This document shows positions 1-64,000 of a stretch of DNA of 64,000 nucleotides, piece by piece. Where the stretch lies: positions 1,947 through 65,946 of the IMG/VR virus record IMGVR_UViG_3300015202_000005. The stretch is one strand, 5' to 3'. This stretch comes from a virus. The notes beneath the pieces are model-generated. The model made no database searches. It was not told the DNA's origin and worked only from the letters and a program-made list of their open reading frames with translations. Position 1 is the first letter of the stretch; the number at the start of each line of letters is the position of its first letter. A program made the translations under genes and the position numbers.

Positions 1-59
1 ATTCTACTTGCATCTATAAGTTCTGATGCTGTAACTACTTCTGAAAAAAGCATAGTTAT

Positions 60-734
60 TTATTTATTAGTTAAAAAATTAGTAAGTTCGCCATTTAAAT
101 TATTAAAACTATTTGCACCATTATTAATAAGTAAATCAATACCCATACTTTGTAATGACAATATAGTATCAAATTTATAAGGTATTAATGATTTTTTATT
201 ACCACTTAATACTACCATAATATTGCTATTAACAATGTAGGTTTCTCGTTGTCTCCAAATTCCTATTTTATCTACTATAACTGATACTAATTTCATATTA
301 CCATTATAGGTTAATAAAATATCAGTTAATCCTTTATCATACATTACTTCACACCAAGATAATTCTTCTGATATAAATGCTTTAATCTCTTGGTCATTTA
401 ATTTTAATTTGTCTTTATCTAAATACCTATTAACACTTTGTAAATTTACACAAGCTAGCATTACTATAAACTTTCTAAACAATTCTACTTTTTCTACATT
501 TATAATTCTTTTAGTTTGTAAACCATAATGAGATTCTTTTAAAGATTTTAACTTTATAATATAATTATGATTTTTTAAATCATCAAAACTTACAAGCTCA
601 ACCTTATTAATACGTCTTACTAAAAACTTAACTACGCTTTCTGCGAGTTCGTTATTTTTAAGTAATGCTACCATAAATATCCCTGTTCCACCACCTATTG
701 CTATCCATAAATCTGTTGCTAAATTAACTTGCAT
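60..734 (-). CDS. hypothetical protein with N-terminal hydrophobic segment
   Basis: 224-aa ORF co-oriented with the structural operon; N-terminal LWIAIGGGTGIFMVALL. Confidence 0.6.
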   Translation of the reverse strand: MQVNLATDLWIAIGGGTGIFMVALLKNNELAESVVKFLVRRINKVELVSFDDLKNHNYIIKLKSLKESHYGLQTKRIINVEKVELFRKFIVMLACVNLQSVNRYLDKDKLKLNDQEIKAFISEELSWCEVMYDKGLTDILLTYNGNMKLVSVIVDKIGIWRQRETYIVNSNIMVVLSGNKKSLIPYKFDTILSLQSMGIDLLINNGANSFNNLNGELTNFLTNK

Positions 735-739
735 TATTT

Positions 740-1594
740 CTATTTTAATTTATTATAAGTTCCCTCAATTTGTAAACAAACTGATTCTAGTGCTTTAGCA
801 TCTACTGTTGGATTTACGTATCCTAGTCCTCTTAATTCATTAATATCATAAATATTGTTTACATAAGGAAACAATGTAATAGGGGTATTTGATATATTAT
901 AACTGTATACTTTTGCTGCTATATAATAACGTTCCATCATTATATTAATAACACTAATTTGTGGTATTGTTAAATAGTAATAATCTAAACCTAATAATAA
1001 AGACAAAGCATCATTTGCAAACTGTTGTATAAATGTAAGATTTATACTACCTATAATATTGCAATTATACGCTGTTCTTCCACTTACAGGGAGAAACGAA
1101 TATTGTAATAATGCTGTATCTGTAAATACACTATTTATATAACTAATACCATTACTATAAAAATCTGTTGTTATACTTTCTACATTTTGTACTACACAAT
1201 CATGTGTATATAACACAAGGGCTTCGTTATTAATATATGTTTGATTTCTAATAAAAAATACATCACTATTAATATGTATAAATGGCAATGTTTCTGTTAA
1301 TATACTTGTTAGTTTAGCTATTAATGGTAAACCATTTGGAACAGCATTACCATTACGTAATAACAATGAATCATAAACATTATGTATTTCATCAAACGCT
1401 ATAAAACCCTGATTAACAAATCTCTCAATACCTGCTGTATCTGAATAAAATACAGTTGTACCAAAATGTCGCTTTGCTTGCATTACAGCAAGTTTAAAAC
1501 TTACTAGTTCATAATATGAAGTAGTATAACCATCAGTAGCCAATGCTGGATTATTAGTTATTGGTTGTGACCAATATGTAAATACTGCTCTCAT
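740..1594 (-). CDS. DUF6734-like (glycosyltransferase-like) protein
   Basis: Motif order FTYWS...VFYSD..G...LAKL...PFIHINSDVF resembles the Bacteroidota DUF6734 family; the DxD position reads NSD. Confidence 0.5.
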   Translation of the reverse strand: MRAVFTYWSQPITNNPALATDGYTTSYYELVSFKLAVMQAKRHFGTTVFYSDTAGIERFVNQGFIAFDEIHNVYDSLLLRNGNAVPNGLPLIAKLTSILTETLPFIHINSDVFFIRNQTYINNEALVLYTHDCVVQNVESITTDFYSNGISYINSVFTDTALLQYSFLPVSGRTAYNCNIIGSINLTFIQQFANDALSLLLGLDYYYLTIPQISVINIMMERYYIAAKVYSYNISNTPITLFPYVNNIYDINELRGLGYVNPTVDAKALESVCLQIEGTYNKLK

Positions 1595-1599
1595 ATCAT

Positions 1600-2055
1600 T
1601 TAATAATTTAATAATGCAATTCCAATAGCTGTTTGATTAATACTTTGTTGAATTGGGTATACAGGTGTTGTTGGATTAAATGTGTTATTATAACTTGGGT
1701 CATGTATATCTGTCGGTAATACTAAATCATTTCTATAAGTTGTATTACCAAACCATTCATCAAATTGAACAGGACTATTTGTATAATAATGACGCATTAA
1801 ATCAAACTTCCATTTTACACTGAAATCAACTGTATTATATTCTCTTCTATTATTATTAACATCTTGTACAATTAAACCACAATAGGCTTTTAATAAACAT
1901 TGTTTTATTAATAACAATTTCTCTTGTTTAGTATCTACCGAATATTTTTGTTTATTAAGCATAAATTTGTACTGTTCAAATAACGTAGTATATGCATAAT
2001 TTGCACTTACATTATTATCGTAATTTTTTGCTTCTAATACGTCATCAATTATCAT
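1600..2055 (-). CDS. hypothetical protein (virion module)
   Basis: 151-aa ORF tightly packed in the operon. Confidence 0.6.
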   Translation of the reverse strand: MIIDDVLEAKNYDNNVSANYAYTTLFEQYKFMLNKQKYSVDTKQEKLLLIKQCLLKAYCGLIVQDVNNNRREYNTVDFSVKWKFDLMRHYYTNSPVQFDEWFGNTTYRNDLVLPTDIHDPSYNNTFNPTTPVYPIQQSINQTAIGIALLNY

Positions 2056-3533
2056 TTTTTAAGGTTTAGTATAGATGAAATAATTGAGTTCCATTGAATC
2101 ATTTGAACATCAAAATCAGGTCTGAAATCACTGTAAGATAAGTCAGAAGCAAAGAACTTTTTAAGCGAAACTTCTAACATAGAAGTTAAAAAAAAGTACC
2201 TTGAATAAGCTGAAAATGGCTCACATTGACACGACTTTTTACCACAGCTACATTGTAATTTTAGTGTACTTTCTATATTCTCTTCTATTGCATTACTTAT
2301 TATATTTGCTGCATTTTCATAGGCTACAAAAGGATATGTAACACCATTAATAATGGCTTTATGAAAACCATCAGCTGTAACAAAGTTTAATACGTCGTTA
2401 TAGTTTAAAGTTTGATTTAGGGTTTCAACAAATGTTGTTCCATTAAATTCTTGAATACTTACTACTTGAGATGTAGTTGTATTATTTAATATTCTAAAAC
2501 TATTAAGTCCTAGATTTCTAATAGTTATAGAACTATTAGATATTAAATCTAATGTTTTAAATGTGTTTGCATATTGGTTTAAATATACAGAGTATTTAAT
2601 ACGGTATCTAGTTGCTTTTGTTAACTGAATTAAATTGTAGTAATACGTTACTGAATTATCAGTAATCTGTGGTACTACTTTTATAAACGTTCTATCTACT
2701 TTTTGTAAAAAGTAATCATATACCTCAACACCTAATGTTAAAGAGGCATAAGGCATATTTGTTGTACCATTAATTAAAAACTTAGTAACATTTGTATAGT
2801 TAACTAAATAATTAAGTACTTGCGTTTTATCAAATAAAGAATTGCCTGTATTTACATAAGCATTGTACTCTGGATATAATACAATACTAAAAGGTGTAAA
2901 AGTTGAAGTACAACTGTTTACTATACTACTTAATATATTGTTTCCATTATTATCTTTATTATAAGTAATAACTGTATTAAATACAGGTAATAATGTGTTG
3001 CTAATGTAGTTTTGATTAGTACCTAATACTACACTATTTTCAGTCCAAGATTGTATACCTGTACAAGAATTTAAATTGTAATAGTAGTTTGTATTTGTAT
3101 TAGGGTCACACAAATATAGTATATTACTGTATGAACCTATCAATGTATTTTTTATTAAAACAATGTTCTCAAAAGGATTGTGACTAAAGTTGTTTACATC
3201 ATAACCATATATACGTATTGTATTTTTATAGCTAATATAACCTGAACAACTTGCCGCTATCGTTACATCTATGTATTCATTAATTAATAGTATAGCATTA
3301 ATTTGAATAATGGAAGTACCTGAAAAGATTGTACGTAGTATTGTAACATTTGTAGTACCTACAATTCCTGCATATATTGTATTTGCAGTTGCAGATGTAT
3401 TTGTTACAATAAGATTTCCATTTATACTAATACTTACTGTTGTAGTATTAGGGTCTAATACAGATAAGGTTTGATTGCATAATAAATGCGCACTTCCCTC
3501 TGTTACTTCCATTACTGCAAATTTGAATATCAT
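2052..3533 (-). CDS. hypothetical virion structural protein
   Basis: 493 aa, Asn/Thr/Ile-rich and beta-like, C-terminal Cys cluster (CSCGKKSCQC); synteny. Confidence 0.55.
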   Translation of the reverse strand: MIFKFAVMEVTEGSAHLLCNQTLSVLDPNTTTVSISINGNLIVTNTSATANTIYAGIVGTTNVTILRTIFSGTSIIQINAILLINEYIDVTIAASCSGYISYKNTIRIYGYDVNNFSHNPFENIVLIKNTLIGSYSNILYLCDPNTNTNYYYNLNSCTGIQSWTENSVVLGTNQNYISNTLLPVFNTVITYNKDNNGNNILSSIVNSCTSTFTPFSIVLYPEYNAYVNTGNSLFDKTQVLNYLVNYTNVTKFLINGTTNMPYASLTLGVEVYDYFLQKVDRTFIKVVPQITDNSVTYYYNLIQLTKATRYRIKYSVYLNQYANTFKTLDLISNSSITIRNLGLNSFRILNNTTTSQVVSIQEFNGTTFVETLNQTLNYNDVLNFVTADGFHKAIINGVTYPFVAYENAANIISNAIEENIESTLKLQCSCGKKSCQCEPFSAYSRYFFLTSMLEVSLKKFFASDLSYSDFRPDFDVQMIQWNSIISSILNLKK

Positions 3534-3543
3534 AATCGTATTA

Positions 3544-4533
3544 CTATGCTGTTAAATTAATAGTATCAATAGTACCTTCTTGGCTACTTTCACCTACAAA
3601 TAAATTACCAAATAATGTTACTAAAGTTCCTTCAATAGCACTACCTGTTGGTACAAATACCTTGAATATTGCAACACCTACATTTCGTACATTTAATGGG
3701 TCAACAATTTCTTGTGACTGTTGAAATGTCCAACCTGTATATGTTGTACCAGCAACAACTAATGATTGTTCTTTAAACCAAAAGTTGTGAGCATAATAAC
3801 GGAAACTGTCTCCCTGTACTAGGAAGCCTTCCTGTTCTTCTAAAGCAACTTGAGTGCTTGTATTACGACCTGAATTAAATAATACAGAACCGTTAGTACC
3901 ATCTGTGTAAACACTTGCACTTGTAGAAATTCCACTAACTCCTACACCGTATACGCGATTATCCTTTGCTGTCAAAGTAATGCCTGTTGTAACACCACCT
4001 AATACAATAGCAGCTGCTGTCATATCACTATTAGTGTTAGCATTAATCATTGCAATCAGTCTGTCAAGAATTTTGTTTGACGTATCAGTTGCATAAGTAA
4101 CCACAGCATAACGACGTGGAATCGTATGAATTAAATAACTAGGTGTCTTTGAATAAATAGAAAAATCAAGTGTTTGACCATCTATAAATACAGATGGAAA
4201 ACCAAATGAACCTACACTTGTTGCAACATTACCAATTGTAATTACTTGAATTGCAGGAGCATGATACAAACTTTTAGTTTGTATTGGTGCGTCTTTCTTA
4301 ATTATTCCTGTTACTTTAAAGTTACCTGGATTTGCTGTTCCACAATATACTTTAAAACCTTTAGCATTAGCAAGTGCTGTATTTGTTGCACCAGCAGGAA
4401 TTAAAATTCCATCTGAATCAACTAAAGCAATTGCACCTGTATCTAATAACCCGACGTCTGATGCTACACTAATTGTACCACCACCACGTTTTGCTAAATA
4501 GCCCACACTCTGCGCAACTATAACTTGTTCCAT
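3544..4533 (-). CDS. putative auxiliary capsid / stabilisation protein
   Basis: 329 aa, Gly/Ala/Thr-rich; third gene downstream of MCP as in the conserved crAss-like gene block. Confidence 0.55.
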   Translation of the reverse strand: MEQVIVAQSVGYLAKRGGGTISVASDVGLLDTGAIALVDSDGILIPAGATNTALANAKGFKVYCGTANPGNFKVTGIIKKDAPIQTKSLYHAPAIQVITIGNVATSVGSFGFPSVFIDGQTLDFSIYSKTPSYLIHTIPRRYAVVTYATDTSNKILDRLIAMINANTNSDMTAAAIVLGGVTTGITLTAKDNRVYGVGVSGISTSASVYTDGTNGSVLFNSGRNTSTQVALEEQEGFLVQGDSFRYYAHNFWFKEQSLVVAGTTYTGWTFQQSQEIVDPLNVRNVGVAIFKVFVPTGSAIEGTLVTLFGNLFVGESSQEGTIDTINLTA

Positions 4534-4534
4534 A

Positions 4535-5587
4535 TTAATTATTATTATTATTATTTAAACTTACCTCGCCTTGTGCATTTGCACCACCAATTCTAAGTGC
4601 TATTGTATAAACAGCTAAATCTACAATTCGTGTTGCTATTGCATTTTTAGAACCATATGTACTTCCTAATTCAGTCGTCTGGTCATTTCTTAAACTAATC
4701 ATTTTAGGATTACGTATGTAATCTAAATTAATAGTTTTAATGCCCTTATCTGGTTTATGTAAATTAAATAGTTTACCTGCTGCAAGTTCTACTACATTAT
4801 TAATTGCACTAGGTCTTGAGAAAGGATTTTGTACTATGTAATTTATATCTTCGTGTGCTACTAATCTATTTGGTATTTCTACTTCATCTTTACCAGAATA
4901 GAATAATACACCTGATACACCTGTTGGCATATAGTCATATTTAAACTCTATACCATTTGCATTTTTATACTTTAAATTTAAACGTTTAAGTAAAAAAGAA
5001 GAATCGCAAGTAACCTTATAAATTCCCTTACCTTCATAAGTTGCATTAATACCTTGCTTTACATTATTAATAGAATCTAATATAAAATTCTTTAAATAGT
5101 AATAAGTATCAACATCAGCTAATAAAGATGTAAGATTTATTGTATCACTTAAATTGCATATCGGAAAATTCGGTATTTCTCTACTTGATATATTAATACT
5201 CAAATCTGTTATTGGTATAACAGGTACTAAAAATTTTATACTAAGTTGTTGATACGCCCTTGTCTGAATATCGCAAGTTATTACACTTCTACTTTCTATA
5301 TACTCCAAGAAATTCTGCGGTAATTCTATACCTACTTTCTTATCATTTATAATATAAGGATATAAAGTATAACCTCTTACTATTAAATTCTCTAGGTCTG
5401 TATAAGTAATCGAATTTGCCTCAAAACCTTTTTGTTTATCTTTATTACGTAAGTACCCACGTATTAAATTTATTTGTGCTTCATTAAGTGCTAAATCAAT
5501 TTCATCCTCACTAAAAGTACCAAAATCATAACTACCTTGTCTTTGAAAGGAAGTCCTGAAATCTATGTGCATTTCTTCTACTCTCAT
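4535..5587 (-). CDS. putative tail ring / head-tail connector protein
   Basis: N-terminal EIDLALNEAQ and C-terminal LDYIRNP motifs typical of crAss-like ring proteins; synteny. Confidence 0.6.
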   Translation of the reverse strand: MRVEEMHIDFRTSFQRQGSYDFGTFSEDEIDLALNEAQINLIRGYLRNKDKQKGFEANSITYTDLENLIVRGYTLYPYIINDKKVGIELPQNFLEYIESRSVITCDIQTRAYQQLSIKFLVPVIPITDLSINISSREIPNFPICNLSDTINLTSLLADVDTYYYLKNFILDSINNVKQGINATYEGKGIYKVTCDSSFLLKRLNLKYKNANGIEFKYDYMPTGVSGVLFYSGKDEVEIPNRLVAHEDINYIVQNPFSRPSAINNVVELAAGKLFNLHKPDKGIKTINLDYIRNPKMISLRNDQTTELGSTYGSKNAIATRIVDLAVYTIALRIGGANAQGEVSLNNNNNN

Positions 5588-5589
5588 AA

Positions 5590-6492
5590 CTATAATTGTG
5601 AATATTTAACTCTTAATGTTTCTTTGGTTACGGCGTTTTCTGCTAAGTTTAACCACAATACAGCTTTATCTAAATTAGGAGCAATAGGAACATTATCATA
5701 CATAACAGATGTAGTACCTAATGGTCTATATAAGAAACCTACTCGTATATAACGTTCAATCATTGCTTTATCAGTTATACTTTTATCCTTAGCTATTTCT
5801 AAAAATGTCGTAGGTTGTTCTTCTGAAAATTTAGCAAGCTGAATACGTAATTCAGTAATTGTCCCTGTATAAGGTAAGCCGCCAAGTAATAGCACATCTT
5901 TAACTAATACTTCATCTCTCTGTATTTGCATACGTTTAATAATAGCCTCGTCTTTTAAATCTTGGCTTTCTTTTTCACGTTTAATCTGCTCTTCTCTACT
6001 CCATAAATAAGCACGTATTCTTCCACTTTTAGAAACGTCATCTTTTGAATTAGCTACCTCACCATACTTTAAACAGTAATGATATAATATATAGTGAAAA
6101 TAATCAATAGGAGTTCCTACTCTATCTTCTACATTTATATGTCTTGTACTAACATTTAATTCCATACCTCCATAAGGTATTGCAACTAAAAAATTATGCC
6201 AATATTCATCTAACTTACTATCCCATTCAATATGACTATTAGATACACCAACAACCTTTGGCATAAGACGACGTTCCTCTTCTTCACTAAATATCGTTCG
6301 ACCTAAAGGTCTGTTGCTAGTTCTAGATGCGTGAGCACCCCCTATATATACACGATAATCTTCTGCGGAACTAACAGACATTCCTACTTCTGGAAGTATT
6401 GATTGTCTGTGTCGTCTTAATAACCAAATTTTCTTTTCTTTTGTATAAGGATATTTAGTTTCTATTGCCACAACGGCTACTTTCTCTTCCAT
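5590..6492 (-). CDS. conserved crAss-like protein immediately downstream of MCP
   Basis: 300 aa; position; YILYHYCL..GEVA-type motif. Confidence 0.6.
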   Translation of the reverse strand: MEEKVAVVAIETKYPYTKEKKIWLLRRHRQSILPEVGMSVSSAEDYRVYIGGAHASRTSNRPLGRTIFSEEEERRLMPKVVGVSNSHIEWDSKLDEYWHNFLVAIPYGGMELNVSTRHINVEDRVGTPIDYFHYILYHYCLKYGEVANSKDDVSKSGRIRAYLWSREEQIKREKESQDLKDEAIIKRMQIQRDEVLVKDVLLLGGLPYTGTITELRIQLAKFSEEQPTTFLEIAKDKSITDKAMIERYIRVGFLYRPLGTTSVMYDNVPIAPNLDKAVLWLNLAENAVTKETLRVKYSQL

Positions 6493-6512
6493 TATTGTTT
6501 ATTTATAAATTA

Positions 6513-8006
6513 TTAATAACCTGTAATTGATGGTAGTAATTTAAACGAGTGCGTATCTTTTAACATTTGAATACCCAATGTACACATATAATGTATACTA
6601 GATTGGTCTTGCTCAGTTGCTAAAGATAGCATATTCATATTACTTGTATAAGCACTATCACTATAACCACCACCTCTTAGTTGTGACATACCTTGATGTA
6701 CTCCACGAATCTCTTGACGACCTTCTTCATGTACCATCATTAAATTCTTTTGACCATCATAAGTAGACATATCTACAAAGTATGCTTCATAAGATGATAG
6801 TGGAAATGATGATGTTGGATGTTTACCAGAACGGTCTGCATATGCACCTACATCTAAAAAAGGTAAACGACGTAATGTAATAATATGTCCGTCAACATGT
6901 TTGTAAGATGTAAAATATCCACCTAGTTGTAAACCATCTCCTGACTTACGTACAAAATTATCAGTAAAGCCTTGACCTGCTGATACAATTGTAAATAACG
7001 CACTGCCTTTCATTGCAATATCAAACTCCTCTTGAAAACCACTACCACAAAAGATTTCAACTTTCATTAAATCAGTGTCTGCAACACCTCTAAATACATC
7101 ACCTACAATTTGACGAATTAATTTCTCGCTTAACTTAGTATAAGTCGCATCATTAACAATCTGTTCCATTAACCCAGAACCTTCTGGTACAGGTAATTGT
7201 AAATCATTATCAATACGTACAATGTTACCATTGTTGTCTCTGTTGTATTTAGATGTCCATAACGTCATTTCTTTGCGTTCTTTCCAAGCAATCATTTGTT
7301 GTAACTCTACGTGTTCTAACCAGTAACTAGTCATACCGTTTGTAGAATTAACAATTTGAAACTCTACCTTTTTGTTACTAATATTACCTGCAATTCTGTA
7401 AGATTGACGTAGTAAAGAAATCTGATTTTTACGTCTACCTGGTGTCTGATGCGGCTCATATGTTCCCATCGAACGTGATTCAGTTACTGCATTACCACCA
7501 ACTCTACCCCAAATTGCACCTGAAATCATATCAGAATAAGGAATAGTTGCACTTCTATCAGCACCACTTAATTTTAACTCATAACGATAACCATTAGATA
7601 CAGGTGTAGGCTCTGAAAGTACATAAGCCTGTGCGCCACTTGCACTAATTAAAGCCGAACCTTTTGGAAACCATTTAGAAGCAAATACAACATATACAGG
7701 CTCTAAATACAAACCAATTGTATCAGTTGAACTGTAAGATGTTTCTACTACTGTTTCTGTTGTTTTTAAACGACCCATTACGTTGTACTCGTATTGGATA
7801 TTGTTTATTCCTTTACTACCACCTTCTGCTCCTTCTGTCAAGAATGACAATGGAAATCTGTTAGAGTAGTTACCTGTTAACATTGTAACAAGTGGTGTTA
7901 GAATATCTGGTCTATCTTGCATAGCCCTTACTAACGAATTCTGGTCTGTAAATCCACTAGTATCATAACCTTCTGGATGTACAACTATATTTGACCTTAT
8001 ACTCAT
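6513..8006 (-). CDS. major capsid protein
   Basis: 497 aa; order TerL-portal-scaffold-MCP; N-terminal GFTDQNSL and Gly-rich HK97-like pattern of crAss-like MCPs. Confidence 0.85.
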   Translation of the reverse strand: MSIRSNIVVHPEGYDTSGFTDQNSLVRAMQDRPDILTPLVTMLTGNYSNRFPLSFLTEGAEGGSKGINNIQYEYNVMGRLKTTETVVETSYSSTDTIGLYLEPVYVVFASKWFPKGSALISASGAQAYVLSEPTPVSNGYRYELKLSGADRSATIPYSDMISGAIWGRVGGNAVTESRSMGTYEPHQTPGRRKNQISLLRQSYRIAGNISNKKVEFQIVNSTNGMTSYWLEHVELQQMIAWKERKEMTLWTSKYNRDNNGNIVRIDNDLQLPVPEGSGLMEQIVNDATYTKLSEKLIRQIVGDVFRGVADTDLMKVEIFCGSGFQEEFDIAMKGSALFTIVSAGQGFTDNFVRKSGDGLQLGGYFTSYKHVDGHIITLRRLPFLDVGAYADRSGKHPTSSFPLSSYEAYFVDMSTYDGQKNLMMVHEEGRQEIRGVHQGMSQLRGGGYSDSAYTSNMNMLSLATEQDQSSIHYMCTLGIQMLKDTHSFKLLPSITGY

Positions 8007-8038
8007 AATTATTAATTAAATTAAAAAATTCCTGTTAT

Positions 8039-9301
8039 CTAAACTATATTATTAAGTCGCAAATTGTCATAGTTTTTAGGATTGTTAATTCTTGTAGTTG
8101 GTATACTACTTTCAGTAGTAACCTTTGCTAAACGCCTACGCAGATTATCAACCTGTTGATTTTGTATTGCTTTTTTAACTACTGTATCTAAGTTTAAACC
8201 TTTAAACAAAAAGTAATCAATCTTTAATCTTTGTTCAGTAGCTAATGTCTCATACGCAGATATTGCTTTAGTCTTACCATTACCAGAATCTTTACCTATA
8301 AAATCAAAAAACGATTGACGCTCATTCTCTGGTATTGCAATATCTTCTAATTTGCCTTTCATTACTATTTCTCTTACACCTGTCCAATGTTTATCTGTAC
8401 TTTCTTTTAATCGCTGCACTTCATTAACACGTTCAGTTTCCTCATACTTAGTATTGTTTATGCTCCAATTCTTTAAACCATCAATAGCTACTTTAACTAA
8501 CTCTTTAGATTGTCCTGAATCAATTGCCATTTTAATAAAAGCATTTGCAGATGTTTCATCTAAATTTGATACTTTAGTATAATACTCTAATAAAGCTAGT
8601 TTAACTTGATTAGGATTAGCTTCGTCTATTTGTAAGTTAGAATAGTCTGGTGTTTGTAATTTTGATTGATAAAAATCTAATGGGTTTTTCCCTGTAATAA
8701 TATGCTCCATCAATGCCTTAACTTCTGGCATCTGTTCTATCGTTTGCTTAAACTTAGTTTCATAAGATTTATTAGCAACATATTCTGTTAATGCTTTTAT
8801 ACTTTCACCATCATCTGTAAACTCTAAACTTGCACCATTTGCATCTTTAAAGTCAAAACCCTTTTCTGTATAATAATCTAATACAGACTTTAATCTAGAT
8901 TCTGGTTTTAATACAATAATACCATCTTTATCTTCTGTATAATCGCCTTTCTTTTTTACTATTGTACCATCTTCTTGTACTAAATCTCCTGTGTCTTCAT
9001 TAATATAGTAAACAGGTTCAATAGCTTTTGCTTCTGTATTTACTTGTTGTTCAGTAGGTCTGCTTTGTAACTCTTTAAGTTTTTGAATACCAGCTGCTTT
9101 ATCTAATATTACATTACCTGTATTATTAATTAAATTACCATTAACATCAAAAACAAAACCTCCTAATTCCTTTGCATTATCACTAGTATACATTGCTGTA
9201 TCAAAACTTTCATTTTGTGTTACAACAGGTTGTGCTAATGGAGTTGCTTCTCTATGTGCCGAACTTAACGATAAGTTATCGTAACTTGTATCACCTGACA
9301 T
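8039..9301 (-). CDS. putative capsid scaffolding protein
   Basis: Between portal and MCP; acidic, D.NGN/DG turn repeats, helical C-terminus. Confidence 0.6.
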   Translation of the reverse strand: MSGDTSYDNLSLSSAHREATPLAQPVVTQNESFDTAMYTSDNAKELGGFVFDVNGNLINNTGNVILDKAAGIQKLKELQSRPTEQQVNTEAKAIEPVYYINEDTGDLVQEDGTIVKKKGDYTEDKDGIIVLKPESRLKSVLDYYTEKGFDFKDANGASLEFTDDGESIKALTEYVANKSYETKFKQTIEQMPEVKALMEHIITGKNPLDFYQSKLQTPDYSNLQIDEANPNQVKLALLEYYTKVSNLDETSANAFIKMAIDSGQSKELVKVAIDGLKNWSINNTKYEETERVNEVQRLKESTDKHWTGVREIVMKGKLEDIAIPENERQSFFDFIGKDSGNGKTKAISAYETLATEQRLKIDYFLFKGLNLDTVVKKAIQNQQVDNLRRRLAKVTTESSIPTTRINNPKNYDNLRLNNIV

Positions 9302-9302
9302 A

Positions 9303-11642
9303 TTATTTATTATTTATTTGTGATTTCTGAATATTAATCTTTTGTTGTTCTAATCCTAGCTTTTGCTGTTTTTCCGTTTCTGAAACTTGATTTTTTCTCA
9401 TTGTCTCAGATAACTTCGCAGCTTCTAAAGCTCTATTGTAATGACGTTGTATAATTTCTTCACTATCACCTATACCATCATGGTCTGCATCTCCTCCTGC
9501 TGCATTAAATGAATCAGCTAATATCAATGATTGTTCTGTCTTACCATCAGCACTTATTTGTGCCACTTTAATCATTGCATCAGTTTTCATCTTTTCACGT
9601 TCCATTGCAAAGTTCTGTAATGTTTGTTCGTGTGTCTGCTGTAATTTAGCTGCATCTTGTTGTACAGATTGTTGTATTTTTTCACCTTCTCTAATTAACT
9701 GTTTAATCTTAGAAACGTTAGTACAATCTACAATTTCAGCAATAGTCGAAGCAGGTACACCATTTTGTAACATAGGTTGAAACAACTCTTTAAGAGTATT
9801 AATCTTAGCTTGTTCATCAACACCATTAGATACGTGTACACTAAATTGACAATCCATATGTGTTGCACCATCTATATCTAACATACTACGGTCTCCTGTA
9901 CTAGTAGTAAACATTTCTTGTTTACCACCTATCCAAGCCATCTTACTGTAATCTAATAAACCATCTAATTCAACTTCTCTATATCTTTCAAACATAGCTA
10001 TCATTTCACGATTAGCTATTGCACTTCTAAATACAGCTTGTTCAGTTACAGACTTTCTATCAGATGCTTGTACTTCTCCATAACGTTGTCTATTCATTCC
10101 AACTACATCCCAAAACTCGTCTTTTATTTCTTTCATAAAAGACCACATCTCTTTCATATATTGACCTAATGATAAATCTATTTCTTTTATCGAGTTATAA
10201 GCAGCTAACGCCTTATCAGAACTTTCATCAAAAAACGCTATACTAAAAGCCGATATACTGTAAAACCATTTATCTGTGTCCCAACCTTTATCAGTAGGTA
10301 TTAAACCTAATGGGAATAGTAATAGTTTGTCTTTGTTTTTAGCTAACGTTAACTCAAATCTGTAATGAAATATATTGTATAATAACTGGTATGATAAACC
10401 TTTACTTACAATACCTTCAATCGCATCTTTAGTATAACCCCAATAAGCACCGTTATAAGGTAACTTACAAATAGATGTATTGTTTATTTGTGTACGTTGT
10501 ACTTGTCCTACTCCATACTTAATATAACATTTTTCATCTACCATTAAACTATTACCTACTCTCCATATTTCCCACCATTCATTTTCCCAAACCCATTGAA
10601 CATCTAAATCACCTTTATCAGTTTCAATCTTGTAAAACTCATCTACTTCAGTTTCGTTAGGTTGACCAGTTTCATCTATGTAAGTAAGAATACCGCGTTT
10701 ACTAAATGATTTCCAAACTATATGTTCTACTGTTATTAATCCTGATGCATTAAGTGATACTGTATTACCACCACGTAATTCATAAAAAGGTGAATTACCT
10801 AAACCTAATTCTTTATTTAATGTTAAATAATCAATTTGTTCATCTGATAAATACTCTCTAAACTTATCTATTATTGTACTCATATTCCAATAGTATCTAG
10901 CTACTATTGCTTCTGCATCTTCTGCAAACTGTGAAGATGTGTCCCAACCTGCTACTGATATTTGTTGAGGATGTATTACCTCAAATGTAACGTCTTTATG
11001 ATTTATGTCTTTAAATGAAAATGACCAACCACATATTAAAAAGTTGTAGTATAATCTTTGAAATTTAGATTCTAAATCTTGTGTACTATCTATATACTCT
11101 AAAGCCGTTTGTCCTCTAATAGCACGTTGGTCTAAATATGGTGTTTCTAATTCTTTCTCTAATTCTGATTTATCAACTTGTTGTTGTGCCTGTACATCAA
11201 ACCCGTATTTCTTTAACTCCGATAAATACAATTCCGTAAGATGTTTTTTTACTAAGTTATCGTGATAATCTTTCTGTAAAGACAATACATCCGAGTTGTT
11301 AACTGCTACCGATATTGTATTAGGGCGTTCTTTACGTTCTCCTAATAACCTAACTATAACAGGTTTAATTATATCATAGTTTCTTAACTTAGCAGGATAA
11401 TCCTTTTTGGCATCTCCCTGTACAGCATAAGGATTAGTTACATATTCATAATCATCTGGATTTATTAATCCTTTTGCTATATCAAAATCTGATTGAATCC
11501 TTAAATGTTCTGTTGATAAAAAACCATTGTATTGTACCCAATACAAAGCATTTTCTTTTATCCAAGCTGGTACAGATGCTCCATTTACTAATTCTAATTT
11601 CTTTGCTAATGGTAACTTCTGTAACGGTTTTATTGTACCCAT
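9303..11642 (-). CDS. portal protein
   Basis: 779 aa downstream of TerL; KLRNYDIIKP..LLGE motif; coiled-coil tail with DADHDGIGD. Confidence 0.88.
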   Translation of the reverse strand: MGTIKPLQKLPLAKKLELVNGASVPAWIKENALYWVQYNGFLSTEHLRIQSDFDIAKGLINPDDYEYVTNPYAVQGDAKKDYPAKLRNYDIIKPVIVRLLGERKERPNTISVAVNNSDVLSLQKDYHDNLVKKHLTELYLSELKKYGFDVQAQQQVDKSELEKELETPYLDQRAIRGQTALEYIDSTQDLESKFQRLYYNFLICGWSFSFKDINHKDVTFEVIHPQQISVAGWDTSSQFAEDAEAIVARYYWNMSTIIDKFREYLSDEQIDYLTLNKELGLGNSPFYELRGGNTVSLNASGLITVEHIVWKSFSKRGILTYIDETGQPNETEVDEFYKIETDKGDLDVQWVWENEWWEIWRVGNSLMVDEKCYIKYGVGQVQRTQINNTSICKLPYNGAYWGYTKDAIEGIVSKGLSYQLLYNIFHYRFELTLAKNKDKLLLFPLGLIPTDKGWDTDKWFYSISAFSIAFFDESSDKALAAYNSIKEIDLSLGQYMKEMWSFMKEIKDEFWDVVGMNRQRYGEVQASDRKSVTEQAVFRSAIANREMIAMFERYREVELDGLLDYSKMAWIGGKQEMFTTSTGDRSMLDIDGATHMDCQFSVHVSNGVDEQAKINTLKELFQPMLQNGVPASTIAEIVDCTNVSKIKQLIREGEKIQQSVQQDAAKLQQTHEQTLQNFAMEREKMKTDAMIKVAQISADGKTEQSLILADSFNAAGGDADHDGIGDSEEIIQRHYNRALEAAKLSETMRKNQVSETEKQQKLGLEQQKINIQKSQINNK

Positions 11643-11655
11643 AATTTATATATCA

Positions 11656-13986
11656 TTAAGAAGTCTTACCCCACATTCTACTAAAGAATTTATCTTTGCT
11701 ACTATGTGTCGGTTCTATTAATATACTATCTGTTATTTCTAAGTCTTGAAACTCTCCAACTATCATAGCTGAAATACAATCAAAATTACCTTTCATATTC
11801 CAACGTAAACTTTCTCTTAGTAACCTTTTACAAGAAATTGTATCTACAAAAGCAATATCATGTCCATTTACATCTTTACCTACAACTCTACCAAAATGGT
11901 CACATAACATCTTTGCACCTTCCATCTTTCTTCTTAAATTTTTACCTATTGAAAATCCATATACACGACCTGTCTTTCCACTTATCTCTTTTAAACTTGA
12001 CATCTCTGGTTCTTCCTGTAACCACTTAGTCGCATTGTGTTGTTTAAAATAAGGTGCTACTTGTCCTCTATCATTTTCAAATAACATCTTAGCGTTGTAA
12101 TACATACACAAAAGTAATAGTTGTTCGTTGTATTCATCTGTTGTTGCAGGTCTTCCAATCCATGACGCTACTATACGGTCTCCTTTTGACGTTGTTGCAT
12201 TATTTGTCCTTTCGTGAACGTATGCTACACCTAATGAGCTAACTGATGAAATATCATCTATGTCTTTATCTGTCGCATAAGGGTCGTGTTTTACATAATA
12301 TAGGTTGCTCGGAGTATACTGTCTATACTCTTCTTTATCCTTTTCAGTTAACTTAAACGGAGATTCATACTCAATTATACAACCATGTAAATCATAACTC
12401 TTACCTAATATATCGTTTGTATCTGTAATAGGTAAGTGATACGCATACTCCTTAAATTCATCTAACGTCTTTAATCTAACTATACCTTTTAATACTTCTA
12501 ATTTACCATACCTTGCATATCCTTTATAAATAGGAGACGATAGTATATTAAGACGTGCTTGTATTTTGTCTGAATGTATTCTAAACAAATTCTGCGTACC
12601 TCTATTAAAAGCCTCTCTTGGAGTTATAGCACGTTCTGCAACCCACTTCATATAAGCACTTGCATTTGATTGTTCGTACTTTATAATCTTTCTTTTGTCA
12701 TAATCTATCTTTGCACTTTCTAAATCTGAATTACCAAACTTATCAATGTGACCTTCGTAATTTTGTATGTGACCAAACCATAAACCACAAGGTGTATTTA
12801 TTTGATTTTCATCAAATGTATTATTAAAAGGTAAACAGTTATAACCTGTTGGATTGTAGAATATTTCAGATAAACCTGCGTAGTCTGCATCAGCACTACC
12901 AACTGTTCCCCAATATGTAGATTGTCCTACTGTGTACCCACCTGATTCAGCTGTTGATGATGTAGCTTCTATTGTTTCTAATAAATTAGGAAACGAACCA
13001 CACTCCTCATATTTAATCTTACGTGCCATCTTACCACGTGCACAGTCTGGATTATCAGCTGCTGATAAAGCTAATACCTTACTTAAATAACCAAATTCTC
13101 CTGACTGTCCTCTATATCTATAACCAAACTTTAATTCTGTTTCATTCTCTGTCAACCTTCTTTTATTCCAATCTGTATGTAAATTAATAAAATCACTGTA
13201 CTTATAAATCATGTTCATTATCCCATCACCTTTAGTCATGTATTTAGAATCATGCGCTATTAGTAATACAGTAATTTGTTTATTTAAATCAATCTCATCA
13301 AAAGCATCCCATGCACCTATATACGAAAAACCTTTACGACGGCTTTTACCTACTGCTATATCTAGTCCTATGTTTTCTGCAAACTTCATAGCTAACCAAG
13401 TATGATAGTGACCATCCCAAAAGTCTGGAAAATCATACGTAATCTCAGCCGTTGTTTTATCTGATAAACCTTTAAAAAACATACGTAATGTCTCTTCTGA
13501 TTTATCTTTATTTTGTTGGTCAAAGCTATTTAACGTTGCATCTCTTACACTAATCTCGTCTGGGTCTTTAGTTCTAGTAATAGGTGCAAAGTTTAAAAAT
13601 CCTACCATTTTTGGAGGTATCCATAAGTTTTCAATATCTGTATCTGAATTACCGCCACTTTCATCTTTCCATTTTACAGGTAAAAATATACCGTTTCTTC
13701 TTCTATATTCCCACCTATCCCAAAACTCTTTATATGCTCTAGGATTCTTGTTAGCATCTATACTATGATACGTACCATATTTTTTATGATAAATTGCTGC
13801 ATTACTTATTAAATGGGTATTTATAAATTTAATGTTTTCCCATTTATACAATTTAACTTTATTAGTAGTATCAAATGTATTAGTATAATAATCCTTTACC
13901 CATTTATAACCATCAATTATATGTTCTTGCATATATTGTTTTTCTTCCGAAAAGGTCATATTATACATTAACCTGTTGTTTGACAT
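11656..13986 (-). CDS. terminase large subunit
   Basis: Walker A-like GKSRRKGFSY, Walker B-like KYEECG, nuclease motifs HDPYATD, LFENDRG, GNFDCISA. Confidence 0.9.
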   Translation of the reverse strand: MSNNRLMYNMTFSEEKQYMQEHIIDGYKWVKDYYTNTFDTTNKVKLYKWENIKFINTHLISNAAIYHKKYGTYHSIDANKNPRAYKEFWDRWEYRRRNGIFLPVKWKDESGGNSDTDIENLWIPPKMVGFLNFAPITRTKDPDEISVRDATLNSFDQQNKDKSEETLRMFFKGLSDKTTAEITYDFPDFWDGHYHTWLAMKFAENIGLDIAVGKSRRKGFSYIGAWDAFDEIDLNKQITVLLIAHDSKYMTKGDGIMNMIYKYSDFINLHTDWNKRRLTENETELKFGYRYRGQSGEFGYLSKVLALSAADNPDCARGKMARKIKYEECGSFPNLLETIEATSSTAESGGYTVGQSTYWGTVGSADADYAGLSEIFYNPTGYNCLPFNNTFDENQINTPCGLWFGHIQNYEGHIDKFGNSDLESAKIDYDKRKIIKYEQSNASAYMKWVAERAITPREAFNRGTQNLFRIHSDKIQARLNILSSPIYKGYARYGKLEVLKGIVRLKTLDEFKEYAYHLPITDTNDILGKSYDLHGCIIEYESPFKLTEKDKEEYRQYTPSNLYYVKHDPYATDKDIDDISSVSSLGVAYVHERTNNATTSKGDRIVASWIGRPATTDEYNEQLLLLCMYYNAKMLFENDRGQVAPYFKQHNATKWLQEEPEMSSLKEISGKTGRVYGFSIGKNLRRKMEGAKMLCDHFGRVVGKDVNGHDIAFVDTISCKRLLRESLRWNMKGNFDCISAMIVGEFQDLEITDSILIEPTHSSKDKFFSRMWGKTS

Positions 13987-14590
13987 TGTCTATATCTTTT
14001 TCATTAATTAATGTATAAGTAAACTTAGGTACATAACCTACTTGTTTAGTCTTATTTATAATACTCATAAATTCATCAAAATCATCAATGTTGTTAACTA
14101 CTTGACAACCTGCTGAATATCTACCAACTACATCTACTAAACTATTAACAGCTGCATGATGTATTTGAATATCAAAAAATCCAAAATCACTGCTCCCCAT
14201 AATAGGAAAACCTTGCGCCAACCTGTTCCTATTGACTGTCAACGGCTTAATTTGAACCAAACAGGAATATTGACCTTTGTGTAATCCAAGCCCAAATGCC
14301 CCTAAATATTGACCTTCAACTAAAGAAGCTGTGCCTTCCTTATTTATAGGATGTTCGTAATAATACAAACCTGCATCAACAGTAGCTACATACTGCTTAC
14401 AAACCCAGCCAGACCCATCAAAAAAAGATACAGTAATCAAATCATTAAAACTGTCAAGTACAAAATCTTTACTTCTAATACCTACAATGTTTAAATCGTA
14501 TTTACTACCATTGTCAAACCATTTAAAACCTTTATTGATAACTACTTTTTTTATCGTAGCTACCGCAATACTATCATCTAATTTTTTCAT
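13961..14590 (-). CDS. L,D-transpeptidase (YkuD)-like cell-wall enzyme, putative lysin
   Basis: IQIHH...GRYSAGCQV matches the H-x(n)-S-x-G-C YkuD active-site pattern. Confidence 0.62.
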   Translation of the reverse strand: MKKLDDSIAVATIKKVVINKGFKWFDNGSKYDLNIVGIRSKDFVLDSFNDLITVSFFDGSGWVCKQYVATVDAGLYYYEHPINKEGTASLVEGQYLGAFGLGLHKGQYSCLVQIKPLTVNRNRLAQGFPIMGSSDFGFFDIQIHHAAVNSLVDVVGRYSAGCQVVNNIDDFDEFMSIINKTKQVGYVPKFTYTLINEKDIDNVKQQVNV

Positions 14591-14606
14591 ATTATATTTT
14601 TTACAT

Positions 14607-14640
14607 AAAAAAAACCCTATACAAATATCTTTGCATAGGG
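14607..14640 (-). terminator. intrinsic terminator
   Basis: Minus strand CCCTATGCAAA-GATA-TTTGTATAGGG followed by T8. Confidence 0.7.
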
Positions 14641-14666
14641 CAACTTTACAACTTGTCCGCTATAAC

Positions 14667-15002
14667 TTAACTTACTTTTTCATTGTTTATTAAACCTAAT
14701 GGTATAGGATTTATACCTGAACCTCTTAATGATATTACAATATCCCATATTAACGATAGTATTGTTTTTAGTATATTAAAGTAGGCTGCCCACTTAAAAG
14801 GATTAAACCATTGTAAACTAAAATTACCATTTGAATCAAATGCTGCATCTTTTACATAAGCTAATAGAATAACTAATTTATCAATAAACGATACATTGAT
14901 TTTTGGATTGATTCCTGTTAAAAACATCTGGTTGTTTACTTCTGTTAACTGACTTTTTATAAGTGCTAAGTTATCATTTGCCGATACAAAACTTTGTTGC
15001 AT
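14667..15002 (-). CDS. small membrane protein (holin candidate)
   Basis: 111 aa with two hydrophobic or amphipathic stretches, next to the putative lysin. Confidence 0.45.
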   Translation of the reverse strand: MQQSFVSANDNLALIKSQLTEVNNQMFLTGINPKINVSFIDKLVILLAYVKDAAFDSNGNFSLQWFNPFKWAAYFNILKTILSLIWDIVISLRGSGINPIPLGLINNEKVS

Positions 15003-15006
15003 AATA

Positions 15007-16032
15007 TTAATTTAATTGTGTATAACGATGATTTAATAAATCTGTACAATCTTGTTCTAAGTAATTTAATCTATAAACTACTGGAGTATGTTCAATGCGT
15101 TCACCTGCATTATCTAATATTGGATTACCTATCTTATCTAACTTAGTTCTAAAATGACAAAGTATAATACCTTTACATTTTAAACCCCAAGATTCTACTA
15201 TTAAAGCGTATAAACTTAACTGTAAAGTGTACGTACTTCCTTTACAAGCAGGTAAATGTTCTAAGGGAAATTTTAAACCTTTATTTGTATTAACAAATTC
15301 ATCAGTTTCAATTTTTACTGTGCGTTCTTTATTCCACACTTTTTTGTAGTACCCTTCCTCAAACTTTAATTCTTTTTTATTTGTCTTCCAATCCAATATA
15401 ATAAACTGCTTATCTTTAACTAGTAAAATATCTATTGTACCAGCTACTCTATATTTTGAATGATAAACACGTTTCTCTGCATATATAATCCAACCATTAG
15501 TTAGATATTCACATAACTTATTATGTATTATAGGATAAACATCTTTTAACTGCGAATCTTTAAATTCAGCTATTGTTGTTATCTTATAAGCAAATTTAGA
15601 TTTTGTATTTACTAAATTATGTATTTTTATTTTTTGCTTTTCATCATCATTAACTACATTAACACAATCTTCTAAAAACTTGTGTTTGGAATTTCCCCAT
15701 ATACAAGAATCCATTGTAATTTGTTCCCATATATTTAATATGTTATTAGCAGCATTAATAACTGGTAATGTATCTTTAGTGTAAAAACTAAGTGGTAGTT
15801 TATGTCTCTTGTTGTTTATTAAACATTCAATTTCTTTTGTTTCGTAAAAAGGTCTTGGTCTATAATTTGCTTTATCTAAAGCCCTATACACCGCCCAATA
15901 TACTTTATCAAAATCTTGTTCAACTTTACCTATTAACGTAGTTACACTTATATAGTCATAACCTTTTTCATCTTTATATTTATGAGTAGGTTCGTCAAAT
16001 TGTATATTACGTAACTCTGATTTATCTAGCAT
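15007..16032 (-). CDS. PD-(D/E)XK (Cas4-like) nuclease
   Basis: FDEPTHKY, SVTT, AEKRVY, AGTIDIL, ILDWKTN, YTLQLSLYA; ATG at 16032 preferred over the overlapping GTG at 16065. Confidence 0.8.
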   Translation of the reverse strand: MLDKSELRNIQFDEPTHKYKDEKGYDYISVTTLIGKVEQDFDKVYWAVYRALDKANYRPRPFYETKEIECLINNKRHKLPLSFYTKDTLPVINAANNILNIWEQITMDSCIWGNSKHKFLEDCVNVVNDDEKQKIKIHNLVNTKSKFAYKITTIAEFKDSQLKDVYPIIHNKLCEYLTNGWIIYAEKRVYHSKYRVAGTIDILLVKDKQFIILDWKTNKKELKFEEGYYKKVWNKERTVKIETDEFVNTNKGLKFPLEHLPACKGSTYTLQLSLYALIVESWGLKCKGIILCHFRTKLDKIGNPILDNAGERIEHTPVVYRLNYLEQDCTDLLNHRYTQLN

Positions 16033-16033
16033 A

Positions 16034-16690
16034 TTATTCTCGGTTATAAGGATTGCCACCACCAACTACTTCTATCTTTTTTTGTTGTTCAGTACGCATC
16101 CTATTTTCTAAAGATTCAATTTCTGATAATGCTTTTTCTAATTTAGCAGGTGCTTCAAGTAATACTTTACTTGCATTTGCTAATACAGTATTTAACAATT
16201 CTTCCTGTGTTATAATTTGGTCTAAAGCATCTGGTTGAGCAGATGTAGCTTCTAAATTTAATTTAACTAAAGTATCATTATGTCTCTCTACTTGTTTACC
16301 TAAGTTTTCATAATACAATGCTGTATTTCTTAATCCTCGTTTTAATGCAATTAATGCTTTAGCTGTTGGACTATAATCTTGTTGTATCTTAATATATTTA
16401 TCAACAGCTCTTTTTATCAGTTCATCAGCTTCCCATTTTACAGGGAGTTCACAAGCCTCCTTAGCTGCTAAATTTCTTTCTTTATCACTTAAATTTACAA
16501 ACTGATTATTGTCTGACCAATCAGCCATATAAAATATATACTCAATCTCTTTTATAAAATTGATACGTCTTTCGTTTAATACAACTTGTCCTTTTCTCTT
16601 TACTACTTCTCTTATTTCAGTTACATAAAATATACTATCTAAATTAATTTCTATGCTACCTGTTGCTTTATTGAACTTGATAAGTTCCAT
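16034..16690 (-). CDS. conserved helical hypothetical protein
   Basis: 218 aa with coiled-coil C-terminus, in the conserved block upstream of TerL. Confidence 0.6.
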   Translation of the reverse strand: MELIKFNKATGSIEINLDSIFYVTEIREVVKRKGQVVLNERRINFIKEIEYIFYMADWSDNNQFVNLSDKERNLAAKEACELPVKWEADELIKRAVDKYIKIQQDYSPTAKALIALKRGLRNTALYYENLGKQVERHNDTLVKLNLEATSAQPDALDQIITQEELLNTVLANASKVLLEAPAKLEKALSEIESLENRMRTEQQKKIEVVGGGNPYNRE

Positions 16691-16887
16691 ATGTTTATTA
16701 ATTTAGTTTTTGTATTATTTATATTTACAAATATACACTTGCTTATGTTAGCATCTGATATTCCTTTGTTTCTTGCATTATCTAAAAACGCAATAGCTTG
16801 GTCATTATCAACAACTTTATTATTAATCGTAATTTCCGTTCTCAATTCCAAGATTAAATATTTTAAGTCTTCTATTAACGTTTGCAT
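16651..16887 (-). CDS. hypothetical protein
   Basis: 78-aa ORF bridging its neighbours on the same strand. Confidence 0.45.
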   Translation of the reverse strand: MQTLIEDLKYLILELRTEITINNKVVDNDQAIAFLDNARNKGISDANISKCIFVNINNTKTKLINIWNLSSSIKQQVA

Positions 16888-17161
16888 CTTCTTTTTGTTT
16901 TATAATGTTATAAGTATCATTCTCTATAAATTCTACATTTTTTTTACCATATCTATTTGTTAATAGTTCTGGTACTAATGCAAATTTTCCTATGTAAGCT
17001 ATTGGCGCTTCCTGCTGTGCCTCAATAGCCTGCATAGCAAAAAAAGATTGATGTTCAATTAGTTTCTTTATCTGTATTGTAGAAAACTTAAAATTAAAAT
17101 CTTCTAACAACATCTGTTTTATTCCTTCAATTATTTCTTCCTGAACTGTATCAAAAACCAT
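16823..17161 (-). CDS. IHF/HU-like DNA-binding protein
   Basis: Pattern IKKLIEHQ...PIAYIGKF; crAss-like phages encode IHF-like proteins in this block; ATG at 17161 lies downstream of the promoter. Confidence 0.5.
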   Translation of the reverse strand: MVFDTVQEEIIEGIKQMLLEDFNFKFSTIQIKKLIEHQSFFAMQAIEAQQEAPIAYIGKFALVPELLTNRYGKKNVEFIENDTYNIIKQKEDANVNRRLKIFNLGIENGNYD

Positions 17162-17179
17162 AACTTTATAATTATAAAA

Positions 17180-17211
17180 CAAAGATACACCCTATTGTAC
17201 TATTTTACAAA
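17180..17211 (-). promoter_or_regulatory. Bacteroidota primary-sigma promoter for the late operon
   Basis: Minus strand TTTG-N20-TATCTTTG, an exact match to the -33/-7 consensus. Confidence 0.75.
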
Positions 17212-17292
17212 TTATTACCTTATTTATTTACTTCTCCCCTTAGTACAGAACCTTTATATCTACCTACTGTTTATATACAGCGTATTTATAAT

Positions 17293-17323
17293 TTTGTAAT
17301 GTCTGGAGTTAACCGTATATTTG
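17293..17323 (+). promoter_or_regulatory. Bacteroidota primary-sigma promoter (divergent)
   Basis: TTTG-N19-TATATTTG, 37 nt before the ATG at 17361. Confidence 0.7.
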
Positions 17324-17360
17324 TATTAGCAATTTTGCTGTAACTACTCAATATCTAATT

Positions 17361-17489
17361 ATGCCTAATGCAATTATTGATAATGACACATTCTGGAACG
17401 CCACACCAACACCAAATAAATCGGAACCAATCTTAACAGATGAAGAAAATCTAGCCTACACCGAACGCAATAAAGCCCTGAAACAGTAA
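17361..17489 (+). CDS. micro-ORF, 42 aa
   Basis: MPNAIIDNDTFWNATPTPNKSEPILTDEENLAYTERNKALKQ, directly after the promoter. Confidence 0.5.
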   Translation: MPNAIIDNDTFWNATPTPNKSEPILTDEENLAYTERNKALKQ

Positions 17490-17527
17490 TAACCGCAATC
17501 CTATTTTTTTTATTAAACACAATAAAT

Positions 17528-17662
17528 ATGACAATAATAAGTAAAAAACAAAGCAAAATTAAAGCATCAATGTATTATGTAAGAAGTAGATTAAAACAAA
17601 TCTACAAAGAAGAAGTTAGACAAATTATTAAAACAATAAAAATTAAAAACAATGGAATTTGA
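17528..17662 (+). CDS. micro-ORF, 44 aa, basic
   Basis: MTIISKKQSKIKASMYYVRSR...; overlaps the next start. Confidence 0.45.
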   Translation: MTIISKKQSKIKASMYYVRSRLKQIYKEEVRQIIKTIKIKNNGI

Positions 17663-17744
17663 TATTCAAAAATTAACTAAATTAATAGTAGCAGGATTTA
17701 TAGTCCTATTAATTATTATAGTTGCATTATTATTAAATAGATAA
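17652..17744 (+). CDS. micro-ORF, 30 aa, single TM helix
   Basis: MEFDIQKLTKLIVAGFIVLLIIIVALLLNR. Confidence 0.55.
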   Translation: MEFDIQKLTKLIVAGFIVLLIIIVALLLNR

Positions 17745-17747
17745 ACA

Positions 17748-17861
17748 ATGATATTAGAAATAGTACAGCACATCATGGTAATAGCATTAATAGGTTTATT
17801 ACATTATTGGATATTATCAGAAATGTTAGCATTAATATTAAGATATAAAAAACAAGTATGA
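17748..17861 (+). CDS. micro-ORF, 37 aa, single TM helix
   Basis: MILEIVQHIMVIALIGLLHYWILSEMLALILRYKKQV; ATGA overlap with the next ORF. Confidence 0.55.
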   Translation: MILEIVQHIMVIALIGLLHYWILSEMLALILRYKKQV

Positions 17862-17950
17862 TAGTAATAGAAGTTTTAATAACAAAATACTGTTTATTTA
17901 TGTTGGGGTATTTACAAATTGACCAGGATAAAAATATAAGAAAAAAATAG
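17858..17950 (+). CDS. micro-ORF, 30 aa
   Basis: MIVIEVLITKYCLFMLGYLQIDQDKNIRKK; ATGA-coupled. Confidence 0.4.
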   Translation: MIVIEVLITKYCLFMLGYLQIDQDKNIRKK

Positions 17951-17961
17951 GAAAGGAGAAA

Positions 17962-18036
17962 AGGACTAGTTAATATAATTAGTAAGTAGGACTAGTTAAT
18001 AGGACTAGTTAATAAAACTGGTAAATAAAACTGGTA
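17962..18036. repeat. short direct repeats
   Basis: AGGACTAGTTAAT at 17962, 17988 and 18001; AATAAAACTGGTA at 18011 and 18024. Confidence 0.9.
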
Positions 18037-18152
18037 GTAATTGGTAAGTAGGATTGGAAAATAAAAAATAGAAAAAAAATAGAAAAAAATTTAAGTGAGG
18101 TAGAGTAATAGGGTGTAACCCACATCAATCTTATACGTGCGGCTAAAACTTG

Positions 18153-18417
18153 AGTTGCCAATTCCCCCTCACTAAATAACAAATTCCAAAATCGGGATTT
18201 AGTATTAGTGAATTAATATTAGCAACTATCATAGTTTTAATTGTGAACTAACAAGTTCTCAATCAAACTATGGTACAACAACACAATCAGTGTTGTATTA
18301 TAATTGTTTAGTGATATAATCTATCATTTACAATTACATTACACTGATTGTGTTGTTTCAAATCGTTAGCAAAAGATTGGTTTATTGATTAGGCATACAG
18401 CGATGTGTGCCTTTTTT
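18153..18417 (+). ncRNA. candidate structured RNA (three long stem-loops plus terminator)
   Basis: Nested stems at 18153-18227, 18231-18271 and 18277-18357 (17-bp perfect IR); no ORF. Confidence 0.4.
18391..18417 (+). terminator. intrinsic terminator
   Basis: AGGCATAC-AGCGAT-GTGTGCCT followed by T-run. Confidence 0.75.
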
Positions 18418-18484
18418 GTTTAACCTATAAAGATATTTAGTGGCAATGATGCTACTAATTTTATTCACCTATTTTAATTACATT

Positions 18485-18997
18485 ATGATATTTATTAACA
18501 AAGACGCTTTCGCAGCGTTAACTCAGGAAGACAAAGACATTTACACTTCAAGAAGTGTATCTTTTAAATTAAAGGCAAATGGTTATGTAGTAAACAACGC
18601 AACAATTCTGTCTGCACGACCACTAAGCAATGGTAATGTACTTATGACACTTAATGATAAGACAATTATGACTGTAATCGTTCCAAAAACGATAGCCGAA
18701 AATGCTTATAGAAATGGTGTTTCTGCGGGGGTATCCCGTATGATACCAAACTTGACGCACTGTTTAATATCATTTACAGCTGCAGTTAGTTTGACAGGAG
18801 AAACTTGGACAGACAAAAATGGTGTTGTGTCAAAAAGAACAAGCAACACCTTAACACCTACCGTTACAACATTAAAACCAAATTCTAGTTTGTTAATGAT
18901 ACTGGAAACAGTATCAGAAACAATTAGTAGAGATGTATTAACTGCACAACGTGCTCCAATCGTCCATGCGGATGAATTAGCACGTGTAGACGATTAG
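18485..18997 (+). CDS. hypothetical protein, possible OB-fold ssDNA-binding protein
   Basis: Likely start MIFINK; beta-rich with WTDKNG..R segment reminiscent of SSBs. Confidence 0.5.
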   Translation: MIFINKDAFAALTQEDKDIYTSRSVSFKLKANGYVVNNATILSARPLSNGNVLMTLNDKTIMTVIVPKTIAENAYRNGVSAGVSRMIPNLTHCLISFTAAVSLTGETWTDKNGVVSKRTSNTLTPTVTTLKPNSSLLMILETVSETISRDVLTAQRAPIVHADELARVDD

Positions 18998-19006
18998 TCT
19001 ACACAA

Positions 19007-19050
19007 CAGGTTATGTAGAGTAAACCACTAAGGTTGCTCTACATAGTTCT
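19007..19050 (+). repeat. conserved hairpin element, copy 1
   Basis: TATGTAGAG-TAAACCACTAAGGTTG-CTCTACATA. Confidence 0.85.
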
Positions 19051-19087
19051 GTTAATTAATCAATAGACAATTAAACAATTAAAAATT

Positions 19088-19546
19088 ATGAAAGTTTGTA
19101 TTTTAAACAACAAAATCTTCAATTATGAACACATTAGCTCTTTAAAAGAGGAGCTAAACTCAGTTTCCGTTGTTATAAGCCAAAGCGCCATAATAGGCAA
19201 CAACGTAAAATTTGGCAAAAACGTAACAATAGGTGATGACGTTAGAATAAATAGCGACGTAACAATAGGTGACAACACCTACATTGGTGATGACGTTACG
19301 ATAGGCGAAAACGCCTATATTGATGACAATTCAACTATTAAAAGAAGCGTTGTTATAACAGCACACAGATTTACTGTATGCTGGTATAGCAATGGCTATA
19401 TTCAAATAGGATGTAAAACACTTTCCATTCAGCAGTGGCAAGACCACTACATCCAAATAGGAATGGAGTTCGAGGCAACTACTAAAGAGATAGCAGAATA
19501 TAAAGGCTACATTGACTTCTGCGCATCAATGCAGAAGTTAGTTTAA
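19088..19546 (+). CDS. hexapeptide-repeat (left-handed beta-helix) protein
   Basis: IGNNVK/IGDDVR/IGDNTY/IGDDVT/IGENAY repeats; C-terminal IQIGC..W..EY domain. Confidence 0.75.
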   Translation: MKVCILNNKIFNYEHISSLKEELNSVSVVISQSAIIGNNVKFGKNVTIGDDVRINSDVTIGDNTYIGDDVTIGENAYIDDNSTIKRSVVITAHRFTVCWYSNGYIQIGCKTLSIQQWQDHYIQIGMEFEATTKEIAEYKGYIDFCASMQKLV

Positions 19547-19585
19547 TTTATTAGTTTTCAATTTTTTACATTTTAAAATACTTTT

Positions 19586-19807
19586 ATGATAGTGTTTTTA
19601 AGAACAGAATCTGCATCTCATACATGCGGATGCAGTGGTTGTACACAATGTGCAGCCACTGGTTACCACTATATCTTAGTGGATGATGCAAAGTATTTTG
19701 CGTCATTTATGTGTAGGGAAGGGAACACAGAGCCATTCTATTTGGAAGAAGGCGAAACAGAATCCGCTATTATTGCGGATGAAACTAGGTGGATACTTTG
19801 GGACTAA
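19586..19807 (+). CDS. small Cys-rich protein
   Basis: HTCGCSGCTQC putative metal-binding site. Confidence 0.6.
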   Translation: MIVFLRTESASHTCGCSGCTQCAATGYHYILVDDAKYFASFMCREGNTEPFYLEEGETESAIIADETRWILWD

Positions 19808-19809
19808 TG

Positions 19810-19853
19810 CAGGTTATATAGAGTAAACCACTAAGGTTACTCTATATAATTCT
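19810..19853 (+). repeat. conserved hairpin element, copy 2
   Basis: TTATATAGAGTA-AACCACTAAGGT-TACTCTATATAA. Confidence 0.85.
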
Positions 19854-19870
19854 ATAAATAGAACTATAAC

Positions 19871-19909
19871 AATCCACAAGGTAAACCATTTAGGTTGCCT
19901 TGTGTGATT
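19871..19909 (+). repeat. conserved hairpin element, copy 3
   Basis: CACAAGG-TAAACCATTTAGGTTG-CCTTGTG: same core, different outer stem. Confidence 0.8.
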
Positions 19910-19983
19910 TGTTGTAAAACAACAAAACCAACTTGAAACTAAAACTTGAAACTATATTATTAACAATAATAAATACATAACGT

Positions 19984-20508
19984 ATGCTTAATATAATACA
20001 ACAAAAACTTACGGAATCACCATTAGAGTATGCAATATTATTTGTACTTTGTACAATACTAGTAGCAATTACTATTGAACGAATCGTTCACTTAGTAAGA
20101 ATTCACAAAGAATTTAAACTAGCTCTTATTGAGCTAGCTACTAAATATAAAACACCAATTACCCAAACTATTACTCAAACCAGTACACCAATTACCCAAA
20201 CAGATACCCAAACAGATACACCAGTAACAGTGTATGATTACTTTATTACACAATTACAAACAAGTAATTGGAGTAATGATATGAAAGGTAATTTAAAAGA
20301 CTGTGTGTATAAACCATCAGTATCAAGACAAGTACATTGGTACAGTGATACATTTGTATCATATGTTATCAATGGTAGAGGAAATGTTAAGGTACTGAAT
20401 ATAACCAATAGTGGTTATGTTTATGCAATTAGTAATGACAATACAATGCGGAAAGGTTTTTTCATTAAGATAGGAAATATTAGTTATTTCTTATTAGATA
20501 CTAAGTAA
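19984..20508 (+). CDS. membrane-anchored protein with Thr/Gln-rich repeats
   Basis: TM segment YAILFVLCTILVAITI; TPITQT repeats. Confidence 0.7.
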   Translation: MLNIIQQKLTESPLEYAILFVLCTILVAITIERIVHLVRIHKEFKLALIELATKYKTPITQTITQTSTPITQTDTQTDTPVTVYDYFITQLQTSNWSNDMKGNLKDCVYKPSVSRQVHWYSDTFVSYVINGRGNVKVLNITNSGYVYAISNDNTMRKGFFIKIGNISYFLLDTK

Positions 20509-20788
20509 TAAATATAGGAGAAGTATAGTAATGATATAGTGTAACGTTGTTACACACAAACCACACTTCTCCTAACCTTCTTTCTATTCCAAATTCAATA
20601 CAAATTTATAGTTGTTAAACACATAGTTTTACAACTATTTAATAACAACACAATCAACAGTATTTAACTTGAAATAACAATACAGTATAAAACACTGTAT
20701 ACTAAATAAAATAACCTACATTTAATCATTAAAAAATAACAAATCATCCTTGATTTTAGTTATTTAATCACAATTTAAACACAAACTA

Positions 20789-21319
20789 ATGGTACTAAAG
20801 TACGACAAAACTTATTATGTATTTGATGTTATTGCATCAAACATAATCAACTGGTTAACACCAGTAGCATCTAACAACAATAAAGCAGGAAGTTGGAGTT
20901 TTTATTCATCGAAAAAAACCAATCTACGTTTCAGTAACCACTGGAACAATAAAAAAGGTGGTTTTTATGCTACAAAAGCACTACTTCTTTGCATTGACTG
21001 TAAAGCAGACGAATGTGATGTAATGTTCAATGGCGCATGTTACAAAATATTAGTAGATTTATCTACTAATGTTAAAACATATAACTGTTGCACTGCTTTC
21101 AATTGGCCAACTTGTACAACACAATACAAATCTTGGAGAAATCTAGGATACGATATTGACGGCTCTTTATGCCGTACAATGTCATATAAAAATGACATGA
21201 CAGAAAACAAAGATAGGGTTTCTATTAGTGAAAGCAATTTTACTAACAGTGATATTCTAACTTTCATAGAATACAACAACAGTTTTTGCAATGATAAACA
21301 AATACACAATGATGTGTAA
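20789..21319 (+). CDS. hypothetical protein
   Basis: 176 aa, LRFSNHW motif, Cys-rich. Confidence 0.65.
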   Translation: MVLKYDKTYYVFDVIASNIINWLTPVASNNNKAGSWSFYSSKKTNLRFSNHWNNKKGGFYATKALLLCIDCKADECDVMFNGACYKILVDLSTNVKTYNCCTAFNWPTCTTQYKSWRNLGYDIDGSLCRTMSYKNDMTENKDRVSISESNFTNSDILTFIEYNNSFCNDKQIHNDV

Positions 21320-21482
21320 ATTGTGTTGGTTTCCAATGATAAAATCAATGGAAATACAAAACAAAGTATATTATATTGAAAGTACTGACCCATTTGGAAG
21401 TACATTAACTACTACTTTAGAACACGCTAAATTAGTAGATTGTATGAAATGTCCAAAATGTGGTCATGCTGTTACAATATAA
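21309..21482 (+). CDS. small zinc-ribbon-like protein
   Basis: CKLC...CMKCPKCGH. Confidence 0.55.
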   Translation: MMCKLCWFPMIKSMEIQNKVYYIESTDPFGSTLTTTLEHAKLVDCMKCPKCGHAVTI

Positions 21483-21782
21483 CGTTTTTATCTATGTACG
21501 TTAACATAGATTACAATATCAGCCTCGTTGATTGAGGACAATATAAAACTGTACTTGCGCTTACAAACAAGTTCTTATCAGATAGTTAATTTTTAACTAA
21601 CAGTTTGGCAGCAAACTAATTAATAGTCTAATCAACTATACCTAAATTTGCCTATTACAACTAAAAGTGTAATAGTATATATACTAAATAGTATATAATT
21701 GTGCGGGATTATCTATTGATACGATAATTAATATTTTTAATACAAATAACACCTGTCAAGGTGTATAAATATATGAGATAAT

Positions 21783-22325
21783 ATGAATATTATAGAAATT
21801 AAAAAATCATTAGCTGCAATACGTAACTATTGCAAGTCACACATTATCATCGTAGTAGGTGATGGTGTCGGTATTAAAGTTGATGCTAGAAAAGTAGAAT
21901 TTGCAGCAACAACATTACCTAGTAACTTTACACTAGATTTAGGTGTAATCAATGCTGTTCCTGTAACAAGAGCTACATCAGTCGGTGTTATTGGATTTAC
22001 AAGTAATAACAAAACAGTCTATTTAAACGACTGTGTTTCTTATAAAGAAATGTATAATAGCAATAACAGTAGTGATTTAAGAGCTGGTATTCCATTAATG
22101 GATATACCTGGAAGTGAAAATTGTAAGTTCATACTTATATGTGAGTACAACAGGTTTGACAACAATGAAATAGCATATACCTATACTTTGTATATTTCAC
22201 CTGATATTAAAGCTGCAATAGCCTCTGAGGAAGAGGCTGACAAAGCACGTTGGAACAGTGCATATCAAAGCACAAAAAATTACCATATACCTGGTAAAAA
22301 TAACAGAGGTGGAGGTGGTAAGTAA
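21783..22325 (+). CDS. hypothetical protein
   Basis: 180-aa ORF with typical codon usage. Confidence 0.7.
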   Translation: MNIIEIKKSLAAIRNYCKSHIIIVVGDGVGIKVDARKVEFAATTLPSNFTLDLGVINAVPVTRATSVGVIGFTSNNKTVYLNDCVSYKEMYNSNNSSDLRAGIPLMDIPGSENCKFILICEYNRFDNNEIAYTYTLYISPDIKAAIASEEEADKARWNSAYQSTKNYHIPGKNNRGGGGK

Positions 22326-22388
22326 CAACAGCAACACTTAATAGAAATATTAAGTGTTGTTTATTTTTTAACATTTAAATTAAAGCGT

Positions 22389-23333
22389 ATGGTAAGATTT
22401 GTATATATTAAACAAATCAAACAAAATGAGTGGGATATTAAAACTATTACATTAATACCAACAATTAGTATGGAAATTAAAAAAGGAATAGTAATATTCC
22501 TTAGTGCATTATCTTTAATATTGCTAATATCAATATTAACAGAGAAAAATGTAACTACTCCTACTAAAGTGATACAGCTACCTGAAGAGGTAGTTGATGA
22601 AATAATAGAAATGGCAATAGATAAAAAGAAAGTTGCTAAACATAGCAATGCTTATTTAAAATCTAAAGCTAAAAAAACAACAGTAATTAATAATGAAATT
22701 ACAGCCATTCAGGTGTTAAATAAAGGCGAAGGCTTTTATTCTATCCCTTATTGGGATAATAAGCAATATAGCGTTGGCTATGGCTCTTATATTAGTTATG
22801 AAGACTGTAAAATCATATGGAAACGTATGAAAATTACAGAAATAACAGGTAAAGCAATTGCCTGGAGAATTCATTCTCTATCTAATACTAGAAATGGTTA
22901 TAAGAAAGTAATGCAAATATGCAATACTTTTAAAACTTATAAAGGTAGCCTTACTGAGAAGGAAGCATGTACTATGCGAAACAAAGAACTTAACAAGTTC
23001 TATGTTTTAGTTAATGGTAAATTTCCAAACTTACCAAGTGTACAAAAGCAAGTATTAACTTGTACAGTGTATAACACTGGTTGGTTTGGTTTTATAGGTG
23101 GTAAATCTACTACACACCATATTATACCAAAGAGCGCATTGTGTCATGCTTTAGAAACAAATCATTACTTTAGTAAACCTGTTTACACAGCATATACTAA
23201 ATTAAAAATTTGTTCTAACGGTAAGTTTAACAAAGGATTATTGCGTCGTAGATGTCTCGAAAGAGACCAATTTATGGCAAATAAAGATGTAGCTTCCCTT
23301 TCTGCTTTTAAAAAACGTTATAACAACTTTTAA
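22389..23333 (+). CDS. GH24 (phage lysozyme)-like muramidase with N-terminal membrane anchor
   Basis: EGFYSIPYWD...SVGYG (E-8x-D) and C-terminal GLLRRRCLERDQF; TM segment GIVIFLSALSLILLISIL; the true start may be the internal MEIKKG. Confidence 0.75.
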   Translation: MVRFVYIKQIKQNEWDIKTITLIPTISMEIKKGIVIFLSALSLILLISILTEKNVTTPTKVIQLPEEVVDEIIEMAIDKKKVAKHSNAYLKSKAKKTTVINNEITAIQVLNKGEGFYSIPYWDNKQYSVGYGSYISYEDCKIIWKRMKITEITGKAIAWRIHSLSNTRNGYKKVMQICNTFKTYKGSLTEKEACTMRNKELNKFYVLVNGKFPNLPSVQKQVLTCTVYNTGWFGFIGGKSTTHHIIPKSALCHALETNHYFSKPVYTAYTKLKICSNGKFNKGLLRRRCLERDQFMANKDVASLSAFKKRYNNF

Positions 23334-23335
23334 CA

Positions 23336-23434
23336 ATGACAACAGTAACAACGATTATGCTTCAAGAAGCATTAAACTATGGTGCTGAATCTTTAGAGAT
23401 ACAGAACCAATTTATTAACAATTTAAATAACTAA
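23336..23434 (+). CDS. micro-ORF, 32 aa
   Basis: MTTVTTIMLQEALNYGAESLEIQNQFINNLNN fills the gap exactly. Confidence 0.4.
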   Translation: MTTVTTIMLQEALNYGAESLEIQNQFINNLNN

Positions 23435-23439
23435 TTAGT

Positions 23440-23658
23440 ATGGCTGAAAAAATCCACGTTCCTGGAAAGTTTAAGGTAAAATCATACCTTAAAAAACAAG
23501 AAAAATTACAAGAGCCAAAAGCTAAAGAAGCTAAAGCAATTAATCTTGTAAAAAAGTTGATAAACAGAATTGAGGTATTGACAAGTACATTGTCATTACC
23601 TTTTACAGATAAAATTCAAGTTAATGCACGTATTAATGCATTAAGATTGAGAGTATAA
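23440..23658 (+). CDS. small basic protein
   Basis: 72 aa, Lys-rich, followed by a terminator. Confidence 0.6.
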   Translation: MAEKIHVPGKFKVKSYLKKQEKLQEPKAKEAKAINLVKKLINRIEVLTSTLSLPFTDKIQVNARINALRLRV

Positions 23659-23690
23659 GGTGTTTGAATTTCTCATTGGTTAACATTGTG

Positions 23691-23718
23691 CCCCTACTGT
23701 AACAAGTAGGGGTTTTTT
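23691..23718 (+). terminator. intrinsic terminator
   Basis: CCCCTACT-GTAACA-AGTAGGGG-T6. Confidence 0.85.
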
Positions 23719-23735
23719 ATTTAAAAAATTAAAGC

Positions 23736-23840
23736 ATGAATACAGTGACATTTTTCTGTTACATAGTATGCTATGTAATAGTAACATTTGGATTAATTAA
23801 TTTTCTACTAAAAGTAGAAAAACAAAAGAAAAAATCATGA
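23736..23840 (+). CDS. micro-ORF, 34 aa, single TM helix
   Basis: MNTVTFFCYIVCYVIVTFGLINFLLKVEKQKKKS; ATGA overlap. Confidence 0.55.
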   Translation: MNTVTFFCYIVCYVIVTFGLINFLLKVEKQKKKS

Positions 23841-24046
23841 CAGTATATTTATACATATGGTATGAAGTCAACTGTGATTATACTCCTGGTATGATTATAG
23901 GAACAGGTACATCTTTAGAAGATGTACGTAGAAAATTCAGTAAAGCATTAAAAGGCAATTACGACGAAGCAATGATACAAGAACCTAGTAAAATAATACC
24001 TGTATTATACGACGATGCAATTGCAACAATTTCAGGAGGTGGATGA
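23837..24046 (+). CDS. hypothetical protein
   Basis: 69 aa, ATGA-coupled at both ends. Confidence 0.65.
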   Translation: MTVYLYIWYEVNCDYTPGMIIGTGTSLEDVRRKFSKALKGNYDEAMIQEPSKIIPVLYDDAIATISGGG

Positions 24047-24168
24047 TTTATAACATCACTTCTCCCCATAAGCAGGAGTTCTTAATAAATCAACTAATCT
24101 ACTTAGAACTCTTACTTACAGGGAGACACCCAGACTGTACTTTTTCAGTTTTAACCCAGCAATCTTAA
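24043..24168 (+). CDS. micro-ORF, 41 aa
   Basis: MIYNITSPHKQEFLINQLIYLELLLTGRHPDCTFSVLTQQS; ATGA overlap. Confidence 0.35.
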   Translation: MIYNITSPHKQEFLINQLIYLELLLTGRHPDCTFSVLTQQS

Positions 24169-24264
24169 TTCAAAAATAACGTCTTAAACCACCTAAAAAC
24201 CGCTTTTTTAATCTGTCAAACTTCAATTTTGACTATCCTCCTAATTACCACTTTTAAACTGTAT

Positions 24265-24530
24265 AATCAAATGATTGTATTTAGTAGTATATTCATGCGA
24301 CTAAATCATTTTTAAAGCGGCGTGACCTTTAAAACAATCAATTAAGCCATTCACTCGGTATTATTTATTTATACTCAAATAAACATAAAAATCAACCATT
24401 CACAAAAATTGGTTAAAACCTTGTAGCTAATCAATTGATTATCAACAGTTTAACAGGTTTTAAAAAGTGCATAAGATGTAATCTTTATGCAATTTTTTAC
24501 CTTGATAATCAATTGATAATCAATACTTTA
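24265..24530. promoter_or_regulatory. candidate replication origin / IHF-type site cluster
   Basis: WATCAA-N4-TTR matches at 24265, 24429 and 24518; 17/18 inverted repeat 24428-24445 / 24502-24519. Confidence 0.45.
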
Positions 24531-24644
24531 TCTTTTTATTTTTATCAATAACTGTAAATTTTTGATTTTTTATGTATGGCCTCCAGATACCGATACAATA
24601 CAAATAAATCACAGTATTTCTGTCAAATTTTGACAATAATGCCA

Positions 24645-24652
24645 TACCTTTG
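24645..24652 (+). promoter_or_regulatory. Bacteroidota -7 promoter element
   Basis: TACCTTTG 20 nt before the ATG at 24672; -33 element weak. Confidence 0.5.
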
Positions 24653-24671
24653 TTTTCTAAATTTAAATAAA

Positions 24672-25286
24672 ATGTTAGATTTTTCAACAGTTAGTAAAGT
24701 AAAAAGTAAACAACTTGTAACAAACACAATGAATAGTAAATTTTTAAGTAAAGAAGACACTATTAAATATAATCTTTTAAATGGTAACTTTAAAGATGTT
24801 AACATAAAAAACCCATTTAGAAGTAAAAGAACATTTGAAGTATACTCAAGAACTAAAAGTATTAAACCATCAAACAACCTTAACGAAGAGCCAACATTAG
24901 ATAATCCTGTAATAATTCAAGATAAAGGAAAGCTATTAAAATATTTAATAGAATCAGATGTATATACTAGAGTATATACTAACGAAACAATAAGAGAACA
25001 AATAACAACATGGGAAAATGCAACTAAGCTATTATATTTTTATATAACTTTATATATTAATAGAAAAGCAGAAGTTATTGATTTAACGTTTAACGAAGAA
25101 ACTATGGGAATGTCTATTAATACTTATAAAAAAGCATTAGTAGAATTATTAGATGAAGCCGTAATAATTTCTGTATCTAAAATAAAGAATTTGTATTGGG
25201 TAGATTTTACTTATATATCCCCAAGTTCAAGAATTGATAAATTTCCTGAATGTATGATACAAAGAATAAGAACTAAAAAACTTTAA
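24672..25286 (+). CDS. RepL-like winged-helix replication protein
   Basis: GMSINTYKKALVELLDEAVI...LYWVD wHTH pattern; RepL-like genes occur in crAss-like phages. Confidence 0.55.
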   Translation: MLDFSTVSKVKSKQLVTNTMNSKFLSKEDTIKYNLLNGNFKDVNIKNPFRSKRTFEVYSRTKSIKPSNNLNEEPTLDNPVIIQDKGKLLKYLIESDVYTRVYTNETIREQITTWENATKLLYFYITLYINRKAEVIDLTFNEETMGMSINTYKKALVELLDEAVIISVSKIKNLYWVDFTYISPSSRIDKFPECMIQRIRTKKL

Positions 25287-25302
25287 TTAAACAAATAACA
25301 TA

Positions 25303-25689
25303 ATGAATCAAGAAGAGAAAGAAAAAAAATATGGTAAAAATCCTTTTATACCAGAACAAAATACAGAGAATTTAGAAAACATTTTAAACGCATCAGCTAC
25401 AATAACAATTAATGGAATAGTAATAGATGCTTCTAATCATACAGAAATACTACAAGACAACTCTAGTGATTTTATAAATGATTCTATTAAATTATTTAAA
25501 AAAATTAAAGAAGTAAATACACTATACTATAAATTTAAAATAAAACATCTAAGTTTTGACAATCAAAAAGTAGGAGATTTATTTAATGAATTAGAAGAAG
25601 GTTTGATATTAACATTAAATAGTATGAATAATACTACTTGTTTTATTCCACCAACTTGTATAATTGATAATTATAACGATGAAATATAA
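25303..25689 (+). CDS. hypothetical protein
   Basis: 128-aa ORF in operon. Confidence 0.6.
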   Translation: MNQEEKEKKYGKNPFIPEQNTENLENILNASATITINGIVIDASNHTEILQDNSSDFINDSIKLFKKIKEVNTLYYKFKIKHLSFDNQKVGDLFNELEEGLILTLNSMNNTTCFIPPTCIIDNYNDEI

Positions 25690-25794
25690 ACAATAAAAAT
25701 AAAGAGCAAACATACTATAATTAAGTAACATGTAAGCGAGGTTTAGTAGTTACCCTAACAAAACTACATTTTTTAATAATAAACAATAAACAAT

Positions 25795-26046
25795 ATGGAT
25801 GAAAAACACAGATTAATAATTGACCTATCAGATAAACTAATAAACTATTGTAAATACAGTAACAGTAGATTTGATGTTAGTTTATACAGCTTATATACTA
25901 AAATTATAAAAAATAATTTAGTAGATGAAGCAAACCAGGAGTTTAAAGAATTGAGTAAGTACCTGCATGAATCCTACTTACGTCAGTTAGAAGGTTATAA
26001 ACAATGTTTTATTAACTTATATAAAGTACACAATAACAATGTATAA
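25795..26046 (+). CDS. hypothetical protein
   Basis: 83-aa ORF. Confidence 0.55.
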   Translation: MDEKHRLIIDLSDKLINYCKYSNSRFDVSLYSLYTKIIKNNLVDEANQEFKELSKYLHESYLRQLEGYKQCFINLYKVHNNNV

Positions 26047-26212
26047 AACATTAAACAACGAACAACTACTAATTGAATACAAATTAGTAGCAAAACAATA
26101 TGATGATTTTGTATTCCCTAAATATGCTACAAATAAGCATAGATTAGAAGAAGCAAGACTTCATGCAAACTTAAAACTTATTAATAACGAATTAAAAAAA
26201 CGAAAGTTATGA
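26039..26212 (+). CDS. small hypothetical protein, 57 aa
   Basis: MYKTLNNEQLLIEYK...; overlaps both neighbours; absent from the provided track. Confidence 0.55.
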   Translation: MYKTLNNEQLLIEYKLVAKQYDDFVFPKYATNKHRLEEARLHANLKLINNELKKRKL

Positions 26213-26400
26213 CACATGAAGAAAAAGTATTAGATAGCTGGTCACAAGACCTAAACAACAACATTAGCAGACTAGCTGCTCAAAACGAACTGTTAAAAAC
26301 AGAAAATGAAGAGTTAAAAGCCTTCATTGAAATACTAAAGAAAAAAAAACAAGATGTAAAAAAAGAACACGCTCTTTACCTACATTCACTATTTTATTAA
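26209..26400 (+). CDS. small coiled-coil protein
   Basis: 63 aa with heptad pattern. Confidence 0.55.
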   Translation: MTHEEKVLDSWSQDLNNNISRLAAQNELLKTENEELKAFIEILKKKKQDVKKEHALYLHSLFY

Positions 26401-26423
26401 TTAACAATTTAAACATATAACAT

Positions 26424-26855
26424 ATGTATAAGATTTTTACAACAATACTACTATTAGTTGCATTAACATCAAATGCTCAGGTAGTAAACGCTTTACTTAT
26501 AGAAAAAGTAAAGAACGGAGTAACATCCGATATTAATGATTTTATTATAGTACATTACGATTCAATGTATTATAGTATAGAAGGTAAAAACTTCAGTTTT
26601 AGTAAAAATGATGCACACGGAATTGCATTAGCAAACGGTGTTGGTATTATTAAAATTAGAACAAATAAACATCTATTACAATATGTAGTAGATATTTATG
26701 ACCGTAGTAAAATACTGTATGTATGGCACTATAATAAAATTGATAATTCGTTTGTTTCTTATACCACAGATGGTATAAATAAACAGGCAATACTAGATTA
26801 TGTTATTAGATTTATAGAAGTACCAGAAGGTATTACTATTACATATAACAAATAA
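26424..26855 (+). CDS. secreted protein with Sec signal peptide
   Basis: MYKIFTTILLLVALTSNA|Q. Confidence 0.7.
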   Translation: MYKIFTTILLLVALTSNAQVVNALLIEKVKNGVTSDINDFIIVHYDSMYYSIEGKNFSFSKNDAHGIALANGVGIIKIRTNKHLLQYVVDIYDRSKILYVWHYNKIDNSFVSYTTDGINKQAILDYVIRFIEVPEGITITYNK

Positions 26856-26884
26856 GGTTTGAGTTGAAATTAAATAAATTGTCG

Positions 26885-26920
26885 AAGCCGTAGTAACGAA
26901 TTATTATTACGGCTTTTTTT
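26885..26920 (+). terminator. intrinsic terminator
   Basis: AAGCCGTAGTAA...TTATTACGGCTT plus T-run. Confidence 0.85.
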
Positions 26921-26945
26921 ATTAAACAATTAATAATCAAGAAAT

Positions 26946-27395
26946 ATGGGGTTACTAAATTTAGTGAACAAACCAATATTTGAACAACCAATAAAAAAGA
27001 TTGAACATAGTAAACTAATACTGTCAATCGAACAGATTAAACAGTTGAAGAAAGTACTAGACAATTATAGATTGTTTAGTAATATGTCCTATTATTCTTC
27101 TATTATTAAAATAACAGAAGATGCACTAAATACTAGTGGATTAATGCAAGCCTTAAATACTAGTGGGATAAAACTAATACAAACATCTGAACTTACACAT
27201 CAAATTATACTTGAATTTAAAAATAAAATACTTGTATATATTTATTGTAATAGTATTAAAGACAAGTTTATAGTTACAGTTAAAACTGATAACTACGACG
27301 AAATCAATGATATTGAAGATGAAAGTGTAGTATTTGAAAAGGAGTATGTAAATCCGTTTATAATATCACAAAACTATAAAAGAATAAAAAAATGA
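26946..27395 (+). CDS. hypothetical protein
   Basis: 149 aa, ATGA-coupled to the helicase. Confidence 0.6.
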   Translation: MGLLNLVNKPIFEQPIKKIEHSKLILSIEQIKQLKKVLDNYRLFSNMSYYSSIIKITEDALNTSGLMQALNTSGIKLIQTSELTHQIILEFKNKILVYIYCNSIKDKFIVTVKTDNYDEINDIEDESVVFEKEYVNPFIISQNYKRIKK

Positions 27396-28894
27396 CAAAA
27401 ATACAATATAATACTGAACAAATAAATCTACTAAACTCAGTAGATGTTTTTTTAGCAACCAACAGTGTGGAATTTTCCATACGAGGAATTGGCGGTTCTG
27501 GTAAAACAGAAATGATTAAAGCTATAATTGATAAATACAACAATGTTGGTATTTGTGCTATGACACATAAAGCCAGAACTGTACTTGAAGAACGTACAGG
27601 AAAAGTAGCTAGAACAGCTCAATCAATTCATGGTTTTAAAGCCGACGCTGATTTATTAGATATTAACCCTAATAAATTATCATTTATTAAAACAGGAAAA
27701 CCTGCTTATGATGGTATAAAAATAATGATATACGACGAGATGTCAGCTTGTCAAAAAGTACTGTATGATATAATCATTGAAGATGCAATAGAGTATAATG
27801 TAAAATGTATATTCGTTGGAGACGAATATCAACTACCTCCAATTAAAGAGAAACAAGATAAGAACGATAATTACCATATTTCACACGCTTTAAGGTCTGT
27901 TGATAATGCTTGTTTAACCGTTCCTATTAGACAGGCTATTACTAACCCGATATCCTACTTACTTGCAGCACTTCGACACGATATTTCAGTTCGTGTTGTT
28001 GGTGTACAACTATTAGATACTGTATTTAATTTAACACAACAATTCAACCTAAAAGTTACATATGAAGAATTATACGACAACAGCAATGGACTGTTTAAGT
28101 ACTTGTTATTTAAAAGTCCTATAAACTACACAGCAAATAAAGAAGGTTATTTGAAACTATCAGATTTTGATAAATTTCAAAACAATATAGTTAAAGCATA
28201 TGACAACGATATAAATACTAAGTATCTAGCTTATACTAATGATACTATTAAAAAAGCTAACAACTTTATACATAGAAATATTGGATTAATAGATATGTTA
28301 AATATTAATGATGTACTGTTATGTTATAGAACTATAACAAATCAGGATAAAACTTCACTATTTTCAAATAGTGAAGAATATAGAGTAACTGATGTTAGAG
28401 ATGATACAGTTACACTAATAGATACTAACAAGATACCTTATTACTTTGAAACATATGAAGTAGTTTTGACTAAAAACAGCACCGCAGCCAAGAATCCGAT
28501 TTTTCACAAAATTTCGTTTATAAAACCTGAATCTTACGAGGCATATATGTCCTACGTCTGTTCTTGTGTCTTGTACGCCACTAAGAATGGTGGAAGGCAG
28601 TATTGGGCAAAGTATTATAATTTTGTCTCCAGTTACCTTATAATGGATAATATGGAATCGGTGAAATTTAAAACTAAATTTCAAAGTAAGGATTTGCGTA
28701 CTAAAGACTTTGACTACGCATATGCACAAACCACACATAAGGCACAAGGTTCAACATACAAGAACATTATAGTAGATGTAAAAGATATGGAGATTTGCCT
28801 TAAATATGCAAGTACTGAAAATGAAGTAAATTATTATAAACTAATTTATACAGCTTTAAGTCGTGCTAGTAATAGCGCAATAATATATTGCTAA
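27392..28894 (+). CDS. Dda/RecD-like SF1B helicase
   Basis: GIGGSGKT, YDEMS, VGDEYQLPP, YAQTTHKAQGSTY, YTALSRA. Confidence 0.92.
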   Translation: MTKIQYNTEQINLLNSVDVFLATNSVEFSIRGIGGSGKTEMIKAIIDKYNNVGICAMTHKARTVLEERTGKVARTAQSIHGFKADADLLDINPNKLSFIKTGKPAYDGIKIMIYDEMSACQKVLYDIIIEDAIEYNVKCIFVGDEYQLPPIKEKQDKNDNYHISHALRSVDNACLTVPIRQAITNPISYLLAALRHDISVRVVGVQLLDTVFNLTQQFNLKVTYEELYDNSNGLFKYLLFKSPINYTANKEGYLKLSDFDKFQNNIVKAYDNDINTKYLAYTNDTIKKANNFIHRNIGLIDMLNINDVLLCYRTITNQDKTSLFSNSEEYRVTDVRDDTVTLIDTNKIPYYFETYEVVLTKNSTAAKNPIFHKISFIKPESYEAYMSYVCSCVLYATKNGGRQYWAKYYNFVSSYLIMDNMESVKFKTKFQSKDLRTKDFDYAYAQTTHKAQGSTYKNIIVDVKDMEICLKYASTENEVNYYKLIYTALSRASNSAIIYC

Positions 28895-28972
28895 TGATAA
28901 TATCTGTTAACAAGATTAACTACGTTAAAGGAAATAAAAAAAAAATTAAAATATTAAATAAAGATACTTAGT

Positions 28973-29893
28973 ATGAAGGTTTACCCAATCGTTCTTTTCG
29001 CTTACAATAAGTATGAACTAACAAACAGAGTATTATCAGCCCTTTCTAATAATACATTAGCTAAGGATTCTGATTTAATCGTTTTCTTGGATGTGCCTAT
29101 TGTAAGTGATTTAATTAAAACGAAGCAGTTGCACGATTTAATTATGAGTTACGCAAAAAAATTTAAATCATTAACAATAAATCAAAGAGACCATAATTTT
29201 GGTCTTTTCGGTAATATTACTTCTGGGATAACAGAAGTGTTGAACAACCACGCCGCCTGCATAGTTTTAGAGGATGACATAATAACGTCACCCTTTTTCC
29301 TAAAATATATGAACGACGGATTATTGTTTTATAAAAATAACAAAGATGTATTTTCGCTGTCGTCCTTAAACTTTTTTACAGGTACAGTTGGGGAGACCTT
29401 CTTTTCCGAAATTGCAGACTGTTGGGGGTTCGCAATATGGAAACGCTCTTGGGATTTAATTGATTTTGATGCTCAAGAATTATTAAACAAAATTAATTCA
29501 CGAGAACCATTTGGGAATTATATTTTTTTTGATATTGACCTAAATGTAGGTAATACGTATGATTGGTATAAACTTCTGGAAGACACCGCGAACGGTGTTA
29601 AAAACTCTTGGGCTGTATGTATGCACGCAAGTGCTATACTTTATAAAATGTTATCACTGTATCCTGGTGTTTGTTTGTCTCAACATATCGGAGACCCTAA
29701 TTCTGAAAACGGTCAATCTACTATAAAATTTAAAGTGTCGTTCAGACCTATTTCCGTAACCTCGCAGGAGGTTATAGTTTATGAACACAACAGAAGTAAA
29801 ATTAGAGAGGCGTACAGAAAAGAAAATTCTATTTTCTCAAAAATTAAAAGAAGGTTACACAAAATATTTAAACAGGTTTCTTTACATTATTAA
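28973..29893 (+). CDS. glycosyltransferase, family 2-like
   Basis: PIVLFAYN, NFGLFGNITSGI, IVLEDD, CWGFAIWKRSW. Confidence 0.85.
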   Translation: MKVYPIVLFAYNKYELTNRVLSALSNNTLAKDSDLIVFLDVPIVSDLIKTKQLHDLIMSYAKKFKSLTINQRDHNFGLFGNITSGITEVLNNHAACIVLEDDIITSPFFLKYMNDGLLFYKNNKDVFSLSSLNFFTGTVGETFFSEIADCWGFAIWKRSWDLIDFDAQELLNKINSREPFGNYIFFDIDLNVGNTYDWYKLLEDTANGVKNSWAVCMHASAILYKMLSLYPGVCLSQHIGDPNSENGQSTIKFKVSFRPISVTSQEVIVYEHNRSKIREAYRKENSIFSKIKRRLHKIFKQVSLHY

Positions 29894-30047
29894 ATTTCCT
29901 TTTGTGTACATAATAGTATTAACAGAAGTAGATTATCAAAGTGCTGTTCAATCTCCTTTAAAATTCGATGATTGGTTAATAGAAGAAAGAAAAACTAAAA
30001 ATAGTATTCCTATTAATAAATATCTAATGAATTATTCTTTAAATTAA
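29781..30047 (+). CDS. small hypothetical protein (start uncertain)
   Basis: The frame overlaps the GT 3' end; the real start is probably after 29893. Confidence 0.35.
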   Translation: MNTTEVKLERRTEKKILFSQKLKEGYTKYLNRFLYIIKFPFVYIIVLTEVDYQSAVQSPLKFDDWLIEERKTKNSIPINKYLMNYSLN

Positions 30048-30053
30048 AAAAAC

Positions 30054-30854
30054 ATGATAGAATTTGAATACGAAGACTTTGTAGTTAATATACAGGAACA
30101 TATAAATGCTTCTGATAGTATTAAAGCAAATACAAAAATACATAATTATGAAAACTCGTTGAATAACAAGTTATACTTAGTTAGTATTACATCATACGAA
30201 GATTTAGTACATACTAAATTTAGCTATGGATTAAAAGAATCTAAAATACACGCTAAAAAAATAATACTAGATGAATTGTCTAATATTCATCTAGAAGAAA
30301 TGGATGGCTATTTCTTTAATATAAGACAGTATTCTTGGACAGATTCTCCAAGAGAAGGAAGAGAAGATAGCAAGTTAGCTATTTATCATAAAAAATATAA
30401 CTTTGTAAATGAAACAGAATTTAACACAGATAATTATGATTCATGGCGTGAATTAAAACAAGCATTTATAGCTGATGCTCCAATAGCTGTTATACTACCA
30501 GTTTATATGTATGAACATTCAGGTTATGTATTTTCTACTACACCATTTGGTTGCAATTTTGACAGTGGTAAAGTAGGTTATATTTTTATGACTAAAAGTA
30601 AAGCATATGAAATTTTTAAATGCAAAAGATTATCAAAATCGTTAATAGCTAAAATTAATGAATGGTTAATATCGGATTTAAGTGATTATTCTTATTGGTG
30701 TAATAACGATGTATATGATTATATTTTAGTAGATAAAGATTATAATATAGTTCGTAACTTTGCAGATGGTAATATATATGGATATTCTGAGACTATTGAT
30801 GATATTAAAAAAACAATAAATGATTTATCTATTAGCAAAAAATGCGGAGGTTAA
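30054..30854 (+). CDS. conserved phage protein of unknown function
   Basis: LPVYMYEHSG...FDSGKVGYI motif. Confidence 0.7.
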   Translation: MIEFEYEDFVVNIQEHINASDSIKANTKIHNYENSLNNKLYLVSITSYEDLVHTKFSYGLKESKIHAKKIILDELSNIHLEEMDGYFFNIRQYSWTDSPREGREDSKLAIYHKKYNFVNETEFNTDNYDSWRELKQAFIADAPIAVILPVYMYEHSGYVFSTTPFGCNFDSGKVGYIFMTKSKAYEIFKCKRLSKSLIAKINEWLISDLSDYSYWCNNDVYDYILVDKDYNIVRNFADGNIYGYSETIDDIKKTINDLSISKKCGG

Positions 30855-33099
30855 TAGCATTTATCAAATTTTAGAACAAGATGAATTCTTAAATGTTTTA
30901 AAATTAGAAATTAGTAAAGTGTCTAACGTAATGTTAGACACTGAAACTAACGGATTAGATGCACATAAGAATAGGATACTACTTATAAGTATTGGTGCTG
31001 GTAATAATCAATTTGTAATTGATTGTTCGACTACTGACAATATTACAGTAGTTACAGCTCTTTCCTATTTACAGGGAAACACTAAACTAATAATAGGACA
31101 CAATATAAAGTTTGATTATAAAATGATAGCAATAAACTATCAAGTTAGATTAAACAAAGTATGGGATACTATGTTAGTAGAACAAGTGTTAAATAGAGGT
31201 AATGGTGTATCAACAGATAATCCATTAGGTATATTATTTTCTCTTGAAGAAACAACTACTAGGTATGTTAAAACAGCAGTGTTTTATAAAGACATACGTA
31301 AGGAATTTATAGGTGTAGATATAGAACGTTATAAAATTAAAGTTGAACATATTACTTATGCAGCTTATGATGTTGTACATCTTGAAACTATAAAGACTAA
31401 ACAGCTTGTTAAATTAGAACAATACAAATTACTATGGTATGTTAAAACAATAGCTAATCCTTTGTTAAAAGTAGCAGCTGAAATAGAACTAGCAGGTTTT
31501 TATTTAGATAAAAATGCTTGGAATAAAAATACTAGAAATAATGAAGTGTTGTCACATAACTTGCAACTAGAACTAGACAACTATGTACGATATGAAAAGA
31601 ATAAAGGAAATGCAAGTCTAAAGCTAAATTTTAGCAGCTTTAAATATAACAAAGAAAGGATATTTAAAGTAGAAACTAATGTAACAGATTTATTTGGTAA
31701 TACTACAATTGATAGTTTAACTTTAAATAGTCAATTAGTTAATTGGAAATCAATTGATGACATTATAGAAATTTATGCTAAGTTTAATCAGCTTCTCCCT
31801 GTAAAGCAGAAACTAAAGTTAATTTACAAAATACCGACATTCAAACAAGTATTACTAAAAGGTCGTCTAACTACTAAGTTAGACAAACTAGACAAAGATA
31901 ATACTTATACTACTAACAGTAATGAATTAGAACAATACATACTTTTATATAAAGATATACCACAATATGAAATCGGTGTAAACATTGCTATTCTTTTATT
32001 AAAACTAAGAACAGCAGAACACAGTGTTACATCATTTGGTGATTCTTTTATTAATAAAGTAAATACTGTTACTAATAACATTCATACACTGTTTAGAACA
32101 GAAACAGCTATTACTGGTAGACTACAATCAGGTGGAGGAAAACACGATAAAGAATGTGTAAATTTCCAAAATCTACCACGAGACCCTTCATTTAGAACAC
32201 CGTTTACAGTGGAAAACCCGCTAACCCATAATATTTTAACAATTGATTTAGCTGGCGCAGAAGTAGTTATTATGTGTGATAAAGCACATGACATTAAACT
32301 ATACAAATGGGCAGTAGAACAAGATGATGCTCACAGTCCTATTGCTACTAAATGTTGGCGTATGATATTTCTATATAGAGCAGGCCTAGCAAACTCTAGT
32401 TGGAAAACAGCAGAACAAATGATAGCTTGTGAAAACAAGCTACAAACACTATTTAATATTAAACACAGTAAGATTCCTGATGTAATTTTTAACTACAATT
32501 TATACTGTACATTTCTTATTGATAAACACAATAATAAAAGTATGCGTACAGATTTTAAACCTATTACATTTGGAACTGTATATGGTATGTATCCTAATAA
32601 ATGTGCTAGAAGTTTGAACATTAAAGTAGAAGAAGCTAAAGTAGTTTTAACTACTATTAAAACAACAATACCTGATACATTTAAAATGGTAGAAGATAAT
32701 GTAAACTTTGCATTATCAAATGGTTTTCTTAAACTAAATGATAGAAGTAATAATATTATACATTTTAAAGAAGTTAAAGATGCTATACTATTAGGTAAAA
32801 AAATTGAATACGATTTAGAAGTTAAAGTTACTGGAATAGCAAGAAATGCGCCAATTCAAGGAACTCAAGCAGACATGATTAAAGAAGCATTAATTGCTGT
32901 ACATTCTTATAATGTACACAATAAATTAGATTCACAAATTTTAAATACAGTACATGATGAATTAGTTATTAAATTTAATGTAAATATACCTGATTATGGA
33001 GAAGCAATTAAGAAATTAATGTGTGATACTTGTAATCAATATCTTAACTATTATAAAATATCAGCTGATTATCATGTTGCTAAAACATGGGTAAAATAA
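30820..33099 (+). CDS. polA: family A DNA polymerase with 3'-5' exonuclease
   Basis: LDTET, GHNIKFD, YAAYDV, TGRLQS, NFQNLP, motif A DLAGAE, motif B KPITFGTVYG, NAPIQGTQAD, motif C VHDEL. Confidence 0.95.
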   Translation: MIYLLAKNAEVNSIYQILEQDEFLNVLKLEISKVSNVMLDTETNGLDAHKNRILLISIGAGNNQFVIDCSTTDNITVVTALSYLQGNTKLIIGHNIKFDYKMIAINYQVRLNKVWDTMLVEQVLNRGNGVSTDNPLGILFSLEETTTRYVKTAVFYKDIRKEFIGVDIERYKIKVEHITYAAYDVVHLETIKTKQLVKLEQYKLLWYVKTIANPLLKVAAEIELAGFYLDKNAWNKNTRNNEVLSHNLQLELDNYVRYEKNKGNASLKLNFSSFKYNKERIFKVETNVTDLFGNTTIDSLTLNSQLVNWKSIDDIIEIYAKFNQLLPVKQKLKLIYKIPTFKQVLLKGRLTTKLDKLDKDNTYTTNSNELEQYILLYKDIPQYEIGVNIAILLLKLRTAEHSVTSFGDSFINKVNTVTNNIHTLFRTETAITGRLQSGGGKHDKECVNFQNLPRDPSFRTPFTVENPLTHNILTIDLAGAEVVIMCDKAHDIKLYKWAVEQDDAHSPIATKCWRMIFLYRAGLANSSWKTAEQMIACENKLQTLFNIKHSKIPDVIFNYNLYCTFLIDKHNNKSMRTDFKPITFGTVYGMYPNKCARSLNIKVEEAKVVLTTIKTTIPDTFKMVEDNVNFALSNGFLKLNDRSNNIIHFKEVKDAILLGKKIEYDLEVKVTGIARNAPIQGTQADMIKEALIAVHSYNVHNKLDSQILNTVHDELVIKFNVNIPDYGEAIKKLMCDTCNQYLNYYKISADYHVAKTWVK

Positions 33100-33112
33100 T
33101 AAATAATAAACA

Positions 33113-33463
33113 ATGACAAGAACAGAATTTTTGATAAAGATTAAAGAATTAGATTCTAAATTAGAATCTAATATAAGTACTCTAAGAAAAGAATACTACA
33201 AAAATTTTGCTAATATCGACCAAGACAATTCTTTAGAAATTGAAAATACAAAAAAAGAATTTATTAATGCAGAAAAAATTGTAAGTATTGATGACATTGT
33301 ATTTGGTAAAAATAATTACATAATAAAAGCAATTTCAGTTAGAAATAACGGAACACTTCTTTATGATTTATTTGAGTTACAAAAAAACAATGTTAAAACA
33401 ATAGGTAAAAAGATGGTAATAACAGAAGAAGAATTATTAATTTTATTAAAAACTAAAGAATGA
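33113..33463 (+). CDS. hypothetical protein
   Basis: 116-aa ORF in operon. Confidence 0.6.
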   Translation: MTRTEFLIKIKELDSKLESNISTLRKEYYKNFANIDQDNSLEIENTKKEFINAEKIVSIDDIVFGKNNYIIKAISVRNNGTLLYDLFELQKNNVKTIGKKMVITEEELLILLKTKE

Positions 33464-33879
33464 ATACTGTAATAAAAAACAATTACGTAAAATATGATAG
33501 ATTATTAGAACTATTTAATTTTACAGAAGAAAGAGAAAAAAGAGGATTATTTGACTTTAAACTATTTTCAAGAAATGGTACTCAAGTAATATATAATATT
33601 AAAGAAGTTACCTGTGGTAGCACTTGTTGTATTGTAGGTAATGTATCATTACTTTTTCCAAAGTTAAAATTACTAACAAAACAAAATTTAAACAATAGAG
33701 AAAATATAGGAAGAATATGTAAATTTTTATTTATTAATCCTGATATGTATGCTTGTTTATTTTATGGAAGTTCGTATCTTGATTTTGATGTTGAATGGAT
33801 AGAACTAGAGTCTAGCTTTCCTGTTATAAAAGAAAGGTATTTGAGAGCAATAGAACTGTTTAATAACAAGCCAGCATGA
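33460..33879 (+). CDS. hypothetical protein
   Basis: 139 aa, CGSTCCIVG motif. Confidence 0.65.
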   Translation: MNTVIKNNYVKYDRLLELFNFTEEREKRGLFDFKLFSRNGTQVIYNIKEVTCGSTCCIVGNVSLLFPKLKLLTKQNLNNRENIGRICKFLFINPDMYACLFYGSSYLDFDVEWIELESSFPVIKERYLRAIELFNNKPA

Positions 33880-35345
33880 CTAAATCAGAAAGAATAGAAA
33901 TAGGTATTGAAAAATGGAGAATTAACAAAGGTTTAGGTGGTTTAAAATGGCCAACAGGATTTGGTAAAACTACTGGAGCACTTAACATAGTAAAAAATAT
34001 GGTTAATAAAAATCCAGAATTACGTGTACTTATACTAGTTCATTCAACTACTTTAAAAGACCAATGGTCTGATAAAATAGAAGAACTTGGATTAAGTAAA
34101 CATTGTAAAGTAAGAACAATACAAAAAATTCAGATGATGCAGAAAAGAATACAACGAACGTACTCTTTTCATTTACTAATTATTGATGAAGTAGATGAAT
34201 TCTACTCACAAGATAGAAGTAACAGTTGGAACAGTAATTGGATAAGATATAAATACTGTTTGTGGCTATCAGCTACACCTGAAACTAAAGATAATAGACA
34301 TTTAGAAATGTTTAAAATACTTCCTATTGTAGATGAAATTACAAGAGATGAGGCATTGCATAATAAATGGATAGAAGAATTTAGAGAGTTTAATTTAGCT
34401 GTACCGTTTACAACTAAAGAAAAAGATGCGTATATTAAATATAGTGAAGAGATTACAAATCTCTTAGCTAAGTTTCAAAGCAACTTTGCAATAGCTGCTA
34501 AATGTTTAGGTTATATTGAAAAAGGTAAACATATAGCAGCTTATACAGCAAGTACTCATTGGGCTAGACAAATGGGTTGGAGTTCAGATATCGAACTAAT
34601 AACTAAATCGCCTAAACAGCCTTTTGTTAAAAAGGAAACATATGATACTTATATTGCAATAAACGAAACTTGGCATCCTAGTAAAATACTAGGATATGCA
34701 GCTAGATTAATGAAATATACTAAAGAACGTAAAAAACTATGCTATTATGCAACAAATAAACTAAAAGTTATTGAAAGTATAATAGAAAATCAAAACAAGA
34801 AAACTATTGTATTTAATGAAGCTACTGAAGTATGTGATAATCTGTATTCCAAATTAAAGGAATCATACAATGTTGGAATTTATCATTCTAATATAAAATC
34901 ACAAGCTATGTATAGAAATGTAGACAACGAAGCTACATTAAAAAATACAGGAGAATTTGTTTTGACAAAAAACACATCTAAAAGTTTTAATGTACCTAAA
35001 ATGTATAGCACTAAATGGATTAATAAAATGAATCTTGAAGCCTTTGCTAATAATGAATTATCTGTATTAATTGCAGGTAAAGGATTAGATAAAGGTTTAG
35101 ATATTCCTGATATAACATTAGCTATTATTGCATCATACAACTCTACATTAACCCAATATATTCAAAGACTAGGCAGGATTACTCGTATTAATATTGATAA
35201 ACCTGAACCTGTTATTGTTGTAAACTTATATGTACCAGACACTATTGAACATAGTACATTAAGATATAACAACAAAGGATATTGGATAGATAGTTATAAA
35301 GAGATAAAATTAGATTACACACCGCCATTTTCACTATTGTTTTAA
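33876..35345 (+). CDS. SF2 helicase
   Basis: PTGFGKT, IIDEVD, LSATP, KGLDIPD, YIQRLGRITR. Confidence 0.92.
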   Translation: MTKSERIEIGIEKWRINKGLGGLKWPTGFGKTTGALNIVKNMVNKNPELRVLILVHSTTLKDQWSDKIEELGLSKHCKVRTIQKIQMMQKRIQRTYSFHLLIIDEVDEFYSQDRSNSWNSNWIRYKYCLWLSATPETKDNRHLEMFKILPIVDEITRDEALHNKWIEEFREFNLAVPFTTKEKDAYIKYSEEITNLLAKFQSNFAIAAKCLGYIEKGKHIAAYTASTHWARQMGWSSDIELITKSPKQPFVKKETYDTYIAINETWHPSKILGYAARLMKYTKERKKLCYYATNKLKVIESIIENQNKKTIVFNEATEVCDNLYSKLKESYNVGIYHSNIKSQAMYRNVDNEATLKNTGEFVLTKNTSKSFNVPKMYSTKWINKMNLEAFANNELSVLIAGKGLDKGLDIPDITLAIIASYNSTLTQYIQRLGRITRINIDKPEPVIVVNLYVPDTIEHSTLRYNNKGYWIDSYKEIKLDYTPPFSLLF

Positions 35346-35347
35346 TT

Positions 35348-35926
35348 ATGGAAATACAACAGCAAATTAATCTGTTAATTAAATATGAAATTGATGAACG
35401 TCAATTATTGTTTCTTAATATATTATACAACTTTTCTATTAATGAAAAATTAAATAATATAGACACATTAATAAATCATCTTGGAGTTTCCTCTTTACAG
35501 GGAAACAGGAAAGTATTAAGTTCGTTACAACAACGTAACGACCTTATAGAAAAAGGCTTACTTAGAGCTAATACAATAACTAACAGTTATTCGTTAACTG
35601 ATTTATTCATTAGTGAACTAGAAAATAAGCGAGAATTAATACAAGACATCTGGGATATATACCCAGACTTTGGACTTATTAAAGGTGTGAAAATTCCACT
35701 AAAAAACGCTAATAAAGAAGAAGTAGGAAAAATTTATCTTAAGAATATTAAAAGTTCAAGAAAAGAACACTTAGAAGTAATTAAAGATATTCAATATACT
35801 CTTGTTAATGAACCTATTGTTTTAAATATAAAGAACTTTATAGTATCTGAACTATATTTATCTTATCGTAAACAAAGAGAAGATAAACCTACTACTAATA
35901 TATTAGTAAACGACGAAGATTTATGA
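35348..35926 (+). CDS. hypothetical protein upstream of the replicative helicase
   Basis: 192 aa, IWDIYP motif. Confidence 0.65.
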   Translation: MEIQQQINLLIKYEIDERQLLFLNILYNFSINEKLNNIDTLINHLGVSSLQGNRKVLSSLQQRNDLIEKGLLRANTITNSYSLTDLFISELENKRELIQDIWDIYPDFGLIKGVKIPLKNANKEEVGKIYLKNIKSSRKEHLEVIKDIQYTLVNEPIVLNIKNFIVSELYLSYRKQREDKPTTNILVNDEDL

Positions 35927-37134
35927 GCAATCCAAGATTACAACCAATACTATTTAATATAGGTACAAAACATGCTATAAATTCAATAAAAGAAGAAGCA
36001 TCTGGTAAACAGTTAGGAATGTACAGTAGATACGAACCTTTTAATAGAATCTTTACTAAGTATTTTAGATATGATAGAATACTACTAATTGGTGGTAACA
36101 GTAGTGGCGGTAAATCTTACTTAAAGTCTAAGCTAAAGCTAGACTTTACAGATACTCAAGATTTAATACTTCCTATTGATAAAACTAAAACTAAATTAAT
36201 AGAACAACTTACAACAATAGGTGAATTCTATTTAGATGGTGATAATTTAGTAAAACCATCAATTAATAGTAAATATCATAAACCTGTATTGTTTATAGAT
36301 TTTTCATTTGAAATGTCTATTGAATCAGAAATGCACAGACTAATATCAATCTATACAGGATATAATACAGAATACTTAAAGTCATCATTAATGATAAATG
36401 GTAAGTATGAAACTATTAAAGACGAATCAGTTGAATTTATAGAAAGTTTGTTAACTGGATTAACTAAACAAAAACAACACTCTATTATAACATTTAATAG
36501 AGCAGGTACAGCATTAGAAATTCAAGAGGTTATCTTACATTTTGCAAAGATATTTCCTGAACATCAAATTATATCATCTATTGACCATTCGTTATTAACT
36601 AAAAGACACGACGAACGTTCAGATTTAGAATTACAAAATAACTTAATTAAAACTAGTATAGATACAAAGGCAATGCTAGGTGATAGATTAATGCAAATAA
36701 TATTACTACAAATGAATAGTGATATTGAAGACGACAATAGACGTACTAAACCAGCACTACATTATCCTATACAAGCAGATTTGTATATGGGTGGACAAAT
36801 GTTTCAAGGGGCTGATAATGTACTTGTTTTGTATAGTCCTAGTAAAGCACACATAGAATACTATGGCACAACAAAAACACCAACCGTTGTATTAGATAGT
36901 CAAGTTAAAAACTTAATAGAATCTAGTGTACCTGATTTAAAAAGAAAGCTAATACACGCCTCTATTATAAAAAATAGAGATGGCGATTTAGGTCAGACAT
37001 GGTTTCTTAATGATTTACGTAAAGGTAAAATAACACCTATCCGTAGAGAAGTTATTAGTGAAGATAATCACTACATATTTAGTGAACGACCTAATTATTT
37101 AGATTATATAAAATATAAAAGGTTAGGTTATTAG
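35923..37134 (+). CDS. DnaB-like (SF4) replicative helicase
   Basis: GGNSSGGKS, FSFEMS, SIDHSLL, LLQMN, ADNVLVL, IIKNRDG. Confidence 0.85.
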   Translation: MSNPRLQPILFNIGTKHAINSIKEEASGKQLGMYSRYEPFNRIFTKYFRYDRILLIGGNSSGGKSYLKSKLKLDFTDTQDLILPIDKTKTKLIEQLTTIGEFYLDGDNLVKPSINSKYHKPVLFIDFSFEMSIESEMHRLISIYTGYNTEYLKSSLMINGKYETIKDESVEFIESLLTGLTKQKQHSIITFNRAGTALEIQEVILHFAKIFPEHQIISSIDHSLLTKRHDERSDLELQNNLIKTSIDTKAMLGDRLMQIILLQMNSDIEDDNRRTKPALHYPIQADLYMGGQMFQGADNVLVLYSPSKAHIEYYGTTKTPTVVLDSQVKNLIESSVPDLKRKLIHASIIKNRDGDLGQTWFLNDLRKGKITPIRREVISEDNHYIFSERPNYLDYIKYKRLGY

Positions 37135-37153
37135 AAAATATAATAGTAAATTT

Positions 37154-37942
37154 GTGACAATGGAAAGAAACGATAATAAAGGATTAGCTAACGTCGAAAC
37201 ACATATAACAGCATTTACTGATTTTGGGAATATGAACGCCCTTATCGAGTACTGTAAGCCCTTATGTGGAAGCGGATTACATGATGGCACTCCAGCTGAA
37301 CTAGCAAGTAAAGTCTTGTTCGCTTGTGGCTTAGGCATCAAACCTGAAAGAGTTTTTGCAATAGCTAAACGTTTGATGATTATAAAAAATCAAATAGTCG
37401 CAGACGTTCAGTTAATGCAAGCATTAGTAAGAAAAGCAAACATAAAGTATGAAACAATAGAAGATGGTATTCAACTATTTCAATATACTGGAAACATAGA
37501 GTTTGCAAAAGATGGGACAATCCTAAAACAAGGTATTACGTTATCACATGATGAATGTTATAACAATCCTAAAATAGCGATTTACTTTACACCAGGACAT
37601 TATACAAGTAATATTCAATCTGACTTAGATAAAGGTGTATTGTCAGTTATTAGGAATAAAGCGTTCTATGACATTAGAACAAAAATTAAGTTTACAAGAA
37701 TTGTAGGCAATTCTAGTATAATAGAATATGGTATATTTTCTTATAACGATGCAGTGTCAATGGAATTAACAACTAAAGATAATTGGAAAAAGATGCCTAG
37801 ACAAATGTTGTATGCTAGAGCATCATCACTAGGTATAAGAAGAATTGCACCAGATGTTGTTAATGGTTTGTACACACTAGATGAAATGAATCCTGATATA
37901 TCATATCAGGAGAAAGAATATACAAGTCACGAAGACTTGTAA
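37154..37942 (+). CDS. RecT/Redbeta-like ssDNA annealing protein
   Basis: NWKKMPRQMLYARA...RRIAPDVVNGLYTLDEM. Confidence 0.75.
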   Translation: MTMERNDNKGLANVETHITAFTDFGNMNALIEYCKPLCGSGLHDGTPAELASKVLFACGLGIKPERVFAIAKRLMIIKNQIVADVQLMQALVRKANIKYETIEDGIQLFQYTGNIEFAKDGTILKQGITLSHDECYNNPKIAIYFTPGHYTSNIQSDLDKGVLSVIRNKAFYDIRTKIKFTRIVGNSSIIEYGIFSYNDAVSMELTTKDNWKKMPRQMLYARASSLGIRRIAPDVVNGLYTLDEMNPDISYQEKEYTSHEDL

Positions 37943-37974
37943 TGTGTTTTTAATAATAATTTAATTTAGAAAAA

Positions 37975-38760
37975 ATGGGCTTTATTAGCTTAGCAGGAAG
38001 TGGTAGCATAGTTGCTACAAGTGGAAAGAAAACAACTGACACAGTACCTTTAATTTATCCATCTACAAATGATGGCGCACCAATGGTTTCTATTAGTGCA
38101 GGTATGTTGGAATTTATGGGATTACATAAAAGACAACGTATTAACAGCCTAGTTATCATTGATAACGAAGAGGCACATAAAACTTTTGGGACAACTAACG
38201 TACAGCAAAAACCGTTAGGTGGTGTAAAAACAATTACAGTTCTTCTAACAAAAGGCGTGTTGTCTAACTATGACGTTTTTGAAGACAAAGTTAGAGCATC
38301 AATGGGTGTTGAAGAATTTAAAGCAGATGGTGCAGCTGCAATTAACAAATTTATGGATGGCGCGGTACGTACTAAATCAGTAGGTGACCGTATTCTTTCA
38401 AATGGTTTTAGTTCAACTAATACTGTAAGAGCATTACGTTCTTCTGATGGTGGTCGTTTGAATTACACAGTATCAACAATTTATGGCGTAGCTGTAATAG
38501 ATGAAAAAGGAACAGAAATTATTATTACAAAAGAAACACCATTAACATTACCTGCTTTAGCATATTATCATTTAGTAACCAATGATGTTGGTTCTTTTGA
38601 CGTTGTAAAAAACCATAACGTTAAAGAGGTCTTGACACACAATCCTTTCTTTGTGTTAATACCTACTGAAGTTAAAAGTAAAGTAGAAAAAACCACAGAA
38701 GTTGATAGCTTAGATGAATTAGAAGAATATAACTTTAGTGCTGATAACACAACACTTTAA
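37975..38760 (+). CDS. hypothetical protein (abundant-protein codon usage, acidic tail)
   Basis: 261 aa followed by a terminator. Confidence 0.7.
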   Translation: MGFISLAGSGSIVATSGKKTTDTVPLIYPSTNDGAPMVSISAGMLEFMGLHKRQRINSLVIIDNEEAHKTFGTTNVQQKPLGGVKTITVLLTKGVLSNYDVFEDKVRASMGVEEFKADGAAAINKFMDGAVRTKSVGDRILSNGFSSTNTVRALRSSDGGRLNYTVSTIYGVAVIDEKGTEIIITKETPLTLPALAYYHLVTNDVGSFDVVKNHNVKEVLTHNPFFVLIPTEVKSKVEKTTEVDSLDELEEYNFSADNTTL

Positions 38761-38786
38761 GTTGTTAAACAATTATTATTAACAAG

Positions 38787-38814
38787 AAGCGGTGAATAAA
38801 ATCACCGCTTTTTT
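38787..38814 (+). terminator. intrinsic terminator
   Basis: AAGCGGTGA-ATAAAA-TCACCGCTT-TTTT. Confidence 0.85.
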
Positions 38815-38825
38815 AATTTAAAACA

Positions 38826-39635
38826 ATGTTAGATTTATTAAATGTAAAGGAAATACTCCCAAAGTTTCCTATTGAAACTTATTATAAAGAGTATAAAGAA
38901 AATAAGCGTGATAATCCATTTTCAACAGTAGTAATTGATGCAATTCATTTTGGCACATATGTTGATAAATCATTCACATTGTTACCTGGTATCCAGTTAG
39001 AGGCAAATAAAAAGCCTACTTCAAAACAAGTAACAGCGTCAAGCTATGTTCCAACTATTACTGTTGATCTAAAATCAGTAGATGGTTCATATGCCTGTTC
39101 TACTATTATATGGGGTCTTGACACTAAGATAGCTAAGGCTAAGGATATAAACAAATTGCAAAGAAGATTAGTTAATTTAGTTTTAGGTGTTGCTGATATT
39201 GATATGGAAGAATTAAAGAATCAGCTAAGTGTAGAACATTTGTCTGAATTAATAAACAAACCTATTGAAGTAATAGCAAGTGATACAATGACAGAAATTG
39301 ATGCTAAAGCATTGACAGTAAGTAATCAGTTTGAAGGTATTGTAGCTGTACTTAATCAAGATGGTTTTTTTCATAAAGGTAGCGAGAAGTTTCCTTATTG
39401 TGCAAAGTTAGTACGTAAATACAATGATGTTGTATACAATAATGTAGAACTTTGCAATCTAGGCTTTGTTATTCAAAAAGAAAAACCAGATATGGTTTTA
39501 AAAATTGAATTAACAACAAAAGATGTATATACTTTACATACAGCACCATCAGCTTCTTTAATAGCACCGCAAGCAAATTTACATAACGACATTGCATCAA
39601 GTTGGAGAGATGTTGACCCAAATGTACCATTCTAA
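38826..39635 (+). CDS. putative single-stranded DNA-binding protein
   Basis: Precedes the primase; C-terminal DVDPNVPF tail. Confidence 0.55.
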   Translation: MLDLLNVKEILPKFPIETYYKEYKENKRDNPFSTVVIDAIHFGTYVDKSFTLLPGIQLEANKKPTSKQVTASSYVPTITVDLKSVDGSYACSTIIWGLDTKIAKAKDINKLQRRLVNLVLGVADIDMEELKNQLSVEHLSELINKPIEVIASDTMTEIDAKALTVSNQFEGIVAVLNQDGFFHKGSEKFPYCAKLVRKYNDVVYNNVELCNLGFVIQKEKPDMVLKIELTTKDVYTLHTAPSASLIAPQANLHNDIASSWRDVDPNVPF

Positions 39636-39665
39636 GAGTTTTTCATGTATAAATAGATTTTGTTT

Positions 39666-39699
39666 AAGCCTGTATGCAATATGTGTACAGGCTTTTTTT
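39666..39699 (+). terminator. intrinsic terminator
   Basis: AAGCCTGTATGC-AATAT-GTGTACAGGCTT plus T-run. Confidence 0.8.
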
Positions 39700-39715
39700 A
39701 TATCTAATACAACTT

Positions 39716-40789
39716 ATGCTAAACTTTAATAAAATTGACAAAGATTATATCTTATCTAAAATTTCACAAATTGAACTATTTAGTTACTATCTACCTATAA
39801 GTATTAGTGATATACAAGATTGCCTTTATAAAAACAAACTTATATGTAGTCCACTAAGAACAGATAAAAATCCTACTTGTGGCTTTTATTCTGATTCTAA
39901 AGGTAAGATAAGATTTAGTGATTTTGCTGGGTTTTTTCATGGAGATTGTTTTGATGTAGTTGCATATCATAAAAACTTAAATGCTAGTAATAGTCGAGAC
40001 TTTAATATTATACTAGAATCAATAGCTATTGATTTTAAGTTAATACAAGGTGGAATTTCAACTAATACAGTTAATGTTTTAAATACTAATATTTATAAAA
40101 AAAAGAAACCTGTAATAACTGTCCAACCTAGAGAATGGAATATTACTGATATTTACTATTTTAACAAAGGTGGCATAACTACACATACATTAGATAAAAT
40201 GGGTGTGTATCCTGTATATATAGCTTGGATTAATGAAGAGATATTATACAGCTTTTCATTTAGAGACCCATGCTATGCTATTAGAGTAGGTTTTTATGAT
40301 GGTATTGATAATTGGAAATTATATTTTCCAACTAGAGAATCACATAGATTTATAACTAATAATAGATACATGATGTCTATGAATTTAATAACTAAAGCAA
40401 ACTTTGGTATAATAACTAAATCATTTAAAGACGTTGCCGTATTTAGACAAATGGGTATTCAAGCAATAGCTGTTGCAGGAGAAAGTATATATCCTTATTT
40501 AAAAGAAATAGAGTATATAAAATCTATGTGGACACATGTTTTTGTTTTAATGGATTTTGACTATACAGGCATAAAGATGACAAAGTATTTAAATAAGAAA
40601 TACAACTTTAAGTATTTCTTTTTTACTAATGGTAAATTTAATACATTTAACTATGAAGTAAAAGATGCTTTTGAATTTACATGTATGTATAATTTAAATA
40701 CATTAATAGAATTAGTTAAATATATTATAGAAAACAAAAACACAAATACATCAGATTATTATGACTTTTTAAATTATTTATTAAAGTGA
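39716..40789 (+). CDS. DnaG-like primase (TOPRIM)
   Basis: SPLRTDKNPTCGF N-domain, ITKSFKDV, AGES, MDFDYTG; start moved downstream of the terminator. Confidence 0.85.
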   Translation: MLNFNKIDKDYILSKISQIELFSYYLPISISDIQDCLYKNKLICSPLRTDKNPTCGFYSDSKGKIRFSDFAGFFHGDCFDVVAYHKNLNASNSRDFNIILESIAIDFKLIQGGISTNTVNVLNTNIYKKKKPVITVQPREWNITDIYYFNKGGITTHTLDKMGVYPVYIAWINEEILYSFSFRDPCYAIRVGFYDGIDNWKLYFPTRESHRFITNNRYMMSMNLITKANFGIITKSFKDVAVFRQMGIQAIAVAGESIYPYLKEIEYIKSMWTHVFVLMDFDYTGIKMTKYLNKKYNFKYFFFTNGKFNTFNYEVKDAFEFTCMYNLNTLIELVKYIIENKNTNTSDYYDFLNYLLK

Positions 40790-41271
40790 GAATATTACTA
40801 AAAGTTGATGAAAACGTTTATACTTATATCGAAGGTATAAACGAAGAGAAAGCACTACAATTTATAAAGATTGTAGAAATAAATCCTAATGTTATAGCAG
40901 TAATAGATGGAGTAAGATTTAGATTCTCAGATATTATAATAGGTTCTATTGATGAATTAGAACAATCTGAAGAATATATACATTCAATTACTTTACCTGT
41001 TATACTATGGAAAAAGAAGCCTATATGGTTTGTATATTGTTTAACTAAAAAAATAGTCAACTATAAGTTTGGACAAGTAATAACAAATAGTAAAAGTGGG
41101 TTTAGATATAATACACATAAAGAAATAGATGGGTATTATCATGTACTTGGTGCTGAACCAGGTATAAAAACATACGAAGAATTTATAAGGAACATTACAC
41201 AATTGTTATCACAAAAGTATGTGATAATATACAAATTAAATGAACATGGAGAACCCATTTCTTGTGGTTGA
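40786..41271 (+). CDS. hypothetical protein
   Basis: 161 aa, GTG start overlapping the primase stop. Confidence 0.55.
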   Translation: MRILLKVDENVYTYIEGINEEKALQFIKIVEINPNVIAVIDGVRFRFSDIIIGSIDELEQSEEYIHSITLPVILWKKKPIWFVYCLTKKIVNYKFGQVITNSKSGFRYNTHKEIDGYYHVLGAEPGIKTYEEFIRNITQLLSQKYVIIYKLNEHGEPISCG

Positions 41272-42103
41272 AATACCACAATACATTCGTTCTATAAAAA
41301 TAGCTAATAGTAGAAATGCTATTTACTACGAATGTGGTATAAATAGAGAAGTTTTACTTAAAAAAGGTAAAAAAGTAAAACAACAATATTTACATAATCA
41401 CGCAAAAACATTAGTAAAAGCAGGTAAAACTTTGTTTTATATTTATGACTTTGTACCTGATAAATATACAATAGGTATATATAAAGGCACAATATTAGTA
41501 GATTGGCTATTGTCCTATACTCATGTAAGCACTAATGCTGGTGTTAGTTTTGTAAGTTATAAAGATAAAAATGTTAAATTTAGAGTAATAGATATAGTAA
41601 CTAAAAAGCCTGTTATTGTAAACGAAAAAACAGTCGGTACACCTAGACATAAAATTATATCTGGACAAGATATATACAATGGAACTATTCGACCTGAAAT
41701 GCGTGCATCTATTATGCAAGCAATTAAAGAGGATTATATTAGTAAAATGCCAATTCTCCCTGTAATAGAGAAGTCCTTGCTACCTTGCTTAATTCAATTA
41801 ACAGTATATGACGTTATTGGAGATGGTACTTGGGATATTGATAATAGAAGTTTTCTTTACAGTAAAGCATTTAACGACTTAATGTGTAAAGGAACAACAG
41901 GTAAAAAGAATGGTAATAAACTACCAATTAAATACTTTACACCTATACTTCCTGATGACAATGTTAAATTTGTAACTCAAGCAGGTGGTGCTAGATTTAT
42001 AGAAGTAGAAAAAGAAGAAGAAAGAAAACTAGTATTTTCTTTTTATAAAGACAATTATGTACCACAATTTAAAATTAATAAACAACAAAAGTTATGGGGT
42101 TAA
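41240..42103 (+). CDS. RusA-like Holliday junction resolvase
   Basis: WDIDN...KAFNDL...ILPDDN pattern. Confidence 0.6.
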   Translation: MNMENPFLVVEIPQYIRSIKIANSRNAIYYECGINREVLLKKGKKVKQQYLHNHAKTLVKAGKTLFYIYDFVPDKYTIGIYKGTILVDWLLSYTHVSTNAGVSFVSYKDKNVKFRVIDIVTKKPVIVNEKTVGTPRHKIISGQDIYNGTIRPEMRASIMQAIKEDYISKMPILPVIEKSLLPCLIQLTVYDVIGDGTWDIDNRSFLYSKAFNDLMCKGTTGKKNGNKLPIKYFTPILPDDNVKFVTQAGGARFIEVEKEEERKLVFSFYKDNYVPQFKINKQQKLWG

Positions 42104-42972
42104 TAAATGAAAAATTGCAACAAGCAATTACTAAAGCTGATTTAGCTTTTGAAGCTGTAAAAGTACCATGTGCTTATAATGACTATAATGGAAATTATAG
42201 AGTATTTGGAAATAGATTTGTAACAACTAGAAAAGATAATGGTCATCCATTTGAAGTTGTATCAAGTACTTATAAGATTCGGCAACACGTTGAATCATTT
42301 AACTTTCTAGAAGATTTAGGAGTTGTTGATATTACAAAATGTGATTCAGTTAATTATGGTGCTAGAATGATTATCCAAGCTAAATTACCTAATAATTTGT
42401 TATTAGAGAATGGAGACGAAATTGGTAGATATATTACCTGTGTAAACTCACATGACAGAAGTAGTAGTTCTGTTATTACTATATCACCTATTAGGTTTAA
42501 ATGTATGAATCAGTTTAATATGTTTACTAGAAGTAAAGGTAAAGATGGTTGGATATCTATAAGACACAACGACCAATCTGATATTAAGTTTTCAGATATT
42601 AAAAAAATACTAGGATTAATAGACAATTCATTTGACAAAGTAGTAGAACAACAAAACAAGTTATTAGAAATTAATATAGAACGTAGAAACGTATCTGGAT
42701 ATGTACGTACACTATTTTGTACCAAAGAAGAATTAATTGCCTTTGAACAAAAAGGTGCAAATGCTTTTTCTAATACTAAGTTAACAAGGTTAAAAAATAT
42801 TGTTAAATGTTTTAACACAGGAACAGGTCAATCTGAATTAGAAGACAATGCTTATAGGTTTTTTAATGGTATTACATATTATCTAAACCATGAAGTTAAC
42901 AACAGTCCAACTGCTTTAATAGAAGGCACAAAAACAGAAATTATTAACAATTGTTATAAATTATTTATTTAA
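42094..42972 (+). CDS. DUF932 family protein
   Basis: VTTRKD...VVSSTY..RQH, NSHDRSSS..ISPIRFKCMN, NGITYYLNH. Confidence 0.8.
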   Translation: MGLINEKLQQAITKADLAFEAVKVPCAYNDYNGNYRVFGNRFVTTRKDNGHPFEVVSSTYKIRQHVESFNFLEDLGVVDITKCDSVNYGARMIIQAKLPNNLLLENGDEIGRYITCVNSHDRSSSSVITISPIRFKCMNQFNMFTRSKGKDGWISIRHNDQSDIKFSDIKKILGLIDNSFDKVVEQQNKLLEINIERRNVSGYVRTLFCTKEELIAFEQKGANAFSNTKLTRLKNIVKCFNTGTGQSELEDNAYRFFNGITYYLNHEVNNSPTALIEGTKTEIINNCYKLFI

Positions 42973-43430
42973 TGGAAAAGGATAAAGAAAAAGAACTAAT
43001 TGAATTAGTAGTTAAACACACAGTAGGATATACTGCTAAAATATTAACAGAAAGGTTGGATTATATTAATTCTTTAGTAGATGAAAATACTAAGTTAAAA
43101 CTTAGTAATAAAGAATTAACAATTGACGTAAATCAACTAACTACTAATTGTGAAGAATCAGATAATTATTGGAAAAAATCTATAATCCAAGTTAAAGGAT
43201 TAACAGCTGAACTTGAAGTTAAAGGAAGACACTATGACTATAAAGTAAAACAACTTGATTCATTGGAAAATAATTACAATAATTTAAATGATACATATAG
43301 AACATTACTAGCTAGTAAAATTGTACTAGATGTTTTATATAAAGATGCAATTGTAGATGGTAAAAAAGCAGCAAAAAGAATTGAAAGATTGTCAATAGAG
43401 AATAAAAGTTTAAAAGTAATTAAACAATGA
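42972..43430 (+). CDS. coiled-coil protein
   Basis: 152 aa with heptad pattern. Confidence 0.6.
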   Translation: MEKDKEKELIELVVKHTVGYTAKILTERLDYINSLVDENTKLKLSNKELTIDVNQLTTNCEESDNYWKKSIIQVKGLTAELEVKGRHYDYKVKQLDSLENNYNNLNDTYRTLLASKIVLDVLYKDAIVDGKKAAKRIERLSIENKSLKVIKQ

Positions 43431-44065
43431 ATAAATCATTAATGGGTATTCAAGAAGAATACATAAAAACAATTGAAGAATTAGAAGATTATTTAATTGA
43501 AAACGAAACTGATGTAATACCAGAAGAGTTTATCGAACGGTTAAATATTAACTCAAACGAAGTAGAAGAAAAGGTTGATAATTACAGACTTGCTATTAAT
43601 AGTATTTTATCTGAAAAAATAGCTATTGAAATAGAAGTTAAAAGATTAGAAGCTATAAAGAAAAAGAAAGAAAAAACAATTGAATATTTAAAACAACGAG
43701 TATTTGATGCTGTTGAATTATTTGGTAGTAAAAATGGTGAAAAAGGTGGACTAAAATTAAAAACTACAAAAAGTAGTGTAACATTAATTAGAAGTTCATC
43801 TGTTGTTATTGATGATATTAATATGATAGATGATATGTATATTAATGTAGAGTTTAATAAAATATCTGCTGATGCTTATGTAAAAATGACACACATACTA
43901 TTTGATTTAGGACAAGAAGCTATTTCACAGTTTTTCTTGAATTTGATTAAAGATAGAGTACCAGATAAAGTAGCAATTAAAAAAGCTATTGATGTACTTC
44001 CTGAAACAGAAATGTTTGAAGGTGCGCATATAGACAAAGTAGTAGGTTATATAAAATTTAGTTAA
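43427..44065 (+). CDS. Siphovirus Gp157-like protein
   Basis: EEKVDNY...EVKRLEAIKK...EYLK, PDKVAIKKAI...EGAHI. Confidence 0.8.
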   Translation: MNKSLMGIQEEYIKTIEELEDYLIENETDVIPEEFIERLNINSNEVEEKVDNYRLAINSILSEKIAIEIEVKRLEAIKKKKEKTIEYLKQRVFDAVELFGSKNGEKGGLKLKTTKSSVTLIRSSSVVIDDINMIDDMYINVEFNKISADAYVKMTHILFDLGQEAISQFFLNLIKDRVPDKVAIKKAIDVLPETEMFEGAHIDKVVGYIKFS

Positions 44066-44704
44066 ATGTTACACGTAGTTAATTTAGACGAATTGAATGT
44101 CTGGGCAAAGCAGCAAAACGCAATTATTACTCCAATCATAGATTCCAATATTACTGGGAAATCTCAAGTAATAGGATTTAAGACACCTAAAGATTCTATC
44201 TATTGTAAATTTCATATAGTTAAACCTATTATTAGTAAACAATTAACAGCTAAACTATATAAATGTTTAATTGATTTTACTATTAATAATCAAGATGTTG
44301 TTGGACATATAGACAACATAATAGATACTATTGTAATTAATTTACCAGAATCTTTAGAACAAATAGTAAGTAAAGAAATACTTATATTTGATAACAAAAT
44401 TGAAGTAATTAAAGATTACGATTTTGATAAAAAACAAAATGAACTAATAAATAATATTCTTAATTCTTATAAAGAGTTGATGATACTAGGATATGGTTTA
44501 ATTATTCCAGAACTTATTAATAATAACCATAAGAAGTATTTAAAGAATTGTATGTTTACTGAGAACGAAGCATTAAACTATGTATCTAAATACAAAAACA
44601 GATTTACTATTAATAAATGCAAACTACAAGGTTACGAACAATATTTTTTATTGTTTTGTAAAAACACAAATTCATACTATAAAAAAGACAACGATGGAAG
44701 ATAA
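44066..44704 (+). CDS. hypothetical protein
   Basis: 212-aa ORF in operon. Confidence 0.6.
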   Translation: MLHVVNLDELNVWAKQQNAIITPIIDSNITGKSQVIGFKTPKDSIYCKFHIVKPIISKQLTAKLYKCLIDFTINNQDVVGHIDNIIDTIVINLPESLEQIVSKEILIFDNKIEVIKDYDFDKKQNELINNILNSYKELMILGYGLIIPELINNNHKKYLKNCMFTENEALNYVSKYKNRFTINKCKLQGYEQYFLLFCKNTNSYYKKDNDGR

Positions 44705-45311
44705 AGTATTGCCTAGTTCAATAAGTCAGGTAGAAGAATTTCATACAGCATTTAACTGTGAAAATAAACAAACAATTATTACAGTTAAAACAAACACAGA
44801 TGTCAAACTAGTAAATCTAAGAATAGGATTAATACTAGAAGAATTAACAGAATTAATGTGTTGTTTTAATGAAGACGTATTAATAGAATCTCTTAGTTTG
44901 TTATTAAAAGCAAAAGCAGTAGTTAGTACAAAATTGCGAATAGTTGAAAACGTAGATATGCCAATAGATCAGAGAGAAATACTAGACGCACTGTGTGACT
45001 TACAATATGTACTAGATGGCACTAAATTATCATTTGGATATGGAGACATATTCGATGAAGCATTTGCAGCTGTACATAAAAATAATATGTCAAAATTATG
45101 TATTGACCACGAAGACGCAGAAGTTTCTGTAATGCATTACGACAAACTAGGAATTGAAACATTTATAGAACCTACACATTTAAACAAACATACTGTGCGA
45201 TATATTGTAAAAAGAAAATCAGATAATAAAGTACTTAAAAGTATAAACTATGTACCTGTTTTTAATGACTTGCAATGTATTGTAGATATTAAGAATAACA
45301 GAACAATTTAA
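44694..45311 (+). CDS. MazG-like nucleotide pyrophosphohydrolase
   Basis: VEEFHTAF, LILEELTEL, LDALCDLQYV, AVHKNNMSK, DNKVLKS. Confidence 0.85.
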   Translation: MEDKVLPSSISQVEEFHTAFNCENKQTIITVKTNTDVKLVNLRIGLILEELTELMCCFNEDVLIESLSLLLKAKAVVSTKLRIVENVDMPIDQREILDALCDLQYVLDGTKLSFGYGDIFDEAFAAVHKNNMSKLCIDHEDAEVSVMHYDKLGIETFIEPTHLNKHTVRYIVKRKSDNKVLKSINYVPVFNDLQCIVDIKNNRTI

Positions 45312-45338
45312 TTTTTAAACATTAAAATTTCATTTAAA

Positions 45339-45785
45339 ATGAATGTTACTAAAGCAGTAAGAAAAATTAAGACTACAAAAGTAGTTATTACTAGTAAAGA
45401 TTTACTATCACATTTACCGTTAAAAAATAACAGTAAAATTAGTAACGGCTCAGGTATATTACAACCTGATGAAGTAAACGACAAACCTCGTACTCCTAAA
45501 CAAAAACAGGAAGAGGAAGAAACACACAATTATAGCTTTGATGATAATGTTACTCCATTAGAAGAAGAGCATCCACTTGAAATCTTTAATTCTGATTTAG
45601 AACCAAAAGAAGAAGAGGAAGAAGACGACGAAGACGAAGATGATTTAGATGAAGAGGATGATGAAGATGATGAAGATAATTACTATGATGAAGGTAATTA
45701 CTATGATGCCGAAGATGAAGATGAAAATGAAGAGCCAGAAGAAAGAGAAGAAGAACAAGAATTAGTAACTAACGATCAAAATTAA
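45339..45785 (+). CDS. protein with basic N-terminus and highly acidic C-terminus
   Basis: EEEEEDDEDEDDLDEEDDEDDED tract. Confidence 0.7.
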   Translation: MNVTKAVRKIKTTKVVITSKDLLSHLPLKNNSKISNGSGILQPDEVNDKPRTPKQKQEEEETHNYSFDDNVTPLEEEHPLEIFNSDLEPKEEEEEDDEDEDDLDEEDDEDDEDNYYDEGNYYDAEDEDENEEPEEREEEQELVTNDQN

Positions 45786-45786
45786 T

Positions 45787-46075
45787 ATGAATAAAAAAAA
45801 TAGAAATTATGTATTTAGTTGGTATAATTAAAGATGTGCATACAGGCGATAGATATTGGACTGATTTACGTACTGTTAAACAAGAGGCTTTAGAAAATTA
45901 AACTAGACGTACAAATATAATAAAAGCTGTTGAAGCTGGTATGTATAAACAGTTTGATATTAAAGTAGATGCACAAACACTAGTTGATAATGAAATGGAC
46001 AGAGCAGAAGCTGATGGAATGGATTGGGCGCAAATGTGGCGTTCTGAGACACTTTCTTTTAAACCCAACAACTAA
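45787..46075 (+). pseudogene. interrupted reading frame, or two micro-ORFs
   Basis: Frame 45809-46075 is open except for one in-frame TAA at 45899; the ATG at 45787 is out of frame across an A8 run. Confidence 0.3.
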
Positions 46076-46122
46076 TACTAGGTTTTAATAATTACGTCTC
46101 TAATCGTTTCCAAACTAGCCAC

Positions 46123-46168
46123 AAAAGAAAAGCCGTATAGTCTCTCGATTGTACGGCTTTCTTTTTTT
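46123..46168. terminator. bidirectional intrinsic terminator
   Basis: A-run + AAGCCGTA...TACGGCTT + T-run between convergent modules. Confidence 0.88.
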
Positions 46169-46197
46169 AACCTACTATTAAAAAATTTATGCGGCTA

Positions 46198-49100
46198 CTA
46201 CTGTGTCTTTGATTTATCACCTATTAAATATCCGTATGTATCTTCTACATTTCTATTTATTTGATTTATATAAGGAAAGGCATGATTAAACTTATTCATT
46301 AGTTTATAATGTCCTTTTAATTTACCTGTTTTATAAACTTCTAATGGATGTATTAATTGTTCTGTAAATTTACCTACACTGTCAATTATATCCATACTAG
46401 CTGATAATGATTTAACATTACGCCATTGTTCTAATGGGTTTATATAACCTAATAATTCATTACGCATACGCATTGCTAAAAACAATAGAAAGTACGATGT
46501 AGGTCTTACAATTCCATCTTTAGGTAATTCCTTTCTAAAATGTGCAAACACCTCACTAAGTACAGCTAATGTAATTATACTTCCTAGTTCCCAACAAGCT
46601 CTACGTATATTAGCTACCTCCATTCTTGAGTATTCATTCATTACATCTCCATAAGCATTTTTAAGTTGTGTAAGCCTAGCTTTATTATACCATAACTCTT
46701 TACGTATTGCATAAACTGTTTTAGTTAATTCAACAGATGCTCTTATAGCTGATGTATATGTACCTTCTTGAAAATGTCCTTTAGCTCTACTGTAAAACAT
46801 ATCCTCTGATTTCAAATCTTTACGAGATATACCAACTGTACTAATACCTAATAACCGTTGTCTATATGTTTCAGGTAACCAACCTCTCATACTAAATACT
46901 AACTTAGCATAAAAATACATCTTAGCTAATGGTGTTTTACTTTCAGCATATTGTCCTTGTGATGATGCACGTAAATCAGCAATTTTTCTACTTACAACTT
47001 TTAATGATTGTTTATTTAAAGGTAAATTGTATTCACTCATTCGTAAATTACCAGCATGTGTAGGTGCGTCTATTGTCATTACACCATTTCTAGCTTTTAA
47101 TACATCATTAAGTGTTAATGCTTTGCTTTCATCTTCTGTTGTTCCTGTTGCTGTTACATATTGTCCTACTTCATTTAACAGTTTTACATCTAATAGTATA
47201 GCATACATAATTTCCCCTGTAATAGCATGCTCTCCTGCATTGTGCATAAATCCACCTAAATCACTATTTAAATACTGCTTTGCCATATTATCAGCACTAT
47301 ACCTTCTATTTATAGGCTGATTACCTTGATGTATATTTAGCTGTTCCATTAAAACATTAGTACGACTACGTTGTATAAAGTTTTGTTTATCTCTAAGTAA
47401 ATTAAACATCTGATAACCTTTTTCATTAGCAGCGTCTTGTTTTACTGCTAACAAGTCTCCAGCATATATTTTTCTACCTGCTTTTAATTTCTTTCTATTA
47501 AAATCCATACCACCAGCAGACTGTAATCTTAAATTCCATGTACCTGCAACATAGTTAACACCAGCACTTAAATAGTTAAATCCTAAAAATACTTGTGATG
47601 TATAATTAAGTGCAAGTTTAGTTACTCTGTCTGCTTGTTTATTTGTACGAGATTTAATACCGTATATTCTATTTTCAACTATACCTGTCATTAATTTATA
47701 AGCATTAGATTGATTTACATTTTGACTACTTTGTTCTAATACATCTGCTCTAGTTCCACTTAAATCTTGTTGTAATTTATTTAAACCACTAAACATACCG
47801 TTACTTTTTACTTTAGGAACTTCACGTAATCCTATTAAATCACGAGCCATTTCCATATCCTCTTTAATGTCTGTTTTATTAGCATAATTAGTAGCCATCC
47901 ATCTGTTTTGAACCATTAAAGATGGTACATCAAAAGATTGATTTTCATACTCATTTGCATACCTAAAATAAATAGGTACACTAAATCTAGTATCACCTTT
48001 CTCATTAGATGCTACAACTGATGTTCTATCTGCAATACTTTCTCTTGTATCTCCAGCTTGTTCTCCACCATAATCAGTAGATGTTTTTCTAACAAATGAA
48101 TTTTTAATATTTTGAGTTAATCCACCTACTACACCTTCTGTACCAAATCTCTCTGCATTTTCTTTTTGACTAGATGGTAGCTTTGTATTTGTAATTCTAC
48201 CACCTCTATATCTATAATCAGTATTTGATTTAGCCCAAACAGGTAATGCTTTATCATCTTCTTGTAAACCAGTTAATGATGTTTTATACATTTTCCATTC
48301 TTCACTACCTATAAAAGTAGGTTCATTTAAACCATTTAATTGCATACCTCCTTTTAGTTCTTCTTTTAACAATTCAGTATATTGAGGATTTAACCATTTA
48401 TCTATTGGTTTATCAATATCACTGTATTGAACATCATTTGCATATCTAAGTTTTACTCTACTATAACCTGGTCTAAATGTTGAATGTAAATCTGCATATT
48501 CATTATAATTTTTATTAACTATTGGATTAGATGCTAATAGTTTTGCAAATTCTGCTTCATTTTTATCATATATTGCACGTATTGTTTTAGGTAAAACACT
48601 GCTATCAAATATAACATCTTTTTTGTTTATATATTGTTTAGCATATTTATTTAATATAAATTTTCTTTTGTTTAATATAGGCTTTAATAACCTACGTTCA
48701 GCAATAGGTAAACTATCTATTACATCTGTATATTCTTTATTATACTGTTGTACTGTGTTTTCTCTTTTAAATTTTAAATATTTACTATAAGCCTTTTGTA
48801 CATCTTCATCTGTAAATTCAGAGTTACCTAGTTTGTTTTCATAGTCTCTATGTAATTCATCATATTGAAGTTTAAATTGACTGTGATACTCATTTACTAT
48901 ATGTTGACTACGTCTTAATGGGTTTTTTGTTATAGTGCCATCTTCATTATGTAACCATTCATGTTCTAACATTTTATCATACAATGTAAATACATCAGAA
49001 CTTTTTACTTTGTTTTGTAAATCTTTAAACAAACCTGCATAGTCTCTATAAGCCTGGTCTGTTACATGTTGTGTATCATAATCTTTACTATCTAAAGTTT

Positions 49101-50799
49101 CTGTTAATGTTTGTATTAAATCATCATCTGCTGAATCAGCTCCTAATAAATAAGTAGAAGCCCAACTAATATCTCTACTACCTTTTGTTAATAAATCTAC
49201 ATAATGTTTTGATTCATCTAAGTAAATCTTATCACGCATTGCATCAATTTGATTATTAACAGCTATTGCTCTATCTTTTAAAAACTGGTCTCTGTTATAA
49301 CGTTTAGATAAACCATCTAATTGAACAATAGTTCCTATTTTTTTATCATTTTCTTTATCATACTTTGTTTCTAAATCTCTACGTGCTTCAGCTTCTTTTC
49401 TACCTCTACCCATTCTAGCTAATCTATCTCCTAGATTTAATTTAGCTAATTCTATTGTATCTAATTTAATTTTAGTAATACGACCTTGTAATTCTTTTAA
49501 TGTTTCTAACTGTCCTGCATCTTTAATAAAATCTTGTAATTCTTTATCCTCAATTACTTCTTTTTGTATTTCTTGTATTATTTCATAAGACGATAAATAG
49601 TTTAATAGCTTCTTTAACGTTTTCATTGATACAGTTTCTACATCAATTTCATTGTTGTATATTGGGTTTTTTATATCAGCAATTCTTTGTTCTAATGCTG
49701 TTATATTAGAATAACTGTTTTCAAGAAACTGTAAAAATCCTCCACGTAAATCCTTTTTAATTAATTCATTAACAGCTTCAATACCTTCTGCTTTTTTATC
49801 TTCTGGTATATTTGTTGAATTTTGAATTAAATTAATAGCATTTTTTCTGTCTTCTATTTTAGATATTACAGTGTCTAAAGCATCTTGTGTTCCTATAAAA
49901 TTATCATACGTTGCACTTATTTCATGTTCTTTAAAATACAATTTTAATTTAAGTGTTATTGTATTTCTAGCATCATGTATTATCTTTATCTGATTAGTTA
50001 TGTTTTTATCAATAAACCTAAAATCAGCTCGGTGTTGTGCATTTAATTCAGTACGTATATTTATGTTGTTGTATATCTTAGCATTTATTAAATTATGTGC
50101 TAATGTTTCTATTATATCTTTGTTAGAACCTAACTTATCAGCTATTTTACGGAAAAATGAATTAAGCCATAGCTGCCAAGAAGACTTTTTAGACTGTTCA
50201 GTAAATAATTGGTCAGCCCTTACTGATACCGCTGTGGTTAGTAATTCTTTGTTAAATTGACGCAAATCTAGGTCTGGGTACAATTTTTTCATATCAGATT
50301 CAAGTTTTGAACCAGAAAGTTGAGAAATCCCCTGCTGTATCATTTCACCATTATAAGGTAATGATTCAATTAGTACGTGACCTAGTTCATGTATTAGTGT
50401 TTCTTTCTTTTGTAATTCTGGGTTTATTGTTATAGTAAATGTACCATTACTATTCTTTATTTCACCTGGTACTGATAACTTTGCATCCTCCCTGTAAATA
50501 AGAGGAATATCTAGTTTAGCTAATTTGGCTTGAATTTTAGCAAATAGTAACGCATCTTTCCTTTTTACAGGGAGAACCTCATTTTCTGCATTTATAATTA
50601 AATTGTTATCTTTAATCCATTCTATTGTTGGCTCTTTATTATTATCTAGTTTAATTGTATTACCATACTGATTTTTAACAAAATCACTATTAGCTGTAAT
50701 ATAAGTATCTAGTGCAATTTTATGACCATACTCCTGTAATACATTATTGTATAATTCTGATTTCTCACCATTAGGTGCTTTATATTTACAATCTGACAT
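46198..50799 (-). CDS. large virion cargo/ejection protein with N-terminal zincin motif
   Basis: Start MSDCKYKAPNGEKSELY; ETLIHELGH at 50377-50391; directly downstream of the RNAP gene. Confidence 0.75.
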   Translation of the reverse strand: MSDCKYKAPNGEKSELYNNVLQEYGHKIALDTYITANSDFVKNQYGNTIKLDNNKEPTIEWIKDNNLIINAENEVLPVKRKDALLFAKIQAKLAKLDIPLIYREDAKLSVPGEIKNSNGTFTITINPELQKKETLIHELGHVLIESLPYNGEMIQQGISQLSGSKLESDMKKLYPDLDLRQFNKELLTTAVSVRADQLFTEQSKKSSWQLWLNSFFRKIADKLGSNKDIIETLAHNLINAKIYNNINIRTELNAQHRADFRFIDKNITNQIKIIHDARNTITLKLKLYFKEHEISATYDNFIGTQDALDTVISKIEDRKNAINLIQNSTNIPEDKKAEGIEAVNELIKKDLRGGFLQFLENSYSNITALEQRIADIKNPIYNNEIDVETVSMKTLKKLLNYLSSYEIIQEIQKEVIEDKELQDFIKDAGQLETLKELQGRITKIKLDTIELAKLNLGDRLARMGRGRKEAEARRDLETKYDKENDKKIGTIVQLDGLSKRYNRDQFLKDRAIAVNNQIDAMRDKIYLDESKHYVDLLTKGSRDISWASTYLLGADSADDDLIQTLTETLDSKDYDTQHVTDQAYRDYAGLFKDLQNKVKSSDVFTLYDKMLEHEWLHNEDGTITKNPLRRSQHIVNEYHSQFKLQYDELHRDYENKLGNSEFTDEDVQKAYSKYLKFKRENTVQQYNKEYTDVIDSLPIAERRLLKPILNKRKFILNKYAKQYINKKDVIFDSSVLPKTIRAIYDKNEAEFAKLLASNPIVNKNYNEYADLHSTFRPGYSRVKLRYANDVQYSDIDKPIDKWLNPQYTELLKEELKGGMQLNGLNEPTFIGSEEWKMYKTSLTGLQEDDKALPVWAKSNTDYRYRGGRITNTKLPSSQKENAERFGTEGVVGGLTQNIKNSFVRKTSTDYGGEQAGDTRESIADRTSVVASNEKGDTRFSVPIYFRYANEYENQSFDVPSLMVQNRWMATNYANKTDIKEDMEMARDLIGLREVPKVKSNGMFSGLNKLQQDLSGTRADVLEQSSQNVNQSNAYKLMTGIVENRIYGIKSRTNKQADRVTKLALNYTSQVFLGFNYLSAGVNYVAGTWNLRLQSAGGMDFNRKKLKAGRKIYAGDLLAVKQDAANEKGYQMFNLLRDKQNFIQRSRTNVLMEQLNIHQGNQPINRRYSADNMAKQYLNSDLGGFMHNAGEHAITGEIMYAILLDVKLLNEVGQYVTATGTTEDESKALTLNDVLKARNGVMTIDAPTHAGNLRMSEYNLPLNKQSLKVVSRKIADLRASSQGQYAESKTPLAKMYFYAKLVFSMRGWLPETYRQRLLGISTVGISRKDLKSEDMFYSRAKGHFQEGTYTSAIRASVELTKTVYAIRKELWYNKARLTQLKNAYGDVMNEYSRMEVANIRRACWELGSIITLAVLSEVFAHFRKELPKDGIVRPTSYFLLFLAMRMRNELLGYINPLEQWRNVKSLSASMDIIDSVGKFTEQLIHPLEVYKTGKLKGHYKLMNKFNHAFPYINQINRNVEDTYGYLIGDKSKTQ

Positions 50800-50809
50800 A
50801 ATATTAGAT

Positions 50810-50839
50810 AAAAAACCGCCTGCCAAAATAGCAAGCGGT
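50810..50839 (-). terminator. intrinsic terminator
   Basis: Minus strand ACCGCTTGC-TATTTTG-GCAGGCGGT-T5. Confidence 0.8.
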
Positions 50840-50868
50840 ACACTTTAAACAACTAAAAAAATGGGAAT

Positions 50869-53800
50869 TTATACACAATCTAATCCTTTTTCTTCATCTA
50901 TTTTACCTTCATTCATCATCTTTACTTTGTTAGCATATATTTCTTCGGACTCGACATTTCTAATTTTTACATAGTTTTCATCTATGCCAAGTCCAATAAA
51001 TTTACCACCTTGTTTAGATATTTCAAAAATTGTATATTTATCTTGAGATTCTTGTGTTATCACGCCTTTATACAATTTATTAATAATAGTATCACGTTCT
51101 TGTCCATATTCATCTGATATTACAGTATTATGTGTAAAGTAGATTTCAGGTGTATTATCTATATCTAATTGAGATACCCTACTTCGTGATATTAATATAG
51201 TATCCATACCTTCATTAATTTCTTTAATACCTGATAATCTTGGAACTATGTTTACATTATCAGAATTATTAATTATAAATAATTCTCTTAAATAAGCATT
51301 ATAAATATTAAACAATTTGTCATCAACGTTTAGATTTAAAACATCACTATATTCATAGTTTTTATTTACATTGTCATTATATACAATCATTTTTCCTGAA
51401 TAATGTGTACCAAAATCTTCTGCACTACTAAATCCTACTTTCATAGAATCTTGTAAATCGTACAAGTATTCTGGCATTTTCATTACATTTTCTAAGTATT
51501 CAGTAGGTATTATATTATTCCAACTATTAGCATTATATATACCTCCAGCTGTAAACATATCATAAGCTATTAAATTTTTACCTAATACTTTCATATAAGG
51601 GTTAATCTCGTTATTACCTGTATCACCATATAAAATATCTTCAAAACTTTTAATTAAATCTTTATCTAGATTATCAGATACTTTAGGCTTATCAAATACT
51701 ATATTATGTATTTGCTTTTTATTTATGTTAAACTCATCAATTTCATAGTTTAAATAATGTAAAAAAGATGTATTATCTACATCAGCAAATTGCTTTACAT
51801 AGTACAATTGATTAGCTGCACTTAGTTTTTTAAAATCTTGTATACTTATATCTGTAATAGCATTTATTTTACCAAGTGTAGGTTTTTTATCTATACCTAA
51901 TACCTCTTTCTTATCAAAGTCCTGTAAATAAGGACTGTTTAAATAAATAAGTTTAGTTAAAAATGTATTAGCTATTTTACGAGTTACTTCACTTTTATTA
52001 ATACCTGTAAGTATATTATCTTGAGCACCTTTAAAATAATTACTTTGTTGTATAAATAAAGGAGAAAATAATTCTAAAGATGGTACATTACTATTATCAA
52101 TAAATGCTTTTAATGTTTTGTATCTATGACTATCTTTAGTAAATAATTTATTTACTGAAACATCTTGTGTATCCCTTTTTATAGTAATTACAGAATTTCT
52201 ATTAACACGAGATGCTGTATCAGAAAAACTTTCTGTTGCATCAAATCCTGCTCCTATTTTATCAGTAGCAAATAAACGTATTGCATCTCCTAATCCGTCT
52301 CCTATTTTTTTATAACCTAATTTTAAATTGCCATTCCACAGTTCAAGTAAACGTAATTGAGTAGTATAAAGATGTATTAATATATCAGTATCTTTTACTC
52401 TAACAACTTCATTTAAAGTTATTTGTTTATCTAATTCTTCTTGCGATAAAGCAATTTGTCTATCAGGGTCATAACCTAGTATTTTTTCTGTATCAGCTCT
52501 TTCTAAATAAAATTTATCATCATTACCATTATACTCCCACTTTTTAGTTTCTTTATTAAATGTAAATATACCAGAAGGTTTACCATATGAATCCTTACTT
52601 TGTTTTTTCAAGAATTCTTCTGATATTACTTCTTTCTTATGCAATTGTTTTAACAACTCTATTTGAAACTGCTTTTTTACTGTACTTATTATTTTTTGTT
52701 TATCAGCTGTAATTCCAGTACTTTTCATAGACATATTAGCTAGCTTTTTAATTACAGGTTGTGCAATAAACATACCAGCATATTCTATTGGAATACCACT
52801 AAGTACCATAGCTGCAAATGTATTATAAGTATATTCATTAATATTTGTCGGCACGCCTTCTTTAATAATATCAACAATCATAGCTAACATTTGAGCTAAG
52901 TGGTCTGTTGTATTGTTACCTTCAACATTAGTGTACGTACCGTCAACATTGTGTGCAATATTTTTATGATTAATATAAACTACATTATCATTATATAATA
53001 CATTATCTTCTCCATATTTTTCTATTAATTGTTTAATATCAAATTTAGACTTATCATATTTAACTACAAACCCATCTGTAAATTGTGCTTTTACAATTTG
53101 TAATATTGGTGCATAACCATTTATAGAAGCAGCTATTCCTTTTAAACCTATACCTTTAATAGCTAATTGTCTAAACTTGTCTTGACCAATTATTGTATTA
53201 GCATTTATATAATCTTTAATTGGATTAGCAGCTAATTTGTTATACTTAGCTATTAATGCTTTAGGGTCGTCCATTCTACCGCCTGTTGTTATTTCTCTAT
53301 AATGATATGGATTACTCCATATAGCTTTATAAATATCAAAGATACGAGAATCTCTTTGTTGTTTTGTATTTTTTTCTACTGTTTTAGAATCATCATATCT
53401 TATAGCATTAATACCATCTTTTGTTTTTTCAACTGCTCTACCCATATTATATAAACTATCAACGTCAAAATCCCAACCTGTTTGTGCAACTAATTCATGT
53501 GGCAAAATAATACTACTATCCATTTCTTCTGGTAAAAAACCTACTACATCAAATAATACGCCACTGTATTTAGCTTCTGTTGGTATTCTATATCCTAAAA
53601 ACTCACGTAATTCTTGTGGAATATCATTAATAGAAATACGTTCTCCATTGTTAAAAAATTTCTTAGTCCAAGCTGGTAAAAATGCTTCTGCATTTTGTAC
53701 TTTACCATTTATTAATTGCATTGTACGCAATCTAAAATTAGGAGATTCATACCGTTCTTTTATAGAATCATGTATTTCAATACCAGTTGGTAAATTTGTA

Positions 53801-56800
53801 TCTTCTTTTATTTTAGTATTTTTAAACTTAGTAATTAAAGCATCAGAAATTAAAGTTACGTGATTACCATTTATTTTTTGAACTGTTACATTATTAGTAA
53901 ATAATGATGTAAGTACAGCTTCTAATTTATCACTTAATCCTCCATTAAATAATGGTACTTTAAATCTGCCATCTTTTATTTCAAAACCTTTTAACGTATC
54001 TTCTGGTATACCTTTATCAATTGCTTCTTTTATTATTATATCACGTAGTTTATTTAAATTTTCAAATTTATAACCTTTTCTTGTACTTCTTGCACCTATT
54101 CTTTTAAGCAAATTTTGTTTACTTTCTACTATATTAGCAATCTGCATTTTATGTAGTTCATCTATTATAGCAGTTCCGTTTACTTTATTACCATTTAGTT
54201 CGTAAGTAGCTTTAGTATCTAAATTAGATATTGCAATCTTTTGAATTTGTAAACCATGTTTATTTACTTCATCTTTTAAATGCGATGGCACATCTAATTG
54301 AATACCCCAATCAGCTTCTGGTGTTTCATGTACTGTTACGTTCTTTGCAAAATCAGGTAATAAATTACCCAAATCATCTGTTAAATTTGAAGTAGGAAAC
54401 ATACCTACTTTTATTGCAGATTGAAAATATAAAGCATCTGCACCAACACTTTTCATATTATTTGCAATATCTTCTAACTGTGTTCCTTTTGTAAGTAAAG
54501 GTAACAACGTTACAACTGATGTCTTAATTTGCAATGACCGTACACTATTTGTAATTGGGTCGTATTTACGAGTATAACTAAAAGGTTTTAATACTTGTAA
54601 ATAACCATTTATACGAGCTAATTCATTTAACTCAGATTCGTTTAGCTTTTCAGCATTTTCAAACTTTGACCAAATAGCATCATACATTACATTCCATCTA
54701 CCTGCTTTTTTTATTAAGTATTTAGATTGGTCTAATGTAATATAACCTTGAGCATCAGCTGTATTAATTTTTAAATATGGCTCAATAGTACTACGTATCA
54801 ATTCTTCTTTTTTATTACTAGGTGTAAAGTTTTTATTAGTAATATTTTCACTAATTAACATATCTTTAAATTCCGGGTTTGTAATATCTAGACTTTCTTT
54901 TAATCCTGATACTATTGTACTTATTTCCGAACTTTTAAGTTCTATGTCTTTACCTATTATATACCTATGATTCTTTTTACCGTTATCTAAAGTAGTTTGA
55001 CTTGGTGAATCAGTTTGCTTAGAACGTTTGTTTGTATCTTTTACATTTTTATATTCTGATACGTTACCTGTAAAAAATCCTTTTTGTTCAGTTAAATGTA
55101 AGTAGCCATTTATAGCTATATCACTTATAAACTGTTCAAATTCTACCTTTTCATCATCATTACTATAATTATGTAATAACCGTACATTATCAGTATTTTT
55201 CATTTTACTAATAATAGGTTGTAAACTCTTATATCTATTAAACGTATCAGTAACTAACCAATTAGTAAAACTATTTACATAGTCAACTACTTGAGATGCT
55301 ACTTGTTGTTTTTTAGCTAAATCTTCTATATATAAATTATGTATGTCTTGACCTTGTGCATTAACAGCTTTAGTAAATTCAACAGCACCTTTTACTAGCT
55401 CCCCATTTTCTTCTTCTTTATCAAACATATTATGTTCTCCATTACCAAGCAGATGTTTCATGTTATGAAAATCAAACACACGACCTGTAACAAATACACC
55501 TTCATTTTTTATTGAATTTTGAAATAGTATAGGCTTACTGTTATTGTCAAGTTTTACATAATGATAATATAATTGTTGTCCTACAATATTATCTTTTTCT
55601 ACTGCTACAAATTTATGGTCATCTGTTTTGTTAATAGAATTGTCAATTAATTTAATAATTGCTTTTTCTCCCCTTATATCAGAAACCACGCCTTGTTTAC
55701 TAGAACTACGTACTATATCCCCAACAGTCATATTAGGTTTTACATCAAATGAATTTTCATTAAAATCTGATACATTATATACATTATTTTTATTAGGATT
55801 ATATGTAGCAAATAAATAGTTACGTGCATTTATCATTCTTTCTTTTTCTTGTAAATATGTATTATACATACTTCTAAAAGCTAGACTTGTAGTGTCGTTA
55901 AACTTTCTATTTTGTAACACGTATTTACCTTCCTCTATTACAGGGAAATGTACACCTTGTATAATCCAGTTGTTTGTACTATCACTTTTTATTTCAACAG
56001 GCATTGATACAAAACCTGGCTTACTTGTTAAATATGTAACTAATCTACTTAAATAAAAATCATCATCACTTTGCTTATCATATTGATAACCTTTTCCATT
56101 TACAGTATCTTTTAATCCATCTGTTTTATGAATATTAAAATTCTCTAAATTGTTAAGGTTTAAATCATTAATAGTTAATTCTGATAAATCTTTAGTTAAT
56201 CCATCAGCTGTTAATAACCCATTTTTATTAAAATAGTTACTATGTCTAAATGAACTATCTTGTAAATAGTCTTTTAATGTTTCTAATACTTCTTGTTTAG
56301 CTCCATCAACATCCATGTTATATACATCAAACACTCTTTTTATTTTATCAAAGAATCTTAAACTCCAACTTGGTTTGTTATAACTATAAACAAGATTACC
56401 ATTAGTATCTAAATAAGATGCTTCTTTACTATCATATAAAAAGTATGAATAAGAATCAGCTATTTTATTTAAATTACCACTATCTCTAAATTTTAAATTA
56501 GACTTGTTTGTAGTATCTGCAAACACAGTACTTTTTAAAAACTTAAGTTGTTTAAGTATATTATCATTAAAATAACTAATAATATCACTATTTCTATTAT
56601 CTGTTTTAGCTTTTATTAATACGTAGCTATTTAATATAGATTTAGTAATTTTAGCAGGTAAATCAAAACCTATTAATTTAGCAAGTTTTTGTGTTTCAAT
56701 TACAAGTTCATCTATATTTAATGTTCTTTCTCTTACTTGTTTATCTAATTTCTGTATTGCATCAGTAGCTTCAATTTCAGAAGCTGTGTTGTATTGTGAT

Positions 56801-59800
56801 GTATATTCATCATTTTGCCTATTAGCATTATGTTCACTTATTAACAACTTAATGTTATTAGACCAACTATTAGACAGTGTATGTTCTTTATTACTAATAT
56901 CACGTTTTATTAATAATCCATCAGGTACAGCTGTTACTCTAACATGTTCAGCTGTTACATAACTTTTATTAAAGTTAATATACCACTTATTTAAAAACGA
57001 ATCTTTGTAATCAGTTCTGTTACCCTTTACATCATAATTGGTATTCATTTGATTAAGTTTTAACCATAGCAATCCTATTGAAGGTTCAACAGTTCTTAAT
57101 TCAAATAAACGAGACATCATCTCTTTTAAATTACCACTATTAACCATCCTTGCTTGAAGTAGTGGATATACCCTATCAAAATCTAAGTATTGTGGTAATC
57201 CTGCTGGATTTTCATATTGTTCTTTTTTACTAGTATCAAATACTACTTTTTCACCGTCAAATGAATAATCAAATTTACTTAGTTTTTGTGTGCTAATTAT
57301 TAACCACCGTAATTCAGAACTAAATTCTAGTTTTAAAGATTTACGTGCATCTAATTTATCATCCCAACTTTTCTTTTGCTCTGGACTAAAATCTACTGTA
57401 TCGTCATTGACATAACTTACGTCTTCATTAATATTTAATTTAATATCTAACTTAAGTTTTACTTTATCTTTTAACGCATTTAATAATTCACTATTTTTAC
57501 CTTTCTTTACATCTTCTATTATTCTAGTTAATGCCAACTGTTTTACAACATCAGTAGAACTTTTTAAAGAATTAACTAACCCAGCCATTACAACTTCATT
57601 TGATGTTATAATTGGTAGTACAGTTTTATCATTTATTATAGCTAACTTAGCTAATTCTGCATTATTATATATCGCAAATTTAGAATACCATTCTGCTGTT
57701 TTACCAAACATATAATTAGTATATGCTTCTGTTTCTTGTGGTGTAAAATCATTAGCTAATGATTCCTCTGTCATATAATTTGTAATACCAGAACTAGTAT
57801 TATTTGTAGTTCTAAAAACACCACTGTTTACACCTCTAAACAAGTTATCAATACTTGTGTTACCTAGTATATTATTTATGTAATATAATATTTTATCAAA
57901 GAAATTACGTATTGCATTTAATAAAGGATAATCAGTATCTTTATTATTAGCATAACTTCTAAACTCTTCAGCTAGAGATTCATCTAGATTTGCACTTTTA
58001 CCATAACGTGATTTAGCTTCTGCTAATACTGCTGACTTTTCATCATTAGTTAATGATAAATCCATTATACGGTGAAATGCCTCATGATACTCTACACCTC
58101 TAGGACTAAACCTTGCTATTGTTATCATATCATTATGATACATACCATATAGCTTAGTACCATTGTGTACTAAGTTTTCAACTATTTGTGTATTATTGTT
58201 TTTTCCTAATATACGGTTTATGTTGTTTTTTATTACAACTTCATCTTGTTTAATAGGAGTTTCTAAAATGCCACTTTGGCGCATAAAATCTCCATCAAGT
58301 CCAGACTGTGGGGCTTCATAATCAGTAGAACGCTCAACAACAACCGAATCCAAATTAGATGTATTAATAGGTGTTTTTTCCTCAAAAACGCTGTTAGAAG
58401 TCGGTAAATCAGCCGTTTTAACACTGTTTACAGTCTCAGTTTCAATAGTAGGTATTAGTTCCACTTCTGATTTTTCAGAAGCCACAACGTCTGATTTTGA
58501 CCCAGAATCGGTAATTTTGCCAGATAATTCAATTCTAAAATTGCCCTTTGCTTTTTCACCACTACCTAATTTACTTATAAAATTACTTATTTTATTACCT
58601 TTACTATCTAATAAAACACCTGCATTTGTAAGTAATCTACCTTTTAATTCAGTAATTACTTTTGATTTTTCTGCACTTGTTAATGCATCATCTTCAAATG
58701 ATTTAGTTAAACTATAAGGTATATTATATTGTAATGTACCTAATGTTTTAGTAAGTTCTTCTATTATATTATTATAACCAGTATCTCCAATATCACTTAA
58801 TAATTTTTCTTTTTTTACTTCTGCTTTTGTTTCAAATTCTTCTTTATTAGTATACTGTTTTTGTACATTTTTTAATGATTGTAATTCTAAATAAATATTA
58901 TCTTTTATTTTAAGTGATGCAAGTTTAGTACCATCATCATAAATAAAATCAATACCGTTCTCTGTTACTTTAAATGTAGGTGAATAAAATATACCTGAAG
59001 AATCTAATACAGTATTAGTTCTAATAATACTTTTTATATCTTTTAAATGATTTTTAATTACAGCACTATCAAATCTAATTGTTGTACCATTTCTATTTGC
59101 ATTTTGCATTAATGTAATTAAATCAATAATTGAATTTTTCAATTTATTTGTATCATTAGAATTAACTGTTGCAGTATTTAAATAAATAGGTATATCCTTA
59201 CCATCTAATCCTTTTACCATTGCATACATAAGACCTTCAGTATATGCTCTGTCTGCATTATAATAAATAGAATTACTACCAACAGGTGCATAATGCTCTT
59301 TACCATCTTTTATTGATTCCAATGTATAACTATCTTTTACTTGGAATAATTCATACGGTGTTAATTTATCATTTAGTGGAGACCATTCATTTTCTATTAA
59401 AGTTCCACTAGTTTTTGTAGTTACAACAGTTGTAAATTCTTTACCAGTTAAAACTTGAGGTATTACTGTTTCTAAGAATTGTATAGTTAGTCGTTCTTTT
59501 TTTAGTAAATCAGTTAATGATGATACTGGAGATTTAGTTTTATTAGCAGTTTCAATTAATGTTAAAGTTTTATTAATTCCATTATTAACACCTGCTATTG
59601 TATTTAATTTACCAATAGTTACACCATTACTAATTATATGAATAGGTCTAATTTTATATTTAGTTTCATAAGGATTAGGTTTACCTTCTTTTATTGTTAC
59701 TGTATCTCCTTCTTTAATATTACGTAATTCTTTATAAGCAGGTTCTAATTCTTTAGTTAAAGAATAACTACCGTCATTGTTTTTAATTAATTCACCGCCA

Positions 59801-62800
59801 TCTATATTATCTGCTGTTGATGCTAATGTTGGAATAAAAAATGAAGTATCAGGTAAATTATTAATTATAGTTTGAGCATTTGCACTTAAATCTGATTTAA
59901 CTACATCTCGTATAATTGATTTAGGTACAGGATTTTCTTCTTTTTTAATTCCTAATTCTTCTATTGCATCAATATTTATTTTTTGTTCAGCTTGAGATTC
60001 CCCTTTTACAGGGAAACCAACTTCTTTTTTAGGTCTGTCACGTTTCTTTTTTTCTTGTTCTACTGTTATTGGTTTAACAACTTCCATTAACTCTTCAGCA
60101 ATTGTAGACTTATCTTCTACTTTTTCTTTTACTAATTCTTCTTCCTGGTCTTTAGTAATTTTAGCTTGTTCCTCTTCTTTACTAATATTGTTTTCTAATT
60201 TATAAATTTCATCGTTAATATCGTTTAACTTTTTATTTATTTTTTCATTGTTTTTAAAATCAACCTGTAAATCTTCAATGTCATTTTTTAGATTTGTTAA
60301 TCTAATTACTTTTTCATCATTACTTTCTGTATTTTTTGCATTTTTATATGTTGCATTATGTGAATTAATTAAAGACTCTAAAGCATAATCTCCATTACCT
60401 ACCTCACTGTCTTTACTATCTATATTTTCCTCAACATTCTCTACCTTTTTTTCTTCAGTTTTAGCAGATGTATTTACTGTATCTGTACTTCTATTATTAT
60501 ATCTATTAGTAGCACTATCAATTATACGTCTAGCTTCTTCTTTTTTATCAATATCATAATCAGCAAATTCATCTCTTTTTTTATTTAAATATTCAAGATT
60601 TACTTTTCCTGTATTTTCAGCTGTTATAATATCAGAATGTAATTTATCAATTCCTTTAGTTTCTTCAACTGTTTTAATATTAGCTTGTTCTGCTCTAATC
60701 ATTTTGATTAAATTAAAACCTACTAATTTACTGTGCGCTTTCTCTGATATATTAGATAATGATTTTAAATAAGTAGCTTCTACTTTAGCTTTAACAACAC
60801 TACCGTCAACTCTGTTAATAACTTCATCCATTGTTTCATCTAAATATTTAGATGAATTGTTAGTATGGTAATCATCTAAAAACTTAGATTGCTCCTCTAG
60901 TTTTGCAATCTCATTATTAATCAGTTCTTTTTTCTCTGCATTTACTTTATTATCAGTCTTTACTTTTTCTAATTGTTGAATAGTAGCTCTAATACCTATT
61001 TTGTTTAAAGCGTTATTACCATTTTCAATACTTTGTAAATCCTGGTTTTCTCCCTGTAAAAGGGAACTCTTGGTTTCTGATAATTTAACTCTGTCTCTTA
61101 AATCATTATTATTTAACTCACTAATTACATATCTTTGTAATGCATAATCTTTTACAGATTGGTCTGCATTTTCTGATGCTAATTTGCTAGCATATTTGTC
61201 ATATATTCTTTGTGTAGTTTCTATTTTATGTATAAAATCATTAGCTATATTTGCATGGTCTTCATCTGTTAAATTCTGTTGAGTAGCATTACTTAATGTT
61301 TTTAATTCATCACCACCTTTACTACTTTCTAACATATCTTTTAACAACTCACTGTTACCATGTTTAGCTGCATTTAAGCTAAGACTAACTGCTAGGTTGT
61401 CTTTTACATTAGCAACACTAGTAGTAAAATCTTCATCAGTTATTTTGCCATCTTTCTTTTGTTGTACTAACGCATTAATATCTGCATTTGCTGTTTTAAT
61501 TGTAACTGCTCTATCTTTAATTTCATTAATACGTTGTGTTTCTGGTGTAACTAAATTAGGGTGAAACATTTTATCAACTCTACTTAGTATTTTTGGAGCT
61601 ACGCCACTAAATACCATACCACCTAATAAACCAAAAAATCCTGCTTCATGTGCTTTACTATCAGCCAAACTTTCTACATATTGATTTGTAATATCACTAC
61701 CAGTTATATTTCCTTTATTATTTAATTCTTTATCAGCTTTCTTTTCTCCTAATTTTGTAGAATAATAATTTTGAAATTCCTCTAAATACTCACTACCAGA
61801 TTCTACTGCTAAATATTTTGTATAATTACCTAACTGCTTTGCTCTACTTGCAGCTGTGTATTCTTTACCCATACTTTCAGCTTGTGCTTTAGCAATACCA
61901 TGTGTCATTTCTTCACTTTCAGAAGCTAAGTGACTACCTAGTAATCCTGCCATTTTATAAGCTGCAAATACTTCTAATACATCAAATACTAAGTTTACAG
62001 AGTTAGCTTTATAGTCAACAAATGCTGCTTTATTTGCCATAAATTTAGCAAATTCATCTTTACTAGTACCTACACCTCCACTTCTAAATTCTTTACCTGT
62101 TTCTGTATCTAGTAAATCTTGATATTCTTTATCATTTAATTTACCTATTTTGTCTTTAATCTTTGGGTATAAATCATTAAACTGTTGTCCAGATTCTTGA
62201 GCATTTTCAGCACCTCTCATTAATATAGAAGTTGCTAAAGGTTTTGCACCAATTTTAATATACTTACCTGTTGTATCAAAAGCGTTAGCTGCTGTTTCAC
62301 CCATACCATATTCTGCACCAGATTTAATTGTAAGTTTAGAAGCTAACGCAGCAGCACGTTCTTCTCCTAATGCAAGTTTACCTAATGCTCCAATACCTTC
62401 CCCTGCTTTTCCTAATACACTTAATAAACCATCACTAGCTATTAACATACCTACTGTACTACCAACACTAACTAAACCATTAGCCCACCAACCACTATCA
62501 GTCATATTCCATGATTTATCTGGGTCATGTACTGTAATAGGTGCTACACGTTTACCAAATTCATCTACTGATTCACCTGCTTTAATTAAAAAGTTATCAC
62601 TCCATAAATCATTTTCATTATGTATAATTGCAGCTTTTGCCATATTTTCAATACCACCTAAATATTGTAATGCTTGTGAACCTATTGTAGTAGCAAGTTG
62701 AACACCAAACCCTGCTATATTTTTTAATATATCAGTACCTTTATCAAATATATTTCTATCATTATAAACTTGGTCTCTATAACTATCTAAGTTTTCTACA

Positions 62801-63009
62801 TAAGGATTTATTAATGAATCTTTAGATATTGCAGCTACATCAGAAACCTTTATAGGACTTAAATGTTCTGAATCACTATACAACGGTTGAATAGCATTGT
62901 ATTTTTTTGTATTATTAACCAATAAATTACTATCCTTAAATGGGTTGTAATTAACGTCATTAATTTTAGTAGTATCTGTATCAATACTATTTAATTTATT
63001 ATCAGGCAT
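50869..63009 (-). CDS. giant virion protein containing the crAss-type virion RNA polymerase
   Basis: 4046 aa; DFDVD at 53458-53472, LGYRIPT, KINTADAQ; HEAFH at 58072-58086; hydrophobic Gly-rich N-terminal segments. Confidence 0.85.
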   Translation of the reverse strand: MPDNKLNSIDTDTTKINDVNYNPFKDSNLLVNNTKKYNAIQPLYSDSEHLSPIKVSDVAAISKDSLINPYVENLDSYRDQVYNDRNIFDKGTDILKNIAGFGVQLATTIGSQALQYLGGIENMAKAAIIHNENDLWSDNFLIKAGESVDEFGKRVAPITVHDPDKSWNMTDSGWWANGLVSVGSTVGMLIASDGLLSVLGKAGEGIGALGKLALGEERAAALASKLTIKSGAEYGMGETAANAFDTTGKYIKIGAKPLATSILMRGAENAQESGQQFNDLYPKIKDKIGKLNDKEYQDLLDTETGKEFRSGGVGTSKDEFAKFMANKAAFVDYKANSVNLVFDVLEVFAAYKMAGLLGSHLASESEEMTHGIAKAQAESMGKEYTAASRAKQLGNYTKYLAVESGSEYLEEFQNYYSTKLGEKKADKELNNKGNITGSDITNQYVESLADSKAHEAGFFGLLGGMVFSGVAPKILSRVDKMFHPNLVTPETQRINEIKDRAVTIKTANADINALVQQKKDGKITDEDFTTSVANVKDNLAVSLSLNAAKHGNSELLKDMLESSKGGDELKTLSNATQQNLTDEDHANIANDFIHKIETTQRIYDKYASKLASENADQSVKDYALQRYVISELNNNDLRDRVKLSETKSSLLQGENQDLQSIENGNNALNKIGIRATIQQLEKVKTDNKVNAEKKELINNEIAKLEEQSKFLDDYHTNNSSKYLDETMDEVINRVDGSVVKAKVEATYLKSLSNISEKAHSKLVGFNLIKMIRAEQANIKTVEETKGIDKLHSDIITAENTGKVNLEYLNKKRDEFADYDIDKKEEARRIIDSATNRYNNRSTDTVNTSAKTEEKKVENVEENIDSKDSEVGNGDYALESLINSHNATYKNAKNTESNDEKVIRLTNLKNDIEDLQVDFKNNEKINKKLNDINDEIYKLENNISKEEEQAKITKDQEEELVKEKVEDKSTIAEELMEVVKPITVEQEKKKRDRPKKEVGFPVKGESQAEQKINIDAIEELGIKKEENPVPKSIIRDVVKSDLSANAQTIINNLPDTSFFIPTLASTADNIDGGELIKNNDGSYSLTKELEPAYKELRNIKEGDTVTIKEGKPNPYETKYKIRPIHIISNGVTIGKLNTIAGVNNGINKTLTLIETANKTKSPVSSLTDLLKKERLTIQFLETVIPQVLTGKEFTTVVTTKTSGTLIENEWSPLNDKLTPYELFQVKDSYTLESIKDGKEHYAPVGSNSIYYNADRAYTEGLMYAMVKGLDGKDIPIYLNTATVNSNDTNKLKNSIIDLITLMQNANRNGTTIRFDSAVIKNHLKDIKSIIRTNTVLDSSGIFYSPTFKVTENGIDFIYDDGTKLASLKIKDNIYLELQSLKNVQKQYTNKEEFETKAEVKKEKLLSDIGDTGYNNIIEELTKTLGTLQYNIPYSLTKSFEDDALTSAEKSKVITELKGRLLTNAGVLLDSKGNKISNFISKLGSGEKAKGNFRIELSGKITDSGSKSDVVASEKSEVELIPTIETETVNSVKTADLPTSNSVFEEKTPINTSNLDSVVVERSTDYEAPQSGLDGDFMRQSGILETPIKQDEVVIKNNINRILGKNNNTQIVENLVHNGTKLYGMYHNDMITIARFSPRGVEYHEAFHRIMDLSLTNDEKSAVLAEAKSRYGKSANLDESLAEEFRSYANNKDTDYPLLNAIRNFFDKILYYINNILGNTSIDNLFRGVNSGVFRTTNNTSSGITNYMTEESLANDFTPQETEAYTNYMFGKTAEWYSKFAIYNNAELAKLAIINDKTVLPIITSNEVVMAGLVNSLKSSTDVVKQLALTRIIEDVKKGKNSELLNALKDKVKLKLDIKLNINEDVSYVNDDTVDFSPEQKKSWDDKLDARKSLKLEFSSELRWLIISTQKLSKFDYSFDGEKVVFDTSKKEQYENPAGLPQYLDFDRVYPLLQARMVNSGNLKEMMSRLFELRTVEPSIGLLWLKLNQMNTNYDVKGNRTDYKDSFLNKWYINFNKSYVTAEHVRVTAVPDGLLIKRDISNKEHTLSNSWSNNIKLLISEHNANRQNDEYTSQYNTASEIEATDAIQKLDKQVRERTLNIDELVIETQKLAKLIGFDLPAKITKSILNSYVLIKAKTDNRNSDIISYFNDNILKQLKFLKSTVFADTTNKSNLKFRDSGNLNKIADSYSYFLYDSKEASYLDTNGNLVYSYNKPSWSLRFFDKIKRVFDVYNMDVDGAKQEVLETLKDYLQDSSFRHSNYFNKNGLLTADGLTKDLSELTINDLNLNNLENFNIHKTDGLKDTVNGKGYQYDKQSDDDFYLSRLVTYLTSKPGFVSMPVEIKSDSTNNWIIQGVHFPVIEEGKYVLQNRKFNDTTSLAFRSMYNTYLQEKERMINARNYLFATYNPNKNNVYNVSDFNENSFDVKPNMTVGDIVRSSSKQGVVSDIRGEKAIIKLIDNSINKTDDHKFVAVEKDNIVGQQLYYHYVKLDNNSKPILFQNSIKNEGVFVTGRVFDFHNMKHLLGNGEHNMFDKEEENGELVKGAVEFTKAVNAQGQDIHNLYIEDLAKKQQVASQVVDYVNSFTNWLVTDTFNRYKSLQPIISKMKNTDNVRLLHNYSNDDEKVEFEQFISDIAINGYLHLTEQKGFFTGNVSEYKNVKDTNKRSKQTDSPSQTTLDNGKKNHRYIIGKDIELKSSEISTIVSGLKESLDITNPEFKDMLISENITNKNFTPSNKKEELIRSTIEPYLKINTADAQGYITLDQSKYLIKKAGRWNVMYDAIWSKFENAEKLNESELNELARINGYLQVLKPFSYTRKYDPITNSVRSLQIKTSVVTLLPLLTKGTQLEDIANNMKSVGADALYFQSAIKVGMFPTSNLTDDLGNLLPDFAKNVTVHETPEADWGIQLDVPSHLKDEVNKHGLQIQKIAISNLDTKATYELNGNKVNGTAIIDELHKMQIANIVESKQNLLKRIGARSTRKGYKFENLNKLRDIIIKEAIDKGIPEDTLKGFEIKDGRFKVPLFNGGLSDKLEAVLTSLFTNNVTVQKINGNHVTLISDALITKFKNTKIKEDTNLPTGIEIHDSIKERYESPNFRLRTMQLINGKVQNAEAFLPAWTKKFFNNGERISINDIPQELREFLGYRIPTEAKYSGVLFDVVGFLPEEMDSSIILPHELVAQTGWDFDVDSLYNMGRAVEKTKDGINAIRYDDSKTVEKNTKQQRDSRIFDIYKAIWSNPYHYREITTGGRMDDPKALIAKYNKLAANPIKDYINANTIIGQDKFRQLAIKGIGLKGIAASINGYAPILQIVKAQFTDGFVVKYDKSKFDIKQLIEKYGEDNVLYNDNVVYINHKNIAHNVDGTYTNVEGNNTTDHLAQMLAMIVDIIKEGVPTNINEYTYNTFAAMVLSGIPIEYAGMFIAQPVIKKLANMSMKSTGITADKQKIISTVKKQFQIELLKQLHKKEVISEEFLKKQSKDSYGKPSGIFTFNKETKKWEYNGNDDKFYLERADTEKILGYDPDRQIALSQEELDKQITLNEVVRVKDTDILIHLYTTQLRLLELWNGNLKLGYKKIGDGLGDAIRLFATDKIGAGFDATESFSDTASRVNRNSVITIKRDTQDVSVNKLFTKDSHRYKTLKAFIDNSNVPSLELFSPLFIQQSNYFKGAQDNILTGINKSEVTRKIANTFLTKLIYLNSPYLQDFDKKEVLGIDKKPTLGKINAITDISIQDFKKLSAANQLYYVKQFADVDNTSFLHYLNYEIDEFNINKKQIHNIVFDKPKVSDNLDKDLIKSFEDILYGDTGNNEINPYMKVLGKNLIAYDMFTAGGIYNANSWNNIIPTEYLENVMKMPEYLYDLQDSMKVGFSSAEDFGTHYSGKMIVYNDNVNKNYEYSDVLNLNVDDKLFNIYNAYLRELFIINNSDNVNIVPRLSGIKEINEGMDTILISRSRVSQLDIDNTPEIYFTHNTVISDEYGQERDTIINKLYKGVITQESQDKYTIFEISKQGGKFIGLGIDENYVKIRNVESEEIYANKVKMMNEGKIDEEKGLDCV

Positions 63010-63012
63010 TTT

Positions 63013-64000
63013 TTATTTATTTAATAAAGTATGTAATGACACTTGCAATTCTCTTTTTGTTTTATAATTAAAAGTATTAGGGTCTTCATTAGTTCCTATA
63101 ATTACTTCATCGTGTTTTACTCCAGGATTTTGATTATTTATAAATCGTAACTTTTTACCATTTGCGTCAACTATAACAGCACTATACATTGGTTGAATAC
63201 TAACGTCTCCACTTTTATTATTTCTACTTTCTATCATACGTCTAATAATTTTATACTCTATACCTCCTGCATTTTGTATTTTAGGGTTAGAATCTAAAAC
63301 TTGTTGTACAGATGTATTTTGATTAAAATTAGCATATCCTGCTGTATATTTATCTATATCAATAGGTATAACATCATTTAATGTTGCCTCTGCAAGTTGA
63401 GAGTTAAACGTATTATATTCAGGTGAATCTTTAGGAAACCTATTTGTTAAACCTTGTAATATATTAATTCTTGTTCCTACACCTCCATCCATTTCTTTTT
63501 TATTATATATAGGAACACTTGCTACTATATCACCAAGTTTATCTTTAATTACAGCATGATTAGCCCATCTTTGTACACCTCCTGCACTAAGGTTAGCATC
63601 TGCAAATGAAACTGTAAGTTCATTTTTTTTATCTTTATTACCCATATGTGTATCATACAATTCTTTAAAATCATGTATTACTCCTGCTTTATCTACATAA
63701 CTATAAGATTCAGGTACTTGATTAGCCATATCAGTTAATGTCTTATTAATAGGAGTTAAGTAACTATTTTTACCTGCATTATCTGCATATACATTATAAT
63801 TAAAACCTGGTAAATTACCTCCGCCTGGTATGTTAGGTTGTTTTTCATAAGTATTAATAGCCTCAATTATTCCATTATTTCTAGATATAAAGTCTTTACT
63901 TTGTTGACTTTGATTTATAGATGTATTAGGATTACCATTAGGATATGATTGTATATTTCCCATAAAACTACCTAAAGTTCCTTGTTCTGTTGCTTTTAAT
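63013..64000 (-). CDS. C-terminal part of another virion cargo protein (truncated by the window)
   Basis: The frame stays open from the window edge (LKATEQGTLGSF) into MGNIQ. Confidence 0.7.
   Translation of the reverse strand, partial: LKATEQGTLGSFMGNIQSYPNGNPNTSINQSQQSKDFISRNNGIIEAINTYEKQPNIPGGGNLPGFNYNVYADNAGKNSYLTPINKTLTDMANQVPESYSYVDKAGVIHDFKELYDTHMGNKDKKNELTVSFADANLSAGGVQRWANHAVIKDKLGDIVASVPIYNKKEMDGGVGTRINILQGLTNRFPKDSPEYNTFNSQLAEATLNDVIPIDIDKYTAGYANFNQNTSVQQVLDSNPKIQNAGGIEYKIIRRMIESRNNKSGDVSIQPMYSAVIVDANGKKLRFINNQNPGVKHDEVIIGTNEDPNTFNYKTKRELQVSLHTLLNK

Follow-up and report, generated by a model that had tools for sequence, protein, structure and literature searches.

The window analysed here, a stretch of 64,000 nucleotides from the IMG/VR virus record IMGVR_UViG_3300015202_000005, contains 13 exact copies of TTACAGGGAR, eight on the plus strand (positions 1084, 16438, 24116, 31069, 35495, 50565, 55938 and 60006) and five on the minus strand (8688, 31795, 41756, 50488 and 61050). 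The same copies, on the same strands and at the same places, had been counted in a preliminary description of this DNA. The whole genome (G000, 79,856 bp) holds 14 copies, a density of one per 5.7 kb, and these are dispersed genome-wide with no iteron-like clustering at one origin. The leftmost copy in the window, TTCTTCCAC-TTACAGGGAG-A (1074..1095, plus strand), is antisense within a minus-strand gene (740-1594) at the residues LPV. The next exact copy, ATTACAGGGAAAA (8686..8707, minus strand), lies in the gene after the portal gene, where it reads ITGK and has no pyrimidine tract. The copy CTTCCCATT-TTACAGGGAG (16428..16449, plus strand) is antisense in the minus-strand gene 16034-16690 and sits approximately 250 nt ahead of the plus-strand early block, directed into it. 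The sole intergenic copy (24106..24127, plus strand) is found at the head of a non-coding stretch (24047-24575) that precedes a weakly RepL-like ORF (24576-25286). A RepL-like protein had been proposed as a reader of the motif, an idea that finds no backing here: Pfam RepL was not found in the genome, and the ORF is weakly similar to crAssphage gp43 (E 0.002).

Further to the right, the DNA polymerase A gene carries CTTTCCTAT-TTACAGGGAA in sense orientation (31059..31080, plus strand, LQG) and another copy in antisense orientation (31793..31814, minus strand, LPV), which form a convergent pair with 726 nt between 31069 and the minus-strand copy. These are followed by GTTTCCTCT-TTACAGGGAAAC (35485..35506, plus strand, sense, LQG) and by an antisense copy at 41754..41775 (minus strand, LPV). 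A back-to-back pair, with members 70-77 nt apart, consists of a sense copy in a 1533-aa gene (50486..50507, minus strand, YRE) and the antisense copy CTTTCCTTT-TTACAGGGAGAA (50555..50576, plus strand, LPV). The 4046-aa virion RNA polymerase gene contains two antisense copies at FPV residues, one at 55928..55949 (plus strand) and ATTCCCCTT-TTACAGGGAA at 59996..60017 (plus strand), as well as the sense copy GTTCCCTT-TTACAGGGAGAA at 61048..61069 (minus strand, LQG). Weaker copies are present on the minus strand at 3809..3828 (GTACAGGGAGA, sense, VQG, with a CTTCC tract upstream), at 5860..5879 (ATACAGGGAC, sense, YTG), and within the portal gene at 11413..11432 (GTACAGGGAGA, AVQGD). A near match with one mismatch, CTTTCCATT-TTACAGGTAAA (13664..13685, plus strand), is of uncertain status because TTACAGGT shows no overall enrichment; for the same reason we did not count as functional the occurrences of TTACAGGT at orthologous places in the relative L124.

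The motif is asymmetric and can be written YTTCCYYWT-TACAGGGA-RA. A position table has T or C at positions -9 to -4, then T-TACAGGGA-R-A, with an information content of approximately 20 bits. Upstream of 12 of the 13 exact copies at least six of nine positions are pyrimidines, in line with the pyrimidine half-site previously noted ahead of about 11-12 of them. The 8-mer TACAGGGA occurs 19 times (9 plus, 10 minus): 10 copies are sense, 8 are antisense, and one is intergenic (24117). The sense copies span three frames (LQG, TG and YRE), while all eight antisense copies read L/F/V-P-V, which confirms that the motif is written into coding sequence in several frames and both orientations. Its reported use of rare codons is likewise borne out. 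CTC accounts for 0.5% of leucine codons, and five of the ten CTC codons in the genome are contained in motif copies; the corresponding shares are 4% of glycine codons for GGG, 7% of phenylalanine codons for TTC, 9% of arginine codons for AGG, and 18% of glutamine codons for CAG.

The preliminary description read the motif as a quasi-palindrome, with two half-sites for a dimeric protein or a small hairpin. DNA hairpins predicted at the motif sites have a mean of -2.2 kcal/mol (-1.2 for shuffled sites), but stems and loops shift register between sites, the loops range from 5 to 11 nt, and the excess is not found in the dialects of G002 and crAssphage described below. The inverted repeat is weak and appears because a pyrimidine tract faces a purine tract. 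We therefore reject the two-half-site reading in favour of an asymmetric element with no fixed register. The other parts of the earlier interpretation, namely selection at the DNA level, independence of frame and orientation, and an undescribed motif, stand: in the literature that we searched on the word itself, on crAss promoters and transcription starts, and on nick motifs, the signal is not described.

Dinucleotide shuffles of the window yield on average 0.19 copies of TTACAGGGAR (maximum 1); the preliminary description had estimated about 0.3. The word family tops the over-representation ranking of genome k-mers at k=9-12, and at k=8 the top places go to CAGGGAGA and ACAGGGAG, with TACAGGGA third (19 copies observed in the genome, 1.4 expected). 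A codon-preserving null, in which synonymous codons were shuffled within each gene for 1000 rounds with protein sequences unchanged, had been named beforehand as the refutation test. It yields 1.48 +/- 0.70 copies of TTACAGGGAR per genome (maximum 6) and 2.5 +/- 1.2 copies of TACAGGGA, far fewer than the 14 and 19 observed, and the excess is therefore not due to protein sequence or codon usage. Together with the independence from frame and gene orientation, this supports selection of TTACAGGGAR at the DNA level, irrespective of both. Any recoding or engineering of these phages would have to respect the word. Among the 40 of 1071 variable positions listed from four glacier/ice runs, none falls within the two motif footprints of the densely listed stretch, where approximately 0.7 would be expected.

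Relatives of this phage carry lineage-specific versions of the word, as the motif search proposed in the preliminary description has now revealed. Dialects of their own were found in L124, L125, L126, G001, G002, G003, G004, G005, crAssphage and crAss001, with words including TTACTGGGAAAG, TTCTACAGGGAAC, TTACAGGCAAG and TACCGGGA. The dialect of the prototype crAssphage is CCTCTACGGGG; this genome (Carjivirus communis, BK010471) contains 31 copies of C[TC]ACGGGG, and the word together with its tract reads TCCATCCTCTACGGGG. The crAss001 dialect, CTTCTGGAG, was found de novo in the present analysis and has 27 copies. The signals of crAssphage and of the present phage both have a pyrimidine tract, (T/C)AC and a G-run, lie on both strands, are mostly intragenic, occur as dialects and tend towards even spacing (clearly so in crAssphage), but the present dialect is AT-richer (TTACAGGGAR) and has one extra base between TAC and GGG. 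No enriched word was found in phi14:2 or in Flavobacterium phage FPSV-S29. The present phage belongs to a distant environmental (glacier/ice) lineage whose TerL is 28-29% identical to those of the gut crAss phages. A megablast search of 20 kb against GenBank phages gave no match, a single-protein search of IMG/VR with the major capsid protein (MCP) gave one distant fragment, and a TerL profile found no relative in the bacterial genomes searched and hence no clue to the host. TTACAGGGAR thus appears to be a dialect within a family of signals found throughout Crassvirales, human-gut prototype included, and the window extends the gut signal to a distant environmental lineage.

We consider it very probable (roughly 90%) that TTACAGGGAR is a phage-private word, selected at the DNA level, that belongs as a dialect to a family present in many crAss-like phages and built of a pyrimidine tract, TAC, 0-1 nt and GGG. 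Its members would lie on both strands whatever the direction and frame of the genes, at kilobase-scale spacing more even than chance, and relatives would keep the neighbourhoods of sites with local replacement. The word may serve as a metagenome signature for recognising and sorting crAss-like phages.

Positional comparisons between relatives point to such local replacement. When 15 sites of G000 were mapped onto G001, five had a G001 site no more than 100 nt away (P 0.0013), and the median distance was 407 nt where 1085 would be expected (P 0.006). The corresponding medians for G002 are 423 observed and 1302 expected (P 0.007). At the aligned G001 position of the copy at 41754..41775 there is a G001-dialect copy 4 nt off, likewise antisense, and G001 has an opposite-strand pair (11235 minus, 11321 plus) at the place homologous to 50486-50576. 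Exact positions are mostly not kept in the closest relative, L124 (83% TerL identity), where one of five sites is common to both. The copy at 8686..8707 is the only one sharing its codon with L124, and at the matching context L125 has its own dialect word, CTTACAGGCAAAG (LTGK). Conservation between relatives is regional rather than exact, with sites turning over locally. The L124 alignment also indicates that sites are gained through amino-acid changes; the portal site at 11413..11432, for instance, was made by non-synonymous changes, since L124 reads AIKKD there.

Two further origins of the word, a repeatedly inserted miniature mobile element or a word derived from the host genome (an uptake sequence, host Chi or REP-like), seem scarcely credible. 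At the orthologous positions the L124 alignment shows substitutions and no gap longer than 1 nt, so that sites arise by point substitution with essentially no inserted sequence, and the copies lie in frame inside conserved proteins. In favour of a host origin, one Flavobacterium genome contains 43 copies of TTACAGGGAR against 5 of a reversed control, a mild excess, but at a density of one per 86 kb compared to one per 5.7 kb in the phage. Across the 401 Bacteroidota genomes searched, the maximum for TTACAGGGAG is 26 copies per genome. Searches with a 14-mer and 16-17-nt patterns in viral and bacterial collections, using TTCC-N2-3-TTTACAGGGA (IMG/VR) and TTTTACAGGGAGAA (bacterial genomes), returned only single chance-like hits among the matches listed.

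The Bacteroidota counts also make the host Chi- or KOPS-like role suggested earlier unlikely. If the word were a Chi-like self-marker of the phage, a tracking helicase-nuclease would be attenuated by it on one strand, so that phage DNA is spared or recombined and unmarked DNA is degraded. The enzyme could come from the host, or it could be a phage RecD/Dda-like helicase working with a PD-(D/E)XK nuclease; the phage does encode a Dda/RecD-like helicase (27392-28894), a PD-(D/E)XK nuclease (15007-16032) and a RecT-like protein. Like Chi of RecBCD and AddAB, a sequence that a tracking enzyme recognises on a single strand, the word is oriented, over-represented, and G-rich in its 3' half. It lies on both strands without regard to genes, and its copies tend towards even intervals of 5-8 kb, comparable to the spacing of Chi in E. 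coli. A content of approximately 20 bits would suit a sequence that host DNA is supposed to lack. Known Chi sites, however, are just 5-8 nt long and are host-genome words co-oriented with replication, whereas the present word is rare in the sampled Bacteroidota and differs among close phages. The phage already has a gene for a Gam-like end protector, and homologues of the helicase and nuclease were not detected in crAss001 by tblastn, a search of low sensitivity. On balance we regard a Chi-like self-marker as unlikely.

The spacing and strand order of the copies bear on what kind of protein reads them. Even spacing per strand is clear in G001 (coefficient of variation, CV (SD/mean), of gaps 0.40 and 0.49; P 0.001 and 0.007), crAssphage (0.43 and 0.31; P 0.001 and <0.0002) and crAss001 (minus strand 0.46, P 0.0005), and G000 has values of 0.50 on the plus strand (P 0.03) and 0.65 on the minus strand (P 0.14-0.15). 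Strands alternate beyond chance in G001 (18 of 24 possible switches, P 0.015) and crAssphage (21 of 30, P 0.016), whereas in G000 their order is random (9 of 18, null 9.5). Post hoc, with strands pooled and pairs merged, the 14 exact copies of G000 form 11 loci 4.1-10.3 kb apart with a CV of 0.27 (P approximately 0.0002). Evenness in G000 being clearest for these pooled loci, a reader of double-stranded DNA fits this genome equally well. Such a reader could be an architectural protein, one of the IHF/HU-like virion proteins of crAss phages or another condensing factor, whose regularly placed sites would organise the genome when it is packaged, ejected or held in replication compartments. The structural or virion-gene blocks of crAssphage, crAss001 and phi14:2 do include annotated IHF-like genes. 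A double-stranded DNA reader has no reason to produce per-strand evenness or alternation, though; in crAssphage, G001 and crAss001 the individual strands are more evenly spaced than the pooled sites, and strands alternate beyond chance. Since phi14:2 carries an IHF-like gene without the word, and the IHF consensus is not matched, we judge an architectural role very unlikely.

G001 (P 0.03) and G002 (P 0.001) have more close opposite-strand pairs than expected. Pairs 27-94 nt apart are found in G000 (50496/50566), G001 (40556/40596), G002 (46007/46043), crAssphage (28084/28176) and L126 (4518/4545). They matter for the proposal that the copies are sites of a phage nickase, producing localized single-strand interruptions as in T5, the phiKMV-like phages and tf, which virion DNA would carry permanently or which would arise only briefly while the DNA is replicated or packaged. 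The nick motifs of those phages and of the tf/LUZ24-like group resemble the present family in being private, intragenic words of 9-19 nt that form lineage dialects and keep similar positions in relatives (PMC3517423), and the tf word TACT/RTGMC shares TAC with it. All known nick motifs are confined to one strand (PMC3517423), whereas the present word is on both (9 plus, 10 minus) with close opposite pairs; nicking both members of such a pair would give double-strand breaks. No candidate nickase is common to the genomes compared, and a nickase is distinctly unlikely.

The order of pyrimidine tract, TA(C/T)A and GGGAG resembles promoters of single-subunit RNA polymerases, and the injected virion RNA polymerase (vRNAP) might start, pause or terminate at the copies. 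This enzyme is universal in crAss-like phages, and its promoters are not established (bioRxiv 10.1101/2020.03.07.982082). In phi14:2 it acts on single-stranded templates. The G002 variant CTCTATAGGGAG matches the T7 promoter at 13 of 18 positions. T7 has 17 such promoters, a similar copy number, and these too have TA(T/C)A followed by GGGAG(A) and a specificity region upstream. The copy at 16438 points into the early block, and that at 24116 is intergenic and sense. The present copies are nonetheless mostly intragenic and not co-oriented with genes (10 sense, 8 antisense, 1 intergenic): approximately 45% are antisense inside late genes, and initiation genome-wide on both strands would yield antisense RNA and dsRNA. 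PF00940 (T7-like polymerase) was not found in the genome, a weak negative since control genomes were silent too. Moreover, phi14:2, the only phage with mapped early transcripts, shows neither a common motif nor an enriched word. Hairpin promoters of the N4 type, which had been raised for the virion polymerase, were rejected: in place of a 5-7 bp stem, a 3-nt loop and a fixed register upstream of early genes, the sites have variable stems, loops of 5-11 nt and a mean of -2.2 kcal/mol, and copies run across late genes. A role in transcription by vRNAP is accordingly improbable, and markedly so.

Few viruses of the human gut are as abundant as the crAss-like phages, which also occur widely in the environment and whose replication and DNA handling are little understood. 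A selected signal that runs through essential genes at the cost of rare codons and amino-acid changes, with dialects from glacier ice to the gut, implies that some enzyme reads these genomes at fixed places. Naming it would make crAss-like replication or DNA processing open to experiment. A strand-oriented word that is indifferent to the direction of transcription suggests a phage-encoded reader acting on DNA, probably one that tracks a single strand. Our tentative proposal, possible at odds well below even, is that the phage replisome begins primed DNA synthesis preferentially at the copies. This replisome includes a DnaG-like primase and a DnaB-like helicase, and the motif-bearing strand would be its template. 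The G-run on the 3' side would be a recognition element left uncopied, and synthesis would begin opposite the pyrimidine of TAC, which would make a purine the first base of the primer; copying of the pyrimidine tract would then yield a purine-rich, stably hybridised RNA primer. Where two copies lie close together on opposite strands, synthesis would set out in both directions, and lineage dialects would have arisen as the recognition domain and its sites co-evolved.

The candidate reader is the product of a DnaG-like primase gene (39674..40789, plus strand; phrog_12622, E 1e-39). Each of the five complete, motif-bearing genomes compared encodes this primase (with homologues in G001, G002, crAssphage and crAss001), which is one of very few DNA-reading proteins common to them. 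Protein identities against G001 and G002 revealed no outlier protein tracking the dialect. Phylogenetic profiling had suggested that the primase is absent from the motif-less phi14:2, but this was a tblastn false negative. That phi14:2 has the phrog_12622 family (E 3e-157) and no enriched word is a failure of co-occurrence that argues against priming. So do a density of one site per approximately 7 kb per strand, sparser than the usual bacterial Okazaki spacing, and strands that are not partitioned about any single origin. DnaG primases use trinucleotide start sites; characterised primases of the DnaG and T7 types are not known to need more than 3-5 template nucleotides, and none is known to need approximately 20 bits. 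The T7 primase nevertheless picks approximately 26 strong sites in 14 clusters 1-6 kb apart, each a pentanucleotide with a 10-nt 3' flank read by the zinc-binding domain (PMC12839067). Both kinds of site, the present ones by proposal, are strand-specific template words on both strands, kilobases apart, with an uncopied 3' flank that aids recognition. Binding assays revealed those of T7, which are degenerate, whereas the present word is exact and over-represented.

A broader version of the priming proposal, which we hold to be doubtful, is that many crAss-like phages, gut and environmental, program the starts of DNA synthesis through an address private to the phage and specific to one strand (pyrimidine tract, then TAC and a G-run), read by an unusual, zinc-less DnaG-like primase or another part of the replisome. 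Both strands would be made in fixed pieces of approximately 5-8 kb, opposite-strand pairs would serve as multiple bidirectional origins, and address and reader would co-evolve into dialects. The culturable crAss001 has its own word in 27 copies, which makes a bench test possible.

The genome of the window phage carries a selected, oriented DNA word that is private to the phage and regularly spaced. In the window, 13 copies of TTACAGGGAR were counted, 8 on the plus strand and 5 on the minus, in agreement with the preliminary description; dinucleotide shuffles give 0.19, and the whole genome (G000) has 14. The 8-mer core of the word, TACAGGGA, has 19 copies where 1.4 would be expected. The word family tops the over-representation ranking for each k in the range 9-12, and at k = 8 the top-ranked words are the related CAGGGAGA and ACAGGGAG. 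The excess goes beyond what the encoded proteins impose: 1000 rounds of synonymous-codon shuffling inside each gene, which leave all proteins unchanged, gave 1.48 +/- 0.70 copies (maximum 6) compared with the 14 in the genome. The core is in sense orientation in 10 of its 19 copies, in three different frames, antisense in eight, each read as L/F/V-P-V, and intergenic in one. This bears out the earlier claim of varied frames and orientations, as does the codon usage that of rare codons being forced by the word: five of the 10 CTC codons in the genome fall inside copies, and GGG makes up 4% of glycine codons. Compared with the closest relative, L124 (TerL 83% identical), the copies were created by point changes, essentially without inserted sequence, which excludes a mobile insertion. 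Some of these site-creating changes are non-synonymous (AVQGD in the window phage versus AIKKD in L124).

The consensus of the 19 aligned copies is Y-T-T-C-C-Y-W-T-T followed by TACAGGGA and R-A, with a total information content of about 20 bits; the pyrimidine tract lies at a slightly variable offset upstream of the core. GGGA belongs to the signal, given that no enrichment is seen for TTACAGGT, TTACAGGA or TTACAGGC. The site had been described as quasi-palindromic. A pyrimidine tract does stand opposite a purine-rich 3' half, but the hairpins predicted at the copies are weak (-2.2 versus -1.2 kcal/mol for shuffles), shift in register from copy to copy and are not in excess in the dialects (lineage-specific versions of the word) of the relative G002 or of crAssphage, and the element is therefore asymmetric. 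The weak hairpins without a fixed register also exclude N4-type hairpin promoters, and with them the virion-polymerase hairpin role first suggested. Iterons were rejected because the copies are dispersed. T7-type promoters resemble the word in TA(C/T)A-GGGAG; this reading was rejected since a T7-type single-subunit RNA polymerase gene was not found in the phage genome and nearly half of the copies are antisense.

The source genome is a 79,856-bp viral contig from IMG/VR (28.7% GC, completeness judged 98%). Its portal, TerL, major capsid protein and 4046-aa virion-polymerase-like gene mark it as a crAss-like phage, and a TerL identity of only 28-29% to gut crAss phages makes it a distant member. 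Ice and glacier metagenomes of at least 8 studies contain DNA that is near-identical or strain-level to the window phage. The replication block encodes DNA polymerase A, Dda/RecD-like, SNF2-like and DnaB-like helicases, a DnaG-like primase (phrog_12622) and RecT-, RusA- and Gam-like proteins. At 43150-45800 of the window lies a hypervariable accessory region, in which the glacier strains show segment replacements and numerous small indels; elsewhere between 31 and 50.7 kb they differ mostly by point changes.

Relatives were collected through TerL, and in every one tabulated a word built in the same way, but specific to that relative, is over-represented: TTACAGGGAG in L124 (3 copies in 13.5 kb), YTTACAGGCAAAG in L125 (4 copies in 9.8 kb), YTTTAC(A/C)GGCAAG in L126, CTATTACTGGGAAAG in G001 (25 copies), TTCTACAGGGAAC and YTTATAGGGAG in G002 (29 copies combined), WTAC(C/A)GGGA in G004 (19 copies) and TTACAGGG(G/T) in G005 (15 copies). 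In the prototype crAssphage, Carjivirus communis, C[TC]ACGGGG occurs 31 times, as TCCATCCTCTACGGGG[GA]GT and TCCTCCACGGGG. For the Bacteroides phage crAss001 (MH675552), de novo derivation yielded CTTCTGGAG, with 27 copies (10 plus, 17 minus) against about 1.7 expected, distributed genome-wide in genes of both orientations; it seems to be this phage's own dialect of the signal, and the phage is culturable. Neither Cellulophaga phage phi14:2 nor Flavobacterium phage FPSV-S29 showed an enriched word or an excess of the generic pattern. The full-text literature searched yielded no description of the signal. New here are the distant glacier lineage with five further environmental dialects, the crAss001 word and two crAss-like phages that seem to be without such a word.

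Some dialects have features of their own. The two related words of G002 (IMGVR_UViG_3300020036_001753, 90.8 kb, the record of L132) have opposite strand biases, with 15 plus and 4 minus copies of YTTCTACAGGGA and 3 plus and 7 minus copies of YTTATAGGGAG; the latter is identical to the T7 promoter core, TATAGGGAG. In addition to its TAC(C/A)GGGA copies, G004 (IMGVR_UViG_3300031953_000003, the record of L147) has a second, unrelated word, GGAGATAAAGGA / TCCTTTATCTCC, 7-12 times at a ratio of about 80. Two intergenic copies in L126 (4518-4570 and 7337-7362) have an extra 13 nt in common downstream, AAGTATTCATTTA, which suggests that intergenic copies belong to a longer element.

When the G000 copies were placed on G001 through protein alignments, 5 of 15 had a G001 copy no more than 100 nt away (P 0.0013). 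Median distances were 407 nt, compared with 1085 by chance, for G001 and 423 versus 1302 for G002. One position is exact (G000 41764 on the minus strand and G001 24594, antisense in both), and G001 also has a pair corresponding to the back-to-back pair at 50.5 kb in G000. Of five copies compared with the much closer L124, just one sits at the same codon. Neighbourhoods are thus preserved while single sites are replaced, as expected from selection on spacing or density rather than on particular sites.

Gene direction is ignored by the copies in G000, G001, G002 and crAss001, and their spacing is more even than chance, as judged from the CV (SD/mean) of inter-copy gaps: 0.43 and 0.31 on the two strands of crAssphage (P 0.001 and <0.0002), 0.40 and 0.49 on those of G001 (P 0.001 and 0.007), 0.46 on the crAss001 minus strand (P 0.0005) and 0.50 on the G000 plus strand (P 0.03), with 0.65 on the G000 minus strand not significant. 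The clearest regularity in G000 is seen under a grouping chosen post hoc, in which pairs separated by no more than 1.1 kb were counted as one locus, so that the 14 exact copies make 11 loci (gaps 4.1-10.3 kb, CV 0.27, P ~0.0002). The intervals of the first five exact copies, across 1084-31069 of the window, are strikingly constant (7604, 7750, 7678 and 6953 nt); in between, across the structural genes, come three weaker TACAGGGA copies at spacings of 2.0-2.8 kb from neighbouring copies on the minus strand. Architectural binding sites are one rival explanation of the word.

Strand alternation exceeds chance in crAssphage and G001, and does not in G000. Several genomes contain copies on opposite strands that are only tens of bases from each other: 50496(-)/50566(+) in G000, three pairs each in G001 and G002, 28084/28176 in crAssphage (L207) and 4518/4545 in L126. 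The word could alternatively mark nick sites, but known nick-motif families are strictly one-stranded (PMC3517423), which excludes membership in them for a word found on both strands. Moreover, nicking both members of pairs 27-94 nt apart would break the genome, and these close pairs are a new argument against permanent two-strand nicking. The crAssphage pair is likewise back-to-back and lies before gp42-gp43, just upstream of the RepL gene, as in the window phage, where the plus-strand copy at 24116 (window 24047-24575) is directly upstream of a RepL-like ORF of weak similarity (E 0.002).

We place the word with genomic words that have an orientation, are under selection and serve DNA-tracking enzymes. 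A Chi-like signal for a tracking helicase-nuclease is a rival explanation. The host Chi/KOPS-like role proposed in the preliminary description is unlikely given the scarcity of the word in the bacterial genomes searched, with at most 26 copies of TTACAGGGAG per genome among 401 Bacteroidota genomes; TTACAGGGAR occurs once per 86 kb in a Flavobacterium genome and once per 5.7 kb in the phage. That bacterium, Flavobacterium sp. ST-119 (G006, the record of L275), has 43 copies of TTACAGGGAR and 5 of the reversed control, a mild excess far below phage density.

We infer that a phage factor reads the word on DNA. The five motif-bearing complete genomes compared have few proteins in common, namely the capsid, portal and tail proteins, the terminase, the virion polymerase and the primase; the only readers of DNA sequence among these are the terminase, the virion polymerase and the DnaG-like primase. 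Signals for the virion polymerase are a rival. Our leading candidate, to which we give a probability of roughly 30%, is that the copies are preferred start sites for primed DNA synthesis; the rivals and unknown processes combined outweigh it. Priming is favoured because the word is built in keeping with the way primases work: synthesis beginning opposite a pyrimidine would give a purine-initiated primer, the pyrimidine template would make that primer purine-rich and stable, and the 3' flank would serve as a recognition element that is not copied. Even kilobase-scale spacing on both strands, together with opposite-strand pairs, is how replisome start points would be expected to look. As a precedent, T7 primase is reported to choose about 26 strong sites with a 10-nt 3' flank (PMC12839067), and a non-copied flank would act in recognition in both cases.

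Counting against priming, phi14:2 has the same primase family and no word, and strand partition around a single origin is absent. Furthermore, characterised DnaG/T7-type primases need, to our knowledge, only 3-5 template nucleotides. An oddity of the primase itself, which is gp80 in crAss001, may or may not bear on the word. At the position of the DnaG zinc motif, which is CPFH.EKTPSF in bacteria, the phrog_12622 primases (window 39674-40789; L224:20971-22044; L223:35831-36826) have SP(L/F)R.D..P(S/T), and the metal ligands appear to have been lost in these primases of crAss-like phages.

What the first reader, a model, noticed from the sequence alone, without database searches (positions are those of the whole stretch)
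18153..18417. Candidate ~270-nt structured ncRNA at the head of the early region
Seen: three consecutive long stems, namely AGTTGC..TCACTAA..AAATTCC/GGGATTT..TTAGTGA..GCAACT, then ATAGTTT..GAACT/AGTTC..AAACTAT, then an 81-nt hairpin closed by the perfect 17-bp IR AACAACACAATCAGTGT/ACACTGATTGTGTTGTT, followed by an intrinsic terminator. No ORF. It is not a tRNA and I do not recognise a family. Its 5' arm 13-mer recurs at 20644-20656.
Basis: partly seen in the sequence, partly recalled or inferred. Interest (0 to 1): 0.6.

Follow-up and report, generated by a model that had tools for sequence, protein, structure and literature searches.

The report
Triple hairpin block before phage early genes
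A deeply divergent, uncultured crAss-like phage carries three very stable back-to-back hairpins followed by a transcription terminator just before its early genes. This is most likely a folded, nuclease-resistant RNA tail or non-coding RNA, but the sequence alone cannot exclude a DNA-level role.

Summary
Window 18153-18357 holds three abutting hairpins of 75, 47 and 81 nt. The third is closed by a perfect 17-bp inverted repeat, and a strong + strand intrinsic terminator follows at 18391-18418. The block folds far better than shuffles (z about -9; each hairpin z -5 to -8), has no ORF, no tRNA and no Rfam family.

The "discrete ncRNA at the head of the early region" reading is only partly supported.
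- The hairpins fold equally well on both strands. Only the terminator is strand-specific.
- No promoter was found directly upstream. The nearest Bacteroidota-type promoter (17293-17323) drives five micro-ORFs (17361-17950), which makes the block a possible 470-nt structured 3' tail.
- A 13-nt tandem array lies in between.
- Every intergenic region of the early arm, up to 26.4 kb, is similarly hairpin-dense. The target is the extreme case.
- The 13-mer recurrence at 20644 is chance.

Covariation is therefore untested.

Best guess (0.45): a transcribed, nuclease-resistant structured RNA module, like the abundant early non-coding RNAs of phi14:2. Rivals: a DNA-level palindrome cluster (0.28), an antitermination leader (0.10), non-adaptive palindromes (0.15). 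Interest is moderate.

The parts
17293..17323 (+). Bacteroidota-type promoter-like site (TTTG-N19-TATATTTG) heading the rightward arm. Its leftward twin is at 17211-17180.
   Evidence: two of the four full matches in the 64-kb window lie back to back in this divergent gap, each correctly oriented. The count across the whole window is at chance level, so position is the only argument.
17361..17950 (+). Five tightly packed micro-ORFs (42, 44, 30, 37 and 30 aa). Two look like clear single-pass membrane peptides, a third is hydrophobic, and one is very basic.
   Evidence: start/stop overlaps at 17652/17662 and 17858/17861. No homology was tested.
17962..18036 (.). 13-nt-period tandem array of about 6 units. 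GGACTAGTTAATA occurs 3 times exactly, then AAACTGGTA twice.
   Evidence: TRF. The exact 13-mer occurs only here in the window.
18063..18089 (.). A-rich 11-nt repeat (AAAAAATAGAA, 2.5 copies).
   Evidence: TRF.
18153..18227 (+). Hairpin 1: 75 nt, about 25 bp in four helices, with a 6x6 internal loop whose 5' side is UCCCCC.
   Evidence: -20.4 (+) and -23.0 (-) kcal/mol; z -5.5 and -4.7.
18228..18274 (+). Hairpin 2: 47 nt, 19 bp. It abuts hairpin 1 with no spacer.
   Evidence: -16.0 and -16.7 kcal/mol; z -5.9 and -5.4.
18277..18357 (+). Hairpin 3: 81 nt, with a perfect 17-bp closing stem (longer than the longest perfect stem, 13 bp, found in the genome-wide scan, which allowed loops up to 45 nt) plus two 7-bp inner helices.
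   Evidence: -33.1 and -33.2 kcal/mol; z -7.3 and -8.0. One search found no other perfect stem longer than 13 bp in the genome with a loop of 45 nt or less.
18391..18418 (+). Intrinsic terminator: 9-bp stem with 4 G-C pairs as scored by the scan, GCGA loop, U6 tract. It is specific to the + strand.
18485..18997 (+). First sizeable rightward gene (170 aa, unknown function). The true start is ATG 18485.
   Evidence: homologues of 55-69% identity all start at MLFINKD. No Pfam or PHROG hit.

Best explanation
The block is transcribed rightward as RNA. It is either the roughly 470-nt untranslated tail of the first rightward transcript (promoter at 17293-17323, five micro-ORFs, repeat spacer, three hairpins, terminator at 18418), or a shorter transcript from an unrecognised promoter in 18090-18152.

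The three long, abutting hairpins plus the terminator hairpin would form a compact 3' module that resists exonucleases. This module would accumulate as a stable non-coding RNA. It could also mark RNase III-type processing sites that separate this unit from the early genes beginning at 18485.

Shown: the structure, its significance, the lack of coding capacity, the + strand terminator, and the absence of any earlier terminator.

Inferred: that the region is transcribed, that the hairpins act at the RNA level, and that the product is stable. Any trans-acting role of the RNA is unknown.
For: - The structure is far beyond chance.
- A strong + strand-only intrinsic terminator lies 33 nt after hairpin 3. 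The scan found no + strand terminator between the micro-ORF stop (17950) and hairpin 1. Its one further hit is the tip of hairpin 3 (18278-18296). The 470 nt are therefore placed inside a transcription unit rather than after it.
- The same layout recurs at 23334-23725: ORF stop, about 350 nt of hairpin-rich non-coding sequence, then a strong terminator (z -5.5).
- All early-arm intergenic regions fold with z -4 to -11. Replication-module intergenic regions do not, with z near 0.
- 32 of the 45 most stable 120-nt windows of the 80-kb genome lie in 16.9-24.2 kb.
- Distant relatives (TerL 33-35% identical) also carry strongly folding non-coding stretches in their early arm, and these favour the sense strand. 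L011 4060-4540 gives -137 sense against -104 antisense.
- In phi14:2, two long early intergenic regions are transcribed above most genes from the first time point and stay abundant. The authors call them long non-coding RNAs of unknown function (bioRxiv 10.1101/2020.03.07.982082).
Against: - The hairpins fold as well or slightly better on the - strand.
- In WC-only folds, transition-type mismatches are not biased. Within the block there is one A.C (in hairpin 1) and one G.T (in the terminator stem). Across the early arm there are six G.T against three A.C.
- Long, perfect, strand-neutral stems are more typical of DNA palindromes or young elements than of old structured RNAs.
- No promoter was found next to the block.
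- An iteron-like array lies immediately upstream.
- There are no conservation or covariation data.
- The phi14:2 non-coding regions are not hairpin-rich and share no sequence with this block, so the analogy is positional only.
Confidence: 0.45

Rival explanations
1. The block is a DNA-level palindrome cluster. The three inverted repeats extrude as cruciforms or single-strand hairpins and act on DNA together with the 13-nt iteron-like array and the A-rich repeat. They could form a replication origin of the lambdoid layout (iterons, A/T-rich tract, palindrome). They could also be a checkpoint or entry site for the injected virion RNA polymerase, which in phi14:2 transcribes single-stranded but not double-stranded DNA.
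For: - The hairpins are strand-neutral under both RNA and DNA parameters.
- Hairpin 3 has a perfect 17-bp stem, longer than any perfect stem found in the genome-wide scan.
- A unique 13-nt tandem array and an 11-nt A-rich repeat lie 60-190 nt upstream.
- The phage encodes a giant virion-RNAP-type protein (4046 aa).
- phi14:2 gp66 needs single-stranded templates, and no sequence motif was found upstream of its early transcripts.
- N4 virion RNAP uses DNA hairpin promoters (PMC4496689, listed; the details are from my own knowledge).
Against: - The cumulative G-C and A-T skew minima lie at 17.4-17.6 kb, the gene-orientation switch, and not at the block.
- There are no DnaA boxes nearby and no recognisable initiator gene next to it.
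- The hairpins share no sequence with each other or with other early hairpins. Their stems (19-31 bp) are far from the N4 type (5-7 bp stem, 3-nt loop).
- A terminator directly downstream would stop any transcript started in the hairpins before it reaches the first gene.
- The phi14:2 early region is not hairpin-dense.
Confidence: 0.28
2. The block is a cis-acting RNA leader that controls read-through of the terminator at 18391-18418 and of later terminators. It would be a processive antiterminator in the manner of HK022 put, Tn916 canT or Bacillus EAR. The single host-type promoter at 17293-17323 could then express the terminator-punctuated early arm.
For: - Multi-hairpin RNA sits immediately upstream of the first of five predicted + strand terminators (18391, 19511, 22330, 23690, 26884).
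- Spacers between hairpins are 0-2 nt, as between the two put stem-loops (own knowledge).
- No TAnnTTTG site lies in the intergenic gaps between 17605 and 21642. The only + strand site there (20349) is inside an ORF.
- The terminator at 26884-26916 ends about 26 nt before the next ORF (26946), so read-through is needed there.
- canT is a 452-nt multi-stem-loop RNA just upstream of terminator T1 (PMC11658703).
Against: - In the one crAss-like phage studied, early genes are made by the rifampicin-resistant virion RNAP and not by the host enzyme.
- No alternative antiterminator pairing with the terminator stem appears in any fold.
- There is no sequence or family match.
- The argument is purely positional.
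Confidence: 0.1
3. The palindromes are non-adaptive or strain-private. They would be products of template switching or recombination in a fast-evolving, AT-rich early region, tolerated because they lie in non-coding DNA. At most they would act as generic hairpin punctuation or recombination joints, loosely like PeSL cassettes of T4-type phages.
For: - Perfect, strand-neutral stems suggest a recent origin.
- Hairpin density is a property of the whole early arm, not of this site alone.
- No relative with this element could be found in IMG/VR or the JGI metagenomes. A GTDB genome scan gave one chance match.
That note is unchecked.
Against: - Three different long palindromes packed with 0-2 nt spacers directly in front of a strong terminator looks organised.
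- Non-coding sequence takes up about 3 kb of a compact 80-kb genome, which argues for selection.
- Unlike PeSLs, the hairpins are not repeated cassettes and carry no promoter motif.
Confidence: 0.15

Closest known systems
Early long non-coding RNAs of Cellulophaga crAss-like phage phi14:2 (g004-g005 and g005-g006 intergenic regions; Drobysheva et al., bioRxiv 10.1101/2020.03.07.982082)
   Same: Both are non-coding stretches several hundred nt long, lying among small unknown genes in the early arm of a crAss-like phage with a giant virion RNAP, on the sense strand of early transcription. The phi14:2 RNAs are very abundant and persistent, and their function is unknown.
   Different: There is no sequence similarity. 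The phi14:2 regions are not unusually hairpin-rich. Transcription of the present block is not shown. TerL identity to every deposited crAss-like phage is below 30%.
RNA-based processive antitermination elements: HK022 put, Tn916 canT, Bacillus EAR (PMC11658703)
   Same: Both are multi-stem-loop RNAs placed between a promoter and the first intrinsic terminator of a long, terminator-punctuated operon of a mobile element.
   Different: There is no sequence or covariance-model match. The reading polymerase is unknown. The stems are much longer and more perfect than those of put. No functional evidence exists.
Coliphage N4 early hairpin promoters for virion RNAP (PMC4496689)
   Same: Both are DNA inverted repeats in the early region of a phage that injects its own RNA polymerase.
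   Different: N4 hairpins have 5-7 bp stems, 3-nt loops and conserved sequence in three copies (own knowledge). Here the stems are 19-31 bp, no sequence is shared, and a terminator follows directly. The crAss RNAP is an unrelated two-barrel enzyme.
Lambdoid replication origins (iterons, A/T-rich tract, palindrome)
   Same: The order of elements matches: a tandem short-repeat array, then an A-rich tract, then palindromes, all within a transcribed region.
   Different: No initiator gene, no DnaA boxes and no skew signal occur at the site. There are three large palindromes rather than one 28-bp palindrome.
PeSL promoter-stem-loop cassettes of T4-type phages (PMC2839356, PMC4122927)
   Same: Both involve stem-loops punctuating small early ORFs in a plastic region.
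   Different: PeSLs are repeated, conserved promoter-terminator cassettes. The hairpins here are unique sequences with no promoter motif.

Membership tests
Any Rfam 15 family | Covariance-model score at or above the family's gathering threshold | tested here: not met
   One search found 0 hits in the window. In one search the best hit was MIR8706 at 25.8 bits against a 95-bit cutoff, a generic long-hairpin look-alike.
Intrinsic (Rho-independent) terminator (18391-18418 only) | G+C-rich stem-loop directly followed by a U tract on the transcribed strand | tested here: met
   9-bp stem, GCGA loop, TTTTTTGTTT. There is no T tract on the - strand.
crAss-like early non-coding RNA (phi14:2 type) | Long non-coding stretch in the early arm, on the early sense strand | tested here: met
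   (no ORF). (crAss capsid, PolA, giant RNAP-type ORF; rightward arm of small unknown genes).
crAss-like early non-coding RNA (phi14:2 type) | Abundant, early and persistent transcript | not testable with these tools
   This needs RNA-seq or a northern blot of an infection. The phage is uncultured.
crAss-like early non-coding RNA (phi14:2 type) | Sequence or structure homology to the phi14:2 regions | tested here: not met
   One search gave only low-complexity A-rich matches. One search showed the phi14:2 regions are not hairpin-dense.
N4-type hairpin promoter | Short (5-7 bp) stem, 3-nt loop, and conserved flanking sequence repeated upstream of early genes | tested here: not met
   stems of 19-31 bp and loops of 4-6 nt; no motif shared among the three hairpins or with other early intergenic regions.
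put/canT/EAR-type antiterminator RNA | Structured RNA between a promoter and the first terminator of a multi-terminator operon | tested here: met
   This is position only.
put/canT/EAR-type antiterminator RNA | Confers terminator read-through in cis | not testable with these tools
   This needs a reporter assay.
Iteron-type replication origin | Tandem short repeats plus an A/T-rich tract | tested here: met
   13-nt period over 17962-18036 and 11-nt period over 18063-18089.
Iteron-type replication origin | Adjacent initiator gene, DnaA boxes, or a skew inflection at the site | tested here: not met
   Searches found no initiator-like domain. One search found no DnaA box. One search placed the skew minimum at 17.4-17.6 kb, the strand switch.
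PeSL cassette | Repeated, conserved promoter + stem-loop unit flanking ORFs | tested here: not met
   the three hairpins are unique sequences.

The most novel reading that the evidence does not exclude
The palindromes, and the hairpin-dense early arm as a whole, may be structure-defined, sequence-independent single-strand entry sites for the injected two-barrel virion RNA polymerase. That would explain why no early-promoter motif was found in phi14:2, and why that enzyme transcribes only single-stranded DNA in vitro.
Probability: 0.08. Interest if true: 0.85.

Novelty: new member of a known kind. Interest (0 to 1): 0.35.

Why it matters
crAss-like phages are among the most abundant viruses of Bacteroidota. 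Their early transcription programme is poorly understood: the promoter read by the injected RNA polymerase is undefined, and the abundant early non-coding RNAs of phi14:2 have no known function. A lineage whose early arm is packed with very stable hairpins, with this triple hairpin as the clearest case, gives a concrete object to test. The possible roles are a stable RNA, an antitermination leader, or a DNA hairpin signal for the virion polymerase. On present evidence it is a well-defined but unexplained element in a single uncultured genome, so its value is as a lead rather than a result.

Tried and rejected
Searches for homologous DNA:
- blastn against 50,697 phage records found no match.
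- Protein-guided scans of IMG/VR used the right-hand neighbour gene, the exonuclease, TerL and the 218-aa left neighbour. Only two short contigs of a 66%-TerL relative were found, and they stop just short of the divergent region.
- JGI metagenomes were scanned with an alignment and with a degenerate pattern for the invariant peptide I/V-LSARPLSNGN-x-L. Nothing was found.
- The same pattern gave nothing in IMG/VR and one chance hit, in Peribacillus, in GTDB genomes.
The ENA/Logan contigs that encode P0002-P0009 could therefore not be read.

Readings considered and rejected or left undecided:
- Hidden ORF under TGA=W or TAG=Q: none.
- tRNA or tmRNA: none.
- Repeated promoter box in early intergenic regions: only AT-rich noise. 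AACTTGAR is not enriched overall.
- DnaA boxes: none nearby.
- GC or AT skew as an origin signal: it follows the gene-orientation switch.
- Strand assignment from G.T against A.C mismatches: too few events, 6 against 3.
- Riboswitch-type attenuator: no alternative pairing that disrupts the terminator.
- Covariation in distant relatives: L006 and L011 are identical over the overlap.
- The 13-mer recurrence at 20644: chance.
- Ro60/Y-RNA idea, prompted by the TROVE protein among crAss001 early genes (PMC8375218): no TROVE-sized early ORF, no Pfam hit and no Rfam hit.

Full report
**Context.** The window is bases 1947-65946 of a 79,856-bp IMG/VR virus record estimated 98% complete. It is a crAss-like phage. 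It has a Crass_capsid major capsid protein, family A DNA polymerase, DnaB-like and SF1/SF2 helicases, and leftward ORFs of 4046 and 1542 aa of the virion-RNAP-locus type. G+C is 26-34%. Its TerL is below 30% identical to every deposited phage. The nearest IMG/VR contigs are at 66% (two short fragments) and 33-35%. It therefore represents a deep, unsampled lineage.

**The observation.** The quoted stems are all present. The + strand RNA fold of 18153-18417 gives three consecutive hairpins:
- 18153-18227 (75 nt);
- 18228-18274 (47 nt, no spacer);
- 18277-18357 (81 nt, 2-nt spacer, closed by a perfect 17-bp stem).

A terminator follows at 18391-18412 plus U6. The energy is -86.8 kcal/mol against -44.1 +/- 4.6 for dinucleotide shuffles (z -9.4). 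Each hairpin alone is significant, with z -5.5, -5.9 and -7.3. The 17-bp stem is longer than the longest perfect stem (13 bp) that a genome-wide scan found with loops of 45 nt or less. There is no ORF within the block under tables 11, 4 or TAG=Q, no tRNA and no Rfam family. The recurrence of the 13-mer at 20644 is real but meaningless: 96.5% of random 265-nt segments of this window have one.

**What surrounds it.**
- The true divergence point of the genome is 17182-17293. Two of the four full Bacteroidota-type promoter matches in the window (TTTG-N17-21-TAnnTTTG) lie there back to back, one per direction.
- The rightward promoter is followed by five packed micro-ORFs, 17361-17950 (42, 44, 30, 37 and 30 aa; two are clear single-pass membrane-like peptides and a third is hydrophobic).
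- Next comes a unique 13-nt-period tandem array, 17962-18036. GGACTAGTTAATA occurs three times exactly and nowhere else in the window.
- After it come an 11-nt A-rich repeat (18063-18089), a 60-nt G+C-richer spacer, the three hairpins and the terminator.
- The first sizeable gene starts 67 nt later. Its real start is ATG 18485, as alignment with homologues of 55-69% identity shows.
- No TAnnTTTG site occurs on either strand between 17605 and 20348.
- The scan finds no + strand terminator between 17950 and hairpin 1. Its only other hit before 18391 is the tip of hairpin 3 (18278-18296).

If the 17293 promoter is real, the hairpins are therefore the end of a transcript of about 1.1 kb. A separate promoter just upstream of 18153 is neither visible nor excluded.

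**The block is the extreme of a regional property.**
- In a genome-wide sliding fold, 32 of the 45 most stable 120-nt windows lie in 16.9-24.2 kb, which is 9% of the genome.
- Every intergenic region from 18153 to 26423 folds with z -4 to -11, on both strands. Intergenic regions of the replication module have z near 0.
- The layout "ORF stop, several hundred nt of hairpins, strong terminator" recurs at 23334-23725.
- Distant relatives also have strongly folding non-coding stretches in their early arm. In L011 (identical to L006 over the overlap), the 480 nt after the second early ORF begin with two hairpins of 75-80 nt, end in a terminator, and fold at -137 kcal/mol on the sense strand against -104 on the antisense.

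**RNA or DNA?** Sequence alone could not settle this.
- The three hairpins are strand-neutral: +/- energies are -20.4/-23.0, -16.0/-16.7 and -33.1/-33.2 kcal/mol.
- DNA-parameter z scores are -10.5 and -11.1.
- In WC-only folds, the block holds one A.C (in hairpin 1) and one G.T (in the terminator stem). The early arm as a whole holds six G.T against three A.C.
- The only strand-specific feature is the terminator, which points to rightward transcription through the block.
- For a DNA role, the iteron-like array and A-rich repeat upstream recall the lambdoid origin layout. However, the cumulative skew minima lie at 17.4-17.6 kb, the strand switch. There are no DnaA boxes, and no initiator-like domain is encoded nearby.

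**Literature anchor.**
- In phi14:2, the one crAss-like phage with a mapped transcription programme, two long early intergenic regions are transcribed above most genes from the first time point and do not decline. The authors call them long non-coding RNAs of unknown function.
- The same work shows that the virion RNAP gp66 transcribes single-stranded or denatured DNA but not double-stranded DNA, and that early transcripts share no upstream motif (bioRxiv 10.1101/2020.03.07.982082).
- The phi14:2 regions are not hairpin-dense and share no sequence with this block. The parallel is therefore positional.
- RNA-based processive antiterminators (put, EAR, canT) are multi-stem-loop RNAs placed before the first terminator of long operons of mobile elements (PMC11658703). 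The position here fits, and nothing else could be tested.

**Verdict.** I commit to a transcribed, nuclease-resistant structured RNA module at the end of the first rightward unit (0.45). The rivals are a DNA-level palindrome cluster acting as an origin or as a signal for the virion RNAP (0.28), a cis antitermination leader (0.10), and non-adaptive, strain-private palindromes (0.15).

The decisive data are the homologous loci. Relatives exist only in ENA/Logan, including P0008 on a 20.6-kb contig.

Earlier notes of this scan on the same window (e1-5353957, e1-5353959, e1-5353960) drew attention to other hairpin sets and to an origin candidate at 24.2-24.7 kb. I checked only the folding of those regions. 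Notes on other crAss-like phages (for example e1-5947226) gave the PeSL comparison as a lead.

Noticed in passing
window 17180-17323: A back-to-back pair of full Bacteroidota-type promoter matches (TTTG-N19/20-TAnnTTTG), one per strand, marks the true divergence point between the leftward structural and packaging genes and the rightward arm.
   Followed up: partly
window 17361-17950: An operon of five micro-ORFs (42, 44, 30, 37 and 30 aa) with overlapping stops and starts. Two look like clear single-pass membrane peptides, a third is hydrophobic, and one is very basic.
   Followed up: no
window 17962-18089: A unique 13-nt-period tandem array (GGACTAGTTAATA three times exactly, AAACTGGTA twice) followed by an 11-nt A-rich repeat. 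It looks like an iteron or operator array, and no binding protein was identified.
   Followed up: partly
window 19586-19807: The 73-aa Cys-rich ORF region folds much better on the + strand (-73 against -54 kcal/mol; z -6.0 against -4.0). It may be a structured RNA, a small zinc-binding protein, or both.
   Followed up: no
window 20509-20788, 21320-21782, 23334-24575, 25690-26423: All long intergenic regions of the early arm are hairpin-dense (z -4 to -7.5), mostly on both strands. Together they make about 3 kb of structured non-coding DNA.
   Followed up: partly
window 26884-26946: A strong + strand terminator ends only about 26 nt before the next ORF (26946). Expression of the downstream replication genes seems to need read-through or antitermination.
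   Followed up: no
L011 4060-4540 (- strand; identical in L006 1-480): A distant relative (TerL 35%) has a 1.4-kb non-coding stretch in its early arm. It begins with two hairpins of 75-80 nt and contains a roughly 270-nt G+C-richer, irregular, sense-biased fold ending in a terminator. It is a better ncRNA-gene candidate than the target, and it has no Rfam match.
   Followed up: partly
window 19088-19546: An early 152-aa protein made of hexapeptide (left-handed beta-helix) repeats. Its repeated codons create apparent hairpins inside the ORF.
   Followed up: no
window 18485: The first sizeable early gene starts at ATG 18485 (MIFINKD...), not at GTG 18440. Homologues (55-69% identity) exist only in ENA, Logan and JGI short contigs.
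   Followed up: yes
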